From assembly GCA_018712565.1 (NCBI GenBank), contig DVGU01000057.1, positions 1 through 52,789 of the forward strand: 52,789 nt of DNA, read 5' to 3'. Numbering within the stretch: position 1 is the first letter of the stretch; each line of letters starts with the position of its first letter. The stretch comes from Candidatus Faecimonas gallistercoris (lineage in GTDB: Bacteria; Bacillota_I; Bacilli_A; RF39; UBA660). The notes below the pieces were generated by a model, which was given only the letters and a program-made list of their open reading frames with translations, made no database searches and had not been told where the DNA came from. The translations under genes and the position numbers were made by a program. Of this stretch, positions 1 to 52,789 are shown piece by piece.

Positions 1-2
1 GG

Positions 3-416
3 GAATCAGGATTATCTGTTCCAGATGCTGAAATGCTTATATCTATATCAGAAGTTTTTGAAACTCCAGTTAGTGAAATTCTAGGTGAAAACATTGAAGA
101 AAAAGAAAAGAATGATATAAAAGTAATATCAGAAAAATTAGAAATTATAAATGAACAACTATCTAGGAAACAAAAACAAAAAAGGAAAAGAACAATAAAT
201 TTTTTAATAGTTTTGGATGTGTGTATTATATTACTTTTTATAATATTAGCTATATTAGGTAGTCCATATCAATCTTGGGATTATAGTAATCCTGAATGGA
301 GCGTTATTGGAACAATATGGCATTCTTTTGAATGGATATTCTTTAAAGTTGCACCAATTATAGTTATAGTTATTACGTTAATTTTAGCAATAATTTTAAT
401 AAAAAGAAATAAATAA
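3..416 (+). CDS. XRE-family HTH regulator with C-terminal transmembrane segments (5'-partial)
   Basis: The frame is open from base 3 (ESGLSVPDAEMLISISEVFETPVSEILG), the end of an XRE HTH. Two hydrophobic helices follow. Confidence 0.8.
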   Translation, partial: ESGLSVPDAEMLISISEVFETPVSEILGENIEEKEKNDIKVISEKLEIINEQLSRKQKQKRKRTINFLIVLDVCIILLFIILAILGSPYQSWDYSNPEWSVIGTIWHSFEWIFFKVAPIIVIVITLILAIILIKRNK

Positions 417-577
417 TAAATTACTATTTTTAAAACAAATACTATAAAATATTAAATGTTATGTTTAAGGGACATATTTCCAGTTCTAAATGGTAGATAT
501 AAGGGCAATAAAATATTATAATTATATTAGATATTTAAAGAGCTCTTTGTATCAGAAAATGAAAGGAATGATTTGAA

Positions 578-940
578 GTGAAATTTAATGAAAAATTAAT
601 AAAGTTAAGAAAAGCAGCAGGACTTTCACAAGAAGAACTAGGAAATAAATTAAATGTAGCAAGACAAACTGTTAGTAAATGGGAATTAGGTGAAACAACT
701 CCTGAAATGGACAAATTAGAAGAATTATCTGATCTTTTTGAAATTAGTATAGATGAATTAGTAAAAGATAGATCAATTCCTAATGCTATAATTAAAGAAA
801 TTAGTAGAAAAAAAGTTGATTCATTGTATCGAGATTCACAAAGTGTAAAAAGTGTAATTAAAATATATTTAGTGATAGGTACAGGAATATTAATGTTTTT
901 TGCATTAATAGTGATTTATGGTATATTTTTTGCTAAATAA
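578..940 (+). CDS. XRE-family HTH regulator with C-terminal membrane anchor
   Basis: LRKAAGLSQEELGNKLNVARQTVSKWELGETTP; hydrophobic C-terminus; GAAAGGA RBS. Confidence 0.9.
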   Translation: MKFNEKLIKLRKAAGLSQEELGNKLNVARQTVSKWELGETTPEMDKLEELSDLFEISIDELVKDRSIPNAIIKEISRKKVDSLYRDSQSVKSVIKIYLVIGTGILMFFALIVIYGIFFAK

Positions 941-983
941 AATGATTTAACATTAGTTTATAATTTGGTTCTAATGCCATAAT

Positions 984-1018
984 AAGATTATCAGATGAAA
1001 ATGATAGTCTTTTTCTTT
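984..1018 (+). terminator. Rho-independent terminator
   Basis: AAGATTATC...GATAGTCTT stem followed by a T-rich tail. Confidence 0.6.
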
Positions 1019-1021
1019 TAC

Positions 1022-1035
1022 TTACAAAACTGTAA
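1022..1035. promoter_or_regulatory. BceR-type response-regulator binding site
   Basis: TTACA-AAAC-TGTAA palindrome matching the TNACA-N4-TGTAA consensus of Bce-like modules, just upstream of the ABC ATPase. Confidence 0.75.
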
Positions 1036-1087
1036 TTTTATATTTTATTAATATATTTTATAATATTATCAGAGAGGAGAAAATTAT

Positions 1088-1852
1088 ATGGAAGTTTTAA
1101 AATTAGAAAATGTAAAAAAGTATTATGGCGTGAATACGAATATTACAAAAGCAGTAGATGGAATTTCTTTTGATGTAGATGAAGGTGAATTTGTCGCTAT
1201 TATGGGAGCAAGTGGCTCTGGTAAAACTACATTATTAAATTGCATTTCTACTATTGATAATGTTACTGCTGGACATATCTATGTTGGTGGTAAAGACATT
1301 ACAGAAATCAAAGAAGATGATATGGCTGATTTTAGAAAAGAAAATTTAGGCTTTATTTTCCAAGATTTTAACTTGCTAGATACTTTAAGTATCGAAGAAA
1401 ACATTTCTTTATCTTTAATTATCAATAATGAAGATCCAAACAAAGTTGATAATAAAGTAAAAGATATTGCTACTAAATTAGGAATTGCAGATGTTTTAAA
1501 GAAGTTTCCTTACGAAGTATCAGGAGGTCAAAAACAAAGATGTGCTTGTGCAAGAGCTTTAATTAATCATCCAAAATTAATTTTAGCAGATGAACCAACT
1601 GGTGCATTAGATTCTAAATCTTCAAGAATGCTTTTGGAAACAATGAATGATATGAATGATAAATTAAAAGCAACTATTCTTATGGTTACACACGATTCGT
1701 TTAGTGCTAGTTTCTGTAAAAGAGTATTATTCTTAAAAGATGGTAAAATTTTCAATGAGATAGTTCGTGGTAATAAATCAAGAAAAGATTTCTTTGATGA
1801 AATAATTGATGTCTTAACACTCCTTGGAGGAGATGTAGGAAATGTTAAGTAA
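1088..1852 (+). CDS. BceA-type ABC transporter ATP-binding protein
   Basis: Walker A GASGSGKT, signature VSGGQKQR, Walker B ILADEPT, H-loop VTHD. Confidence 0.95.
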   Translation: MEVLKLENVKKYYGVNTNITKAVDGISFDVDEGEFVAIMGASGSGKTTLLNCISTIDNVTAGHIYVGGKDITEIKEDDMADFRKENLGFIFQDFNLLDTLSIEENISLSLIINNEDPNKVDNKVKDIATKLGIADVLKKFPYEVSGGQKQRCACARALINHPKLILADEPTGALDSKSSRMLLETMNDMNDKLKATILMVTHDSFSASFCKRVLFLKDGKIFNEIVRGNKSRKDFFDEIIDVLTLLGGDVGNVK

Positions 1853-3815
1853 ATTAGCATTTCGTAATGTTAAACGAAGTGCAAAAGATTATGTAATTTA
1901 TTTAATTACAGTAACTTTAGCTTTTTCTTTTATTTTTGCATTTAACTTAATGGGAAATTCTAAAGAAATATTGAATTTATGTGATGTAATGAATAATTTT
2001 GCATTGGTAATGTATTTTGTTAATGCATTTATTATAGTTGTTGTATGCTTTTTAATTAATTATACAGTTAAATTTATGTTTAGCAAAAGAAGTAAAGAAT
2101 TTGGAACATATATGTTACTTGGAATAAAGAAGAAAAAAATAACAAAGATGTTTACTTTTGAAAATATTATTTTGGGTTTCTTTTCTTTATTAATTTCAAT
2201 TCCTATCGGTTATATTTTTAGTCTTTTTATGTCATTCATAGTTACAAGAATGTTTGAATTGGATTCTATTGTTAAGATTACTTTTAATTTAAATTCTGTT
2301 TTATTACTGTTGCTTTATTTTGCTTTAATATATTTATTTGTTTTATTTTTAGCAAGACACAGAATAAAAAAAGTAAAAATACATGATTTATTATATTTAG
2401 AAAAGCAAAATGAAGAGAAAAGATTTAAAAAGAATAAAGTTAGAAATGTAGCATTTATTGTTTCTTTAATTGTTGGTGTTGTTGCAATGTTTCTTTTTGA
2501 TAAGCAGTTTAAAGGGATGGGGACAGAACCATCTTTCGTAATAATTTTCTTATGTATCATTTTAATTATTATAAGTATTTATGGGGTTGCTATTACATTA
2601 TCTGATTTTATTTTAAAAATAGTTTTAAAAAATAAAAAAATTAAATATAGTAAAGATAATTTATTTATAGCAAGGACATTTTCCTCTAAAGTAAAAACAA
2701 TGAGTTTTACTTTAGGAACGTTGACAGTATTAATTACATTTACTTTAATAGCCTTAAATTTATCTAGCTTATTTAAAGGAATGTTTGACTATCAGTTAGA
2801 GTTAGCATCTCCTTATGATATTAGTATCAAAGAAATTGATAAAAACAATATTTCCGAATATATAAATTTTATTCAAAGTGATTATACCATTGAAGAAAGT
2901 TTTAGCTATCATGGATATAAAGAAACAAATCGATATATAAGTAATTCTTTAGGAGAATATAGTGGCTGGAGAGATTATGACCAAGTAATTAAGCTAAGTG
3001 ATTATAATAAATTATTAGAATTAAGAGGCGATAAGAAAGTTAGTTTAGCTGATGATGAATATTTGATTAATACAGTAAAAGAGTTAGGAGATAAAATTGC
3101 AAATGAAGATTCCATCAAAACACTTACTTTATCAAATGGAGTTAAGCTAAAGCAAAAGGAAGTTCTTACTACTGGTTACACTTATTCTTGGGGTGTTGGA
3201 TATGGCTTTATAATCGTAGTTCCTGATAATGCTATTACGGGTTTAGAAGAGGGTGCTACAAATCTTATTGTTAATACAAAGGAAAAAACAACAGAAACTT
3301 TTGGAAAGAAATTGACAGCTTTTATAAGTCCAGATATTTGTAATGAAACTGAAGATGGATATACTATGTGTTATTCTTCAGGCAATTTAACAGTAAGAGG
3401 TCAAGAAGAGGCTACTAATAATGGATTTATAACAATCATATCTTTTGTTTGTTTTTACATAGCATTTATCTTTATTGCAGTGGTTGGAACAATCCTAGCT
3501 ATTCAATCACTTAGTGATTCTACAAAATATCAATATCGTTATAGAGTTTTAAGTAAACTAGGAGTTCGTGATGAGATGTTAAATAAAACAATATTTAAAC
3601 AACTATTTGTGTTCTTTATTTTTCCTGTTTTTTATCCACTTATCATTAGTTTTGTTACTTTAACATCTCTAAATAAAGTATTTAATATTGCATTAACAAC
3701 AAATACAGTTTACTTGATATATTATTTTATTAATTTGATTGTGTTTATATTAATTTATTCAATATATTTTATAGCTACTTATTACGGCTTTAAAAGAAAT
3801 ATTGAAAGAAATTAA
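1842..3815 (+). CDS. BceB/FtsX-like ABC permease (paralog 1)
   Basis: About 650 aa, multi-TM, RSKEFGTYMLLG motif, large extracytoplasmic loop. Confidence 0.92.
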   Translation: MLSKLAFRNVKRSAKDYVIYLITVTLAFSFIFAFNLMGNSKEILNLCDVMNNFALVMYFVNAFIIVVVCFLINYTVKFMFSKRSKEFGTYMLLGIKKKKITKMFTFENIILGFFSLLISIPIGYIFSLFMSFIVTRMFELDSIVKITFNLNSVLLLLLYFALIYLFVLFLARHRIKKVKIHDLLYLEKQNEEKRFKKNKVRNVAFIVSLIVGVVAMFLFDKQFKGMGTEPSFVIIFLCIILIIISIYGVAITLSDFILKIVLKNKKIKYSKDNLFIARTFSSKVKTMSFTLGTLTVLITFTLIALNLSSLFKGMFDYQLELASPYDISIKEIDKNNISEYINFIQSDYTIEESFSYHGYKETNRYISNSLGEYSGWRDYDQVIKLSDYNKLLELRGDKKVSLADDEYLINTVKELGDKIANEDSIKTLTLSNGVKLKQKEVLTTGYTYSWGVGYGFIIVVPDNAITGLEEGATNLIVNTKEKTTETFGKKLTAFISPDICNETEDGYTMCYSSGNLTVRGQEEATNNGFITIISFVCFYIAFIFIAVVGTILAIQSLSDSTKYQYRYRVLSKLGVRDEMLNKTIFKQLFVFFIFPVFYPLIISFVTLTSLNKVFNIALTTNTVYLIYYFINLIVFILIYSIYFIATYYGFKRNIERN

Positions 3816-3827
3816 GGAGGCGATAAA

Positions 3828-5804
3828 GTGTTAAGAAAATTAGCAATTAGAAATGTAAAGCGTAGTAGTCGTGACTATATTATTTACCTAATTACTATTA
3901 CAATAGCATTTTCGCTTATGTTTGCTATGAATTTAGTATCATGGTCTGATGCTATTGTAGAAATTTATGATACTATGAATGATTCATTTAAAAATATTGT
4001 TATATTTATCAATGTAATAGTTGTGTTTGTTATTTGCTTTTTAATTAATTATACAACAAAATTTATGTTTTCTAAGCGAAGCAAAGAATTTGGTACTTAT
4101 ATGTTACTGGGAATTAAAAAGAAAAAGATTTCAAGATTATTTTTGTTAGAAAATATTCTATTTGGAATCATTGCTCTTATACTTTCTATTCCCATAGGAT
4201 TTGTATTTAGTCAATTTATTTCGTTATTTTTAGTTAAAGTAATGGAATTACCACAAGCCATATTTATAGAATTTAATTTCATGTCTATTGTACTATTATT
4301 ACTTTACTTTTTACTTATTTATTTATTTGTTTTATTTTTAGCTTACCGAAGAATTAAAAAGATAAATATTTATAATTTATTATATTTAGAAAAACAAAAC
4401 GAAGAAAAAGTAATCAAGACTAAAAAAAGACGTAATTTATTATTTATTATCAGTATTTTAATAGGAATTGGCTCATTTATTTTTCTAAATTCTACTTTTA
4501 CCAATGATGTTATAATGGATCAGTCTATATTAACATACGCCATAGTTGGAATATTCTTATTTATCATAAGTATTTATGGAGTGATGTTTAGCTTATCGGA
4601 CTTTCTACTTTCTATTGTTTTGAAAAATAAAAAAATTAAATATAGTAAAGATAATTTATTTGTAGCTAGAACATTCTCATCTAAAGCAAGAACAATGGGC
4701 ATGACACTTGGAACACTTGGCGTTTTAATTATGTTTACTTTACTATTTTTAAATTTTTCTAGTTTGAATAAAGCCTCTTATGATTATATCAATGAAGTTA
4801 CTTCACCTTTTGATATTTCAGCATTTTTTGAAACAGAAGAACCTCTTTCAAAAGTTTATGATGTTGTAGATGAAAATTACACAATTGTAGATAGTGTTAG
4901 ATATAATGTTTATATGGATACAAACTCCAATATAGAAAAACTATTACCAGCTTATGATTATAAAAGTGAACCTTATGACAAGATTATTAAAATAAGTGAT
5001 TATAATCATTTATTAAAAATGAAAGGTAAAAATGAAGTTGCTTTAAATAGTGATGAGTATATTTTAGTGTATGATACTAGCGAAACTTCTTTAGCTAATG
5101 AAAATTTAATAAAAACCATTACGTTATCTAACGGTCGAACTCTTAAACAAAAAAGTGCAACTACCGAGCTTTATTTTTCAGGATTAACAAATGCTGATTA
5201 TGCAATAGTTGTTCCAGATGAAGTAGTAAAAGGCTTGGATATTTACGAATATTTTATATCTATTGATACAACGGAAGAAACAACAAGCCAATTAAAAAAA
5301 ATTCTTGTAGAGGCTTTACGTTCTGATTTATGTGAAAAAGATGAAGAAGGACAGGAATTTTGTTCTACATATCGTATTAATGTAAGAGGTACTACATTAG
5401 AAGAAGGTAATATATCATCAGCAATTGTAACTGCAATTAGCGTTTATATGTCATTTATTTTCTCGGCAATCGTTGGAACGATACTGGCAATACAAACATT
5501 AAGCGATAGTGCTAAATATAATTATCGTTATAAAGTATTAAAAAGGCTTGGTGTAAATGATGGAAAAATCTATAAGACAATTAGAAAACAACTTTATATC
5601 TTATTTGGTGTACCAGCTATTTATCCAATTATTATTAGTTTTGGTTTTGTATATTTATTAAATAGAGTATATAAGTCAATTCTCCCAAGTCCAACATTTT
5701 ATTTAAGTTGTTTTGGTGTAAGTATCTTGATATTTATAATGATATATGTAATTTACTTTATTGCAACTTATTTTGGATTTAAAAGAAACATTGATAAGAG
5801 TTAG
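3828..5804 (+). CDS. BceB/FtsX-like ABC permease (paralog 2)
   Basis: Same architecture and shared motifs (RSKEFGTYMLLGIKKKKI, KNKKIKYSKDNLF) as the upstream permease. Confidence 0.92.
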   Translation: MLRKLAIRNVKRSSRDYIIYLITITIAFSLMFAMNLVSWSDAIVEIYDTMNDSFKNIVIFINVIVVFVICFLINYTTKFMFSKRSKEFGTYMLLGIKKKKISRLFLLENILFGIIALILSIPIGFVFSQFISLFLVKVMELPQAIFIEFNFMSIVLLLLYFLLIYLFVLFLAYRRIKKINIYNLLYLEKQNEEKVIKTKKRRNLLFIISILIGIGSFIFLNSTFTNDVIMDQSILTYAIVGIFLFIISIYGVMFSLSDFLLSIVLKNKKIKYSKDNLFVARTFSSKARTMGMTLGTLGVLIMFTLLFLNFSSLNKASYDYINEVTSPFDISAFFETEEPLSKVYDVVDENYTIVDSVRYNVYMDTNSNIEKLLPAYDYKSEPYDKIIKISDYNHLLKMKGKNEVALNSDEYILVYDTSETSLANENLIKTITLSNGRTLKQKSATTELYFSGLTNADYAIVVPDEVVKGLDIYEYFISIDTTEETTSQLKKILVEALRSDLCEKDEEGQEFCSTYRINVRGTTLEEGNISSAIVTAISVYMSFIFSAIVGTILAIQTLSDSAKYNYRYKVLKRLGVNDGKIYKTIRKQLYILFGVPAIYPIIISFGFVYLLNRVYKSILPSPTFYLSCFGVSILIFIMIYVIYFIATYFGFKRNIDKS

Positions 5805-5862
5805 AGGGTAATGTAATCTAACTCTTTTTATAGTATAATATTAATAGAAATGTGGTGATGTT

Positions 5863-6522
5863 ATGAATATTGTAATTGTTGAAGATGATCCAATTATCAG
5901 AGAAAAACTATCTATACTTTTGCAAGATGCTGGTTATAAAACTACATTGATAGAAAATTTTGAAAATGTCGTAGATAATTTGTTAGAAATAGATGCTAAT
6001 TTGATTTTACTAGATATTAATTTACCTTATATGGATGGTTATGATATATGTAAAAAGATAAAAGAAAAATCAAACATACCAATTATCTTTGTTACAAGTC
6101 GTGATACAACAGAAGATGAAATTAAAAGCATTAGGGTAGGTGGCGTTGATTTTATAACAAAGCCATATAATAAAATTGTTTTACTTGAAAAAATCAAAAG
6201 AGCATTAAAATTAAATAATCCTATTAATTTTAGAGAACTAACTAAAAACGGTTATACTTTGGACTTGCATTTATCCATCTTGAAATATCAAGATAAGGAA
6301 ATAGAATTAACACGTAACGAGTTTCGTATTCTTTATTATTTCTTCACTAATTCGGGAAGACTTATTACTAAAGATGAATTATTAGAAAAACTTTGGAATG
6401 ATAAGTATTATTTAGATGATAATATTTTATCAGTAAATATTAATCGTTTAAGAAATAAAGCAAAAGAGATAGGAATTACTGACTTTTTAACAAATATAAG
6501 AGGAAAGGGATATAAACTATGA
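5863..6522 (+). CDS. OmpR-family response regulator (BceR-like)
   Basis: VEDD, LLDINLP receiver motifs; winged-helix C-terminus (RGKGYKL). Confidence 0.95.
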   Translation: MNIVIVEDDPIIREKLSILLQDAGYKTTLIENFENVVDNLLEIDANLILLDINLPYMDGYDICKKIKEKSNIPIIFVTSRDTTEDEIKSIRVGGVDFITKPYNKIVLLEKIKRALKLNNPINFRELTKNGYTLDLHLSILKYQDKEIELTRNEFRILYYFFTNSGRLITKDELLEKLWNDKYYLDDNILSVNINRLRNKAKEIGITDFLTNIRGKGYKL

Positions 6523-7520
6523 AATTGTCGAGTTATTTAGAGAATAAAATATTTTATATTCTATTTCAAATATCAACCATCATTGTATTATCAGTTTTAT
6601 TAGGTTTTGCTGAAATACCATTATTTTATATTGCTTTAATTGATATTATTTTATTAGTTCTACTAATTAGTTATTTATTTTGTGATTATCATTTCCAAAA
6701 GAAAAAATATTTGCAAATTACTGATTTAGTTGATGCTTTAGATGAAAAGTATTTTATATCAGAGATAATTCCTAAAAGTAGTAATGTAGAAAATAAGGCA
6801 TATATCTATGCTTTAAAACAAGCAACAAAATCAATGAATGATAAGATAAGTAAATTGGAACAAGAAAATTTAGATTATCGAGAATATATAGAAAGTTTTG
6901 CTCATGAAATTAAAACACCAATTTCGGCATTATCTTTATCATTTGATAATAGTAAAGATAAAATATCAAAAAAAGAATTAAATAAAATTGATATGTATGT
7001 AGATCAGATTTTATATTATGCACGAAGTGAGAATCCAGAAAAAGATTATTTTATAAAAGAACTAAACTTATCTGATGTTATTCATAAAGTTTTATTAAAA
7101 TATAGGGTATATATACTGGATGAAAAAATATCAGTACAAGTGAATCATTTAGAAAAGAAAATATATAGTGATGAGAAATGGTTAATATTCATTGTTTCAC
7201 AAGTCATTCAAAATTCAATTAAATATATGAATAAGAAAGATAAAAGGATTGAGATAAATGCAAGTGAAAATAAAGATAATGTGATATTATCTATAAAGGA
7301 CAATGGCTGTGGAATCAAAGATAGTGATTTATCTAGAGTATTTGAAAAGAGTTTTACTGGTAGTGATAGAACTAAATCAAAATCTACTGGTATTGGTTTA
7401 TATCTTTCTAAAAAGATTTGTAATAAGTTAGGACTTGAAATCAATATATATTCAAAGTACAAAGAAGGGACTAAAGTTGAAATTATTTATCCGAAAAGTA
7501 ATTTTAATAAAATGGATTAA
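6519..7520 (+). CDS. Intramembrane-sensing histidine kinase (BceS-like)
   Basis: Two adjacent N-terminal TMs, H-box AHEIKTP, NSIKY, DNGCGI, GIGLY. Confidence 0.95.
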   Translation: MKLSSYLENKIFYILFQISTIIVLSVLLGFAEIPLFYIALIDIILLVLLISYLFCDYHFQKKKYLQITDLVDALDEKYFISEIIPKSSNVENKAYIYALKQATKSMNDKISKLEQENLDYREYIESFAHEIKTPISALSLSFDNSKDKISKKELNKIDMYVDQILYYARSENPEKDYFIKELNLSDVIHKVLLKYRVYILDEKISVQVNHLEKKIYSDEKWLIFIVSQVIQNSIKYMNKKDKRIEINASENKDNVILSIKDNGCGIKDSDLSRVFEKSFTGSDRTKSKSTGIGLYLSKKICNKLGLEINIYSKYKEGTKVEIIYPKSNFNKMD

Positions 7521-7545
7521 AGCTACTAATTTAGTAGTTTTTTTA
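7519..7545 (+). terminator. Rho-independent terminator
   Basis: GCTACTA-ATT-TAGTAGT stem-loop followed by a T run. Confidence 0.6.
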
Positions 7546-7564
7546 ATTTCTATATTGTATGGTA

Positions 7565-7604
7565 TTGACAAACTGTTATAAAGTGTTATAATTAGAACAT
7601 AACA
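7565..7604 (+). promoter_or_regulatory. SigA promoter with overlapping inverted repeat (probable YtrA-type operator)
   Basis: TTGACA (7565-7570), TG-n-TATAAT (7587-7592); CTGTTAT...ATAACAG inverted repeat flanking the -10. Confidence 0.65.
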
Positions 7605-7626
7605 GATGAAACAGTGAGGTGAAAAA

Positions 7627-8004
7627 ATGAATATTATTATTACTAATAGTAGTGGTATTCCAATATTTGAACAAATAGAGAATGCCATAAAAGAAGCAAT
7701 TTTTTCTAACGAACTTAAAGAAGGAGAAATGTTACCATCTGTAAGAAGTTTAGCCAATGATTTGAAAATAAGTTTTTTGACTGTTAAACGTGCTTATGAT
7801 GAATTAGAAAAAGCAGGTTTTATTAAAACAGTGCAAGGAAAAGGAAGCTATGTATCACCTAAAAATTTGGATTTAATCAAAGAAGAGAAATTAAAAGAAG
7901 TTCAGGATTATATAGAAAAGATTTATGAAGTATCTAAACTTTCTAATATTTCTAAAGAGGAAATTAGTGAATTATTTAAAATGATTTTTGAGGAGGAATT
8001 GTAG
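7627..8004 (+). CDS. GntR-family (YtrA subfamily) regulator
   Basis: PIFEQI...LPSVRSLA...TVKRAYDELE...GKGSYV, short C-terminus, upstream of an ABC pair. Confidence 0.93.
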   Translation: MNIIITNSSGIPIFEQIENAIKEAIFSNELKEGEMLPSVRSLANDLKISFLTVKRAYDELEKAGFIKTVQGKGSYVSPKNLDLIKEEKLKEVQDYIEKIYEVSKLSNISKEEISELFKMIFEEEL

Positions 8005-8859
8005 ATGAATAATATTGAAATTAAAAATGTTACTAAAAAGTATGATGGATTTTTATTAGACAAAATAAGTTTTGATGTTCCAGCTGGCTCTATTGTAGGT
8101 TTAATTGGGGAAAACGGTGCTGGTAAAACGACAACAATTAAGTCAATATTAAATATTATAAAATCAGAAGGTACTGTAAAAATATTTAATAAAGATATTA
8201 ATCAAAATGAAAAAGAAATAAAACAAAATATTGGTGTAGTATTAGATGATAGTTTCTTATCTACTTATCTAACACCTAAATATATAAATTCAGTTATGAA
8301 AGAGTTTTATAAAAACTGGGATGAAGAAAAATACAATAAATTGTTAAAGCAATTTGGTTTACCAAGTGACAAATTAATTAAAGATTTTTCAAGTGGTATG
8401 AAGATGAAATTAAAAATTGCAACGGCTATTTCACATAATCCAAAACTTTTAATACTAGATGAGCCTACAAGTGGATTAGATCCTGTTGTTAGAAATGAAA
8501 TACTTGATATATTTAGAAAATATATTGAAGAAGATGAAACAAGATCAATTTTATTATCTTCACACATCACTACTGATTTAGAACATATTTCTGATTATAT
8601 AATTTTTATTGATAGAGGTAAAACAATTTTAAATGTTCCAACAAATGAATTGTTAGAAAATTATGGTATTATTAAATGTAGTAAAGAAGAGTTTGCAAAG
8701 ATTTCTGAAGATGATTATATCAGTTATAGAAAAAGTAAATATCAATATGAGGTACTTACATCGGATAAGAATAAGATTAAAAAGAAATATAATATTAGTT
8801 CAATAGATAAGCCATCTATTGAAGATATAATGTTATTTTATATAAGAGGAGAAAGATAG
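8005..8859 (+). CDS. ABC transporter ATP-binding protein
   Basis: GENGAGKT, FSSGMKMK, LILDEPT, SSH. Confidence 0.93.
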   Translation: MNNIEIKNVTKKYDGFLLDKISFDVPAGSIVGLIGENGAGKTTTIKSILNIIKSEGTVKIFNKDINQNEKEIKQNIGVVLDDSFLSTYLTPKYINSVMKEFYKNWDEEKYNKLLKQFGLPSDKLIKDFSSGMKMKLKIATAISHNPKLLILDEPTSGLDPVVRNEILDIFRKYIEEDETRSILLSSHITTDLEHISDYIIFIDRGKTILNVPTNELLENYGIIKCSKEEFAKISEDDYISYRKSKYQYEVLTSDKNKIKKKYNISSIDKPSIEDIMLFYIRGER

Positions 8860-8861
8860 TT

Positions 8862-9536
8862 ATGATAAAAGGATTATTAAAAAAGGACTTATACAATTTA
8901 GCAAGTTATAAAACCACATTAATTATTGTTGTATTGTTTTGTGGTATTGCGATAATCGGTACTGATGCAATATACTGGGGTTCAGTAGTGATTGGAATTA
9001 TAGTTGGTATGATTTCTTTATCAACATTTAGCTATGATGAAATGTCAAAATCTAATAAATATATTTTAACTTTACCAGTTACTAGAAAAGAAATTGTTTT
9101 AGAAAAATATGTTTTGGCTATTGGAGCAACTATCTTAGGTGGGATACTTGGGTTTATAGTAACATTATTAGTTGGTAATGTTATGAATTATTTAAGACCA
9201 GATAATTTGATAGATATAAACATTGAAACATTACTTGCTACATCTGTTGGAGGAATGTTTGGCATTTCTTTAATTCAGTCAATTCAAATTCCTAGTATCT
9301 TTAAATGGGGTGCTGAAAAAGGTAGAATACAAATGTTTATGGTATTATTTGTTCTAGTTATAATTGGAGCAATTGCAGGATTTCTTTTAAAGCAAGCAGG
9401 ATTAAGTGTAGATATTGAAAAGTTAGAAAATATATTAAATAATTTCGGCTTAGTTGCACTTATTTTGCTATCATGTTTAATGTATTTTATAAGTTATAAA
9501 ATTTCTTATAAGATATATAAAAATAAAGAAGAGTAA
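8862..9536 (+). CDS. ABC-2 type permease
   Basis: Multi-TM protein with LPVTRKEIVLEKY motif. Confidence 0.88.
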   Translation: MIKGLLKKDLYNLASYKTTLIIVVLFCGIAIIGTDAIYWGSVVIGIIVGMISLSTFSYDEMSKSNKYILTLPVTRKEIVLEKYVLAIGATILGGILGFIVTLLVGNVMNYLRPDNLIDINIETLLATSVGGMFGISLIQSIQIPSIFKWGAEKGRIQMFMVLFVLVIIGAIAGFLLKQAGLSVDIEKLENILNNFGLVALILLSCLMYFISYKISYKIYKNKEE

Positions 9537-9547
9537 TGAAGACTCGG

Positions 9548-9997
9548 TTATTTAATTTCCGAGTCTTTTGTTTTGCCACAAAGCCAATCAATAGATACTT
9601 TATAATGTTTCGCAAATTCAATTAAAGCATAGGTATGAATATACATTTTACCTAATTCACATTTAGAGTAGTTTGATTGATCTACATTGATGATATTTGC
9701 AACCTTTTCTTGAGTATGCTTATTTTTAGTTCTTGTTTCCTTTAAATTATTACCTAAAACACTTTTATCAATTTTATCATTGATAACATCATATTTTTTG
9801 GTATTAGTAAGCCCACAAATATAATCTAAACTCACACCATAATAATTGCAAAAATCATTTAGTTTTGGGAGAATAATAGCATCAAGCCCATTTTCCCATC
9901 CAGCATAAGTTGATCTACTTACACCTAAAATACCAGCAAGTTCTTTCTGTGTATTCCCAAAGTAAGTTCTTATGTCTTTCATTCTTTCATATATCAT
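9548..9997 (-). CDS. Double-HTH XRE regulator, probable ICE repressor
   Basis: Two tandem XRE domains (TQKELAGILGVSRSTYAGWE; TQEKVANIINVDQSNYSKCE). It is the only minus-strand gene of the element and is divergent from the transfer region. Confidence 0.85.
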   Translation of the reverse strand: MIYERMKDIRTYFGNTQKELAGILGVSRSTYAGWENGLDAIILPKLNDFCNYYGVSLDYICGLTNTKKYDVINDKIDKSVLGNNLKETRTKNKHTQEKVANIINVDQSNYSKCELGKMYIHTYALIEFAKHYKVSIDWLCGKTKDSEIK

Positions 9998-10104
9998 ATA
10001 ACGACACCTCTAATATAATTTTCCCATTTAAAATAGAAATATTTAAAAAGTGTCGGTGTATTACCTAAAAACGTGATATAATAAGAACAGAAAGGAAGGA
10101 TATA

Positions 10105-10413
10105 GTGTATTATTTAGATTTTAAAGATTACGTTCGAATTGTATTAAAATCCTTACTTGCATCATTAATAATAGTTCCCATTTTTCTTGAAATTTGTTTC
10201 TTAATAAAAACTAATATAGATTTTTCTTATTTTGTTTGTGATTCATGTGATATTCCGAGAGATTTAGCAATATCAGTTATGAGTATGGGGTTTGCTAATA
10301 ATATGATATTTTTATTAAGCGTTTTTGAGTTTGGAGTTATTTATTACTTATTTACTAAAATAAAAAACTCCAAACTCTATACTATTGTTTGGGAATTTAT
10401 GACAAATTTATGA
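10105..10413 (+). CDS. Hypothetical membrane protein
   Basis: GAAAGGAAGG RBS, GTG start, two hydrophobic segments. Confidence 0.7.
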   Translation: MYYLDFKDYVRIVLKSLLASLIIVPIFLEICFLIKTNIDFSYFVCDSCDIPRDLAISVMSMGFANNMIFLLSVFEFGVIYYLFTKIKNSKLYTIVWEFMTNL

Positions 10414-10498
10414 AATGGGTTATAAATATCATATTTATGTGGTACAATTATTTACATAAGTCCAAATTAGTATTTGTGTAGTGAAAAGAGGATTTAGT

Positions 10499-10981
10499 AT
10501 GCTAGAAGAAAAAAGAAAAAATATTTTCAACTTGATGAAAGAATTACAAGATAAGCAACATAAGGAATTACATGAAGTAATACCCAAAATAGATGATGGA
10601 GTTAATTTAGATGATTTTTCAAAAAATCATAGTAATAGGGATTTGAAAGATGTTTATATATTTAAAGATGATATTAATAAAGGTAATATCTCCTTTGGGT
10701 TATACTTAATAAATTATGAACACACCGATCCTATTGCTTTAGATAAAGATTATCAGCCATTACCTTTAAATAAGAGATTATTATTTGAGTATGGTGCAGT
10801 TGTATCATTCCCAGTTGGTAATTATGATTTAGATATTTCTGGAGTATTTGGTGGTATTGAGGAAGATAAAGAAACTGCAATAAATAAATACAATCAATTA
10901 AGACAATATATAAATATGATGTCTGAAGAAAAACTTTTAGATGCTATTGAAAAAAACATTTTAAAAGAGTTAAATTGTTAA
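10499..10981 (+). CDS. Hypothetical protein
   Basis: ORF with AGAGGA RBS before ATG at 10499; no motif recognised. Confidence 0.7.
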   Translation: MLEEKRKNIFNLMKELQDKQHKELHEVIPKIDDGVNLDDFSKNHSNRDLKDVYIFKDDINKGNISFGLYLINYEHTDPIALDKDYQPLPLNKRLLFEYGAVVSFPVGNYDLDISGVFGGIEEDKETAINKYNQLRQYINMMSEEKLLDAIEKNILKELNC

Positions 10982-11001
10982 AAAAGTGGTTATTTTAAAA
11001 G

Positions 11002-11076
11002 CGACATAAAAAAAGCATAAAACGACATGAAATAGACATGAAATAAACTTGACTCCATCTTGTCAAGTGGTATAAT
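11002..11076 (+). promoter_or_regulatory. SigA promoter with upstream direct repeats and a palindromic operator over the -35
   Basis: GACAT(A/G)AAA repeats including GACATGAAATA twice; TTGACT 11049-11054; TG-n-TATAAT 11071-11076; ACTTGAC-N8-GTCAAGT palindrome 11047-11068. Confidence 0.7.
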
Positions 11077-11150
11077 AATGTAAAATAAACAAATTATGCA
11101 AAGAGAGAGATTATTTCTTTGCTTTTTGTTTATTTTTTTAATAAAAACTA

Positions 11151-11179
11151 TTGACACTTATTTCTAAAACCGTTAGAAT
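11151..11179 (+). promoter_or_regulatory. Second SigA promoter
   Basis: TTGACA-17 bp-TAGAAT. Confidence 0.65.
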
Positions 11180-11320
11180 ATAAGGCAATTTATTTGTTGA
11201 TGTAATGGCAGATGCTATTATTAATAAAATTTAGAGTTGTTAGGGTAGAAAAAGCAGTATCATTTCTATTTTGAGAACAGTTACTGACTTTTTCGCCCCT
11301 TTTTTATGAAATGAGGTTAT

Positions 11321-11449
11321 ATGATGATTTCTAGTAAAAAAGGATGTTCTTCAGCCGGCTGTTTAAGTGTAAATAGTTGCTATAATAATGCGAGTATTTT
11401 TAAAGTCTCTAAAAATAACGTATTAAGAATTATAAAGAGAGAAAGTTAA
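11321..11449 (+). CDS. Possible 42-aa leader peptide
   Basis: GAGG RBS, MMISSKKGCSSAGCLSVNSCYNNASIFKVSKNNVLRIIKRES; its stop lies inside the following hairpin. Confidence 0.35.
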   Translation: MMISSKKGCSSAGCLSVNSCYNNASIFKVSKNNVLRIIKRES

Positions 11450-11496
11450 GGGCTTTTGCCCCTCTAATTTTCCCTCTTTTATTTTATATTGAAAGG

Positions 11497-11982
11497 GTGG
11501 TTACTTTGAATACAAATTATGAACAATGTTACGAAGAAGAATATGCAGACAATTTTACATTAACAAAAGAAGAAATGGTAGGCTATGATATACTAGCGAC
11601 TTATGAAAAAGTTATAGAAAAGTTAAGAGAACTAAAAATAGCTAGAAATAAGTTTATTAATGGCTATCATGTTAGATTAACTGCTAATTATAGACCAAGA
11701 TTAGAACAATTCTCTAATAATGTTTCTGACCCTGTTGGTAAAGCAGTTGAATATAAACTTGATAGTGAGCAAGCCTATAATGAGTTTAATATTCAACTTA
11801 ACAAATTATACTCTATAATGTCTAAAGAGGAAAATGCATATATTAATGATTGCTTATTATGTGGTAAATCAGAGGCATCATTAAGGACTAAATTTGATTT
11901 AGGCAGAGAAGCATTTAATACTATTAAGAATAGTGCAATTATTAGATTTGGTATCGTATTTAATATAATTGTTTATAAATAA
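11497..11982 (+). CDS. ArpU/RinA-like transcriptional activator
   Basis: LTANY segment, helical middle and C-terminal HTH ending ...AFNTIKNSAIIRFGIVFNIIVYK resemble ArpU-family phage regulators. True start may be the TTG at 11506. Confidence 0.65.
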   Translation: MVTLNTNYEQCYEEEYADNFTLTKEEMVGYDILATYEKVIEKLRELKIARNKFINGYHVRLTANYRPRLEQFSNNVSDPVGKAVEYKLDSEQAYNEFNIQLNKLYSIMSKEENAYINDCLLCGKSEASLRTKFDLGREAFNTIKNSAIIRFGIVFNIIVYK

Positions 11983-12093
11983 TAAATTGAAAAGTAACCG
12001 TAGGAGCCTTTTTGGACTCTTTTTTTTGCATTAATTTTATGAGTTTATAGGGATCTCATTGTCAAAAAACTAACTTTGAAAGGAGTGATGAAA

Positions 12094-12129
12094 ATGCACA
12101 TTTTCAATAAACGACAGAAAATACCGTAA
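12094..12129 (+). CDS. Possible 11-aa micropeptide MHIFNKRQKIP
   Basis: Strong GAAAGGAGTG RBS correctly spaced from ATG (in-frame ATG also at 12088). Confidence 0.35.
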   Translation: MHIFNKRQKIP

Positions 12130-12145
12130 TTTTTAGAAAAAATCA

Positions 12146-12185
12146 AAAAAACTCTTGCAAAATTTCTTTTTTAGAGTGATAAATA
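12146..12185 (+). repeat. 40-bp promoter-like element, copy 1 (upstream of transfer operon)
   Basis: 36/40 identical to 37356-37395; contains a TTGCAA -35-like hexamer. Confidence 0.8.
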
Positions 12186-12248
12186 GAATATGTTATATCC
12201 GTTGTCAAAGTGCATTAAAAGGCAATATAACGATTTTGGAGTTAGGAG

Positions 12249-12857
12249 TTGAATAATTATATGACCACTAAAAGAAAGATGCTTAAAAGAGTTATTTTGG
12301 TAATTATAGTATCATTATTTCTTTTTGGTACTGTAATAGGTATAGGTATTATAAATAATAGAGATGTTTCAAAAGAACAATCATCAAAAACACGATTAAA
12401 TTCTGATTTAAAAACAGAAAGAATAACCGAAGAAAAAGAAGAAGATGATAATGAAGAAAAACTTGAAACTGAAAATAAAGAAGAACAAATAGAAGAAAAA
12501 CCAAAGGAAGAAATGCCACAAAGTGAGGCTAATACAAATGAAACATATACAACTCCTAAAAATGATACTAACACTAATAACCAGCAAACAACAACACCAA
12601 CTCCACCACAAACGATAACTCCACCAGTAGTAGAAGAACCTAGTTGCACACCTAAAAAATTTTATACAGTTTTTAGAGCAGACTTTGATTCTATGGCAGA
12701 ATGTAATAGAGTTGGAGAACTTTATAAAAAAGAATACGGGTATTACGGATATTTTTGCGATTATACTACTGATGACTGTGGTGTTATGTACTATATGTTG
12801 ACTATGTTTGATGGAAATAATAACTATATTGCTTATCCAGATATTCCCAAGCCTTGA
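12249..12857 (+). CDS. Membrane-anchored surface protein with low-complexity stalk and Cys-containing C-terminal domain
   Basis: N-terminal TM, E/K then T/P-rich linker, four Cys in the last 70 aa. Confidence 0.8.
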   Translation: MNNYMTTKRKMLKRVILVIIVSLFLFGTVIGIGIINNRDVSKEQSSKTRLNSDLKTERITEEKEEDDNEEKLETENKEEQIEEKPKEEMPQSEANTNETYTTPKNDTNTNNQQTTTPTPPQTITPPVVEEPSCTPKKFYTVFRADFDSMAECNRVGELYKKEYGYYGYFCDYTTDDCGVMYYMLTMFDGNNNYIAYPDIPKP

Positions 12858-12870
12858 TAGGCTTTTTTCT
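12849..12870 (+). terminator. Rho-independent terminator inside transfer region
   Basis: AAGCCT-TGAT-AGGCTT followed by T run. Confidence 0.7.
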
Positions 12871-12893
12871 TTTGGTAAAAATAGGAGGAATTT

Positions 12894-15383
12894 ATGAAGA
12901 AGATAAAAAATAAGATAATTAATGGTTTGATGTTATTGTTGATTGGAATTTCATGTGTGCCAACAGTAAATGCATCAACATATAATGAAACTTTTAATGA
13001 TAAATCTCAATGGATAAGTGGAGATTATATCTTAAAGGTAAAAGGAAGTACAAGAAAATACCAACAGATGACAGTAATTACTAGAAATTCCGATGGAAGT
13101 TTCGTTTACTGTATTGAACCTGGTACTCCAGTTTCAGATGGAGCTGTTTATCCAGGACAAGATTTTGACCAATCCTATGTAGGACAGATGACACAAGAGC
13201 AATGGAGAAGAATTACTTTGCTTGCATATTATGGTTACGGATATGGAAACCATACTGACATACATTGGTATACTGTAACTCAATATTTAATATGGCAAAC
13301 AGTACCTCATGGTTATGACATTTATTTTACTGATTCACTTAATGGAAATCGAATTACTAAATACACAAATGAAATTAATGAGTTAAATCGTTTGGTAGAA
13401 GAACATAATATTAGCCCTAATATAACTAATGATACTATTGATATGGTTATTGGAGATACAGTAGAATTAACTGATTCTAACAATGTATTAAATAAGTTTG
13501 AAGTTGTTGATACTGATAATGTTAGTGCTTCTATTAGTGGAAACACATTAAGTATCACTGCAAATGATGTTGGCGATGGTAGTGTTACTATCAGTAAAAG
13601 AGATAAAAATTACTCACATCCTGCGATTATTTATTATCATCCTACATCACAAGATTTAATGATGAGAGGAGCTTATGATCCGATTGATGTAAATTTAAAA
13701 ATTGAAATCGTAGGTGGTAAGGTATCAGTAAAAAAAGTTGACATGGATACTGGCTTGGGCATTGCTCAAGGAGATGCAACTTTAGATGGTGCAGTATATG
13801 GCATTTATGATTTAGAAGGAAATAGAGTAGGCGAAGTAATTTCAAAAGGTGGAGAATATGTAACAAGTGATTATTTACCATCTTTAGGTACGTTTTATCT
13901 AAAAGAGGAAAAATCATCAACTGGATACGAACTTAACGAAACCAAGTATTTTTTTAATATTACGAAAGATGACTTGTATCCAGAGGTAGATGTTACAGAG
14001 AAAGTTATTGAACGTGATTTAAAAATATTTAAAGTTTATGCTAGTGATGAAACAGGATTCTTAACTGGTGAGCCTAATGTAACTTTTGATATATATTTAA
14101 AGTCAACTGGCGAAAAAGTAACAAGTATTACTACTGATGAAAACGGTTATGCAACAGCAACTTTACCATACGGAACTTATACAGTTAGGCAAGTAAGTTC
14201 AACTGAAGATCATGAAATGGTAGAAGATTTTGAAATAGTCGTAAATGAATATTCAGAAGATCCAATTTACAAGTTGCTTGCAAATGCAGAAATTACTGCT
14301 AGATTAAAAGTTATAAAAATTGATTCAGAAACTGGAAATACTATTCCAGTAGCAGGAATTAAATTTAAAATTTTTGATGTTAAAAATAACGAATATGTAT
14401 GTCAAGTTACAGACAAAGAACAATGTGTTTTTGAAACTAATGATGAGGGGATTTTACTTACACCATTACCATTAGAAAGTGGAACTTATCGTTTAGAAGA
14501 ACAAGATCAAAAGTTAGATGGTTATTTATGGAATGAAGAAGCCTTAACATTTGCTATTGGAGATGATTCTACTTTAATTAATGATGAGGTATTTGGTGCT
14601 ATTGTTGAAGTGGAATTTGAAAATACTCAAGTTAAAGGAAAAGTAGAAATCAATAAAACTGGAGAAGAACTTATCATTGAGGATGACTCTTATCATTATG
14701 AAAAAATTAAACTTGAAGGAGCAGAATTTGAACTTCGTGCAAATGAAGATATAATTGTTGGAGGAAAAACTTATTATAAGAAAGGCGAATTAGTTACTAT
14801 TTTAGTTACTGACAAAGATGGTTATGCAAGTATAGATAACTTACCTTTAGGAAAATATACACTAAAGGAAATCAAGTCTGCTAATAACAATGTTCTTGAT
14901 CCAAATACATACGAGTTTGAACTTGTTTATGAAGATCAATATACTGAAGTGGTATATAAAACATTTACTCTTGATAATAAGTATCCAAAAGGCGAACTTG
15001 AATTTACCAAAACTGATTTAGTAACTGGAGATCCACTACCTGATACGAAAATTGAAATCTTTACAGAAAATGGAGTTAAAGTTTTTGAGGGAAGAACTGA
15101 TGAGAATGGAAAAATCATTATTACTGATTTACCAGTTGGCAAATACTTTATTTTAGAATCAGATGCACCAGATGGTTATATTTTAAACGAGGAGAAAATG
15201 TGGTTTTCTATTACTGAAAACGGAGAAATTGTTAAAGCAGATATGACTAATGAAAAGATTGTTGAAGTTCCTAATACATCACAAGAAAAAGACATTCTTA
15301 TTGAAATTATTTCAGCAACACTTTTATTATCAGGTATAGGAATTATTATTTATGCTAAAAAGAAAAGCAAAAATAGAAAATAA
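12894..15383 (+). CDS. Sortase-anchored adhesin with thioester (TED) domain and SpaA/CnaB repeats
   Basis: Signal peptide, YCIEPG, TQYLIW and QDLM thioester motifs, repeated KxD...GxYxLxE...GY modules, VPNTS sorting signal plus TM plus basic tail. Confidence 0.88.
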   Translation: MKKIKNKIINGLMLLLIGISCVPTVNASTYNETFNDKSQWISGDYILKVKGSTRKYQQMTVITRNSDGSFVYCIEPGTPVSDGAVYPGQDFDQSYVGQMTQEQWRRITLLAYYGYGYGNHTDIHWYTVTQYLIWQTVPHGYDIYFTDSLNGNRITKYTNEINELNRLVEEHNISPNITNDTIDMVIGDTVELTDSNNVLNKFEVVDTDNVSASISGNTLSITANDVGDGSVTISKRDKNYSHPAIIYYHPTSQDLMMRGAYDPIDVNLKIEIVGGKVSVKKVDMDTGLGIAQGDATLDGAVYGIYDLEGNRVGEVISKGGEYVTSDYLPSLGTFYLKEEKSSTGYELNETKYFFNITKDDLYPEVDVTEKVIERDLKIFKVYASDETGFLTGEPNVTFDIYLKSTGEKVTSITTDENGYATATLPYGTYTVRQVSSTEDHEMVEDFEIVVNEYSEDPIYKLLANAEITARLKVIKIDSETGNTIPVAGIKFKIFDVKNNEYVCQVTDKEQCVFETNDEGILLTPLPLESGTYRLEEQDQKLDGYLWNEEALTFAIGDDSTLINDEVFGAIVEVEFENTQVKGKVEINKTGEELIIEDDSYHYEKIKLEGAEFELRANEDIIVGGKTYYKKGELVTILVTDKDGYASIDNLPLGKYTLKEIKSANNNVLDPNTYEFELVYEDQYTEVVYKTFTLDNKYPKGELEFTKTDLVTGDPLPDTKIEIFTENGVKVFEGRTDENGKIIITDLPVGKYFILESDAPDGYILNEEKMWFSITENGEIVKADMTNEKIVEVPNTSQEKDILIEIISATLLLSGIGIIIYAKKKSKNRK

Positions 15384-15984
15384 GCACTTGTTAATTATAA
15401 TAAGTGCTTTTCTTATTCTTGGTAGTATTTTTTTGCTTGTCTATAAATACTATGGTTTATATGAAAATCACAAGCAAGAAGAAAAAAGTATCGAAATATT
15501 TTTTCAAGAAATACCACAAATAGAACAAGAAACAACTGAAGAGCAAGTTGAAGAAGAAAGTAAAAAGGAAAGTGTTATAAACTATATAGCAGTTTTAGAA
15601 ATCCCAAAAATCAGTTTAAAACGAGGTTTAGTTGATAAAAACAGTAAATATAATGATGTTGATATAAATATATATACCTTAAAAGAATCAATATTTCCAA
15701 ATGAACAAACTAATAGTCATGTTATTTTAGCATCTCATTCTGGTAACGGTTATCATGCTTATTTTAGAAAATTAAATAATTTAGAAATGGAAGATAAAGT
15801 TTATTTATATTATGAAAACATTAAATATATTTATGAGATAACTGATAGATATGAGGTTGAAAAAACTGGAACTGTAAGTTTAAGGCAAACAACTGGTTCT
15901 GATATTACTTTAATTACTTGTATTAGTGGTACAAATAAACAAGTTGTCTTTGTTGGCAAATTAATAGAGAAGGAGAATTATTAA
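15352..15984 (+). CDS. Sortase
   Basis: N-terminal TM, LEIPKI, LASHSG (His), ITLITC (Cys). Confidence 0.9.
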   Translation: MLKRKAKIENKHLLIIISAFLILGSIFLLVYKYYGLYENHKQEEKSIEIFFQEIPQIEQETTEEQVEEESKKESVINYIAVLEIPKISLKRGLVDKNSKYNDVDINIYTLKESIFPNEQTNSHVILASHSGNGYHAYFRKLNNLEMEDKVYLYYENIKYIYEITDRYEVEKTGTVSLRQTTGSDITLITCISGTNKQVVFVGKLIEKENY

Positions 15985-15985
15985 T

Positions 15986-16213
15986 ATGGAATTTGAAAAT
16001 AGTGGAATGGGTAGATGTGTTGTTTTAAAAGAAAGCAATACCCAATATACATTAGTCTATGCTATTCAAAGTAAACAATTCATTGTTGTTTCTGATTTAG
16101 ATAAAGAAACAGGTAGTTGGTTACATGGTCATTACTTCGGACATGATTTAGATAGTGCTTTATCTAGCTTTAACAAGGAAACAGAAAAAGTACAAGATGA
16201 CTTGGAAAGGTAG
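15986..16213 (+). CDS. Hypothetical protein ending DDLER
   Basis: AAGGAG RBS, W..GHYF motif, C-terminal tag. Confidence 0.8.
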   Translation: MEFENSGMGRCVVLKESNTQYTLVYAIQSKQFIVVSDLDKETGSWLHGHYFGHDLDSALSSFNKETEKVQDDLER

Positions 16214-16222
16214 GAAAATCAA

Positions 16223-16599
16223 ATGGAAAAAGTTGCAGTATATGCTAGTTTTAAAGACCAAAGTAGAAAGTCGATTGATTTTTTTCTAAACCGAGTAGCC
16301 GATTGGTGTCTTATGAAAAATTACGATTATACTCTTTACTTTGATAAAGTAAAAAATAGGTTAGATTTAGATAGAAAAGAATTAAATGACTTAAAAGAAG
16401 ATATTGAAAATGGAGAATACTCCAAAGTGATAATTAAAGATATAACACAATTATCAAGAAATACAGTTCATAATATGGAATTTTTGCAATTTTTAGAAGA
16501 TAATGACTGCAAAATAGAAAGCATGGATGGAACTGATTTAACTTTATATAAAAAATATATGAAAGATTTAATAAAATGAAGGAGGAAAAAGAAAGATGA
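16223..16599 (+). CDS. Stand-alone resolvase-like catalytic domain lacking the catalytic Ser; stops at 16579 as given, ends EEKER at 16599 if one A is added to the run at 16550-16555
   Basis: KVAVYASFK (cf. YARVS), RKELNDLKEDIENG, VIIKDITQLSRN (cf. DLSRLSRN). The repaired stop overlaps the ssb start as ATGA. Confidence 0.75.
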
Positions 16600-17003
16600 A
16601 TAATGAAAAAGAAAGAGAAGTAAGAAACTCTAAAAATAGTTTTGAATTAGAAGGGAATGTTGCTAATATAAATAACATTTATACCAATCAAAATGGTAAG
16701 AAAATGTTAAGATTCGATTTAGCACAAAATAATAATGGTAATACTCAATATGTCCCTATTGTTTTAAGGGGAGAATTAGTAAATACTTATGGTATTGAAA
16801 TCCAAAAAGGAGACTGGATCTCTGTTAAAGGTAGAATATCTACTTATACTAAAGATGTTGAAAAAGATGGAAAAACATATAAAGATAAAGCAATAGATAT
16901 TTTAGGCTTTGAAATTACTGATAGAAAAAATAATAAAGTTTATACTTCCGATGGTCAAGTTCAAGAATTAAAAGATAAATCAAAAGATGAAATGGAAAGA
17001 TAA
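16596..17003 (+). CDS. ssb: Single-stranded DNA-binding protein ending DEMER
   Basis: OB-fold pattern LEGNVA...RFDLA...KGDWISVKGRISTYT. Confidence 0.8.
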   Translation: MNNEKEREVRNSKNSFELEGNVANINNIYTNQNGKKMLRFDLAQNNNGNTQYVPIVLRGELVNTYGIEIQKGDWISVKGRISTYTKDVEKDGKTYKDKAIDILGFEITDRKNNKVYTSDGQVQELKDKSKDEMER

Positions 17004-17005
17004 GT

Positions 17006-17512
17006 ATGAGTAAGTATCAATATAAAATATTAAGTTATTGGAACAATGCAGATGATTTATATGTCAATTACATTGTAGAAGATACCGAAACTAAAAATAC
17101 AGTCAATGCAATAGAATATTACAATACTTCTGATCTTAGTTGTGATTATAATTCATCTTCAGTAGAGGATATTATAGATTCATTAACAGAACTAATCAAA
17201 GAAAACAATGGATTAGAATTTAATTTACCAAAAGTAAGTGAGGCAAGTCCATTACTTAAATACGTATATGATTATGTTTGTGAAAGTGATGCTGATATGT
17301 GTCATATTGATTATAACGATTGGGAAGAATTAAAAGAAGATGAAGAATTTATTGATGAAGATATTAATACTCTAAAAAAGGAAATTGATAAATACAATCT
17401 ACATAGTTATATAACACTAGATGATGGCGAGTATATGATATGTGGTTATGGTGGTTTACAATGTTGCTTTAATGATGATAGAGTAAAGGAGCATGATGAA
17501 CTTGAAAGATGA
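17006..17512 (+). CDS. Acidic hypothetical protein ending DELER
   Basis: Tightly coupled ORF, D/E rich. Confidence 0.8.
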   Translation: MSKYQYKILSYWNNADDLYVNYIVEDTETKNTVNAIEYYNTSDLSCDYNSSSVEDIIDSLTELIKENNGLEFNLPKVSEASPLLKYVYDYVCESDADMCHIDYNDWEELKEDEEFIDEDINTLKKEIDKYNLHSYITLDDGEYMICGYGGLQCCFNDDRVKEHDELER

Positions 17513-18170
17513 ATTAAAAAAAGGACAAGCATTTATAGGTGTTGATGATAAAAAATATTATTTTCTAGGATTTGATTATGATGACCAAATATTCTTTACT
17601 AATTTAGATTTATGGACTGATAAAGAACAAAGTTATATGACTAAAAGCAATATTTTTATTAAAGAGGTTTTAGATGAAAAATCAGAGATAATTGAAAATA
17701 GTACATGGTATTATCAGTCTATGAAAGAATTAGATAATTCTACTATGGAAGAAAAAATTAAAAGATGCTTGGATATTATTAAAAACTCAAATACAAAAGA
17801 ATTTGAATTAAGACCTACTGAGATAGGTCCATTAGTAAGAGGACAAGCATATAGTAAAGAGTTTAATCAATATTATGAGGTTATCGGTTTTATCGTTGAT
17901 AATAATATTTATTTAGATGCTGAATTAAAAGCTAAACAAAAAGGCTTTTTTGCAATCTATCATTCCAATTGTGAGAGTACAGTACCATTAATATTTGAAA
18001 GAAACTTTAGTGATAAAGATAATTCGTTTGATGGTAAACACTTTGTAGCAGGTAATGATGATAGAGTTGATATTGAAGATGTTATTTGTAATAAAGAATT
18101 AGTTAATTCTTATATGAATGACACACTATCGGATAGATTAGAGAATAACAACAAAGATATGTCAAAATAA
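17493..18170 (+). CDS. Hypothetical protein
   Basis: AAGGAG RBS, overlaps upstream gene. Confidence 0.75.
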   Translation: MMNLKDELKKGQAFIGVDDKKYYFLGFDYDDQIFFTNLDLWTDKEQSYMTKSNIFIKEVLDEKSEIIENSTWYYQSMKELDNSTMEEKIKRCLDIIKNSNTKEFELRPTEIGPLVRGQAYSKEFNQYYEVIGFIVDNNIYLDAELKAKQKGFFAIYHSNCESTVPLIFERNFSDKDNSFDGKHFVAGNDDRVDIEDVICNKELVNSYMNDTLSDRLENNNKDMSK

Positions 18171-18177
18171 AATATAA

Positions 18178-18219
18178 AACTGTGCAATTATTGGGTAATA
18201 GTTGCACAGTTGTTTTTTT
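18178..18219 (+). terminator. Strong terminator upstream of the T4SS genes
   Basis: AACTGTGCAATTATT-GGGT-AATAGTTGCACAGTT 15-bp stem plus T7. Confidence 0.8.
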
Positions 18220-18239
18220 GTATATGAATAAAAGAAAGG

Positions 18240-18530
18240 GTGAATATAATGAGGAATTTTTTAAGTACATTAGCAATTCAACAATTAGAAGGTGGAACGT
18301 ATACAATAGATACTGTTTTAAATGTAATTAAACAAATAACTGACTGGGCATTAGCAGTAGGAATATCCCTTGCTGGTATTGCATTAGTTGTAAGTTTCAT
18401 TATGTATGCAGTAGTAGATGTCGACCAAAAGCCTAGAGTAAAAACAAGAATTTTACAGACATTACTTGGAATATTCGGAATAATTTTAGCCATCTCATTA
18501 GTTAATATTATTATAAAATTATTTACATAG
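18240..18530 (+). CDS. VirB2/TrbC-like pilin
   Basis: 96 aa, two TM helices separated by a basic loop, first gene of the MPF cluster. Confidence 0.7.
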   Translation: MNIMRNFLSTLAIQQLEGGTYTIDTVLNVIKQITDWALAVGISLAGIALVVSFIMYAVVDVDQKPRVKTRILQTLLGIFGIILAISLVNIIIKLFT

Positions 18531-18542
18531 GTGTAATGCTTT

Positions 18543-19931
18543 ATGATGACAAAAGTTTTTGATTTATTACGTAGTCTAGGTTGGTATTTAACAAGTTTTA
18601 TTTATGATTTAATTGATGGACTTTTGCAGATTATAAAAGAACTTAATGCGTTTGATATAATTAACTCATTATCAAGCAATCAAACATTCATAAATTTTTA
18701 TAATGGTGCTATGGCAATAGCAGTAACATTGTTTGCATTATTTATAGTATGGAGATTTGTAAATAAATTGTTAGATCCAGATGAAGAAACAACGTTTAAA
18801 ATGATTATCATGGAGGCAGTAAAATGTGGAACGCTTATTATGCTATCTACATTTTTATTTGTGCAAGTATCTAACTTTTCAATTACCTTATCTAATTATA
18901 CAGGAAATATTTTTGAAACGACCAGCAATTCAAAAATGAGTGATTCAATGCTTACAATGTTTATTTCTTATAGAGATGGTTATAAGAATAGCGAAAAGTT
19001 TGATGAAAGCAAAAGTATATCAGAATTAGTAAGTAGTGGCTCATTTGATAATGATGAATTATATTTGTCAAAATATGTAACTAAATCAAGAGTAATATTA
19101 TCTGATGAAAAAGATTATAAATACGAAATAAATTGGATTATGGCAGTATTAAGTGGTGGCTTTTTCCTATATAGTTTATTCTTTGCTGGAATTATGTTAG
19201 GAAGAAGGCAAATAGAATTTTTATTTCTATTTTCAATAGCACCAATAATATTTGCAACAAGTGTTTGTAATAAGCAAAGGCGAGGTGCAGTTATTGAACA
19301 ATTAGTATCGCTCGCACTCCAAAGTGCAGTTGTAATGCTAATAGTCAGTCTAACAGTAATGGTAATGCAAGAAATAAGTGTTACGACATTCTTTAGTAAT
19401 TCGTTTATGAATATTACAACTAAAGCATTATTATATCTTGGATGTGCGACATTCATCATGACAGGTAGTCAAGTGATTAACAGATTTATTGGCTCAAATG
19501 TAAGTGCAGCGAGTGGTAGAGAACAATTAATGTCATTAATGGGTTATGGCAAAATGGCTGGAATTGGAGCAACTATTGGAGCAGGAGCAACACTTGGTGG
19601 AGCTCTTTTAGGTACTGGTGTTGCTATGAAAGGTGGAAAAGCAGTAGGCTCTCATGCTTTATCTCAAGCAGGACTTGCTTTAGGAGTAATGGGTGCAGTT
19701 GATCCATCTAGTGGACAAACACCAAATAGAATGCAGAGATTTGCTAGTGCTATGGGAACAAGAATGTATATGGCTGGTCAAAAAATGGGAAGTAAACCTA
19801 GTGGCAATAAGTTTAGTGCAAGTGATGCCTTTGTAAATGCAGGAGCAAGTAGTTTGCATAATACTGTAAGAAGAGTAATGCCACGAGCGAGTTATAATAC
19901 ATCTTATTACCGAAGAAAAAACATGATATAG
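18543..19931 (+). CDS. VirB6-like polytopic T4SS membrane protein
   Basis: Many TMs, RQIEFLFLFSIAPIIFA motif, Gly/Ala-rich C-terminal tail. Confidence 0.8.
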   Translation: MMTKVFDLLRSLGWYLTSFIYDLIDGLLQIIKELNAFDIINSLSSNQTFINFYNGAMAIAVTLFALFIVWRFVNKLLDPDEETTFKMIIMEAVKCGTLIMLSTFLFVQVSNFSITLSNYTGNIFETTSNSKMSDSMLTMFISYRDGYKNSEKFDESKSISELVSSGSFDNDELYLSKYVTKSRVILSDEKDYKYEINWIMAVLSGGFFLYSLFFAGIMLGRRQIEFLFLFSIAPIIFATSVCNKQRRGAVIEQLVSLALQSAVVMLIVSLTVMVMQEISVTTFFSNSFMNITTKALLYLGCATFIMTGSQVINRFIGSNVSAASGREQLMSLMGYGKMAGIGATIGAGATLGGALLGTGVAMKGGKAVGSHALSQAGLALGVMGAVDPSSGQTPNRMQRFASAMGTRMYMAGQKMGSKPSGNKFSASDAFVNAGASSLHNTVRRVMPRASYNTSYYRRKNMI

Positions 19932-19944
19932 GAGGAATGAATTT

Positions 19945-20247
19945 ATGTATATTACAGTAAAATCAATAAAAAGAAATTTAGGTTTTAAAGGTATCGAGGT
20001 ATCTGATATTATTATTGCTTTACCAATATTAATCTTATTTATAGTCTTATTTTGCTTTACACCACTCAAAATACCTTCTATTGTTGGATTAATGATTGGA
20101 ATTTTTTGTTTACTACCTATTAATGTTAGTAAGAAAAATAGAATGTATAAAGTAATAGGTTTAATTTTTAAATATTTATTTAGAAATAAGATATATGTAT
20201 ATCAAAGGAAAGGAGAGGTGGACAACTTTGAAAAAACAAGTAACTAA
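19945..20247 (+). CDS. PrgI/VirB3-like membrane protein
   Basis: 100 aa, two TMs, immediately before VirB4. Confidence 0.7.
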   Translation: MYITVKSIKRNLGFKGIEVSDIIIALPILILFIVLFCFTPLKIPSIVGLMIGIFCLLPINVSKKNRMYKVIGLIFKYLFRNKIYVYQRKGEVDNFEKTSN

Positions 20248-22735
20248 AGAAGAAAAAAAGAAAAAGAAAGAACATAAAGTTATAGAAAAGTTTGTTAAGA
20301 AGAAAGACAATTCAAAACAAAAATACATAACTAAAGGTGTTTTAAAAAGAAAGTTTAAAAATGCTCAAAGTTTTACCAATGCAGAAGTAGTAAATGATAA
20401 TGGAATTATAAAACTTCGTGATAATAGTTTTGCAAGAGTTTTTTCAGTTGATGCTATTGATTTATCACTAACATCAAATAATCAAAAGCAAAACTTTTTT
20501 AATCAATTAAAATTTCTTTATCAATTAAAAGGATTAAATTTAAGAATATACAAGTTAGATGATAAGATAGATCTAAATGCTAATAAAGATTACTACAATA
20601 GACTAATGGAAGAATTTGCTAATGATGAAGAAAAACTAACATTTTTAAAAGAAAGATATGATAGATTAGAAATATTAGAAGAACAAAATCTTACTACTAC
20701 AAGTAGATATTATTTTGTATTAATTAGTGATAATGATAAAGCATTAGAACATACATCAGAAGAACTAGAAATGCATTGTTACAATATGACACCTAGATTA
20801 CATATTCAAATGATTACAAATAAACTAGAGATATATCAGTTTTTGATAAACTTATATTTATCGAATGCTAATATAGAACAATTAATGTGGAGCGATTTAG
20901 TAGAACTAATCACTCCTTTTTTTATTAATGAAACAGTAGGTTATATAAAATCAGATGATACAGAAATACAAGTTGTAACAATTAAAAGATTACCACCATT
21001 TATAGATGAGTTATTTTTTGAAGAACTATTTAATGTTCCAGATACAAGATGTTGTATTCATATTAAAGATACAATACCAACTGAAGAACTGGTTAGAAGA
21101 TTAGATAGTAATTATGAATTTTTAGTTTCCGAAAGAAGCACTACTAGAAAATTATCAGATGCTACTCAAATGGATACTGAAAGAGAGAACTTTCAAGCAT
21201 TAATGACACAAATTAAAAATGGCGATGAAAAAATCAAAGAAGTTGATTTCATTATTGTAATAAGTGGTAATAGAAAACAACGTGAAGAAAAGTTAAAAGA
21301 GTTAAGAAAAATTGCTGATGTATTTCAAATTAAATTAGATGTTCCTAGAATGAGGCAAATGGAAGGTTGGCAAGCATTCGATATAACTAAAAATGGTTTT
21401 GAAGATTATCATAACTATCTTCCTAGTTTGACTTTATCAGCATCATTCCCACTTACGATTACTCATTTTAATGATGAAACAGGTTATATTTTAGGATCAG
21501 ATATTCATACAGCTTTACCAACAATATTTGATTTATTTCATAAAGATGCAACACGACCATCAAGTAATTTAGCCATAATTGCATCAACTGGTGGTGGTAA
21601 AAGTTTTACATTAAAGAAAATGATTATTAATGAAATTAATCGTGGTAATTCTTGCTTTTTGTTTGATGCAGAGGGCGAGTATGAAAAGTTAGTTAGGAAA
21701 AATAAGGGAGAGTATATTGATATGTATTCTTCTAGTGGTGGTATCATTAATCCACTACAAGTAAGATTTCTTCCTAGTGATAAAGAAGAAAAAGAAGATG
21801 GCGATATAAATTCAATTAATTATGAAGATTGTCCTCTTGCTAAACATCTAGGATCACTAGAAACATTTATTAAATGTGCCTTTGAAGAAATAAAAGAAAG
21901 TGAAGTAGTAGTTATGCTAGATATGATTGAAAAACTATATAAAAGGTTTGGTATAACTAAAAATACAAAAATATCTAGGTTAGAGAAATTAGAAAATACT
22001 GATTATCCAATATTTTCCGACTTGATAGAATTTCTACCAGATTATCGTAATATGATTACTAACCCAGAACAATTAAAAATAGTTGATAAGTTAGAGATAT
22101 TGTTAGATAGATTTAAAGTTGGAACTGATGCAATGTTATTTAATGGTTATACATCAGTAAATCTTGATGCTAACTTAATTGCATTTAATGTAAAGGACTT
22201 GCTATATAGTAAAAACAAAAGAATTATAACTACTCAGTTAGTAAATTTACTTACTTATCTAAATAATATTATCGTAAGAAATAAGATAGTAAATGATAAA
22301 GAAAAAGATAAAAAGAGAATTAAAAATATTGCAGTAGTAGTAGATGAGTTTCACTTATATTTAAAGAATACTGATAGTGAGGTATTGCTTACCTTTGAAC
22401 AAATTGCAAGAAGAATTAGAAAGTATCACGGGGCATTTATTCCAGCAACTCAAAGTATTCATGACTTTTTAGGAGATGATGATTCAGTTAGGAGTGCTAC
22501 AGCAATCTTTAATAATTGTCAGTATCAATTAGTTGGAATGCTAAAAGAAGATGACTTAACAACTTATTTAAAATTATTCTATCAAAACCCATTAACTGAT
22601 ACACAAAAAGAATTTTTAATGCAAGCAGAGATGGGAGAGTTTTTGCTTACGATTAATTCGAAGAATAGAATAAGAGTTAAAATTGTTGCTACACCACTTG
22701 AAGTTGAACTGATGGGAGAAGAAGTTAAAGTATGA
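20228..22735 (+). CDS. virB4: VirB4-family conjugation ATPase
   Basis: Walker A ASTGGGKS, FDAEGEY, INPL, Walker B VVDEFH, RIRKY, ATQS; probable TTG start at 20228 after GGAGAGGTG. Confidence 0.92.
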   Translation: MKKQVTKEEKKKKKEHKVIEKFVKKKDNSKQKYITKGVLKRKFKNAQSFTNAEVVNDNGIIKLRDNSFARVFSVDAIDLSLTSNNQKQNFFNQLKFLYQLKGLNLRIYKLDDKIDLNANKDYYNRLMEEFANDEEKLTFLKERYDRLEILEEQNLTTTSRYYFVLISDNDKALEHTSEELEMHCYNMTPRLHIQMITNKLEIYQFLINLYLSNANIEQLMWSDLVELITPFFINETVGYIKSDDTEIQVVTIKRLPPFIDELFFEELFNVPDTRCCIHIKDTIPTEELVRRLDSNYEFLVSERSTTRKLSDATQMDTERENFQALMTQIKNGDEKIKEVDFIIVISGNRKQREEKLKELRKIADVFQIKLDVPRMRQMEGWQAFDITKNGFEDYHNYLPSLTLSASFPLTITHFNDETGYILGSDIHTALPTIFDLFHKDATRPSSNLAIIASTGGGKSFTLKKMIINEINRGNSCFLFDAEGEYEKLVRKNKGEYIDMYSSSGGIINPLQVRFLPSDKEEKEDGDINSINYEDCPLAKHLGSLETFIKCAFEEIKESEVVVMLDMIEKLYKRFGITKNTKISRLEKLENTDYPIFSDLIEFLPDYRNMITNPEQLKIVDKLEILLDRFKVGTDAMLFNGYTSVNLDANLIAFNVKDLLYSKNKRIITTQLVNLLTYLNNIIVRNKIVNDKEKDKKRIKNIAVVVDEFHLYLKNTDSEVLLTFEQIARRIRKYHGAFIPATQSIHDFLGDDDSVRSATAIFNNCQYQLVGMLKEDDLTTYLKLFYQNPLTDTQKEFLMQAEMGEFLLTINSKNRIRVKIVATPLEVELMGEEVKV

Positions 22736-22914
22736 AACGATTAAGTGGTCGGCAGTTAAGAAAAGAGTTTAAGAAGATATACTTTGATGAGTTTGATGAT
22801 CCAAATGAATCTTTTATGGATTTCTTGTTAGACTTAATTCCAAAGAAAATATTAATAGAAATTATTTCAAAAGGGGAACATTATTATTCCTCTATTTTTA
22901 GTAAGTATAAATAA
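22732..22914 (+). CDS. Small hypothetical protein
   Basis: Start and stop overlap both neighbours. Confidence 0.65.
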   Translation: MKRLSGRQLRKEFKKIYFDEFDDPNESFMDFLLDLIPKKILIEIISKGEHYYSSIFSKYK

Positions 22915-23840
22915 TGAATAAAGGTAAAAAGAAAAACATTATTCTAAAAATTATTGGTGGTAGTACCATTTTGTCGGTAGCTTTTGCAATGGTTATTTTA
23001 ATTTGTGTGCTAATGATTTTTGATTTTTTTGGAACAAAACTTACAAAAGAAAAAGTTCAACACAATGAAGAATATGCAGATGCTTATAAGACTGCACTTA
23101 ATACATATCTAAAAGATGGATACGTTCCACTACAAAGACTATTATATTTTTATTTGGAAGATTCAACATTGACGCTAGATATTCTATATACAATGAATCA
23201 AAATAAAGAGGCAAAAACTGCTAGAGAAATAGAAAGTGTTTGTGAAGATCAAAGGGTAAAAAATATGACTGCTTGCACTAATGTTAATATAGAAGAAAAT
23301 AAAGATTATCTTGTAGTAAGTACAGGACATTTCAATTTTCCGTTAAAAAGTGAGTTTACTGTAACAAGTTTCTTTAATGAACAAAGAACAGTATATGGAG
23401 AAAGTAATACTCACAATGGTTGGGATTTAGCAGTACCAGCTCAAACACCAGTCTATTCAGTTTGTGATGGAGTGGTTGAAAAAGTAAACTTTACTCAAGA
23501 TTCTAATCTTCCTTACGACCAAAGTGGAAATAGTGTTGGCAATACAATTACCTTAAAATGTGATAGTGATTATGATGAAACTTATTATGTAATATTCGCT
23601 CATCTTTATCCTAATAGTGCAAAAGTTAGAGAAGGAGATACAGTAAGTCATTGGACACAAGTTGCAACTGCTGGAACTACTGGTTACTCAACTGGTAATC
23701 ATTTACATTATCAAGTGGAAAATGAAAATAGAGAATTAGTTGATGGAATGCAGTTAATTGATTTTACATTAAGTAGTTCATCAGACTTTAATGACTTTAA
23801 AAATCCTAATACTGGTTTTAGACCACCACTTGGAAATTAA
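22914..23840 (+). CDS. M23 peptidase, conjugative cell-wall hydrolase
   Basis: N-terminal TM, HNGWD (HxxxD), STGNHLH (HxH). Confidence 0.9.
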   Translation: MNKGKKKNIILKIIGGSTILSVAFAMVILICVLMIFDFFGTKLTKEKVQHNEEYADAYKTALNTYLKDGYVPLQRLLYFYLEDSTLTLDILYTMNQNKEAKTAREIESVCEDQRVKNMTACTNVNIEENKDYLVVSTGHFNFPLKSEFTVTSFFNEQRTVYGESNTHNGWDLAVPAQTPVYSVCDGVVEKVNFTQDSNLPYDQSGNSVGNTITLKCDSDYDETYYVIFAHLYPNSAKVREGDTVSHWTQVATAGTTGYSTGNHLHYQVENENRELVDGMQLIDFTLSSSSDFNDFKNPNTGFRPPLGN

Positions 23841-23859
23841 AGGAAGCACATTTATAATG

Positions 23860-24125
23860 GCTATTTTATGATGGTAGCCACTTTTAAAGAAAAAGGTAGC
23901 CACAATATTTGTTGATATTAAAGGTATTTTTTATATAGGGTAGCCACTTTTGTTATTAAAAGTAGTCATTTTTGCAAGTGCAAAAATAGTAAGACACCAC
24001 TATTTTCCCTTTATGCCATAAGGAATAAAAGGATTTGTGGTGTCGTTCTTCTTATGCCCATTAAAAATATGCAATATTTTTATTAAGAAAAATACCTTAA
24101 AAAAGTAGAAAGTGGCTACCTATAA
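23860..24125. other. Candidate oriT
   Basis: Intergenic region before the RHH/relaxase operon. GGTAGCCAC at 23873, 23895 and 23939 plus an inverted copy at 24109-24120; IR ATTTTTGCA-AG-TGCAAAAAT (23968-23987); IR GACACCAC/GTGGTGTC (23993-24044). Confidence 0.65.
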
Positions 24126-24147
24126 ATTAAAGAAAGGAGTTTGTAAA

Positions 24148-24354
24148 ATGGTAAAAGGTTTAGTTAGAACTACATTAAGAATTGATAATAATTTAAAAAC
24201 TAGAATAGAACTTTTAGCAGTTAAAAATAATTTAAGTTTCAATAAAATGCTAACTTATCTAATAGAACTTGGCTATAATTCCTACATGGAAAAATTTGAT
24301 AAGTATTACGAAATACAAAATAAAAAAATTGAAAGAGAGGAAGAAGATGAATAA
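24148..24354 (+). CDS. Ribbon-helix-helix DNA-binding protein
   Basis: VRTTLRIDNNLKTRIELLAVKNNLSFNKML; GAAAGGAG RBS. Confidence 0.8.
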   Translation: MVKGLVRTTLRIDNNLKTRIELLAVKNNLSFNKMLTYLIELGYNSYMEKFDKYYEIQNKKIEREEEDE

Positions 24355-24811
24355 GACTAGAATTTATACAGATGAAGAAATAAGAGTTTTATTAAGTAAT
24401 CCTAATGTTGTTAGAATTAGAAATAAAAGTCAGATACTTTATAAAAATAGTTTTAAACTTTGGGCTGTTAAAGAAAAATTATCTCATAGCGAAAAGACTG
24501 CAAAAGAAATATTTACTGAAGGTAAGTTTGATGTAAATATGTTAGATGACAGAACTCCACAAAAAAGGTTAAACTCATGGATGAAGAAATATAAAATATT
24601 TGGAGAAGATTATTTTTCTGATTCTAAATCTCATTATCAAACAAAAGGAACAATTTTTGATAAAGATAAAGCAGAACATAACTTTGTAAATTATGTTAGA
24701 AAAGCAGTACATAATCCAAAGTTTGTAGCATTCATAATTGATAGAGATGAAAAAAATAATCTTCGTATAACTAATTTAGTGAGTATTGAAGATGAAAAAA
24801 CTAACAGTTAG
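24347..24811 (+). CDS. Protein with IS3-family OrfA-like HTH domain
   Basis: YTDEEIRVLLSNPNV...YKNSFK..AV...EIF...FD...RLNSWMKKY...G pattern; no OrfB follows. Confidence 0.65.
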   Translation: MNKTRIYTDEEIRVLLSNPNVVRIRNKSQILYKNSFKLWAVKEKLSHSEKTAKEIFTEGKFDVNMLDDRTPQKRLNSWMKKYKIFGEDYFSDSKSHYQTKGTIFDKDKAEHNFVNYVRKAVHNPKFVAFIIDRDEKNNLRITNLVSIEDEKTNS

Positions 24812-25121
24812 ATTAGAAGATTATATTTATGATAGACTTTATCTTGTAGCAAATGATAATACCACATCAGTAAATAAAGTTGTGGCTAGTATTTTAGAAA
24901 AATATATTAACGAGCCAAGAGAAATTAATTATTTAAAAGAAATAGATGAAAAATTAAAGAATATAGATGATAAGTTAGAAAAAATTTCTAAAAGACAATA
25001 TAAGCATTTTAAATTATCTCAACAACACTTTGCTAACTTTGGCTACTTATCAAATGCTGATATAAAAGAAGATAAATGTCTTAATGAAATATTAAATAGT
25101 AAGGACTCTTTCAATGAGTAA
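24792..25121 (+). CDS. RHH relaxosome accessory protein
   Basis: KKLTVRLEDYIYDRL...SVNKVVASILEKY followed by a coiled coil; overlaps the relaxase start. Confidence 0.75.
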   Translation: MKKLTVRLEDYIYDRLYLVANDNTTSVNKVVASILEKYINEPREINYLKEIDEKLKNIDDKLEKISKRQYKHFKLSQQHFANFGYLSNADIKEDKCLNEILNSKDSFNE

Positions 25122-26478
25122 AAAAAGTCCTAATGTTGTATTTAAAGGTAGATACAGTCTAGCACTTACTTGTAGAGATAATAAAAACAAATCATTAAAT
25201 TATAAAGAAGAAAGATTAAAAGATGTTGATGACATGATTGATTATTATTCTGATGAAAAGAAAAAAACAGTTGGAATGTTTGAATATTATATGGGGCATA
25301 CAAGAAACGAAAAATATAATCTTGTAATGGAAAATGGGTCTTATGCTACTAAACAAGATATAGCAAAAATTAAAACTAATTATAAAAAGTATATTGAAAA
25401 CTCAAATCTTTGGAAAGGCATCTTAAGTTTTAAAAAAGAATATCTTGATGAAAATATAGACATAAAAACATTAGAACAAAAGATAGCTAAAGAGGTAATG
25501 CCTCAATTTTTAAAGTATTGTGGTTTTAAGGATATGAAAAATATGAGTTTTGTTTTTGCAATACATACTAATAGAAAACATCAGCCACACATTCATTTTG
25601 CTTTTATTGAAAAAAAGCCAAATTACTTATATTGCGATAATAAAGTTAATTATAGAAGAAAAGGTAAAATAAGTCTTGATGAGCAAAGGTATTTAAAAAG
25701 ATTAGTGGAACTTGCTATTGAAAGAGAGAAATATTATACTCCATTACTTAAGAAAACTAATGAAGATATTGATTATTTAAAATCATATTTTAATCCAAAA
25801 GAAAAAAATTTTGCATTAAGAAATGTAAATGAGATTTATGTTGAAGAAGATATTTTAAAACTAGGAGAGTTAATAAAGAAATATCGTGAGCAAAATAATC
25901 AAACATCTAAAAAAGTAAAATATAATTCTATTAAAGATAATGAACTTGGTAAAGAAATCAAGACTTTGACTAAAAGAATTAAATCATATCTTTTTAATGA
26001 TGAAACATCTATTTTGTATGCTAGTAGAAAAGATATAAATAAAGATTTAGAAAAACTTAATGACTATTTTGATACTTTAAATAAAAATAATAATGTTAAA
26101 GAGTTAGTGGCAGATAATAGTATTGTTAATAAAAAAGAAGAATATATTGATAACTATATTTATAATTCAATAGTAAATCATGCTTTATATAAATATAATC
26201 ATATTTCTATGTATGTAAAAAATAAGAATAATACTGATAAAATCACTATTGATGATTTAATACAAGAAGTTGTTTATCAAAATAGTAAACGAAATAATTT
26301 TAGTGATAAGCAAAGAAGAAAGCAAGTGTTATATAATTATTTTAAAGGTAATAGTTATATTTCTAGATTTCCTAGTAAGCATAAAATAGAGAAAGCCATA
26401 AAAAATATTAATTATGAAATGGAAAAAGCATCACAAGAGTTTAGTAAATTATTCAATTATGATGATAAAACTAAATAA
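25114..26478 (+). CDS. HUH relaxase, MobL-like
   Basis: N-terminal tyrosines (MIDYYS, MFEYY), LWKGILSF, HTNRKHQPHIHFAF three-His motif. Confidence 0.85.
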   Translation: MSKKSPNVVFKGRYSLALTCRDNKNKSLNYKEERLKDVDDMIDYYSDEKKKTVGMFEYYMGHTRNEKYNLVMENGSYATKQDIAKIKTNYKKYIENSNLWKGILSFKKEYLDENIDIKTLEQKIAKEVMPQFLKYCGFKDMKNMSFVFAIHTNRKHQPHIHFAFIEKKPNYLYCDNKVNYRRKGKISLDEQRYLKRLVELAIEREKYYTPLLKKTNEDIDYLKSYFNPKEKNFALRNVNEIYVEEDILKLGELIKKYREQNNQTSKKVKYNSIKDNELGKEIKTLTKRIKSYLFNDETSILYASRKDINKDLEKLNDYFDTLNKNNNVKELVADNSIVNKKEEYIDNYIYNSIVNHALYKYNHISMYVKNKNNTDKITIDDLIQEVVYQNSKRNNFSDKQRRKQVLYNYFKGNSYISRFPSKHKIEKAIKNINYEMEKASQEFSKLFNYDDKTK

Positions 26479-26534
26479 CCTATGATATAATATTATCAGA
26501 TAGATAAATAGTAATTTGAAAGTGAGGAAATTTT

Positions 26535-26915
26535 ATGAAAGAATCAAAAGTAATAACATTTATCGGAGGATTCTATATATTTGGAGGTATTATTATATTA
26601 TTATCATTAATATTTAATGGTAGTGCTTTAAATATAGCTTTTGATTTGCCTAATGTACCAGATTATATCGTTAAGTTAATAGTAAGTCTTATATATATAC
26701 CATTAGGCTATTTATATATTAATAGAATTAAAAATTCAAATTGGGTTGTATTAGTATTAGCAATAATTTTTGGTTGTATTAGTGCTTCTTTAACAACAAA
26801 ATATAACACACAGCCATTTATAGGAAATTTGGTATATTCTTGCTTTGTAATAGTTATGACTTTCTTAAAAAGAAAAGAATTTAAAAATGGTTTAAAAACT
26901 CTATTGAAAAAATAA
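26535..26915 (+). CDS. Hypothetical membrane protein (four TM)
   Basis: Hydrophobic ORF with its own TG-n-TATAAT at about 26483-26491. Confidence 0.75.
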   Translation: MKESKVITFIGGFYIFGGIIILLSLIFNGSALNIAFDLPNVPDYIVKLIVSLIYIPLGYLYINRIKNSNWVVLVLAIIFGCISASLTTKYNTQPFIGNLVYSCFVIVMTFLKRKEFKNGLKTLLKK

Positions 26916-26988
26916 TAAAAAAATCTTGAGCATTTAGTATTTGTTTTACTATTACAGTGTGGTAAAATTATAATTGGAGGTGTATTTC

Positions 26989-27228
26989 ATGGAAAAGAAA
27001 CAAGTAAAGAAAATTGTAGCAATGGGAGTATCTTTAGTAGTTCTACTTATTCTTGGAATTATTTACTCACTTGTTTTCAATGATGGACGTTGGGTTAAAG
27101 AAATGTATATGCCAGATTATATTTTTTCTGTAAAAGATATTCCAATGTTTATTATTGGAGCACTGATAATTATATATGTTATTTATGTTTTAGTTGTTTG
27201 CATTAAAAATGCAAAAAATAAAAAGTAA
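26989..27228 (+). CDS. Small membrane protein, possibly truncated
   Basis: GGAGGTG RBS, two TMs. Confidence 0.65.
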   Translation: MEKKQVKKIVAMGVSLVVLLILGIIYSLVFNDGRWVKEMYMPDYIFSVKDIPMFIIGALIIIYVIYVLVVCIKNAKNKK

Positions 27229-27250
27229 TACAAATTACAATTTATCGAGG

Positions 27251-27283
27251 AGATCAACTTAATATAGTTAGTTGGTCTTTTTT
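27251..27283 (+). terminator. Rho-independent terminator
   Basis: AGATCAACT...AGTTGGTCT stem followed by T run. Confidence 0.7.
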
Positions 27284-27304
27284 ATTGTGAAGAAAGGAAG
27301 GATT

Positions 27305-27442
27305 ATGATAAAGATTATTTTAATGGCAATAGGAGTGTTCTTATTGCTTTTTTTATATTGTGCTTGTGTTATATCAAGCAAGTGTTCAAGAGAGGAGGAA
27401 AAAGATGAACAGTTTAGAAAGATACAAAATGTTATCAAATGA
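27305..27442 (+). CDS. 45-aa membrane peptide
   Basis: GAAAGGAAGG RBS; MIKIILMAIGVFLLLFLYCACVISSKCSREEEKDEQFRKIQNVIK. Below the ORF-track cutoff. Confidence 0.65.
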   Translation: MIKIILMAIGVFLLLFLYCACVISSKCSREEEKDEQFRKIQNVIK

Positions 27443-27741
27443 AGATAAATCTAATTTAACAATTTATAGTATTTATGACAGCATTTATGATGTTGCAAAA
27501 AATGAAGATATTAATATAAGTGATGATATAGTTACTGATATTAAAGAACTAGCTTATGACTTATATCTTGATGATGAATACATGAATTTATCTGCACCTC
27601 AAATTGCTTTTTTCTTAACAGAGTGCTATGCAAAAGATAATTCTTTTATGGATAAAGTTGCTGATATGGATTACTCTGACATTTTTACAAGCAGTTGATA
27701 ATGATAATTATGATTTTTATCAAGATGAAATGGAAAGATAA
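27405..27741 (+). CDS. Acidic hypothetical protein; stops at 27698 as given, ends DEMER at 27741 if one T is removed from the run at 27682-27686
   Basis: GAGGAGG RBS; the repaired frame reads DILQAVDNDNYDFYQDEMER-stop, 2 nt before the next ATG. Confidence 0.75.
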
Positions 27742-27743
27742 TT

Positions 27744-27881
27744 ATGTTTAAAAAGTTTAAGATATTATGGAGAAATTTTTGGGGTAGTAGATATTGGATA
27801 TATGAAGATGAAACTTTAACTAAAGAATTACTTATATATCATAGAAAAATATATGTTAAGGAAATAAAGGAGGGAAAATAA
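27744..27881 (+). CDS. 45-aa hypothetical protein
   Basis: MFKKFKILWRNFWGSRYWIYEDETLTKELLIYHRKIYVKEIKEGK fills the gap between two genes exactly. Confidence 0.55.
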   Translation: MFKKFKILWRNFWGSRYWIYEDETLTKELLIYHRKIYVKEIKEGK

Positions 27882-27882
27882 C

Positions 27883-28158
27883 ATGGATTTTTCAAAATTA
27901 AATTTAGAATTTGCTAATATGCAAAAAACAGTCGAAGATTATAACAAGATAATTACTTTGATTAATATGAGGATTAAAGATAATTTAAGGACTGTCAGTA
28001 AATACGAAACGAAAATGAAAAATACAAAAAATAAATTAGAGAAAGATTTAGCACATTTATATATAACATCAATTAAATGTGAAACTGAATTTTTAGAAAG
28101 TTTAGTAAAGGAGGATAAAAATAATGAACGAGAATCAGGGAATACTAAAAATGTATAA
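27883..28158 (+). CDS. Coiled-coil hypothetical protein
   Basis: AAGGAGG RBS. Confidence 0.75.
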   Translation: MDFSKLNLEFANMQKTVEDYNKIITLINMRIKDNLRTVSKYETKMKNTKNKLEKDLAHLYITSIKCETEFLESLVKEDKNNERESGNTKNV

Positions 28159-28519
28159 TGAAGAAGAAATAAAACAATTACTTAATAGTAACGAAAGGTT
28201 AGTATATATTGATGATGGGACTGATGAAATAGTAGCAAGGTATGAAGATTTACCAGATATTATTGTAGATGTAAATGAAAAACTTGGTCATACTGAAAAT
28301 TTAAAAGTATATGATTTTGATAATCAACTTCTTGATAAACCTATTTTAACAACAATAGGTTATTTTTTGGATAAATGTGATCCAAAAGTAAGAGAAGATA
28401 TTATTGATAGATTAGTTAACTTACAAACTGGAGTAGAACAAATGAAAGATTATAAAGTAATTGATGAAGATATGCTATTTGATGTTAGAATTGCCATGGA
28501 TGAAGAAATGGAAAGATAA
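28124..28519 (+). CDS. Acidic hypothetical protein ending EEMER
   Basis: AAGGAGG RBS, C-terminal tag. Confidence 0.8.
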   Translation: MNENQGILKMYNEEEIKQLLNSNERLVYIDDGTDEIVARYEDLPDIIVDVNEKLGHTENLKVYDFDNQLLDKPILTTIGYFLDKCDPKVREDIIDRLVNLQTGVEQMKDYKVIDEDMLFDVRIAMDEEMER

Positions 28520-28521
28520 GT

Positions 28522-30495
28522 ATGCCAATTCCTTATATTATCATTTTAGTTATAGTTGTATTAATAATTATCTTTTTATATTTTATTGAACCACTTATAA
28601 CTAGGCAGAAAATTAAAGATAATAATGAACATGGTAGTGCTAGGTGGTCAACTTTTCAAGAGATTAAAAAGAACTTTAGAAAAGAGAAGATAAATAATAT
28701 TATTGAAAGTGGTTTTCCAGTTTATTATTCAAAAGATAATAAATATGTATGGTTTGATATGACAACACCTCATTGGATTTATCTAGGATCAACTGGTAGT
28801 GGTAAAAGTGCTACTGCTGTTATTCCAGAATGTAGTTTTATAGCAACTGCTAAAAATAAAAAGAGTGTTTTTATTACTGACCCAAAGGGAGAAATTTTTT
28901 CTACAACAAGTAAGATGTTTAAAGATAATGGTTATAATGTATTTACATTGGATTTTAGAAATCCAGAATATTCTAATCATTCTAATTTACTTGAAACTGC
29001 AATAAATGAATATGAACTTTTTGATAAAAACGAGAAATTAAGTGATAAAGAAAAAAATGAAGAACTAAAAATTAAATATAAAAATGAGGCAATAACACAT
29101 TATGCTCAATGTAATCAAATAGTAAATGATATATGCACTATGATTATGGCTGATAAGACTGCAAAAGAGGCTTTTTGGAATAATAGTGCAAGTGATTTAT
29201 TATATGGTATTATTTTTTTGTTTTTAGAAGATTATGCTGATGGAAAAATTAAAAGAGAGCAAATAACATTAACATCTATGAAAAAATTTCAAAATAGTTC
29301 CATGACTGACAAAAACATAAAATCATTAAGAAAATATGTAGAGGCAAAGCCTTATGGATTTAAAAGTAAAGATAAATTGATACCAATTATTTCTACTAGC
29401 GAAAACACTTATAAAAGTATAACATCAATATTCAATGAAAGAATGACTCTGTTTGATGATGTAAATGTAGAAAATATAACATCAAATTCTGACTTTGATT
29501 TTGATATATTAGGAAAAGAGCCGACGGTATTGTATTGTTGCATACCTGATGAATCTAAAATATATTACACTTTAGTATCAGTAGTAGTATCTTTAATCTA
29601 TAAAAGATTGGTATTGTTATGTAATCAACAACCTAATAAAAAGTTACCAATCGAACTTGTATTTTTACTTGATGAATTTGCAAATACACCACCTTTACAG
29701 GACATTGAAACAATCGTATCAGTAGCTAGGAGTAGAGGAATGTATTTTCAATTTTTCTTACAAAGTTTTGCCCAACTTGATAATTTATATGGTAAAGAGG
29801 TTAGTCAAATAATACAAGATAACTGTGGACTTGCTTATTTAAAAACAAATACACAAGAAACAGCTGAAGCAATTAGTTCAAGACTTGGAACTCATGGAGT
29901 AGAAACCACCTCATTAAATTACTCTATTAGTTTACTTAATAATAATGGGAGTAAAGGCACAAGCCTTATTTCAAGAAGATTATTAACTGCTGATGAGATA
30001 AAACAATTACATTATAAAACTATTATATTCCCAACAATAGGTTATCCAATCTTTCGTGATACAGTAATTTATCAAAAGTTTAGTTGTTATAAAAAGGGAT
30101 TTATTGATAGAAAAATAAGACCACTTGAAAGACTAGCAAATACATACTATACAGTAGAACAATTAAAATTCAATAATAAAGAAAGTAATCAAGAGCCTAA
30201 ACTTGATACTGCTGAATCTAAAATTAAAACAAAGTTAGTATCAATAATAAATGAGGTATTAAAAGTCTTTGGAAAAATTGATTTTAATGTTGAATACGTT
30301 AAAGATGATGATAACATCATAGCCCAGTTGTATTTAGCACCACCATTATCAACTAACGATCTAAAAGAGTTAGAAGAATTAAGTAGTAAATTAGATTTTT
30401 TCTATAATGCTATATCAGATAAAGGAAAAGTTAATCGTAAAAATAGAAACTCATTAATTGAGGTTTTTTTAGTTAATAAAGAAAAAGAAATGTGA
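28522..30495 (+). CDS. virD4: VirD4/TraG type IV coupling protein
   Basis: N-terminal TM, HGSARW, Walker A GSTGSGKS, DPKGE, Walker B LLDEFAN, QSFAQL. Confidence 0.93.
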   Translation: MPIPYIIILVIVVLIIIFLYFIEPLITRQKIKDNNEHGSARWSTFQEIKKNFRKEKINNIIESGFPVYYSKDNKYVWFDMTTPHWIYLGSTGSGKSATAVIPECSFIATAKNKKSVFITDPKGEIFSTTSKMFKDNGYNVFTLDFRNPEYSNHSNLLETAINEYELFDKNEKLSDKEKNEELKIKYKNEAITHYAQCNQIVNDICTMIMADKTAKEAFWNNSASDLLYGIIFLFLEDYADGKIKREQITLTSMKKFQNSSMTDKNIKSLRKYVEAKPYGFKSKDKLIPIISTSENTYKSITSIFNERMTLFDDVNVENITSNSDFDFDILGKEPTVLYCCIPDESKIYYTLVSVVVSLIYKRLVLLCNQQPNKKLPIELVFLLDEFANTPPLQDIETIVSVARSRGMYFQFFLQSFAQLDNLYGKEVSQIIQDNCGLAYLKTNTQETAEAISSRLGTHGVETTSLNYSISLLNNNGSKGTSLISRRLLTADEIKQLHYKTIIFPTIGYPIFRDTVIYQKFSCYKKGFIDRKIRPLERLANTYYTVEQLKFNNKESNQEPKLDTAESKIKTKLVSIINEVLKVFGKIDFNVEYVKDDDNIIAQLYLAPPLSTNDLKELEELSSKLDFFYNAISDKGKVNRKNRNSLIEVFLVNKEKEM

Positions 30496-30509
30496 AAGAA
30501 GGTGTAGGA

Positions 30510-30986
30510 ATGACTAATATTGGAGATTATATTGCAAAAGCAAGAATAGATAAAGGCTATTCTATGAGAAAACTGGCTAGATTAAGTGGATTAGATAATG
30601 CCACAATATCTAAAATAGAATCTGGTAAAATCAAAAATCCGAAATTATCATTAATAAAAACATTATGTAGATATTTAGATATTGCTTATGAAGATTGTCT
30701 TTATGTTATGCAATTAGGTGCAACTTATAATCCTAATAACAATATTTTAATGAATTATTATAATAATATTTCTGATGATGAATTAAAAAGCACTTATAAA
30801 AATATCATAGGTAAAATAAATGAATATGATAAAATTTTATCTTATTTACACCAACAATTTAATCAAACTGATGATAAGAAATTATTGATAGATACAATAA
30901 AGTCTTATGAATATGAAAATAGAACTAATAAATATATTAGAAAAATTTTAGAAGAAAAAATACTTAATAAATATTTGAATAGTTAG
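30510..30986 (+). CDS. XRE-family HTH regulator
   Basis: [36 protein letters not shown]. Confidence 0.88.
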
Positions 30987-30997
30987 GAGGGTTAAAA

Positions 30998-33900
30998 GTG
31001 AATAAAGAGTTTGTAAATGATTTTTTTAATATAAGAGATGAAACTTTAAAAGATATTCAAGATAATTCTTATAATTGGAATCGCTTTATTATCTACTGGT
31101 CTAAAATACTAGATGATTATAGCATTGATAATGTTCTTAACTTATATTCTTATAATTCTAGTGGTAGAGTTTTTAAGACCTTTGATGATTGGAATAGTGA
31201 GGAAATTGGTAGAAGAATAAAACCTAAAAGTAGAGGAATCCCAATAATTGTTAATGATGCAAAAATATATGTATTTGATATTAGACAAACTTATGGTAAA
31301 GAATATAGGACTTGGAATTATAATCACTATATTGATAAAGACATTTTAAATTATTATCAAGATAGTTATAATATTGAAAATGATGATAGTAAAACATTAT
31401 ATGAAAATTTTTATGATACGTTTTATGAAATATCATTAAATCAAATAATGAATAATTATAAAACAATGTCATCAGATGAAGTGGAGTTCGTTGCTAAAAC
31501 AATGACTTCACTTTTTTTAGCAAAATCTAATTTTAATATAAATAATCTTCCAACAGTTTATGAAATGCTGGAAAATATGGAAACTGACGATATTTTAAAG
31601 TGTATGCAGATAGCCAATAAAGAAACTGCAAACATATATAATGATTTTATAGAGAAAACTGATAATCTTATTTCCATACAAAATGTTATTCGGGAAAATG
31701 TACTTAATCAATTTAAAGAAGATACATTTATAAGTGAAGAACAAAAGCAGAACTTTATATCATCAATAGAACGAAATTCATTCTTTAATAGTGAGCATAT
31801 TGAAAATATCTATAATGGATATGTTACTAGATATGAACGTGCTTTTAAGAAAATGGTAAATAATATTGTTGATGAAATAACTACTGAAAGCAATGTAGAA
31901 AGTATTAAAGAAACTAAAGTTGATGATAGTGAGGAGATTAATACTGATACATCTTCAATAAGTGATGAAGAAAATGTTAGAGAACAAATGTCATTATTTG
32001 CACCTAGAGAAGAAGAACTCGCAAATAAAATATGTGATATTTTCAATTCTTTTGATACAAAATACCAAAATACATTTGAAATTAATAATGTGGAATTACA
32101 AAAGTGGGAACATATTAAAAGTAAAAAGAGAAATTTATCTATTATTTTAACAAGTTCTTTGATAGGAGAGTTTGCAGATAGAGATAATAGTTTTACTTAT
32201 TTTAATAGTGATAAAACTGATGAAATAAAGTTAAATAATAGTATTGCAAATAATTATTTTTTACAAGAATTATATAAAGATAAAGATTTTTCAATATCAT
32301 TTACTCCTAGTATGATTCATATATTTTGGCATAACTTTGATGATAAAACTTTTGATATGAATATTCCTAGTACAAAACTAGTAGATCAAAGTGAGATAGA
32401 TAATCAAGAGTTAGAAAAAATTGATGATGAAATATCTGCAATTAATAACGATAAAGAAATTGATTATAAAGTAACAACAGCTGAAATAATACCTACTCAT
32501 GATGGTGTTGAAACTAATGTTATAGAAAAACATACTTATAATACTGTTGGAGAAGAAATAGAAGAATATCCTAAAGTTAATTATCATATTGCTGATGATA
32601 AAACTGATACAAGTTTTGGTGCAAAATCGAGATTTGAAGATAACGTCAAAGCAATAGAATTATTAAAAAAGTTAGAAACCGAAAATAGGAATGCAACTAA
32701 AGAAGAACAAGATGTTTTAGCACGATATGTTGGTTGGGGTGGAATTGCTGATGCTTTTGATGAAAGAAAAGAAAACTGGAAGAGTGAGAGAGAAAGATTA
32801 AAATTACTTTTAAGTGATGAAGAATATAAATCAGCATCTCATTCTACATTATCTTCTTTTTATACTCCAAATGTTGCGATAGATGGAATATATAAAGCCT
32901 TAAAACAATTTGGTTTTGAAAAAGGTAATATTTTAGAGCCTAGTTGTGGTATTGGAAATTTCTTTGGTAGATTACCTAATGAATTTGCAAACTCTAAATT
33001 ATATGGAATAGAGTTAGATAGTATAAGTGGTAGAATTGCTAAAAAACTTTATCCTAATGCAAAAATAGAAATAAGTGGTTATGAAGAATCAAAAGTTAGT
33101 GATGACTTATTTGATGTAGCAGTTGGTAATGTTCCTTTTGGTAGTAATACAGTTTATGATAGAAGATACAAAGATAAGTTTTTAATCCATGATTATTTCT
33201 TCCAAAAGACATTAGATAAAGTTAGAGATGGAGGAATAATCGCTTTTATAACAACTGATGGAACTCTTGATAAAAAAGATACAAAGGTAAGAGAATACAT
33301 TGCAAAAAGGGCAGAGTTTTTAGGTGCAATAAGATTACCAAATAATATGTTTACAGATAATGCCAATGCTAAAGTTACATCGGATATTATTTTCCTAAAG
33401 AAACGTGATGAATTAAAACATGATGTAAGTGATGAAAGTTGGATTTATACAAGTGAATATGATGATGGAATAACAATTAATAATTATTATATTGATAATC
33501 CTGATATGATGCTTGGTAAAATGGAATTGCATTCAACTGCTTATGGTTTTGACAATACATTAAGTCCAGTAGATGAAGATATTAATGTTTTAATGAATAA
33601 AGCATTAGAAAAGTTACCAACTAATAACTATGAACAAACTACTTTTATTCAAAACGAAGATAATGATTACGAGGTACTTGATGCTGATGATAGTGTTAAG
33701 AATAATGCTTTTGTTATTATAAATCAAGATGGTAAAGATATAATTTATCAAAGGTCTTTTTCTAGTTTAGTTCCTTATTCTATTCAAGAGGGAATGGTAG
33801 CAAAAAGAATAATTGGTCTTTGCAAGGTAAAGAATGCTTTACGAGAAGTCTTTGATGTACAACTTAATGATGGCAGTGATGAAGAACTATCTTCAGCACA

Positions 33901-36900
33901 AGAAAAATTAAGTAAAGTGTATGATGAATTTTATAAAAAGTATGGTTATATAAATGATAGTGTAAACGCAAGAGCCTTTGATAGTGATCCAGATTATTAT
34001 TTGCTTACATCTATTGAAAATAAAATTAGTAAAGATGATGAAGAAAATGATAAACCTAAATATGAAAAAGGAGATGTATTTACAAAGAGAACTATCAGAA
34101 AAAGTAAAAAGATAACAAGTGCAGAAAATGCTGAAGAAGCATTAAGGTATTCACTTAACAATCGTGGGTGTGTTGATTTTGAATATATGAAAACATTATA
34201 TCCAAAAGAGGAAAGTGAAATCATTGATGAACTTGATAATTTAATTTATCAAGATCCTGAAAAGATAAATGATTTTAATTATGGTTGGGTAATAGCCAGT
34301 GAATATTTAAGTGGTAATGTAAAACAAAAATTAAATTATGCTAAAACAGTTAATGAGGATAATAAGTTTGATAGGAATATAGAGGCACTTGAAAGAGTAC
34401 AACCTAGACCACTTGAATATGATGAAATAAGTATTAAATTAGGCTCTACTTGGATACCAGAAGATGTATATCATGAGTTTTGCTGTGAACTTTTAGATAT
34501 TCCTAGTTGGAATAAGAGTCAACTAAAGATTAAATATGCAAAAGAGGTCAATACTTGGTTATTTCAAGCTAGTGGCTTATATGGATATGGAGTAAAAAAT
34601 ACAAGCACGTGGGGAACAGATAGAGCAGATGCTTTATCTTTAATTAAAAACTCTTTAAATCTACAAAGTGTAACTGTTTATGATAAGTTAGAAGATGAAA
34701 GGCGAGTTGTAAATCCAGTAGAAACTGCTAATGCTAGAGAAAAACAAGAGGCAATAAAGCAAGAGTTTAAAGAATGGATTTGGAAAGATGAAGATAGAAG
34801 AAATAGACTTGTAAAATTATACAATGAACAATTTAATTGTATGAAAGAAAGAGAATATGATGGTAGTCATTTAACTTTTGATGGTATGAATCCAAATATA
34901 GAACTTCGACCACATCAAAAAAATGCAGTTGCTCGTGTTTTATATGGTGGTAATACTTTACTTGCTCATGCAGTTGGTGCTGGTAAAACTTATGAATGTA
35001 TTGCTAGTGCAATGGAATTAAAGAGATTAGGTATAGTTAGTAAGCCAATGTTTGTTGTGCCGAATCATTTGTTAGGTCAATGGGCTAATGAAATTTTAAA
35101 ATTATATCCTACTGCGAATATATTAGTTGCAACACAAAAAGATTTTGAAAAAACAAGAAGAAAAAAACTTATGGGAAAAATAGCGACAGGAGAATGGGAT
35201 GCAGTTTTAATTGCTCACTCTAGTTTTGGATTAATTCCTATGAGTAAAGAGTATGAACAAAAACACATGGAAGGACAAATAGAAGAAGTAGTTAATGCGA
35301 TTGAAAGAATAAAAGCAGAAACTAATGATAGTTTAAGTGTAAAGAAACTAGAACAAATTAAAACTAGCATGGATACCAAACTAAAATCGTTAATTGATAG
35401 ACCAAAAGATGATGTGGTAACATTTGAAGAATTAGGTGTCGATGAATTAATTGTTGATGAGGCACACTTGTTTAAAAACTTACCTATGTTTTCTAAAATA
35501 AGAAATGTTGCTGGAATAAATAATAGTGAATCTAAAAAAGCAACAGATTTATTTATGAAGATAAGTTATGTATTAGAAAATAATGGTGGTAAAGGTGCAG
35601 TATTTGCAACTGGTACTCCTATTTCAAACTCCATGGGAGAACTATTTGTTATGCAAAAGTATTTGCAACTTGATAGATTGCGAGAAATGGGACTTGAACA
35701 TTTTGATGAGTGGGCATCAACTTTTGGAGAAATTGTTAATAGTTTTGAAATCGCTCCTGATGGTAGTGGTTTTAGAACAAAAGCAAGATTTGCTCAATTC
35801 TTTAATATTCCAGAATTAATGACTTTATTTAAAGAAATTGCTGATATTCAAACATCTAAAATGTTAGATCTACCAGTTCCTAAATTAAAAGGTGGAGATT
35901 ATAAAACAGTAGTTGCTCCAAAAAGTGATGAACTTGCTGAATATGTTAATAAGTTAGCAGAACGTAGTGAAATTATTAGGAATGGTTGTGATCCAAGGGA
36001 TGATAATATGCTTTTAGTAACCAATGATGGTAGAAAAGCAGCACTCGATTTAAGAATGATAGATCCTAGTATGCCAGATTTACCTAACTCAAAAATAAAT
36101 ATGGCAGTAGAAAACATTTATAGAATATGGTTAGAAAACAAAGATGACAAGTTAACGCAACTTGTCTTTTGTGATTTATCTACTCCTAAAAATGATGGTA
36201 CTTTTAATGTTTATGATGATATTAAAAACAAACTTATTGCTAGAGGAGTACCAGCAGATGAAATTGAGTATATTCATAACGCAAAAACTAATCCTCAAAA
36301 ATTAAAACTTTTTGAAGATATGCGAAATGGAACAAAAAGAATTTTAATAGGATCAACTTCTAAAATGGGAGCAGGAATGAATGTTCAAGATAAATTAATT
36401 GCTTTACATCATTTAGACTGTCCATGGCGACCATCTGATATTGAACAACGTGAAGGAAGGATTTTAAGACAAGGTAATCAAAATGATGAAGTGGAAATAT
36501 ATCGTTATGTTACTGAAGGTAGTTTTGATGCGTATTCTTATCAATTAATTCAAACGAAATCTACTTTTATTAATCAAATAATGTCTAACAGTAATGGTGG
36601 TGGAAGAACTGCTGAAGATTTAGATAGAGATACACTCACTTATGCAGAGGTTAAAGCTCTTGCTAGTGGGAATCCTTTGATTTTAGAAAAGTTTAAAGTA
36701 GAAAATGAATTAAAACAATTATACTTATCTAAAAGTAGATATGATAAATCACATATTGAACTTGAGGCAAAATATAATACAGAATTACCACGTAAATTAA
36801 AATATCAAAAGCAATATTTAAGTGGTCTTGAAGAAGATGTAAAAAATGTCAAAGATTTGTCTGCAGATAATTTTGTAATTACTATTAAAGATAAAATTTA

Positions 36901-37345
36901 TGATTCTAGGAAAGAGGCTAGTACAAAATTTTATGAAAGTTTTTCTCTTTTAAAGTCTAGAGAAGAAACTAAAATTGGAGAAATAAGTGGTTTTGATATT
37001 ATTGGTACTAAAGATGAGTTATGGTATAAACCAGTTATTTATATACAAGGTGCTGGAAAGTATAAAGTTGAAATTAGTAATACTGATGAAATAGGTAATA
37101 TTTTAAAATTAGAAAATATGCTAAAAAGTTTTGAAAATAAAATTGGTACTGCTAAAGAACAAATCGCTTATACTGAAAAACAACTTATAGATGTTAAAGA
37201 GGAACTTGATAAACCATTTACACAAAAAGATAGAATTAAAGAATTACAAAAAGAAAAAGCAAGAATTGATAGTGAACTTGATTTAGATAAGCAGGAAAAC
37301 AATAGAAGTGTTGAGAAAACAACTGAAGAAGAATTAGAAAGATAA
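30998..37345 (+). CDS. ArdC-N-like domain + N6-adenine methyltransferase + SNF2 helicase (DarB-like), ending EELER
   Basis: N-terminal YS..N...W...GRRIK..SRGIPI...YVFDIRQT; [10 protein letters not shown] and GNVPF; [26 protein letters not shown]. Confidence 0.92.
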
Positions 37346-37355
37346 TTTTTTTTGC

Positions 37356-37395
37356 AAAAAACACTTGCATAATTTCTTTTTTTAAGTGATAAATA
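37356..37395 (+). repeat. 40-bp promoter-like element, copy 2 (upstream of recombination module)
   Basis: 36/40 identical to 12146-12185. Confidence 0.8.
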
Positions 37396-37545
37396 AATCG
37401 AAGAAAAAATGCTATATAACTACTTTAATTTCTTTAAATTTAGTTTTAATGCAAAGCGTTGAATAGTTATAAGCATAAAAATAAAAAGTCTGTTAAAAGG
37501 GCTAAAACAGGCTTTGGTAGTAATATGTATGGGAGGAATGATAAT

Positions 37546-38049
37546 ATGTATATTACTAATACGACAGAACAAGTCGTAAAATTAATTGAACAGTTAGAAA
37601 TTAAGTCTGATTTGACTAAATTGAAATTTTTGATTTATATATTTGATTTATTAAATAATAACCAAATAAATGATAAAAATGAGGTTAATCCAGATTTAAT
37701 TGATGATGGTGAATTAAAGATATTTAATTTTGAAGTGATTGGATTATCTCCAAACGCAGGTAATCTTTTATTACAGTATTTTGCTATGCTTTATAATGGT
37801 ATGACTGATAGTAAAGATGCGTATGAAGATAATGGAAATATTTTAGGTATTAATTGTGATAAAACTGATAAAGAATTTGCATCTAAATTTGAAAGACTAG
37901 ATTTTAATGAAAAATTAGATGTGTTTAGTGAGATAATAATTAGATATGATAATGAAACTTACTTTAATGAAAAGACTTTAGTATTGTCGCTTGATTCAAA
38001 GTTAAGTGGATATGATATTGCAAAACAAATTCAAAATTTTAAAAATTAA
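37546..38049 (+). CDS. Hypothetical protein
   Basis: GGGAGGA RBS before ATG at 37546; the upstream part of the track ORF is hairpin-rich leader. Confidence 0.75.
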   Translation: MYITNTTEQVVKLIEQLEIKSDLTKLKFLIYIFDLLNNNQINDKNEVNPDLIDDGELKIFNFEVIGLSPNAGNLLLQYFAMLYNGMTDSKDAYEDNGNILGINCDKTDKEFASKFERLDFNEKLDVFSEIIIRYDNETYFNEKTLVLSLDSKLSGYDIAKQIQNFKN

Positions 38050-38073
38050 GATTATATGTATCTATAAATTGTT

Positions 38074-38187
38074 ATTTGAAAACTTAATATTCTAAATAAT
38101 GATTTGCAAGGTGTATTCTCTTTCATTAAGAAAATATTGAGTTTCAAATTACGATAAATTAATGGAACTCAATAGAGTTCTTTTTTT
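38074..38187 (+). promoter_or_regulatory. Attenuator-like RNA switch with terminator
   Basis: Alternative stems 38074-38091/38133-38149 and 38135-38145/38164-38174, and terminator GAACTC-AATA-GAGTTC-T7. Confidence 0.6.
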
Positions 38188-38225
38188 GTGACTTTAATAA
38201 TATTCTTAATGGAAGGGAGATAAAA

Positions 38226-38396
38226 ATGATAAATTCTAGTGAACAACTTAATTATGAAGTGGAATTAATTTTAAATGAAAATTTATATAAAAAGAAAATA
38301 ATTACAGAAGACGTTTATAAAAAAGTTAATGAAAGATTGCTTAAATTAATAGAAATATATAAAACAAAAAATAAACCTATTAATGATAGTGGTTAA
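38226..38396 (+). CDS. 56-aa SHOCT-like protein, candidate recombination directionality factor
   Basis: GGAAGGGAG RBS; LNENLYKKKIITEDVYKKVNERL; directly upstream of the recombinase. RDF role is inference. Confidence 0.65.
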   Translation: MINSSEQLNYEVELILNENLYKKKIITEDVYKKVNERLLKLIEIYKTKNKPINDSG

Positions 38397-38415
38397 TAGG
38401 TAGAAAGGAGACATT

Positions 38416-40098
38416 ATGGAGTTATATAAGATTAGAAGTAGAATTTCAATGGGAGAAAGTTTATATGATCTTCCTTTAAAAGTTACATTTTATGCTCGTG
38501 TATCTACCGACAAAGATGTACAGTTAAATTCGTTAGATAATCAAGTTATGTATTTTAGAAATTTGATAACTGAAAATAAAAATTGGACATATGTTGATGG
38601 ATATATTGATGAAGGTATAAGTGGAACAAGTGTTAATAAAAGGGAAGATTTTTTAAGAATGATTGAAGATTCTAAAACAGGAAAGTTTGATTTGATTTTA
38701 ACGAAAGAAATATCACGATTTTCAAGAAGTACACTAGATAGTATCAAATATACACAAGAATTATTAGAAAATGGTGTTGGAGTTTTATTTCAATCGGATA
38801 ACATAAATACCATAATGCCAGATTCAGAACTTCGTTTAACTATTATGGCTAGTATTGCACAAGAAGAAGTTCGTAAATTAAGTGAGAGAGTGAAGTTTGG
38901 AATGAAAAGAAGTATTGAAAAAGGAAAAGTATTAGGAAATAGCGTTATTACAGGTTATAAAAAAGAAAATGGAAAATTAATAATAGTCGAAAAAGAAGCA
39001 GAAATGATAAGAATAATTTACGAAATGTATGCAACTGGAGAACATGGATTAGGTTATATATCTAATTATTTATATGAAAAAGGTTTTAAAACGAGAAAAG
39101 GTGGGTATATTCATACTACTACGTTGAGAAGAATTATAACTAATCCAAAATATAAAGGGTTTTATTGTACAAATACGGTTAAGCATTTGGATTATAAAAC
39201 ACACAAACAAATTAGGTTGCCTCAAAGTGAATGGGTAGTTTATGATAGCAATGGAGATATACCTGCTATTGTATCTCCTGTACTATGGGATAAAGCAAAT
39301 GAAATACTTGCAAATAAATCAAGTGGATATTGTGCAAAAATAAAAGATATGGGTGCATTCAAAAGGACAACAACTTATGGTGGATTACTTATATGTGCAG
39401 AACACAATGTTGCATTTAGAAGATTAACATCCAATAATAAAAATGTAAGCTGGAAATGTGGAGAAATGTTAAGACGTGGTATTTCTGCCTGTGAAAGCCC
39501 TATACTTTATGAAACTGAGTTAGATGATATTTTTCATAAAGTAATTGATAAATTGATAGAAGATAGATCAAAAATTGTTAAACATTTATCTGAATTATAC
39601 AAAGAAGCAAATAGTAGCAAAAATTATGAATATGAAATAAAAAAAGTATATAATCAAATAGATGAAATTAATTTAAAGAAAAATAAGTTATTGGATTTCT
39701 TGATGGAAGAAGTTGTTAGCAGAGAAGAGTATCAACGAAGAAATACAGAATTAGAACAAGAAATTGAAAATTTAAACAATAAAATAATTAAATTAAAAAG
39801 TGATGAACTATATGAAAAACAATTAAAGAAGAAGTATAAAGAAATAGATGAAAAAATTAATAATGAAGTAGATAGCGAGGAATCATTCCGAAAACTAGTT
39901 CAACTTCTTATTGAAAGAGTTGTTGTATCTAAAATAGATGGGAATAGGAGAAAAGTTAAATTAGATATTTATGCCAATGTAGTTGGTAAAAAATTAACTG
40001 TCTATGATAAGACAGTTTTAGACGACTCCTATTCATCACCATGTAGTCATAAGGAAAATTATGACTGCTATTCTTGCAATAGAGAATGGAAATCTTAA
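38416..40098 (+). CDS. Large serine recombinase (integrase)
   Basis: YARVST catalytic Ser, SRFSR, recombinase domain (NPKYKG), zinc-ribbon CAEH...C...C, coiled coil. Confidence 0.95.
   Translation: MELYKIRSRISMGESLYDLPLKVTFYARVSTDKDVQLNSLDNQVMYFRNLITENKNWTYVDGYIDEGISGTSVNKREDFLRMIEDSKTGKFDLILTKEISRFSRSTLDSIKYTQELLENGVGVLFQSDNINTIMPDSELRLTIMASIAQEEVRKLSERVKFGMKRSIEKGKVLGNSVITGYKKENGKLIIVEKEAEMIRIIYEMYATGEHGLGYISNYLYEKGFKTRKGGYIHTTTLRRIITNPKYKGFYCTNTVKHLDYKTHKQIRLPQSEWVVYDSNGDIPAIVSPVLWDKANEILANKSSGYCAKIKDMGAFKRTTTYGGLLICAEHNVAFRRLTSNNKNVSWKCGEMLRRGISACESPILYETELDDIFHKVIDKLIEDRSKIVKHLSELYKEANSSKNYEYEIKKVYNQIDEINLKKNKLLDFLMEEVVSREEYQRRNTELEQEIENLNNKIIKLKSDELYEKQLKKKYKEIDEKINNEVDSEESFRKLVQLLIERVVVSKIDGNRRKVKLDIYANVVGKKLTVYDKTVLDDSYSSPCSHKENYDCYSCNREWKS
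40045..40062. other. Inferred element/host junction (att site)
   Basis: In the carboxypeptidase frame the sequence reads ...HHHVVIR|KIMTAILAIE. Similarity to the family motif AS(I/T)TKIMT starts at the Lys codon 40055-40057. Confidence 0.75.
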
Positions 40099-40951
40099 TA
40101 AAAAAATAACGGTTGGTGAAGAAGTACTTTCCATGTATGGTACAAATATATATATAGAAGTTGGAGAAAAAATGCGACTTAGAGATTTAATTTATGGGTT
40201 ACTTCTTCGTAGTGGTAATGATGCATCTGTAGTAATTGCTCGTGCTATTGGGGGAAGCGAGGAAAAATTTGTTAAAATGATGAATCAAAAAGCCCATGCT
40301 ATTGGAATGAAAAATACAATATTTAAAAATCCACATGGATTAGACGAAGAGAGTGAGAACTATTCAACGGCATATGACATGGCATTATTATCAAAATATG
40401 CATATCAAAATAAGGTTTATCGTAATATTGTTTCTACAGATAAATATGAAGTTTCTACTGGAAAAAAGACGTATCTTTGGTATAATCGTAATAAATTGTT
40501 AACAGAGTATGACTATTGTACAGGAGGTAAAAATGGGTATACTCCTAGAGCAGGGAAAACATTGGTTTCTACAGCTTCTAAAAATGGATTAAATTTGACT
40601 ACAGTTACTTTATCTGATGGGGATATTTATAATAATCATCGTAATTTGTTTGATGATGCATTTTCTCGTTATTATAATTATAAAATTATTGATAAAAATC
40701 ATTTTGAAGTTGATAAGGAATTTGTTGAGGATGATGTATATATTAAAGAATCTTTTTATTATCCACTTATGAAAAGTGAGTTAAATAATGTTAAGACTAT
40801 TATTCGTTTTTTTAATGATGCTTCAAATGATAAAGTTGGTGTAATTAATGTATATTTATTTGATGATGAAATAGCAAAGATTCCAATTTATAAGAATAAA
40901 AAAAACAAAGAAAGTTCTTCGTTTTTAAGATGGTTTAAATCTTTATTTTGA
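40055..40951 (+). pseudogene. dacB: 3' part of interrupted D-alanyl-D-alanine carboxypeptidase (S11, DacB-like)
   Basis: KIMTAILAIE, SGNDA (SxN), NPHGLD, GGKNGYT present; signal peptide and SxxK serine absent. Confidence 0.85.
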
Positions 40952-41863
40952 TGATAGTCGAAAAAAATTAATACTTGGATGACAAAATAGGCGGATCCCA
41001 TTTCCATTAGTTCCAAGACCACTTGATATATATAATTTAGAATTATTTAATTGATAAAATTCATTTATGTAGTTTTTGGCACCTTCTTTTTTTATGATTC
41101 CTCCTATATATGGAAGTGCGATTTGCCCATTATGTGAATGGCCGGCTAAAAAAATATCTGTTGGATAAGATGATATTATGTTATCTACTGAGTCTGGTTC
41201 ATGTAATAAAGAAATAGTGAATATATCATTATTGTGTGTTGATTTAGTAAAATATTTATATGCTTGATCTATATTTATTGCTCCTGTTATGCTACTATTT
41301 AAGCCAATTAACAAAATAGGAGTATTACTATTTTTATAGATTAATTCATAGGAATTATTTAATATAGTAAAATTACTTTGATTCATGATTGTTGTAAAGG
41401 TATTTGAATCTTCTTCACCTAGTATTGCATATTTTCCTATTGTTGATTTTATTTTTTTCATTTGTTTTATGAGTTTTTCTTGCTCTGAAGAATTTATTTT
41501 ATAGTTTTTATTGATTAAATCTCCTGTAAATACTACTAAATCCGGATTTCTACGATTAATTATATTTATTAAATTTTTAATATCTTCTATAAATATTGTT
41601 GATCCATAATGAATATCGGATATTTGAATAATTTTTAAACCGTCAAAGCTTTTTGGTAATTTCTCACTAGTAATTCTTGTTTCTTTTACGGAAATTATTT
41701 TTGATGAAATATATGTTGTATATAAAAAGAAAGTCATGCTTATGATGATAATTATCAATATTATTTTAAAAGTAGTTAAAACGATTTTTTTTCGTAATTC
41801 TCTATTTTCTTCTTTTATAATCTCATTTTGTTTTTCTTCATTTCGTTCTGTTCTTGTTACCAT
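40943..41863 (-). CDS. Membrane-anchored metallophosphoesterase (YkuE-like)
   Basis: SDIH, TGDL, HEPD, AGHSHNGQ. Confidence 0.88.
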   Translation of the reverse strand: MVTRTERNEEKQNEIIKEENRELRKKIVLTTFKIILIIIIISMTFFLYTTYISSKIISVKETRITSEKLPKSFDGLKIIQISDIHYGSTIFIEDIKNLINIINRRNPDLVVFTGDLINKNYKINSSEQEKLIKQMKKIKSTIGKYAILGEEDSNTFTTIMNQSNFTILNNSYELIYKNSNTPILLIGLNSSITGAINIDQAYKYFTKSTHNNDIFTISLLHEPDSVDNIISSYPTDIFLAGHSHNGQIALPYIGGIIKKEGAKNYINEFYQLNNSKLYISSGLGTNGNGIRLFCHPSINFFRLSSK

Positions 41864-42109
41864 ATTATCACCAATATTATTGTATCAAATTTCTGTTAAA
41901 AAGTCTTTTGTTTCAAAAATTATAAGTTCTATTTTTTATAATTTTAATAATTTTAATGTAAATAAAATAGTTCAATTGAACTTTTATATGTTCTTTATTG
42001 ATATATAAATTGTTGAATGTATTTATAAAAATGTTTACAAGATTATACTTTTATTAATATAATTCATTTTTTAAAGTGATTTATGATACAATAATATAGG
42101 TGATGAAAA

Positions 42110-43492
42110 ATGAAATATGACGTTGTAATTGTTGGGGCTGGTCCTGCTGGATTATTTACTGCTTATGAACTTATTACAAAAAATAAAAATTTAAAAATCG
42201 CTTTGATGGATAAAGGACAAAAGGTAAAAACTAGATTTTGTCCTATGAGCAAGCATAAGATAAAATGTGTTAATTGTAATCCATGTCGTATTTTATCTGG
42301 TTATGGTGGTGCTGGTACTTTTTCGGATGGAAAATTAAATTTTATTCCTAAACTTGGAAAAAGTGATTTGTTTAAGTATATGAGTGAAAGTGAAGCAAAT
42401 CATTTGATTGATGATACTGAAGAAATATTTACTAAGTTTGGGATGGATAGTGATGTTTTTCCTAGTAATATGGATGAGGCATTAGAAATAAAGAGAAAAG
42501 TAGCTGTTCAAGGTGCTAGATTATTGTTAATTCGACAAAAGCATTTGGGAAGTGATCATTTACCTGAATATATTAATAATTTTAGTAATTATTTAGAAAA
42601 TTACGGGGTAGATTTATATGAGAATACTGATGTATCGGATATTGTTTCTGTTGATAATGGATATGAGGTTAGATATGGTAAGAAAAAACTCACTACTCGA
42701 AAAGTAGTTGTTGCGCCTGGTAGAACTGGTGCAAAATGGATTCAAGAATTAGCTGATAAATATCATATTCCATATTTATCTCAGAGTATTGAAATCGGTG
42801 TTCGCGTGGAGGTTAGAAAAGAAATTTTAGAGTCTATTACTGATGTAATTTACGATCCGACTATTTTTATACGTACGGATACTTATGGTGATGAGATTCG
42901 AACTTTTTGTACGAATCCTGGTGGGTTTGTTGCGAAAGAAAATTATTATGGCTATATTTGTGTTAATGGTCACGCATTAAAGGATGTGAAGTCTAATAAC
43001 AGTAATTTTGCTTTTATTAGTCGTGTTCATTTAACTGAACCTGTTACGAATACTAGATTGTATGGTGAATCTATTGCTAGAATTGCTAATGTATTAGGTG
43101 ATTCTAAACCTATTATTCAATCTCTTAAGGATTTGAAAAGTGGCAGAAGATCTACTTGGCATCGAATTAACCAAGGATTTGTAGAACCAACGTTAAAAGA
43201 TTGTGTTGCAGGAGACCTTGCTTTAGTTTTGCCACATCGTATTGTTACTAATATTTTGGAAGGATTGCAAAAATTGGATAAAATTATCCCTGGTGTTAAC
43301 AATGATGAAACGCTTCTTTATGGTCCGGAGATAAAATTCTTTAGTAACGAAATAGAAACAGATAATCATTTTAAATTAAAGTCTGAGGATATTTATTTTA
43401 TAGGTGATGGTGCTGGTAAAGCTGGCAATATTGTAGTAGCTGCTGCAACGGGATTGGTTGCTGCACGTGATATTTTGGAAAAGGAGAAATGA
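42110..43492 (+). CDS. FAD-dependent oxidoreductase
   Basis: GAGPAG, GGAGTFSDGK, GDGAG. Confidence 0.9.
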   Translation: MKYDVVIVGAGPAGLFTAYELITKNKNLKIALMDKGQKVKTRFCPMSKHKIKCVNCNPCRILSGYGGAGTFSDGKLNFIPKLGKSDLFKYMSESEANHLIDDTEEIFTKFGMDSDVFPSNMDEALEIKRKVAVQGARLLLIRQKHLGSDHLPEYINNFSNYLENYGVDLYENTDVSDIVSVDNGYEVRYGKKKLTTRKVVVAPGRTGAKWIQELADKYHIPYLSQSIEIGVRVEVRKEILESITDVIYDPTIFIRTDTYGDEIRTFCTNPGGFVAKENYYGYICVNGHALKDVKSNNSNFAFISRVHLTEPVTNTRLYGESIARIANVLGDSKPIIQSLKDLKSGRRSTWHRINQGFVEPTLKDCVAGDLALVLPHRIVTNILEGLQKLDKIIPGVNNDETLLYGPEIKFFSNEIETDNHFKLKSEDIYFIGDGAGKAGNIVVAAATGLVAARDILEKEK

Positions 43493-43493
43493 T

Positions 43494-44162
43494 ATGAAAA
43501 AATTATTTCTAGTATTTATTACTATTTTTTCTGTATTTAGTTTGACAGGTTGTGGTGTGAAAGAAGATTTGCTTGGTATAGCTTATAATGTTGCTGGTAA
43601 TGAAGCAACTCTTGGTCAATATGATACTAAGAATCCTGTTGTTGCAATTTATGTGGAAGATTATGGGTCTATTGTTATGGAACTTTATCCTGAAATTGCA
43701 CCGAATACAGTTAATAATTTTATTTCTTTAGTGAAATCTGGTTTTTATGATGATAATACTTTTCATCGATTAGTTCCTGGTTTTGTATTACAAGGAGGAG
43801 ATCCTAATGGTAATGGAACAGGTGGACCTGGGTATACTATTAAAGGTGAATTTAGTGAAAATAATTTTGAGAATGATTTAAAACATGAAAAATGGGTTGT
43901 TTCTATGGCACGTAGTGAAGATTATGATTCTGCTGGTAGTCAGTTTTTTATTATGTTAGGTAAAGCAGAAAACTTGGATGGACAGTACGCAGCTTTTGGA
44001 AAAGTAATTGATGGAAAAGAAAATATTAATCGTATTGTTAAGAGTGAAGGAGTAAGTGATCCAGATTCTGGAAAGCTTACACATAATTTAATTATAAAAA
44101 AGGCTGTTGTGGATTTAAAAGGTAAAGAATATCCAGCTGTAGAAAAGATTAGTGAGAGCTAA
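43494..44162 (+). CDS. Cyclophilin-type peptidyl-prolyl isomerase, lipoprotein
   Basis: LTGC lipobox; APNTVNNF, FHRLVPGFVLQGGDP, SMAR, GSQFFI. Confidence 0.92.
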   Translation: MKKLFLVFITIFSVFSLTGCGVKEDLLGIAYNVAGNEATLGQYDTKNPVVAIYVEDYGSIVMELYPEIAPNTVNNFISLVKSGFYDDNTFHRLVPGFVLQGGDPNGNGTGGPGYTIKGEFSENNFENDLKHEKWVVSMARSEDYDSAGSQFFIMLGKAENLDGQYAAFGKVIDGKENINRIVKSEGVSDPDSGKLTHNLIIKKAVVDLKGKEYPAVEKISES

Positions 44163-44224
44163 TCTTTATTTATTTTAGATTTTAAACTTGTCAAGAGAAA
44201 AAAATTGGTTTATACTATGTGATA

Positions 44225-44446
44225 GATGCGATGAAGTTGAGGAGTAAAAATAGTTTGGCTTTTAGAGAGGTTATGGTTGGTGAAAATAACTAGTAATCTA
44301 TTTTGAAGGTAGCAATGGAGCAGATTTTCTGAACTTATAGTAGGAAATATCCGTTCATCACGTTACGATGTTGAGATAGAGTTTTTAATTCTATAAAATA
44401 AGGTGGTACCACGAGTTTTCGTCCTTTGGATGAAGCTCGTTTTTTG
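44225..44446 (+). promoter_or_regulatory. T-box riboswitch (Val)
   Basis: AGAGA and GGTGAAA stem-I motifs, GTA specifier at 44309-44311, T-box AGGTGGTACCACG 44401-44413, terminator ACGAG...CTCGT-T run. Confidence 0.92.
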
Positions 44447-44541
44447 TTAAGGAGTGATTTTAATGATATTTATGTTTAAGGGTGATTATGTACGAGTCTG
44501 TTTATAATTTGTATAGGGTAATTTGTAGATAGAAAGGAAGG

Positions 44542-47094
44542 ATGTATATTATGTTAGATAAAAAATATAATCATGTAGAAGTAGAAAAAAATAAATATGA
44601 AGAATGGAAGAGTAAAGGCTATTTTAAATCTGATAGCAAGAGTGATAAGACGCCTTATTGTATTGTAATACCTCCTCCAAATGTAACAGGAAAGCTTCAT
44701 TTGGGTCATGCCTGGGATACAACACTTCAAGATATTTTGATTCGTTATAAGAGAATGCAAGGATATGATGCTTTATGGCTTCCTGGAATGGATCATGCTG
44801 GTATTGCTACACAAGCTAAAGTTGATAAGCGACTTCGTGATATGGGTATTAATCCTCGTGGTATTTCTCGTGATGAATGGTTACAACACGCATGGAGTTG
44901 GAAAGATGAATATGCTAATACCATTCATGAACAATGGGCAAAATTAGGACTTAGTTTGGATTATTCTAAAGAAAGATTTACTTTAGATAAGGGCCTTAAT
45001 GATGCGGTTAATTATGTTTTTGTTAAACTTTATGAAGAGGGGCTTATTTATCGAGGAGAGCGAATTATTAACTGGGATCCAGTTCAGATGACAGCACTTT
45101 CTAATGAAGAAGTTATTTATAAAGAAGATAAAGGTGCATTTTACCATATTAAGTATTTTATTACTGGAACAGATGATTATTTGGATGTAGCAACAACTCG
45201 TCCTGAAACTTTATTTGGTGATACGGCGGTTGCGGTTAATCCGAAAGATGAGCGTTATAAACATTTGATTGGAAAAACGGTTATTTTACCAATTGTTAAT
45301 AAGGAAATTCCAATTGTGGGTGATATTCATGCAGACCCTGAATTTGGTACTGGTGTTGTTAAAATTACGCCTGCTCATGATCCTAATGATTATGAAGTAG
45401 GTATGCGTCATAATCTACCAAGAGTTGTTGTTATGAATTTGGATGCTACAATGAATGAGAATGCTCCTGGATATGAAGGAATGGCTCGCGAAGAGTGTCG
45501 TGAGAAGTTATTAGAAGACTTAAAAGAGAAAGATTTATTAATTCGTGTTGAAGAGATGGTGCATAATGTTGGTCATAGTGAGAGAAGTGATGCAGTCGTT
45601 GAACCAACACTTTCTAAACAATGGTTTGTTAAGATGAGACCTCTTGCTGATAGAGTTTTGGAAAATCAAAAAAATAAAGATACAAAAGTTAATTTTGTAC
45701 CAGAGCGTTATGAGAAGACGATGAATCATTGGATGGAAATTACTTATGATTGGTGTATTTCTAGACAGTTATGGTGGGGACATAGAATTCCTGCTTGGTA
45801 TCGTGGAGATGAAGTTTATGTCGGACTTAGTGCTCCAGAAGGTGATGGCTGGGTACAGGATGATGATGTTCTTGATACTTGGTTTTCATCTGCTTTATGG
45901 CCATTTTCTACTTTAGGATGGCCTGAAGAAACTGATGATTTTAAGAGATATTATCCAAATAATGTATTAGTTACTGGTTATGATATTATTCCATTCTGGG
46001 TAAACCGTATGACTTTCCAAGGTTTAGAGTTTACTGGAAAACGTCCATTTAAAGATTGTCTTATTCACGGACTTATTCGTGATAAAGAGGGACGTAAGAT
46101 GAGTAAATCTTTAGGAAATGGTGTTGATCCTATGGATGTTATTGATGAGTACGGTGCTGACAGTTTGCGTTTTTATTTAACGACTAACACGGCTCCTGGC
46201 ACAGATTTGCGTTATGATGAGGAAAAGGTAAAATCAACATGGAATTTTATTAATAAATTATGGAATGCATCTCGTTATGTTTTAATGAATATTGATGATT
46301 TAACAAAAGAAGAAATTACGTTTCGTAATTTAAGTAAAGCTGATAAGTGGATTTTGACTGCTAAAAATCAGTTAATTCAAGAAGTTACTAAAAATATGGA
46401 TAGTTATGATTTTCAAAATGTAGGGAATGCATTATACCAATTTATTTGGGAAGATTTCTGTGATAATTATATTGAACTTAGTAAAGCTTTAATGAATGAT
46501 ACTACTAAGAGTGTTTTATTAGATGTTCTTACGACAATTTTGAAGTTATTGCATCCATTTATGCCTTATGTAACAGAAGAGATTTATGATAAGCTTCCAG
46601 TTAAGGCAAGCGAATCTATTATGATTAGTTCTTATCCTATATATAATGAAAATGAAGTTTTTGTAAATGATTATGAGAATGTTCGAAAAGCAATTTCTGA
46701 TTTAACTGAAATTCGTAATTTAAAAGTTACCAATGGTGTTAAGAAGGACGCTAAAGTTCAGTTAGATACTAGTAAAGATTTAGAATATATTTATCGTTCT
46801 CAATTAAAAATTACGGATGATAATTTAATTACTAATAATGATGACATTACTAGTTATCAGACAATTTCTTATCAATCACCTTTAGTTCAGATTACTTATT
46901 ATTTTGAAAATGAAATTAATAAAGAGCAATTAAAAGAAGAAATAAAAAAATTAAAATCTTCTATTGAAAGACGAGAAAAACTTCTTTCTAATGAGAACTA
47001 TGTTAATAAAGCGCCAAAGAATATTGTAGATATGGATCGTGTAAAACTAAAAGAAGAACAAGAAAAACTGAAGTCTTTAGAGTCACAATTATAG
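44542..47094 (+). CDS. valS: Valine--tRNA ligase
   Basis: [31 protein letters not shown]-terminal coiled coil. Confidence 0.98.
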
Positions 47095-47120
47095 TAAGTT
47101 TTAAATTTAGGTAAAAGTTT

Positions 47121-47966
47121 ATGGAAAAAATTTTTCAAGAGTTGTTGAATGGGTATAATTTTATTGATGTATTGGATAAATATCAATTATATAAATATGA
47201 ACTTCTTTTGTTAATTTATAAAGAATTAGTAAATAATAATTTGACTGTAAAAGAAAAAAGTCAGTTATATTCAATTTATTTTGATAATTTTAGTATGGTG
47301 GATTTAACTGGTGAGTCTGTTGTATATGTCTCTGATACTCATTTTGCTAGTAAGGATGAAAATTTAGATTATTTTTCTGTTGTTAAAGATTTTTGTCATC
47401 AAAATCACATTTCTTATTTATTTCACGGCGGAGATATTGGAGATGGAATGGTTAATTATTCTCCTAAATATTTTACTCCTGCAAAACAAATAGAGCATAT
47501 TTTGGATATATATCTTGATGATAGTTATATTAGTCAATTTGTTTTAGGTGGAAATCATGATTATAAATATAAGAAACATCATATTGACTTGATTAAAATT
47601 TTGGCGAAAGAGAAGAATAATATTGTTCCTATGGGGTATTATCAATCTTATTTTAAAATATATAATTATTTAATTTCTTTTGAACATTGTTCGAAAAAAA
47701 ACTATAAATATAATTTTGTTTTTCCACAGTTTTCTATTATGGGGCATGCACATAAAAGTAGATTTGCAGATAATTTTATTAAATTACCACCTTTGTGTGA
47801 TGATAATCGAAATCATTATGGTTCTTCTTTAGATTCTTTTGCAGGATTTGTATTAATGAAGACAAGTAAAGATGTAAATTATGTAAATTTAGAGTTTGAT
47901 CGATTTTCTATTTCTTCTTTAGTTTCTATAAAACAAGAATCTAAAATTTATCAATTAATGAAATAA
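47121..47966 (+). CDS. Calcineurin-like metallophosphoesterase
   Basis: SDTH, GDIGD, GNHD, GHAH. Confidence 0.85.
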   Translation: MEKIFQELLNGYNFIDVLDKYQLYKYELLLLIYKELVNNNLTVKEKSQLYSIYFDNFSMVDLTGESVVYVSDTHFASKDENLDYFSVVKDFCHQNHISYLFHGGDIGDGMVNYSPKYFTPAKQIEHILDIYLDDSYISQFVLGGNHDYKYKKHHIDLIKILAKEKNNIVPMGYYQSYFKIYNYLISFEHCSKKNYKYNFVFPQFSIMGHAHKSRFADNFIKLPPLCDDNRNHYGSSLDSFAGFVLMKTSKDVNYVNLEFDRFSISSLVSIKQESKIYQLMK

Positions 47967-48056
47967 TGTTGACATTTTTTGTAAGAAAAATAAAAAATGT
48001 CTTTTTTTTCGACAAAAAACATGGTTTTAATTTGTTACTTTATAAATGGTGATAAA

Positions 48057-48509
48057 ATGAAAAAGACAATGTTATTAGCTGTAATTTTTGTTGCATTAGG
48101 GGCAATTTGTGGTAATTATTTATATCAGGCAGCTCCGGATAGTATATCGGTATTTCAGGAGAAAAATACTTATTATTTTTTACAAGAAGGCGTTTATTCT
48201 TCTAAAGATATTATGCAAGAAAATGTTGGGGATTTGACGAATAAACTAACTGTTTTTGAAGATAATAAGTATTATGTGTATGTTGGTATTACTCAAAGTC
48301 AAGAGAATGCAAAAAAGATAAAAAAAATATATGAAGATATGGGTTATCAAATTTATTTAATGGATAAAACAATAAATAATGAGGAGTTTTCTAATAATGT
48401 TACACAATTCGATTTATTAGTTAGTGAATCCGATTCTTCGGAGGATATTTTAACTATTGAGGAAGTTGTACTTGCTAATTATGAAGAGATATTTGGTACG
48501 GGAATGTAG
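48057..48509 (+). CDS. Membrane-anchored SPOR-like domain protein
   Basis: N-terminal TM, YFLQEGVYSS, YYVYVG; sits upstream of radC. Confidence 0.6.
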   Translation: MKKTMLLAVIFVALGAICGNYLYQAAPDSISVFQEKNTYYFLQEGVYSSKDIMQENVGDLTNKLTVFEDNKYYVYVGITQSQENAKKIKKIYEDMGYQIYLMDKTINNEEFSNNVTQFDLLVSESDSSEDILTIEEVVLANYEEIFGTGM

Positions 48510-48536
48510 TAATTTTTTCTAATTATAATAATAGAG

Positions 48537-49232
48537 GTGGTGTTTATTAATTATAAAATGAAAGAATTGCCTGATAATGAGCGGCCAAGAGAAAGACTTA
48601 TTTCTTATGGTGCCAGTTCTTTGTCAGATTCACAGCTACTTGCTATTTTACTTCGTAATGGGTATCATGATAAAAATGTTTATGATTTAGCTATTGATAT
48701 ATTAAAACAATTTCCGCTTTCTAAAATTCAAGAATGTAGTTATTATGATTTGATTTCTATTAAGGGGGTAGGGAAGGTTAAAGCTATAGAAATTCTTGCG
48801 GCTATTGAGTTTGGTAAGCGTATATTTTTAAGGAAAAGTGAGAAATTAGTTAAGTTAAAGTGTGCTATGGATATTTGGAATGATGTAAAGTATTTAATTA
48901 CTGATTTAAAACAAGAACATTTTTATTGTTATTATTTTAATCACAAACAAGAATTATTAGAAAGGAAGTTATTATTTATGGGAACTATTAATCGTAGTAT
49001 TGTACATCCTAGAGAAGTTTTTAAGGAGGCTTATCGGTTAAGTGCATCTAGTATTGTATGTATTCATAATCATCCATCTAATCATGTAATGCCAAGTAAA
49101 GAAGATGTTTTGCTTACCGATCATTTAGTAAAAACTGGTTATATTCAAGGTATTCCTATTCGAGATCACATTATTGTTGGAGAAGATTCTTATTATAGTT
49201 TTTATGAACATCATAATATTTTAAATCTATAG
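48537..49232 (+). CDS. radC: RadC (JAB domain) protein
   Basis: ERPRERL, VHPREVF, HNHPS, DHIIVG. Confidence 0.95.
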   Translation: MVFINYKMKELPDNERPRERLISYGASSLSDSQLLAILLRNGYHDKNVYDLAIDILKQFPLSKIQECSYYDLISIKGVGKVKAIEILAAIEFGKRIFLRKSEKLVKLKCAMDIWNDVKYLITDLKQEHFYCYYFNHKQELLERKLLFMGTINRSIVHPREVFKEAYRLSASSIVCIHNHPSNHVMPSKEDVLLTDHLVKTGYIQGIPIRDHIIVGEDSYYSFYEHHNILNL

Positions 49233-49282
49233 TTGCAGTCAAAATTTATTTATATTATAATAAGTTGGAATGGGATGATGTT

Positions 49283-50083
49283 ATGTATAAGAATAAAAAG
49301 AAAAAACAAATGAATTTAAAAGTTTTAATTATCGTTGTAGCAGTTGTTGTGATTTTTGGATTGGCTGTTTCTGTTTATATGAGTCGTTCTCCTTTTTTAG
49401 GAGAGGGAATAATTAAAGATATTGTGACGGTTATTAATAAAGTTGTTATGTATCCGTTTACTGCGTTAAATGGAGAGAAAAATGTTGATCAATCAGAAAG
49501 TTATCTTATTCAGAAGAATGTAAATGCTTCTTTAGAAGAAGAAATTCAGGAATTAAAAGATGTTTTGAGTTTAAATAATACATTAACAGAATATACACCA
49601 ATTAATGCTACAATTTTATCTAGAAATCGGAGTTATTGGTTTAATCAGATTATGATTGATAAGGGATCAAATGATGGAATAAAAGAAGATATGGCTGTAG
49701 TTACTAAGCACGGTTTAGTAGGTAAGATTTCTAAGGTATATCGTAACTCTAGTGAAATTAAATTGATTACTTCTGATGATGTTAATTATAAGGTTAGTGT
49801 GGCTATTCAAACTGGAAATGGAGATAGTTATGCCATTTTGAATGGTTATGATGCTGATACAGAATGTGTTATGGTTACTGGTGTTGATAAGATGAGTACT
49901 GTAAAAAAAGGTGACACTATTGTTACAAGTGGCCTTGGTGGAATGTTTCCGGGAGGAATTTATGTAGGAGTTGTTGAGGATGTCAAAAGCGATAAATATG
50001 ATTTAAGTAAGACCTTATATATTAAAACATCACAAGATTTTAATAATATTCATTATGTTACAGTTTTAAAGGAGAAAGAATAG
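49283..50083 (+). CDS. mreC: Rod shape-determining protein MreC
   Basis: TM, coiled coil, IDKGSNDGI, GLVGKI, TSGLGGMFPGGIYVG. Confidence 0.93.
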   Translation: MYKNKKKKQMNLKVLIIVVAVVVIFGLAVSVYMSRSPFLGEGIIKDIVTVINKVVMYPFTALNGEKNVDQSESYLIQKNVNASLEEEIQELKDVLSLNNTLTEYTPINATILSRNRSYWFNQIMIDKGSNDGIKEDMAVVTKHGLVGKISKVYRNSSEIKLITSDDVNYKVSVAIQTGNGDSYAILNGYDADTECVMVTGVDKMSTVKKGDTIVTSGLGGMFPGGIYVGVVEDVKSDKYDLSKTLYIKTSQDFNNIHYVTVLKEKE

Positions 50084-50084
50084 T

Positions 50085-50597
50085 ATGGTAGTTCCTGTTA
50101 TTATATTAGTAGTTTCTTTATTTTTAGATGGTATACTTTCAAATTTTTTTCCTTATGTAGTAGGAAATTTATCGCTTTTTACTCCTATGTTTACAATTGT
50201 TTCTCTTGTTGTTGTATATCCTTTTTTTATAAAAAAAATAAAGTTTTATTTTATTAGTTGTTTTATTTTAGGTATTGTTTATGATTTTATGTATACTAAT
50301 TTGTTATTTTATAATGCTATTTTCTTTTTAGGATTAGCTGTTATTATTATGTTTTTATATCGGAATATTCGATTGACTTGGATTAGTATATTATTGTTTA
50401 TTTCTTTAACAATTGTTAGTTATGAGTGTATGAATGCTATTATTATACTTATATTTCAGCTTGTTCCAATGACATTTTATCGTTTACTTTACAAAATATT
50501 ACATAGTTTATTATTGAATTTATTGTATGGTGAAGTTCTTTATTTTGTTATACGATTGCTTCCTAAAAAATATAAAAGAATATCTATTAATTCTTAA
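50085..50597 (+). CDS. mreD: Rod shape-determining protein MreD
   Basis: Hydrophobic 170 aa with GIVYD motif, directly after mreC. Confidence 0.85.
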   Translation: MVVPVIILVVSLFLDGILSNFFPYVVGNLSLFTPMFTIVSLVVVYPFFIKKIKFYFISCFILGIVYDFMYTNLLFYNAIFFLGLAVIIMFLYRNIRLTWISILLFISLTIVSYECMNAIIILIFQLVPMTFYRLLYKILHSLLLNLLYGEVLYFVIRLLPKKYKRISINS

Positions 50598-50604
50598 GAA
50601 AAGT

Positions 50605-50633
50605 ACATATTTACTTTTCTTTTTTCATATCCT
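50605..50633 (+). promoter_or_regulatory. SigE-type promoter of spoIVF
   Basis: ACATATT-14 bp-CATATCCT matches the sigma-E consensus; spoIVF is sigma-E controlled in B. subtilis. Confidence 0.6.
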
Positions 50634-50651
50634 TAATTAGAGGAGACTAAT

Positions 50652-51227
50652 ATGAATACAAGAAAAGTTATAAAAAAGAGATTAGTATTAAAAAAAAGTG
50701 TTAGAAATTTTATTACTAGAGTACTTATTACAGTTATTATTTTTTTAGTTGGAATGATTTTAGTAAAAAGTGATAGTAAAATAAAAGCAACAATATTAGA
50801 TTGTGTATATGATAATAATTTTGAATTTACGAAAATTAAAAAATTTTATCAGAAATATTTTGGTAATATTTTATCTATTGATCAGTTGGCTGTTAATGAA
50901 CAATCTGTATTTAAAGAAAAATTATCTTATGAAAAAGCTAATACTTTTTTAGATGGAGTAAAGTTAACAGTAGAGAATAATTATATGGTACCAGTACTTG
51001 AGAGTGGAATTGTTATTTTTATGGGAGAAAAGGAAGGATATGGAAATACTGTGGTAATAGAGCAAATTGATGGTATTGATGTATATTATTCTAATATTTC
51101 TACAGATGGTATTAAACTTTATGATTATGTAGAAAAAGGAACTTTGTTAGGAGAAGCGAAAAATAGAAAACTTTATTTAGTATTTCAAAAAGATGGTGAG
51201 TTTTTAAATTATAAAAAATATATTTAG
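50652..51227 (+). CDS. spoIVFA: SpoIVFA-like protein (M23/LytM fold, degenerate)
   Basis: TM plus GYGNTVVIEQ...VEKGTLLG without metal ligands; syntenic between mreD and an M50 protease. Confidence 0.75.
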   Translation: MNTRKVIKKRLVLKKSVRNFITRVLITVIIFLVGMILVKSDSKIKATILDCVYDNNFEFTKIKKFYQKYFGNILSIDQLAVNEQSVFKEKLSYEKANTFLDGVKLTVENNYMVPVLESGIVIFMGEKEGYGNTVVIEQIDGIDVYYSNISTDGIKLYDYVEKGTLLGEAKNRKLYLVFQKDGEFLNYKKYI

Positions 51228-51237
51228 TTATTTTGAG

Positions 51238-51960
51238 GTGCATCCTTTATTTTATTTGGTTGCTTTTTTTGCTATTATTACTGCTTCTTTTTTTCCTTTT
51301 TTAATTATTACTGTTTTGATATTAGTACATGAGTTTGGGCACTCTTTGATGGTGTATCTTTTTGGTGGAGAAGTTATTAAAATATTAATTTATCCTTTAG
51401 GGGGGATTTCTAAATTTTCTACTTCTTTTAATATTCCTTTAGTAAAAGAATTTATTATTTTACTTTTTGGTCCGTTATTTCAAATTATTGCTTGGTATCT
51501 ATTAATTACTTTATTTCCTGAAAAAGAAATGCTTATTTCATCTTATCATTATGGAATTTTATTTTTTAATTTACTTCCAATATATCCTTTGGATGGTGGT
51601 AAAGTTTTGTGTTTGTTTTTTCATAGAATATTTTCTTATCGATTCTCTTTTTATTTTACATTTGTAATTGGTTATTTATTAGTGCTTAGTTTTTTGATTT
51701 TTACATATTTTCATTTTTCATTTAATGTTATTTTTTTATCTATTTTTTTATTAGTTAAACTCACTAAAGAATATAGGCAAATACCTTATTTTTATGAGAG
51801 ATTTTTATTAGAAAGATATTTAAATCATTATTTTTTTAAGAAAAGTAAAATACTTAATTCTTCTAGTGATTTTCAAAGAGGGTATCATCATTTGATTAAA
51901 GATGGGGAATTATATTATTTAGAAGAAGAATATTTAGAAAAAAAGTATAAAAGTTATTGA
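51238..51960 (+). CDS. spoIVFB: SpoIVFB-like M50 intramembrane metalloprotease
   Basis: HEFGH, NLLPIYPLDGG; synteny. Confidence 0.82.
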   Translation: MHPLFYLVAFFAIITASFFPFLIITVLILVHEFGHSLMVYLFGGEVIKILIYPLGGISKFSTSFNIPLVKEFIILLFGPLFQIIAWYLLITLFPEKEMLISSYHYGILFFNLLPIYPLDGGKVLCLFFHRIFSYRFSFYFTFVIGYLLVLSFLIFTYFHFSFNVIFLSIFLLVKLTKEYRQIPYFYERFLLERYLNHYFFKKSKILNSSSDFQRGYHHLIKDGELYYLEEEYLEKKYKSY

Positions 51961-51985
51961 CATTTATGATTGTGCTTGCTATAAT
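51957..51985 (+). promoter_or_regulatory. SigA promoter of tRNA-Ala
   Basis: TTGACA-17 bp-TATAAT. Confidence 0.8.
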
Positions 51986-52019
51986 CTATTTGTCGACTTC
52001 GAAATGAGTTGATAAATAT

Positions 52020-52095
52020 GGGGCATTAGCTCAGCTGGGAGAGCGCCACGTTTGCACCGTGGAGGTCAGCGGTTCGATCCCGCTATGCTCCACCA
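52020..52095 (+). tRNA. tRNA-Ala(TGC)
   Basis: 76-nt cloverleaf, GGGGCAT/ATGCTCC acceptor with G3:U70, anticodon arm CCACG-TTTGCAC-CGTGG, GGTTCGATCC, CCA end. Confidence 0.97.
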
Positions 52096-52106
52096 TATTG
52101 ATTGTT

Positions 52107-52131
52107 ACGCTACTTAGTAGCGTTTTTTTTT
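52107..52131 (+). terminator. Rho-independent terminator after tRNA
   Basis: ACGCTAC-TTA-GTAGCGT followed by T run. Confidence 0.85.
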
Positions 52132-52274
52132 GTAAAAGAGTGATTATAAACAAAATGTTGCTAGTATTGGATTATAATCATTTTAGTTTCAGGATATTAT
52201 AAAAAATGATAAGGAAGGTGTGGATTATCCATTGTTTGAAAAAAGTAAAATAAAAAAGCACTATGTTGTGCTTT

Positions 52275-52430
52275 TTATCTGCAACCATTTCCTCCATTGT
52301 TGCAGCAATTGTTGTTGTTTCCAAAGATGAAGAAAATGATGATAATTACAATGAGAATTGCCCAAATCCAACCTGAGCCAAATCCATCATTGTTTCCATA
52401 ATTGTATGGATAAGGATACATTCCGTACAT
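52275..52430 (-). CDS. 51-aa Gly/Tyr/Asn-rich single-TM peptide, YjcZ/SscA-like spore protein
   Basis: GAAAGGA RBS; MYGMYPYPYNYGNNDGFGSGWIWAILIVIIIIFFIFGNNNNCCNNGGNGCR; terminator hairpin at 52253-52276. Confidence 0.75.
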   Translation of the reverse strand: MYGMYPYPYNYGNNDGFGSGWIWAILIVIIIIFFIFGNNNNCCNNGGNGCR

Positions 52431-52524
52431 ATTACTTCATTCCTTTCATTATAGTATAATCAAAATAAAAATAAATATATATAGCAAATGCCTAATTTTT
52501 TAATATTTTATGATGATTAAATAG

Positions 52525-52789
52525 CAGGGTTAGATTTATCTGGAAAGAGATATTTAGGAAATTTTAAAAGTTGCTTATGAAAAATTAAAAAAAATGTTAT
52601 AATTAAATTGCAACGAGTAGTTATTTATTGGTATAAGTTTAGTTGATAGCTACTTTTTAGGTATGGCAATCGCTTAAAAAATAATATGAGAAATAGTGTA
52701 TAATTAAATCAGGATAAAGAGAGGGATTTAATTATGAATTTATTTGAAAGATTTGAAATACTAGAAGATCCAAGAGATATCAGAGGAAA
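52525..52789 (+). mobile_element. Left end of an ISAs1-family insertion sequence (partial)
   Basis: CAGGG terminus at 52525 and an ORF from 52734, MNLFERFEILEDPRDIRG, with the DPR motif of ISAs1 transposase N-termini. Confidence 0.6.
52734..52789 (+). CDS. ISAs1-family transposase, N-terminus only (3'-partial)
   Basis: GAGGG RBS; only 18 codons visible. Confidence 0.55.
   Translation, partial: MNLFERFEILEDPRDIRG

Follow-up and report, generated by a model that had tools for sequence, protein, structure and literature searches.

An acidic Glu-Arg tail common to seven unrelated soluble proteins, SSB included, of an ICE from a gut member of the Bacilli

The window, that is, the whole 52,789-nucleotide stretch of DNA analysed (contig DVGU01000057.1 of Candidatus Faecimonas gallistercoris), contains an ICE with a VirB4/VirD4 T4SS, in which VirD4, VirB4, a hydrolase and a recombinase were all identified by Pfam. 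All genes described here lie on the forward strand. The T4SS core (18240-23840), delineated by Pfam matches and hydropathy, encodes a 96-aa pilin-like protein, a 462-aa VirB6-like protein, a 100-aa membrane protein and VirB4 (846 aa), together with a 60-aa ORF and an M23 hydrolase. A set of basic DNA-processing proteins (24112-26478) comprises small RHH-like proteins and a 454-aa putative relaxase (25114-26478); the latter had no match in Pfam, PHROGs or NCBIfam, and is conserved beside RHH-like genes in both of the ICE types discussed below. A VirD4-type coupling ATPase is encoded at 28522-30495 (Pfam T4SS-DNA_transf, 1.5e-54), and a large serine recombinase (38416-40098; Pfam Resolvase, Recombinase and Zn_ribbon_recom) marks the right end, where it adjoins a D-Ala-D-Ala carboxypeptidase gene truncated at its 5' end (the NCBIfam match begins at about profile position 109). 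Relatives of the ICE carry a tet(M/W/O/S)-family gene.

Interspersed with these genes are seven encoding unrelated soluble proteins that have a common acidic Glu-Arg tail, five of them as intact ORFs ending in [DE][DE][LM]ER and two as frame-broken ORFs whose intact orthologs end likewise. The first (15986-16213) specifies a 75-aa acidic protein (pI 4.8) without a family match, ending DDLER-TAG; both of its two distinct homologs have the ER end (DDLER, DEQER). The ORF that follows (16223-16579) encodes only a resolvase N-terminal-like domain (Pfam Resolvase, 1.3e-8) and is broken in a homopolymer run, beyond which another frame leads to EEKER and a stop at 16599 that overlaps the start of the next gene. 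Intact orthologs are 125-140 aa long, and four of six distinct homologs end in EERER, EEIER, EEKER or EELER; because the ortholog in G061 has the same frame break, we consider the break to be real and no read error. The overlapping gene (16596-17003) encodes the element's own SSB (Pfam SSB, 7.9e-8), in which an OB fold is followed by a linker that is variable in the ortholog alignment and by an acidic tip, DEMER-TAA. This tip stands in place of the canonical acidic run with terminal [IL]PF, which the host SSB of the same genome retains as DDELPF. The ER end occurs in 6/6 distinct orthologs of the ICE SSB and in 13 of the 24 strongest library representatives; the lengths and ends of the other 11, inspected by eye, suggest fragments, fusions or variants.

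Immediately downstream, a very acidic 168-aa protein (17006-17512; pI 4.1) ends DELER-TGA. Its AF2 model has a pLDDT of 93, falling below 50 at residues 163-168, which places the tail in a disordered segment, and its fold had no PDB match (TM 0.23). The second frame-broken gene (27405-27741) encodes an acidic protein of about 110-126 aa: a homopolymer run interrupts the ORF at 27360/27405-27698, and reading on in another frame leads to QDEMER and a stop at 27741. ER ends occur in 17/19 of its distinct homologs in related elements, and the homolog in L003 is a 126-aa ORF, 96% identical, that ends DEMER. The single-nucleotide repairs by which the first-pass annotation had assigned EEKER and DEMER to these two genes are thus borne out by orthologs that need no editing. 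A 131-aa acidic protein (28124-28519; pI 4.2) ending EEMER-TAA is always encoded directly upstream of virD4; its AF2 model (pLDDT 83) had no PDB match. The last and largest bearer (30998-37345), ending EELER-TAA, is a 2115-aa SNF2 helicase of polyvalent-protein type with methylase-like motifs. Pfam matches to SNF2-rel_dom, ResIII and Helicase_C define a SWI2/SNF2 ATPase module, and residues 1-1300 had no Pfam or PDB match. NVPF at residue 711 and, near residue 650, a sequence resembling motif I may point to an adenine methylase, and one source gives the name "N12 class adenine-specific DNA methylase" to a homolog that shares 90% identity with residues 1700-2115. The earlier description of this protein as an anti-restriction-like enzyme stays tentative, its basis being the SNF2 Pfam matches plus these methylase-like motifs.

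The tail consensus, [DE][DE]-Phi-E-R-COOH, describes a stretch of acidic residues, a single hydrophobic or aromatic one, and a terminal Glu-Arg with free carboxylate; two to four of the last six residues are acidic. Of the 1623 ORFs (70 aa or longer) in the genome (1.29 Mb, 74 contigs), five carry the motif and all five lie within the ICE, against 0.019 expected from C-terminal composition. The resulting enrichment over the host proteome (5/32 ICE ORFs versus 0/1591 elsewhere; Fisher p = 2e-9) comes from a motif defined on the same data, for which orthologs provide the independent test. ICE proteins contain no internal copies. The five intact endings, their codons and their three different stops were confirmed from the ORFs, and the proposal that conservation acts on protein rather than nucleotides holds as well: codon choice at the last two positions is mixed (GAA 54, GAG 8; AGA 49, AGG 13), residue -3 varies by way of unrelated codons, all three stop codons (TGA being a stop in this genome) are used, and the motif, retained by homologs, invariably sits in frame directly before the stop. 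The tail is a real feature, far beyond chance expectation, and our literature search found no such motif described.

In related elements the ER end was present in 59/76 homologs of the seven tagged families and in 0/221 distinct homologs of 26 untagged families. The latter include the T4SS membrane parts, VirB4, VirD4, relaxase, recombinase, sortase and adhesin, so that the absence of the tail from the transfer machinery, noted at the outset, extends to its homologs. Homologs were likewise found to keep the tail while the preceding linker differs in length and sequence. The ER end was retained in 102/120 listed homologs of the 28124 protein (the other 18/120 ending DR), in 88/103 homologs of the 17006 protein (81/90 among those with an intact domain end) and in 116/120 of the closest homologs of the 2115-aa protein. 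Bearers have pI values of 4.1-5.2 (7.8 for SSB) and no TM-like segment, in keeping with their presumed solubility; untagged soluble proteins of the ICE are mostly basic DNA binders or ATPases.

A new observation is that the same genome harbors a second, related ICE (C32) with a different tail dialect. Its core is 40-56% identical to that of the ER-tail ICE (VirD4, 56%), it has no ER tails, and its SSB-like and accessory proteins instead end in [DE]Phi[DE]Phi, where Phi is hydrophobic. This pattern, which was picked after viewing the data, occurs in 3/22 ORFs of the C32 ICE and in 3/26, 1/25 and 3/21 of its relatives, against a background of 3/1601. Since the sister ICE lacks ER tails and the host SSB keeps DDELPF, the ER tail is element-specific, and it is common to the tip of the element's own SSB and, beyond SSB, to six other families. 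A third T4SS in the genome (C14) has a VirD4 with an acidic tail.

Comparison of the two ICE types drew attention to VirD4 residues ~546-657, a lineage-specific C-terminal domain in which identity is 59% among type 1 proteins and 20.5% across types, versus 78% and 59.5%, respectively, for the rest of the protein. It is the part of VirD4 that differs most between the two lineages and is also less conserved than the remainder within each type; its divergence may therefore reflect relaxed constraint only. Together with the dialect of the sister ICE, this divergence would fit a reader encoded by the element itself, such as VirD4, whose C-terminal domain is, from these comparisons, the likeliest candidate receptor of the ER tail.

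We think it probable that the ER tail is a docking peptide for a single hub encoded by the ICE. The ICE lineage has placed the tail, in replacement of the canonical tip, on its own SSB and on six to nine other non-homologous proteins, soluble and mostly very acidic accessory products among which is the 2115-aa SNF2/methylase-like giant. The tail, borne on a short, variable and disordered linker, would serve as an address by which each bearer docks onto one receptor from the same element. The fuller proposal, that the tail docks on VirD4 and that, as the first-pass annotation had it, its bearers are delivered during mating, is partly supported, and we give it slightly less than even standing. 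VirD4, as candidate receptor, would feed the bearers to the T4SS, and they would enter the recipient alongside the single strand, where SSB could coat the strand while the giant enzyme and small acidic proteins might blunt restriction or defence. Precedents exist for several of these steps: the F-plasmid T4SS moves plasmid SSB and other plasmid proteins (PMC8406263), DotM, a protein of the coupling complex, reads acidic Glu-rich C-termini (PMC5802825), and delivery with DNA has been predicted for SNF2-methylase polyvalent proteins of conjugative elements (PMC5512222). Against delivery, known C-terminal signals of conjugative and VirB/D4 systems, as characterized in PMC11288057, are positively charged or hydrophobic and not acidic; the 2115-aa bearer would need to be unfolded and threaded through a channel; the resolvase-like (16223) and 28124 proteins could equally act in the donor; and a non-secretory hub of the SSB-tip kind fits the same facts.

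The canonical tip of bacterial SSB, an acidic run ending [IL]PF-COOH, is itself an interaction hub. The ICE tail resembles it in joining a disordered linker to an acidic tip, with a free C-terminus that is likely part of the epitope, and differs in ending M/L-E-R instead of I/L-P-F, in being element-specific and in occurring on at least six proteins other than SSB. In phage T7 too, the SSB and the helicase of a mobile element carry like acidic tails for one partner; there two replisome proteins with a C-terminal aromatic residue are involved, as against at least seven in the ICE, most of them without known function. [quoted passage not shown] Partly comparable is the E-block of the Legionella Dot/Icm system, an acidic C-terminal peptide on many unrelated proteins that the coupling apparatus recognises through a basic surface, with co-evolution of tail and receptor suggested (PMC5802825). 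That T4B system of a Gram-negative pathogen, however, delivers effectors to eukaryotic cells, and its signal is described as a loose, unanchored Glu-rich stretch of ~20 residues (PMC5802825), whereas the tail of this Bacilli ICE is shorter and stricter, with a terminal E-R-COOH. Pfam scans (28 window queries, 27 ICE proteins) gave VirD4 and VirB4 matches, no Dot/Icm family and, unlike Dot/Icm with its DotM, no DotM-like protein.

Signals of VirB/VirD4 and conjugative systems are often C-terminal and dependent on the coupling protein (PMC11288057, PMC8406263), and the ICE tail agrees with these in being strictly terminal on seven otherwise unrelated families. As those sources portray them, such signals are positive or hydrophobic and without consensus, unlike the sharp acidic pentapeptide of the ICE, which has a single terminal Arg and is neither net positive nor hydrophobic (PMC11288057, PMC8406263). 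Our literature search found no Gram-positive case of such C-terminal conjugative signals; that label, as applied to the present ICE by the first-pass annotation, holds solely in the sense of Bacilli-class gut MAGs. The content of the tagged set, SSB plus accessory proteins, parallels the co-transferred "conjutome" of the F plasmid, and the acidic extreme C-terminus of F TraD, which binds TraM, is also a docking peptide in conjugation, with polarity reversed in that the tail is on the coupling protein rather than on other proteins (PMC8406263). In Xanthomonas, a common C-terminal module, XVIPCD, marks a set of T4SS substrates for VirD4, although XVIPCD, found on antibacterial toxins, is no pentapeptide and folds into a domain of ~120 residues (PMC8740702).

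Several other explanations bear on the same observations. The tail could be a docking peptide of the same kind with a hub other than the secretion gate, one that organises the DNA-processing machine of the element in the donor or, once the bearers are expressed there, in the recipient. Among the components of that machine may be the relaxase, VirB4, the SSB-coated strand and a polymerase or helicase of the host. Its presence on the element's own SSB, when host SSB keeps a different, canonical tip, and on an SNF2 helicase is in line with this, as is the type-2 dialect, in which a hydrophobic residue follows acidic ones as in SSB tips. Such tips in bacteria recruit many partners, and T7 gp4 bears a tail like that of gp2.5. 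The latter reportedly touches other replisome proteins (PMC10359462). Most bearers are nevertheless tiny, very acidic and without a DNA-enzyme family, and the relaxosome itself (relaxase and RHH proteins) is untagged; we regard a DNA-processing hub as plausible but less likely than delivery. That the tail acts in cis without a common receptor, as an intramolecular lid, DNA mimic or solubility tail, seems decidedly improbable: SSB tails do fold back onto their own OB fold (PMC10359462) and the bearers are acidic, but there is no reason for seven unrelated folds each to need one and the same final tetrapeptide, its Arg strictly terminal, and the sister lineage switched its tail across an entire protein set at once.

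We also find it improbable that an exposed, disordered C-terminal peptide of this kind serves to limit the level or lifetime of its bearers in the donor, as a degron or stability tag recognised by a protease or adaptor of the host. No host ORF has the ER tail, as such a tag might predict, but this absence says nothing because only 0.019 would be expected, and different tails on two ICEs in one host are not anticipated from a single host reader. A host tmRNA was not found in the assembly. The remaining explanation, offered as a fallback in the first-pass annotation, is that the tail is a nucleotide-level by-product, with GAA-AGR at the stop serving translation of the following gene as a Shine-Dalgarno or coupling signal. 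The next start does overlap or lie within 15 nt in 35/62 distinct tailed ORFs, and AGG was used in 11/13 cases with the next start 6-10 nt away, giving GAAAGG. Yet the frequency of ER ends did not differ significantly between genes followed by a start within 15 nt (19/78) and those lacking one within 60 nt (10/52; p = 0.53), and therefore a by-product of this kind is unsupported and, in our estimation, highly improbable. ER is retained in orthologs, moreover, at distances to the next gene of either 2 nt or >100 nt, 59 ICE genes with tight coupling are without the tail, and neither its invariable in-frame position at the stop nor the unrelated codons for residue -3 are expected of a ribosome-binding sequence.

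Returning to docking on an ICE-encoded hub, a broader and more doubtful possibility is that gut Bacilli ICEs use distinct "address dialects", each read by the C-terminal domain of the matching VirD4. If so, each of two elements sharing a cell could route its own SSB, its giant SNF2/methylase enzyme and its small acidic proteins with anti-defence roles to its own T4SS, to be injected together with the DNA. This would constitute the first sequence-defined code for conjugative protein export in Gram-positive-type bacteria, and "conjutomes" would become readable directly from sequence.

Proteins that travel with conjugative DNA, and the means of their selection, are known for few Gram-negative plasmids, with no consensus signal, and a 2024 paper states that whether Gram-positive plasmid SSBs behave likewise is not known (PMC11137577). 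An element-specific terminal pentapeptide on SSB, a giant enzyme and tiny acidic orphans provides a directly testable handle, in that changing five tail residues should alter binding, transfer or stability. At least four orphan families become, through it, candidates for a role in early establishment or anti-defence, and, given the tet(M/W/O/S)-family gene in relatives, this biology bears on the establishment of resistance elements in gut bacteria. An SSB tip private to one element and carried by a set of proteins would represent a new organising principle even with a hub other than the T4SS.

Seven proteins of the window's ICE share a C-terminal [DE][DE][LMK]ER tail, a strictly terminal, disordered motif conserved at the protein level, private to one ICE lineage and carried by the element's SSB together with an accessory set. 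Five intact ORFs end in DDLER (at 15986), DEMER (the SSB, 16596-17003), DELER (17006), EEMER (28124, immediately upstream of virD4) and EELER (30998-37345); these endings, their codons and their three different stop codons are all as the first-pass annotation had listed them. Two further ORFs, at 16223 and 27405, are broken in homopolymer runs, the other frame reaching EEKER (stop 16599) and QDEMER (stop 27741), respectively. The tags attributed to both were recovered in intact orthologs from related elements, the broken ORFs themselves being left unmended: ER ends 4/6 distinct homologs of the 16223 family and 17/19 of the 27405 family. Since the 16223 break is identical in the window and in a relative genome, G061, it is a real mutation; the ORF is intact in four other elements. 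The bearer at 16223-16599 comprises a resolvase catalytic domain only, without a DNA-binding domain.

The ICE spans approximately 12.9-40.1 kb of the window, itself a complete contig (C36), one of 74 in a 1.29-Mb genome of 28% GC, and near-identical loci occur in gut metagenome-assembled genomes (MAGs) labelled uncultured Bacilli. Its parts include a thioester/SpaA adhesin and a sortase; a pilin-like protein, a VirB6-like protein, VirB4 and an M23 hydrolase; small RHH-like proteins and a 454-aa putative relaxase lacking a family match; VirD4 (28522..30495) and an HTH protein; the 2115-aa SNF2 protein; and a large serine recombinase abutting a 5'-truncated D-Ala-D-Ala carboxypeptidase gene. The latter (40061-40951) is short of about 100 residues at its N-terminus and shares an overlap with the end of the recombinase gene, and this junction is probably the integration site and right border of the element. 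Genes at 1088-9536, upstream of the ICE, encode ABC transporters, two FtsX-like permeases and a two-component system, and could be either cargo or a conserved host neighborhood, as they also occur ahead of the element in G061. The ICE of that MAG, near-identical to this one, has an insertion separating the putative relaxase from the 27405-like gene, and this insertion includes a TetM/W/O/S-family ribosomal-protection gene (L037, a locus in G061, 2614-4533, minus strand; NCBIfam 1228 bits, cut-off 1100). Plasmid relatives of VirD4 in PLSDB are at most 28% identical, with matches annotated 'CD1115 family', and the element family is therefore itself unstudied, with no tie to a studied system.

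Genome-wide, only five of 1623 ORFs of at least 70 aa end in [DE][DE][LMK]ER, and only ten end in ER at all. The five fall among the 32 ORFs of the ICE, against none of 1591 elsewhere (Fisher p = 2e-9; 0.019 expected from C-terminal composition), and no internal copies of the motif occur within ICE proteins. The anticipated enrichment over the host proteome was thus found, with the motif defined on the same data, so that the real test lies in independent sequence. Comparison of 27 related loci and five fully fetched elements showed ER at the end of 59/76 distinct homologs of the seven tagged families and 0/221 of the 26 untagged families; as the related elements are kin, these counts are not of independent events. 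Homologs of tagged families without ER are for the most part ORFs that are split or truncated, or that end in a near-variant (EEMDR, EEMEK and FEMEN, for instance). The untagged families include the membrane T4SS parts, VirB4, VirD4, the putative relaxase and the recombinase, from which the tag had been said to be absent, and likewise the RHH and HTH proteins, sortase and adhesin.

In a large protein collection, ER ended 102 and DR 18 of the 120 matches listed, of 289, to the 28124 family; 88/103 members of the 17006 family (81/90 where the domain end is intact); and 116/120 of the closest homologs of the giant protein. The globular domain of the 17006 family closes with a conserved ...FNDDR, followed by a linker of four to eight residues and then x-E-R, with x being L, F, Y, H, I, M or Q. 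The linker varies in both length and sequence while ER is kept, which is the divergence that the first-pass annotation had proposed to check. An AF2 model of 17006 has a pLDDT of 93 that falls below 50 in the last six residues, so that the tail is a floppy extension. As read from these alignments, the core of the tail consists of one or more acidic residues, then a residue that is hydrophobic in most cases, and a free terminal Glu-Arg.

A TGA=Trp code, suggested by in-frame TGA in some relatives within the class, was rejected for this genome: ORFs of at least 300 aa number 483 under table 11 and 490 under table 4, TGG makes up 0.6% of codons, and TGA is a genuine stop. For one 17006 homolog (P0215), the public gene call reads through the TGA after ...DELER, as under TGA=Trp, adding 13 residues; calls of this kind would conceal the tail in databases.

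The bearers comprise the element SSB, the resolvase-N-only protein, the SNF2 giant, which also shows methylase-like motifs, and four orphans of 75, 168, ~120 and 131 aa; relatives add bearers of 152, 170, 186, 281 and 282 aa. The bearers of the window are devoid of TM-like segments, in keeping with their proposed solubility, and have a pI of 4.1-5.2 except for the SSB (7.8). The four orphans had been left without function, and no family was retrieved from Pfam, PHROGs or NCBIfam for 15986, 17006, the 27405 ortholog or 28124, nor for 27883, 17493, 37459 or the putative relaxase. AF2 models of 17006 and 28124 (the latter with pLDDT 83) had no PDB fold match (best TM 0.23 and 0.22, respectively), and bearer queries of the ESM Atlas returned unnamed clusters only (scores 0.75-0.76), so that an 'anti-restriction' label for the small acidic bearers is inferred from pI alone. 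An untagged soluble protein of 225 aa (17493-18170) has a conserved C-terminus of its own, K[DE]MSK or VDMSK, in 6/6 distinct homologs, and its N-terminus resembles those of ER-tagged 186- and 281-aa proteins encoded downstream of the giant gene in relatives.

The same genome harbors a second, related ICE (contig C32, minus strand, ~18000-41493, outside the window) belonging to a sister lineage, here type 2 as opposed to the type 1 of the window. Identities between types are 54-57% for VirD4 (56% for the C32 element), 53-56% for VirB4, 42-46% for the putative relaxase and 47-54% for the VirB6-like protein. No ER tails occur on proteins of the C32 ICE; its SSB-like protein ends in KEMDM, a 251-aa protein in KEMDI and the product of the gene directly preceding virD4 in EDYEL, and ends in type-2 relatives include DEIEI, EVDL, EDYDL, EDYEL (twice), DELEM, EEMEF, EEIEM, EDLDL and SMEL. 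A terminal [DE]-Phi-[DE]-Phi is found on 3/22, 3/26, 1/25 and 3/21 ORFs of type-2 elements versus 3/1601 elsewhere in the genome, a pattern chosen after looking and hence statistically weaker than ER. By BLAST and HMM, the SSB is the only type-1 bearer with a type-2 homolog (hmmsearch E 7e-8 to 2.5e-4), and the argument of one protein with a switched tail is accordingly clean for the SSB alone. The host SSB (canonical-SSB homology, E 1e-17 to 1e-41) has the textbook tip DDELPF, giving three SSBs with three tips in one cell. A profile search of 1.8 billion representatives found ER at the end of 13/24 of the strongest SSB matches, the other 11 resembling fragments, fusions or variants when lengths and ends were inspected by eye; ten weaker matches carry the canonical [IL]PF tip. 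Judged from these termini, the accessory set of each ICE has the tip of its own SSB, and the tail is private to the element and comes in dialects.

The tail is probably a docking peptide whose single receptor the element itself encodes, since seven folds would not otherwise have arrived at an identical four-residue end and two dialects within one cell are not what a host reader predicts. That this receptor is VirD4, and that the bearer set is co-transferred with the single strand, we put at a little under an even chance overall. Precedents are the F-plasmid T4SS, reported to move the plasmid SSB, along with further plasmid-encoded proteins, in a manner that depends on the coupling protein (PMC8406263); the Legionella coupling-complex protein DotM, described as binding acidic, Glu-rich C-termini (PMC5802825); and the prediction from Aravind's group that delivery with the DNA extends to the SNF2-methylase polyvalent proteins of conjugative elements (PMC5512222). 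Against it, characterised conjugative C-terminal signals are described in one account as positive or hydrophobic (PMC11288057). The chief rival, to which we give a distinctly smaller chance, keeps the same peptide and makes the receptor a non-secretory hub, a role that the SSB tip does serve. T7 gp4 bears a tail like that of gp2.5. The gp2.5 tail is reported to contact other replisome proteins (PMC10359462).

Three further readings fare less well. A degron is improbable, as its host reader would again leave the dialects unaccounted for. No tmRNA was found by ARAGORN or above the Rfam cut-off in this 89%-complete assembly, the matches being tRNA-sized (one, below cut-off, at 52020-52095 of the window). 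A purely cis-acting tail is somewhat less probable still. Least credible is a by-product of overlapping ribosome-binding sites, the fallback of the first-pass annotation. GAA-AGR is indeed purine-rich, 35/62 distinct tailed ORFs overlap the following start or have it within 15 nt, and the Arg codon is AGG in 11/13 cases with the next start 6-10 nt away, giving GAAAGG. Yet across five elements ER is as frequent on genes with a close downstream start (19/78) as on those with none within 60 nt (10/52; p = 0.53), the tail is missing from 59 tightly coupled genes, and ER persists in orthologs of the giant and of 27405 both where the next gene is 2 nt downstream and where it is >100 nt downstream. 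The preference for AGG before near starts points instead to a synonymous choice exploited for coupling with the peptide unchanged, and GAAAGG seems to double as a Shine-Dalgarno signal.

If VirD4 is the reader, its C-terminal domain is the candidate region. Alignment between types is good to approximately residue 545 and is followed by a C-terminal domain of ~110 residues, with 59% identity within type 1 and 20.5% between types, against 78% and 59.5% for the remainder; in type 1, a basic insertion close to the end is conserved. The domain is less conserved than the rest within each type too, and its divergence is accordingly a lead, not evidence. Co-folding of VirD4 residues 35-657 (12-row alignment) with the last 36 residues of the SSB (6-row), run without controls, returned no verdict (score 0.00, mark 0.32) and weighs neither for nor against VirD4 as the reader. 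A third T4SS in the genome (contig C14, 13049-15523, minus strand, outside the window), of a type matched in 48/49 sampled genomes of the family, has an 824-aa coupling protein (35% identical) whose own C-terminus is a long acidic-aromatic tail, opposite in polarity to the ER tail and recalling F TraD.

The open-access full texts searched yielded neither an acidic -ER nor a comparable terminal motif in conjugative elements, nor any signal for protein export by Gram-positive conjugation. The ER tail is best placed with C-terminal docking or address peptides and fits no named signal family, those compared having features that it lacks. As all hosts are uncultured MAGs, every functional step is inferential: the tail would dock the bearers onto one receptor encoded by the element and, were that receptor VirD4, the SSB and its accessory set would cross with the transferred single strand.

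Follow-up and report, generated by a model that had tools for sequence, protein, structure and literature searches.

A conjugative element in the active-site codon of dacB in an uncultured gut bacterium, and its possible excision during sporulation

What does it mean for a bacterium carrying sporulation genes when a mobile element sits inside the active site of one of them? The question is raised by a 52,789-nucleotide stretch of DNA from Candidatus Faecimonas gallistercoris (the window), which is the entire contig C36 of a 1.29 Mb genome in 74 contigs, 89% complete. Here, an S11 carboxypeptidase frame of 298 uninterrupted codons (40055-40951, from the ORF translation; all features lie on the forward strand unless stated) opens with K-I-M-T-A-I-L-A-I-E, directly where a mobile element ends. 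The original prediction was that an integrative and conjugative element (ICE) interrupts the SxxK motif of a dacB-like gene, and that it may be excised during development. In the following, we ask where exactly the gene is cut, whether it is dacB, what the element is, and how its excision might be controlled.

The frame corresponds to positions 42-236 of Pfam PF00768, so that the signal peptide and the catalytic serine are missing. Just 5' of 40055, the codons are those of a large serine recombinase of 560 aa (LSR; 38416-40098; Pfam PF00239, PF07508 and PF13408). Its frame spans the junction and ends with 14 codons that use dacB DNA in a different reading frame. A protein-family search of the assembly located the 5' half of the gene on contig C62 (4577-4737; Pfam positions 11-49, with the signal peptide and the start of the domain). 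It had been expected to end near AS(I/T)T, and it reads ...L-I-A-S-V-T to 4735, with a stop within a few codons and unrelated DNA beyond. Counting the A's at both junctions puts the crossover at the dinucleotide AA (window 40055-40056; C62 4736-4737). These are bases 1-2 of the SxxK Lys codon, and they are invariant in all 15 intact orthologues listed. The break in SxxK was thus foreseen correctly, but the precise point lies inside the Lys codon and not, as proposed, between Ser and Lys. The two element arms sit symmetrically around the AA as inverted repeats, with the attR arm (window 40035-40052) matching C62 4740-4757 at 17 of 18 positions. Symmetric inverted arms around a central dinucleotide are the geometry expected of a serine-integrase attachment site. 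Both halves, the att arms, the recombinase and the transfer genes described below bear out the predicted interruption: an ICE is inserted precisely at the active-site codon of dacB.

Metagenomic contigs provide an independent view of the same point. In run X11 (a chicken-gut metagenome from another study), a 1,250-bp contig is identical to window 40055-41200 (0 differences), and the 30 letters at its loose end are C62 4706-4735. Because it joins the exact ends of both halves, these are parts of a single gene whose rejoined form occurs naturally; this unbroken allele may come from an element-free strain. A similar contig in run X12 starts at 40055. Runs X11, X12 and X15 show the same element end joined at 40056 to dacB of other hosts, and in runs X7, X13 and X16 the left element end meets the 5' halves of other hosts at the corresponding position; across these independent runs, the loose ends fall exactly at 40056 and 4736. 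The original prediction had called for both products of excision to be sought. The rejoined attB form is there (X11), but no arm-to-arm circle (attP) junction was seen among the matches listed in eight runs, which were searched as assembled contigs, where rare forms are lost. Likewise, four metagenome and two viral-collection pattern matches held no circle junction, all six being attR junctions.

Is the gene dacB? Compared with solved chains, the 3' piece matches one named DacB, which we take to be from B. subtilis, at E 8.7e-71 (next best 3.1e-29), and an intact orthologue does so at E 1.6e-79 (next 5.1e-33). The host's other S11 gene, presumably DacF-like from its motifs, ranks the same chain 10th of 12. 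NCBIfam models could not tell dacB from dacA/dacF. By these chain comparisons, the split gene is a dacB orthologue of the DacB (PBP5*) subfamily of S11 carboxypeptidases, rather than DacF or the vegetative DacA, the latter of which would have spoken against the predicted scenario. Its promoter is, judged by motif, of the sigmaE type: 26 of 28 orthologues, the host's among them, have a CATA -10 box immediately 5' of the ribosome site (scored by eye), against a background of 121 in 1286 host upstream regions, and the box fits the sigmaE consensus tabulated in PMC3416734. Across the 21 genomes of the host's genus, dacB is intact in 15, present only in cut form in two and without an orthologue in four. 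ORFs that we label spmA/spmB-like (by eye; they have no NCBIfam match) lie 3' of the orthologue in 10 of 29 loci and in L037, L056, L059 and L060; in the host's genus the dacB locus lacks them, and genome G000 (89% complete) yielded no Gate-family gene. In other species, loss of dacB is tolerated. Deleting it in C. difficile does not alter the frequency of sporulation (PMC13753750), and the spores that B. subtilis mutants continue to form are less heat-resistant (PMC13188902).

The window holds the right-hand 40 kb of the ICE (1-40056), which runs off the left end of the contig; by ORF content and cognate arms, its left arm is C62 4736-22635. If the arms are contiguous across an unassembled gap, the element measures about 58 kb or more (17.9 kb on C62 and 40.1 kb on C36), in keeping with a predicted size above 40 kb. 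On the window side it carries, from left to right, cargo genes with Pfam matches to ABC transporters, a two-component system and a GntR regulator (1088-9536), then a thioester/SpaA-repeat adhesin with a sortase in the transfer region (12894-15984; PF17802, PF08341, PF04203). A mating-pore cluster (18240-23840) follows, with a pilin-like protein, a large membrane protein that is presumably VirB6-like (it has no family match), a VirB4 ATPase (20195-22735; best model NF045975, below cut-off) and an M23 peptidase. Further on are a MobL-like relaxase (25114-26478), a VirD4 coupling protein (28522-30495; NF045973, over cut-off) and an SNF2-type helicase (30998-37345; Pfam). The relaxase ORF has no Pfam match and was recognized by an Atlas language-model feature score of 0.97 to MobL clusters. 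The C62 arm adds an HTH replication-initiator-like gene, further cargo and a ribosomal protection gene of the TetM/W/O/S family (above the NCBIfam cut-off). Its product is 68-70% identical to Tet(O)-type proteins and, we assume, resembles Tet(44). Integrase, VirB4, coupling protein and relaxase, the set that defines an ICE, thus occur in one element, with the relaxase placed by language-model features only.

The element has travelled recently. Over 4,582 bp, its right end is 100% identical to that in a host with a DacB of only 51% identity, so the transfer is recent; another genome of the genus has the C62 left arm at 100% and the right end at 99%. The element moved between genera a short time ago, into the same dacB codon each time, presumably by conjugation. 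Integration also changes the recombinase itself. When the attL arm is translated by itself, all six elements checked give a conserved tail (35-47 residues) whose end resembles in pattern the C-termini of unsplit relatives. Since the recombinase frame crosses attR and the attL arm encodes this tail, the integrated and circular forms differ in the end of the recombinase.

The host genome holds most of a sporulation programme, including spo0A, spoIIGA-sigE, an unbroken sigK, sigF-like and sigH-like genes, SASP, gpr and spoVAC/E. CATA boxes also precede its spoIVA, sigK, spoVD, spoIVFA, yabP and cotE-like genes, some of these names being our own presumption. Within the window, a pair that we take to be spoIVFA/spoIVFB-like (50652-51960; Pfam M23 and M50) has a CATA-type box upstream, in line with the genes and promoter named in the original prediction. 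We did not find sigG in the assembly. It occurs in 19 of the 21 genus genomes, and lies about 7-14 kb upstream of dacB in the five that have both genes on one contig; its absence is likely an assembly gap, the expected place being beyond the start of C62, and we rejected the idea of a broken programme. The host is placed in order RF39, family UBA660. Sporulation of RF39 bacteria is predicted, and none has been shown to sporulate (PMC10868615).

An intrinsic-terminator-like hairpin (38164-38188), called twice, once on each strand (shuffle mean 0.0), appears from sequence to separate the recombination unit from the genes upstream. It is followed by a 56-aa gene (38226-38396) whose product has a weak SHOCT_2 match below cut-off. 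Nearly all recombinases of the family have a similar small helical ORF in front of them, and the 56-aa gene is a candidate for a recombination directionality factor. Before it lies a conserved AATA-n3-TTA box (38199-38208), probably the -10 element of this partner gene, which was found at 56 of 59 loci in six target classes, as against 60 of 1286 host upstream regions. The box amounts to a sigmaE box with one change, and also contains a sigmaA-type TAnnnT hexamer. Scored with a sigmaE-type matrix, the partner promoter falls in the 94th percentile (99th without the first two columns); a sigma-70 scan gave matches at chance level. A forespore-type promoter was rejected after comparison by eye with the lineage's sigmaF/sigmaG boxes (gpr and SASP promoters). 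A host-like CATA box precedes the partner gene in 15 of 17 members of the ytlA clade and in 14 of 19 spoVD-SxN elements, and in none of the 13 elements of the dacB-SxxK class, where AATA-n3-TTA stands, as in five other classes. Sporulation control of the partner gene is thus well suggested by promoter motifs in two sister clades.

The nearest recombinases come from records of uncultured gut Bacilli, e.g. Ca. Faecimonas and Ca. Aphodocola, and their targets form a pattern. Among the matches listed, the seven genome-collection LSRs with 77-100% identity all have their end at this dacB codon, another with 60% identity cuts the SxxK Lys of spoVD, and most Clostridial relatives with readable junctions cut ylmC/ymxH (ylmC being counted as a sporulation gene by its NCBIfam name). 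In the host family, 118 of 401 genomes have a recombinase match at E 1e-90 or better; there are 162 such matches, and our analysis covers 132 of them in 100 genomes. A cut gene piece adjoins 107 of these loci: spoVD at 55, a binding-protein gene (Pfam NMT1) that we call ytlA-like at 18, dacB and dacF at 12 each, spoIVA at six and spoVS at four, with three distinct sites in spoVD and two in dacB. Nine of the remaining 25 have such a piece farther off, and none of the 25 could be placed in another host gene, the reference being the host's own proteins only. At L309, a member of the dacB clade is inserted in the SxxK codon of a dacF-like paralogue, and in the host itself a second ICE (contig C7) interrupts spoVD at SxN. 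Two partial matches taken for dacB splits (G029, G005) proved to be dacF-like pieces and were rejected; G032, with dacB halves on two contigs and no recombinase beside the 3' half, was left out. In a tree of 142 sequences (FastTree, midpoint root), there is mostly one clade per target site. Split genes occur in 88 genomes, at least 22% of the 401; since these genomes are related and not independent, the number of sites weighs more than the number of genomes. The family's targets are sporulation genes in B. subtilis (table of PMC3416734). We hold it possible, if somewhat doubtful, that one LSR-ICE family has colonised the sporulation programme of this entire bacterial family at no fewer than nine sites in six genes, often several per gene, and in at least 22% of the species sampled.

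The split genes are well kept. Among 113 gene pieces (after dropping one twice-fetched and one unclear locus), 91 are intact to the gene end, 18 end at another recurrent insertion site and four contain a stop or frameshift. In G406, dacB persists as three open pieces, and spoVD as three or four in G111, G393 and G392. Some elements of 4.5-8 kb at dacB SxxK (L060, G096, G128, G079, G406) have no transfer genes and retain the LSR and both ends; the 3' half in G079 is frameshifted. In two such mini-elements, from different genera, the attL arm is identical and the genes nearly so; persistence can thus come from movement and not solely from host selection. Of 73 hand-picked genomes in which dacB, dacF, spoVD, spoIVA or spoVS is split, 60 have SASP genes (the 13 without a SASP hit include some nearly closed genomes); the figures are 11 of 11 for those with split dacB and 25 of 40 for unselected genomes.

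Our favoured reading, held with modest confidence, is that the ICE inserts by its own LSR into the Lys codon of dacB and is likely excised in the sporulating mother cell. As dacB would be silent in growing cells, the insertion would then be costless. Upon sporulation, the terminator-insulated 56-aa gene would be induced and act as directionality factor, attL x attR recombination would rejoin S-V-T to K and free a circle, and the mother cell would rebuild dacB while the spore retained the element. On the circle, the recombinase frame would continue into the attL arm and so acquire the conserved tail, about 35 residues long. Excision would launch conjugation as well. The element is plainly a selfish ICE, and in this reading it tolerates or serves development and is not a host-built switch. 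The rejoined form that this requires equals the natural allele seen in X11. On the other hand, dacF (sigmaF/G) and spoVS (sigmaH), which relatives of the element cut, are not mother-cell genes in B. subtilis.

An alternative and, in our judgement, rather unlikely account is that a conserved catalytic motif in growth-dispensable genes merely offers a safe target, that the element leaves only to conjugate, and that carriers form poorer spores or none. The mild dacB phenotype in model species fits such a harbour, as does the preference of integrases for conditionally useful genes, e.g. competence genes (PMC10083194). The dacF-like SxxK codon entered by the same clade points in the same direction, and the promoter of this element's own partner gene is not clearly of sigmaE type. 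Spread has also been so recent (100% over 4,582 bp against 51% for DacB) that intact dacB halves here prove little. Sister clades, however, cut spoIVA and spoVD, which B. subtilis needs to form spores. They do so in many genomes with SASP genes, with near-zero decay and up to three elements per gene, and in two clades the partner gene stands behind sporulation-type promoters.

Excision might instead be untimed, with low constant or stress-driven flipping and dacB expressed by the empty cells, much as in yin/yabG, where both forms are present at all time points (PMC10747680); we regard this as improbable. It would agree with the sigmaA-type hexamer inside the AATA-n3-TTA box, with occupied and empty alleles found together within runs and, weakly, with RNA contigs of X15 that cover the recombinase gene and may be DNA. 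Against it, no circle junction appeared even at about 240-fold element depth (X11), and multiply cut genes would seldom be whole without coordination. A mis-assembly or rearrangement is a very slim prospect: C36 would be preceded by the left arm of the spoVD ICE (C7), giving a hybrid unable to restore dacB through a single excision. Such a layout is prompted by the reversed C7 end, which overlaps the first 100 bp of C36 (and reversed C37) exactly, while the C62 end overlaps no contig. But the overlap is a repeated HTH gene common to both ICEs, the C62 and C36 arms are cognate, the genus genome noted above has both ends, and the same arms flank complete elements on single contigs.

The dacB element can be set beside a handful of known intervening elements, which are prophages or immobile islands, mostly one per gene, in sigK, spsM, spoVFB, spoVR, gerE, kamA, yabG and spoIVFB, according to the parts of the literature covered. 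One of the closest is skin in sigK, where an LSR and a small partner gene lie at the element end (SpoIVCA and Skr in B. subtilis, CD1231 and CD1234 in C. difficile; PMC6957869, PMC5025042) and exact rejoining restores the frame of a split mother-cell gene. Unlike the present mobile ICE, which carries a resistance gene and targets dacB in a host with intact sigK, skin is a defective prophage confined to sigK, and its excision is proven to depend on sigmaE. SPbeta in spsM (SprA and SprB; PMC4191935, PMC5499854) is likewise an active element with one recombination unit for spread and gene rebuilding, and has the same order of partner gene, integrase and attR; unlike our ICE, it is a prophage, with a demonstrated sigmaE/K promoter for sprB. 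The small ORF before the LSR parallels the position of the directionality factor in skin, SPbeta and gin. The last of these, in gerE of B. cereus ATCC 10987 (GirC and GirX; PMC5595907), is also non-phage, uses a serine recombinase and was recently transferred between strains, but it has three recombinases and no conjugation genes, whereas the present element encodes its own transfer system. As in yin in yabG (C. botulinum V73; PMC10747680), a serine-recombinase element sits in a target not essential for spore formation; yin is prophage-like, in one strain and with measured excision, while the present family is widespread and known here from sequence. That a serine-integrase unit can bring an ICE into a sporulation gene is shown by a laboratory construct, ICEBs1 engineered with the SPbeta recombination unit (PMC6957869); the present case is natural.

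On the strength of a split sporulation gene and of its own LSR and att sites that restore the frame, we assign the element to the skin/SPbeta/gin class. The target codon in dacB, the natural conjugative carrier, the resistance cargo and the family-wide pattern are new. In the literature searched, we found no paper that describes dacB as the site of an element or a natural ICE within a sporulation gene (the survey of Abe et al. 2013 could list more), and a keyword search of the supplements of PMC10083194 and PMC6957869, covering text outside the figures, returned no dacB, carboxypeptidase or SpoIVA term.

For the RF39 lineage, the family survey suggests that the split-gene arrangement is routine. 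If one family has indeed colonised the programme, several simultaneous chromosome splices would be needed per spore, and resistance ICEs would be locked in, riding in the spore. If excision is developmental, it would constitute indirect evidence that these uncultured bacteria with reduced genomes really sporulate, and would offer a mechanism by which spore-forming gut bacteria retain resistance elements. In addition, the many site-specific pairs of recombinase and partner gene, with defined att sites, are a resource for work in laboratory strains.

The carboxypeptidase gene dacB is not the only sporulation-associated reading frame interrupted in the host genome (G000). Its spoVD is split as well, at the S-C/N of the SxN motif, by a second ICE that bears its own large serine recombinase (locus L201; contigs C7, 9189-10283, and C32, 17265-19818, both on the minus strand), and a CATA-type promoter precedes the small partner gene of this second element.

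The target repertoire of the window's recombinase clade extends beyond dacB. On a human-gut metagenome contig (L309) the insertion falls in a dacF-like paralogue, at its SxxK Lys, which is a secondary site for the clade. A distant, unrelated serine recombinase cuts a dacF-like gene elsewhere, near residue 227 (L043, 2863-10608, genome G037); this cut site is found repeatedly (L043, L208 and L209), and the neighbours of the L043 gene are spoIIAA-sigF-spoVA. In Clostridial relatives (L063-L096) the gene cut is ylmC/ymxH, and many of their recombinase ORFs break near residue 175 or 213, after which another frame continues; such recurrent places could reflect a programmed frameshift or a common lesion. 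A 4.5-kb mini-element (L060) carries a recombinase (10001-11629) that is 91% identical to the window's and stops just short of attR, without crossing it. In genome G032 the dacB halves lie on two contigs (L040, contig C28, 6801-7469, and L039), with ordinary genes and no recombinase before the 3' half, possibly a stranded, non-restorable split.

Inside the dacB element lies a tetracycline ribosomal protection gene (C62, 20684-22606; L035, 5685-7604), whose product shares 68-70% identity with Tet(O)-type proteins and may resemble Tet(44). ABC transporter and two-component cassettes, 65-70% alike, recur in both arms (window 1088-9536; C62, 7024-11618) and on contigs C49, C28 and C18, and the transfer region includes a 118-aa protein with a resolvase N-terminal domain (window 16223-16579).

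In many genomes of the host genus, an ORF that by eye is restriction-endonuclease-like (L034, 3721-4461, minus strand) lies in divergent orientation to dacB; an NCBIfam search of it returned no match. On G000 contigs C11 and C54 (L045-L048, L053), unusual members of the sigma-70 family, 300-560 codons long and alike at the N-terminus, stand several per tandem array. In B. subtilis, spoVS is controlled by sigmaH and dacF by sigmaF/G. Because CATA-type boxes are present at host spoVS and dacF (contig C21, 10880-11140 and 14527), sigma control of these genes may differ between the host lineage and B. subtilis.
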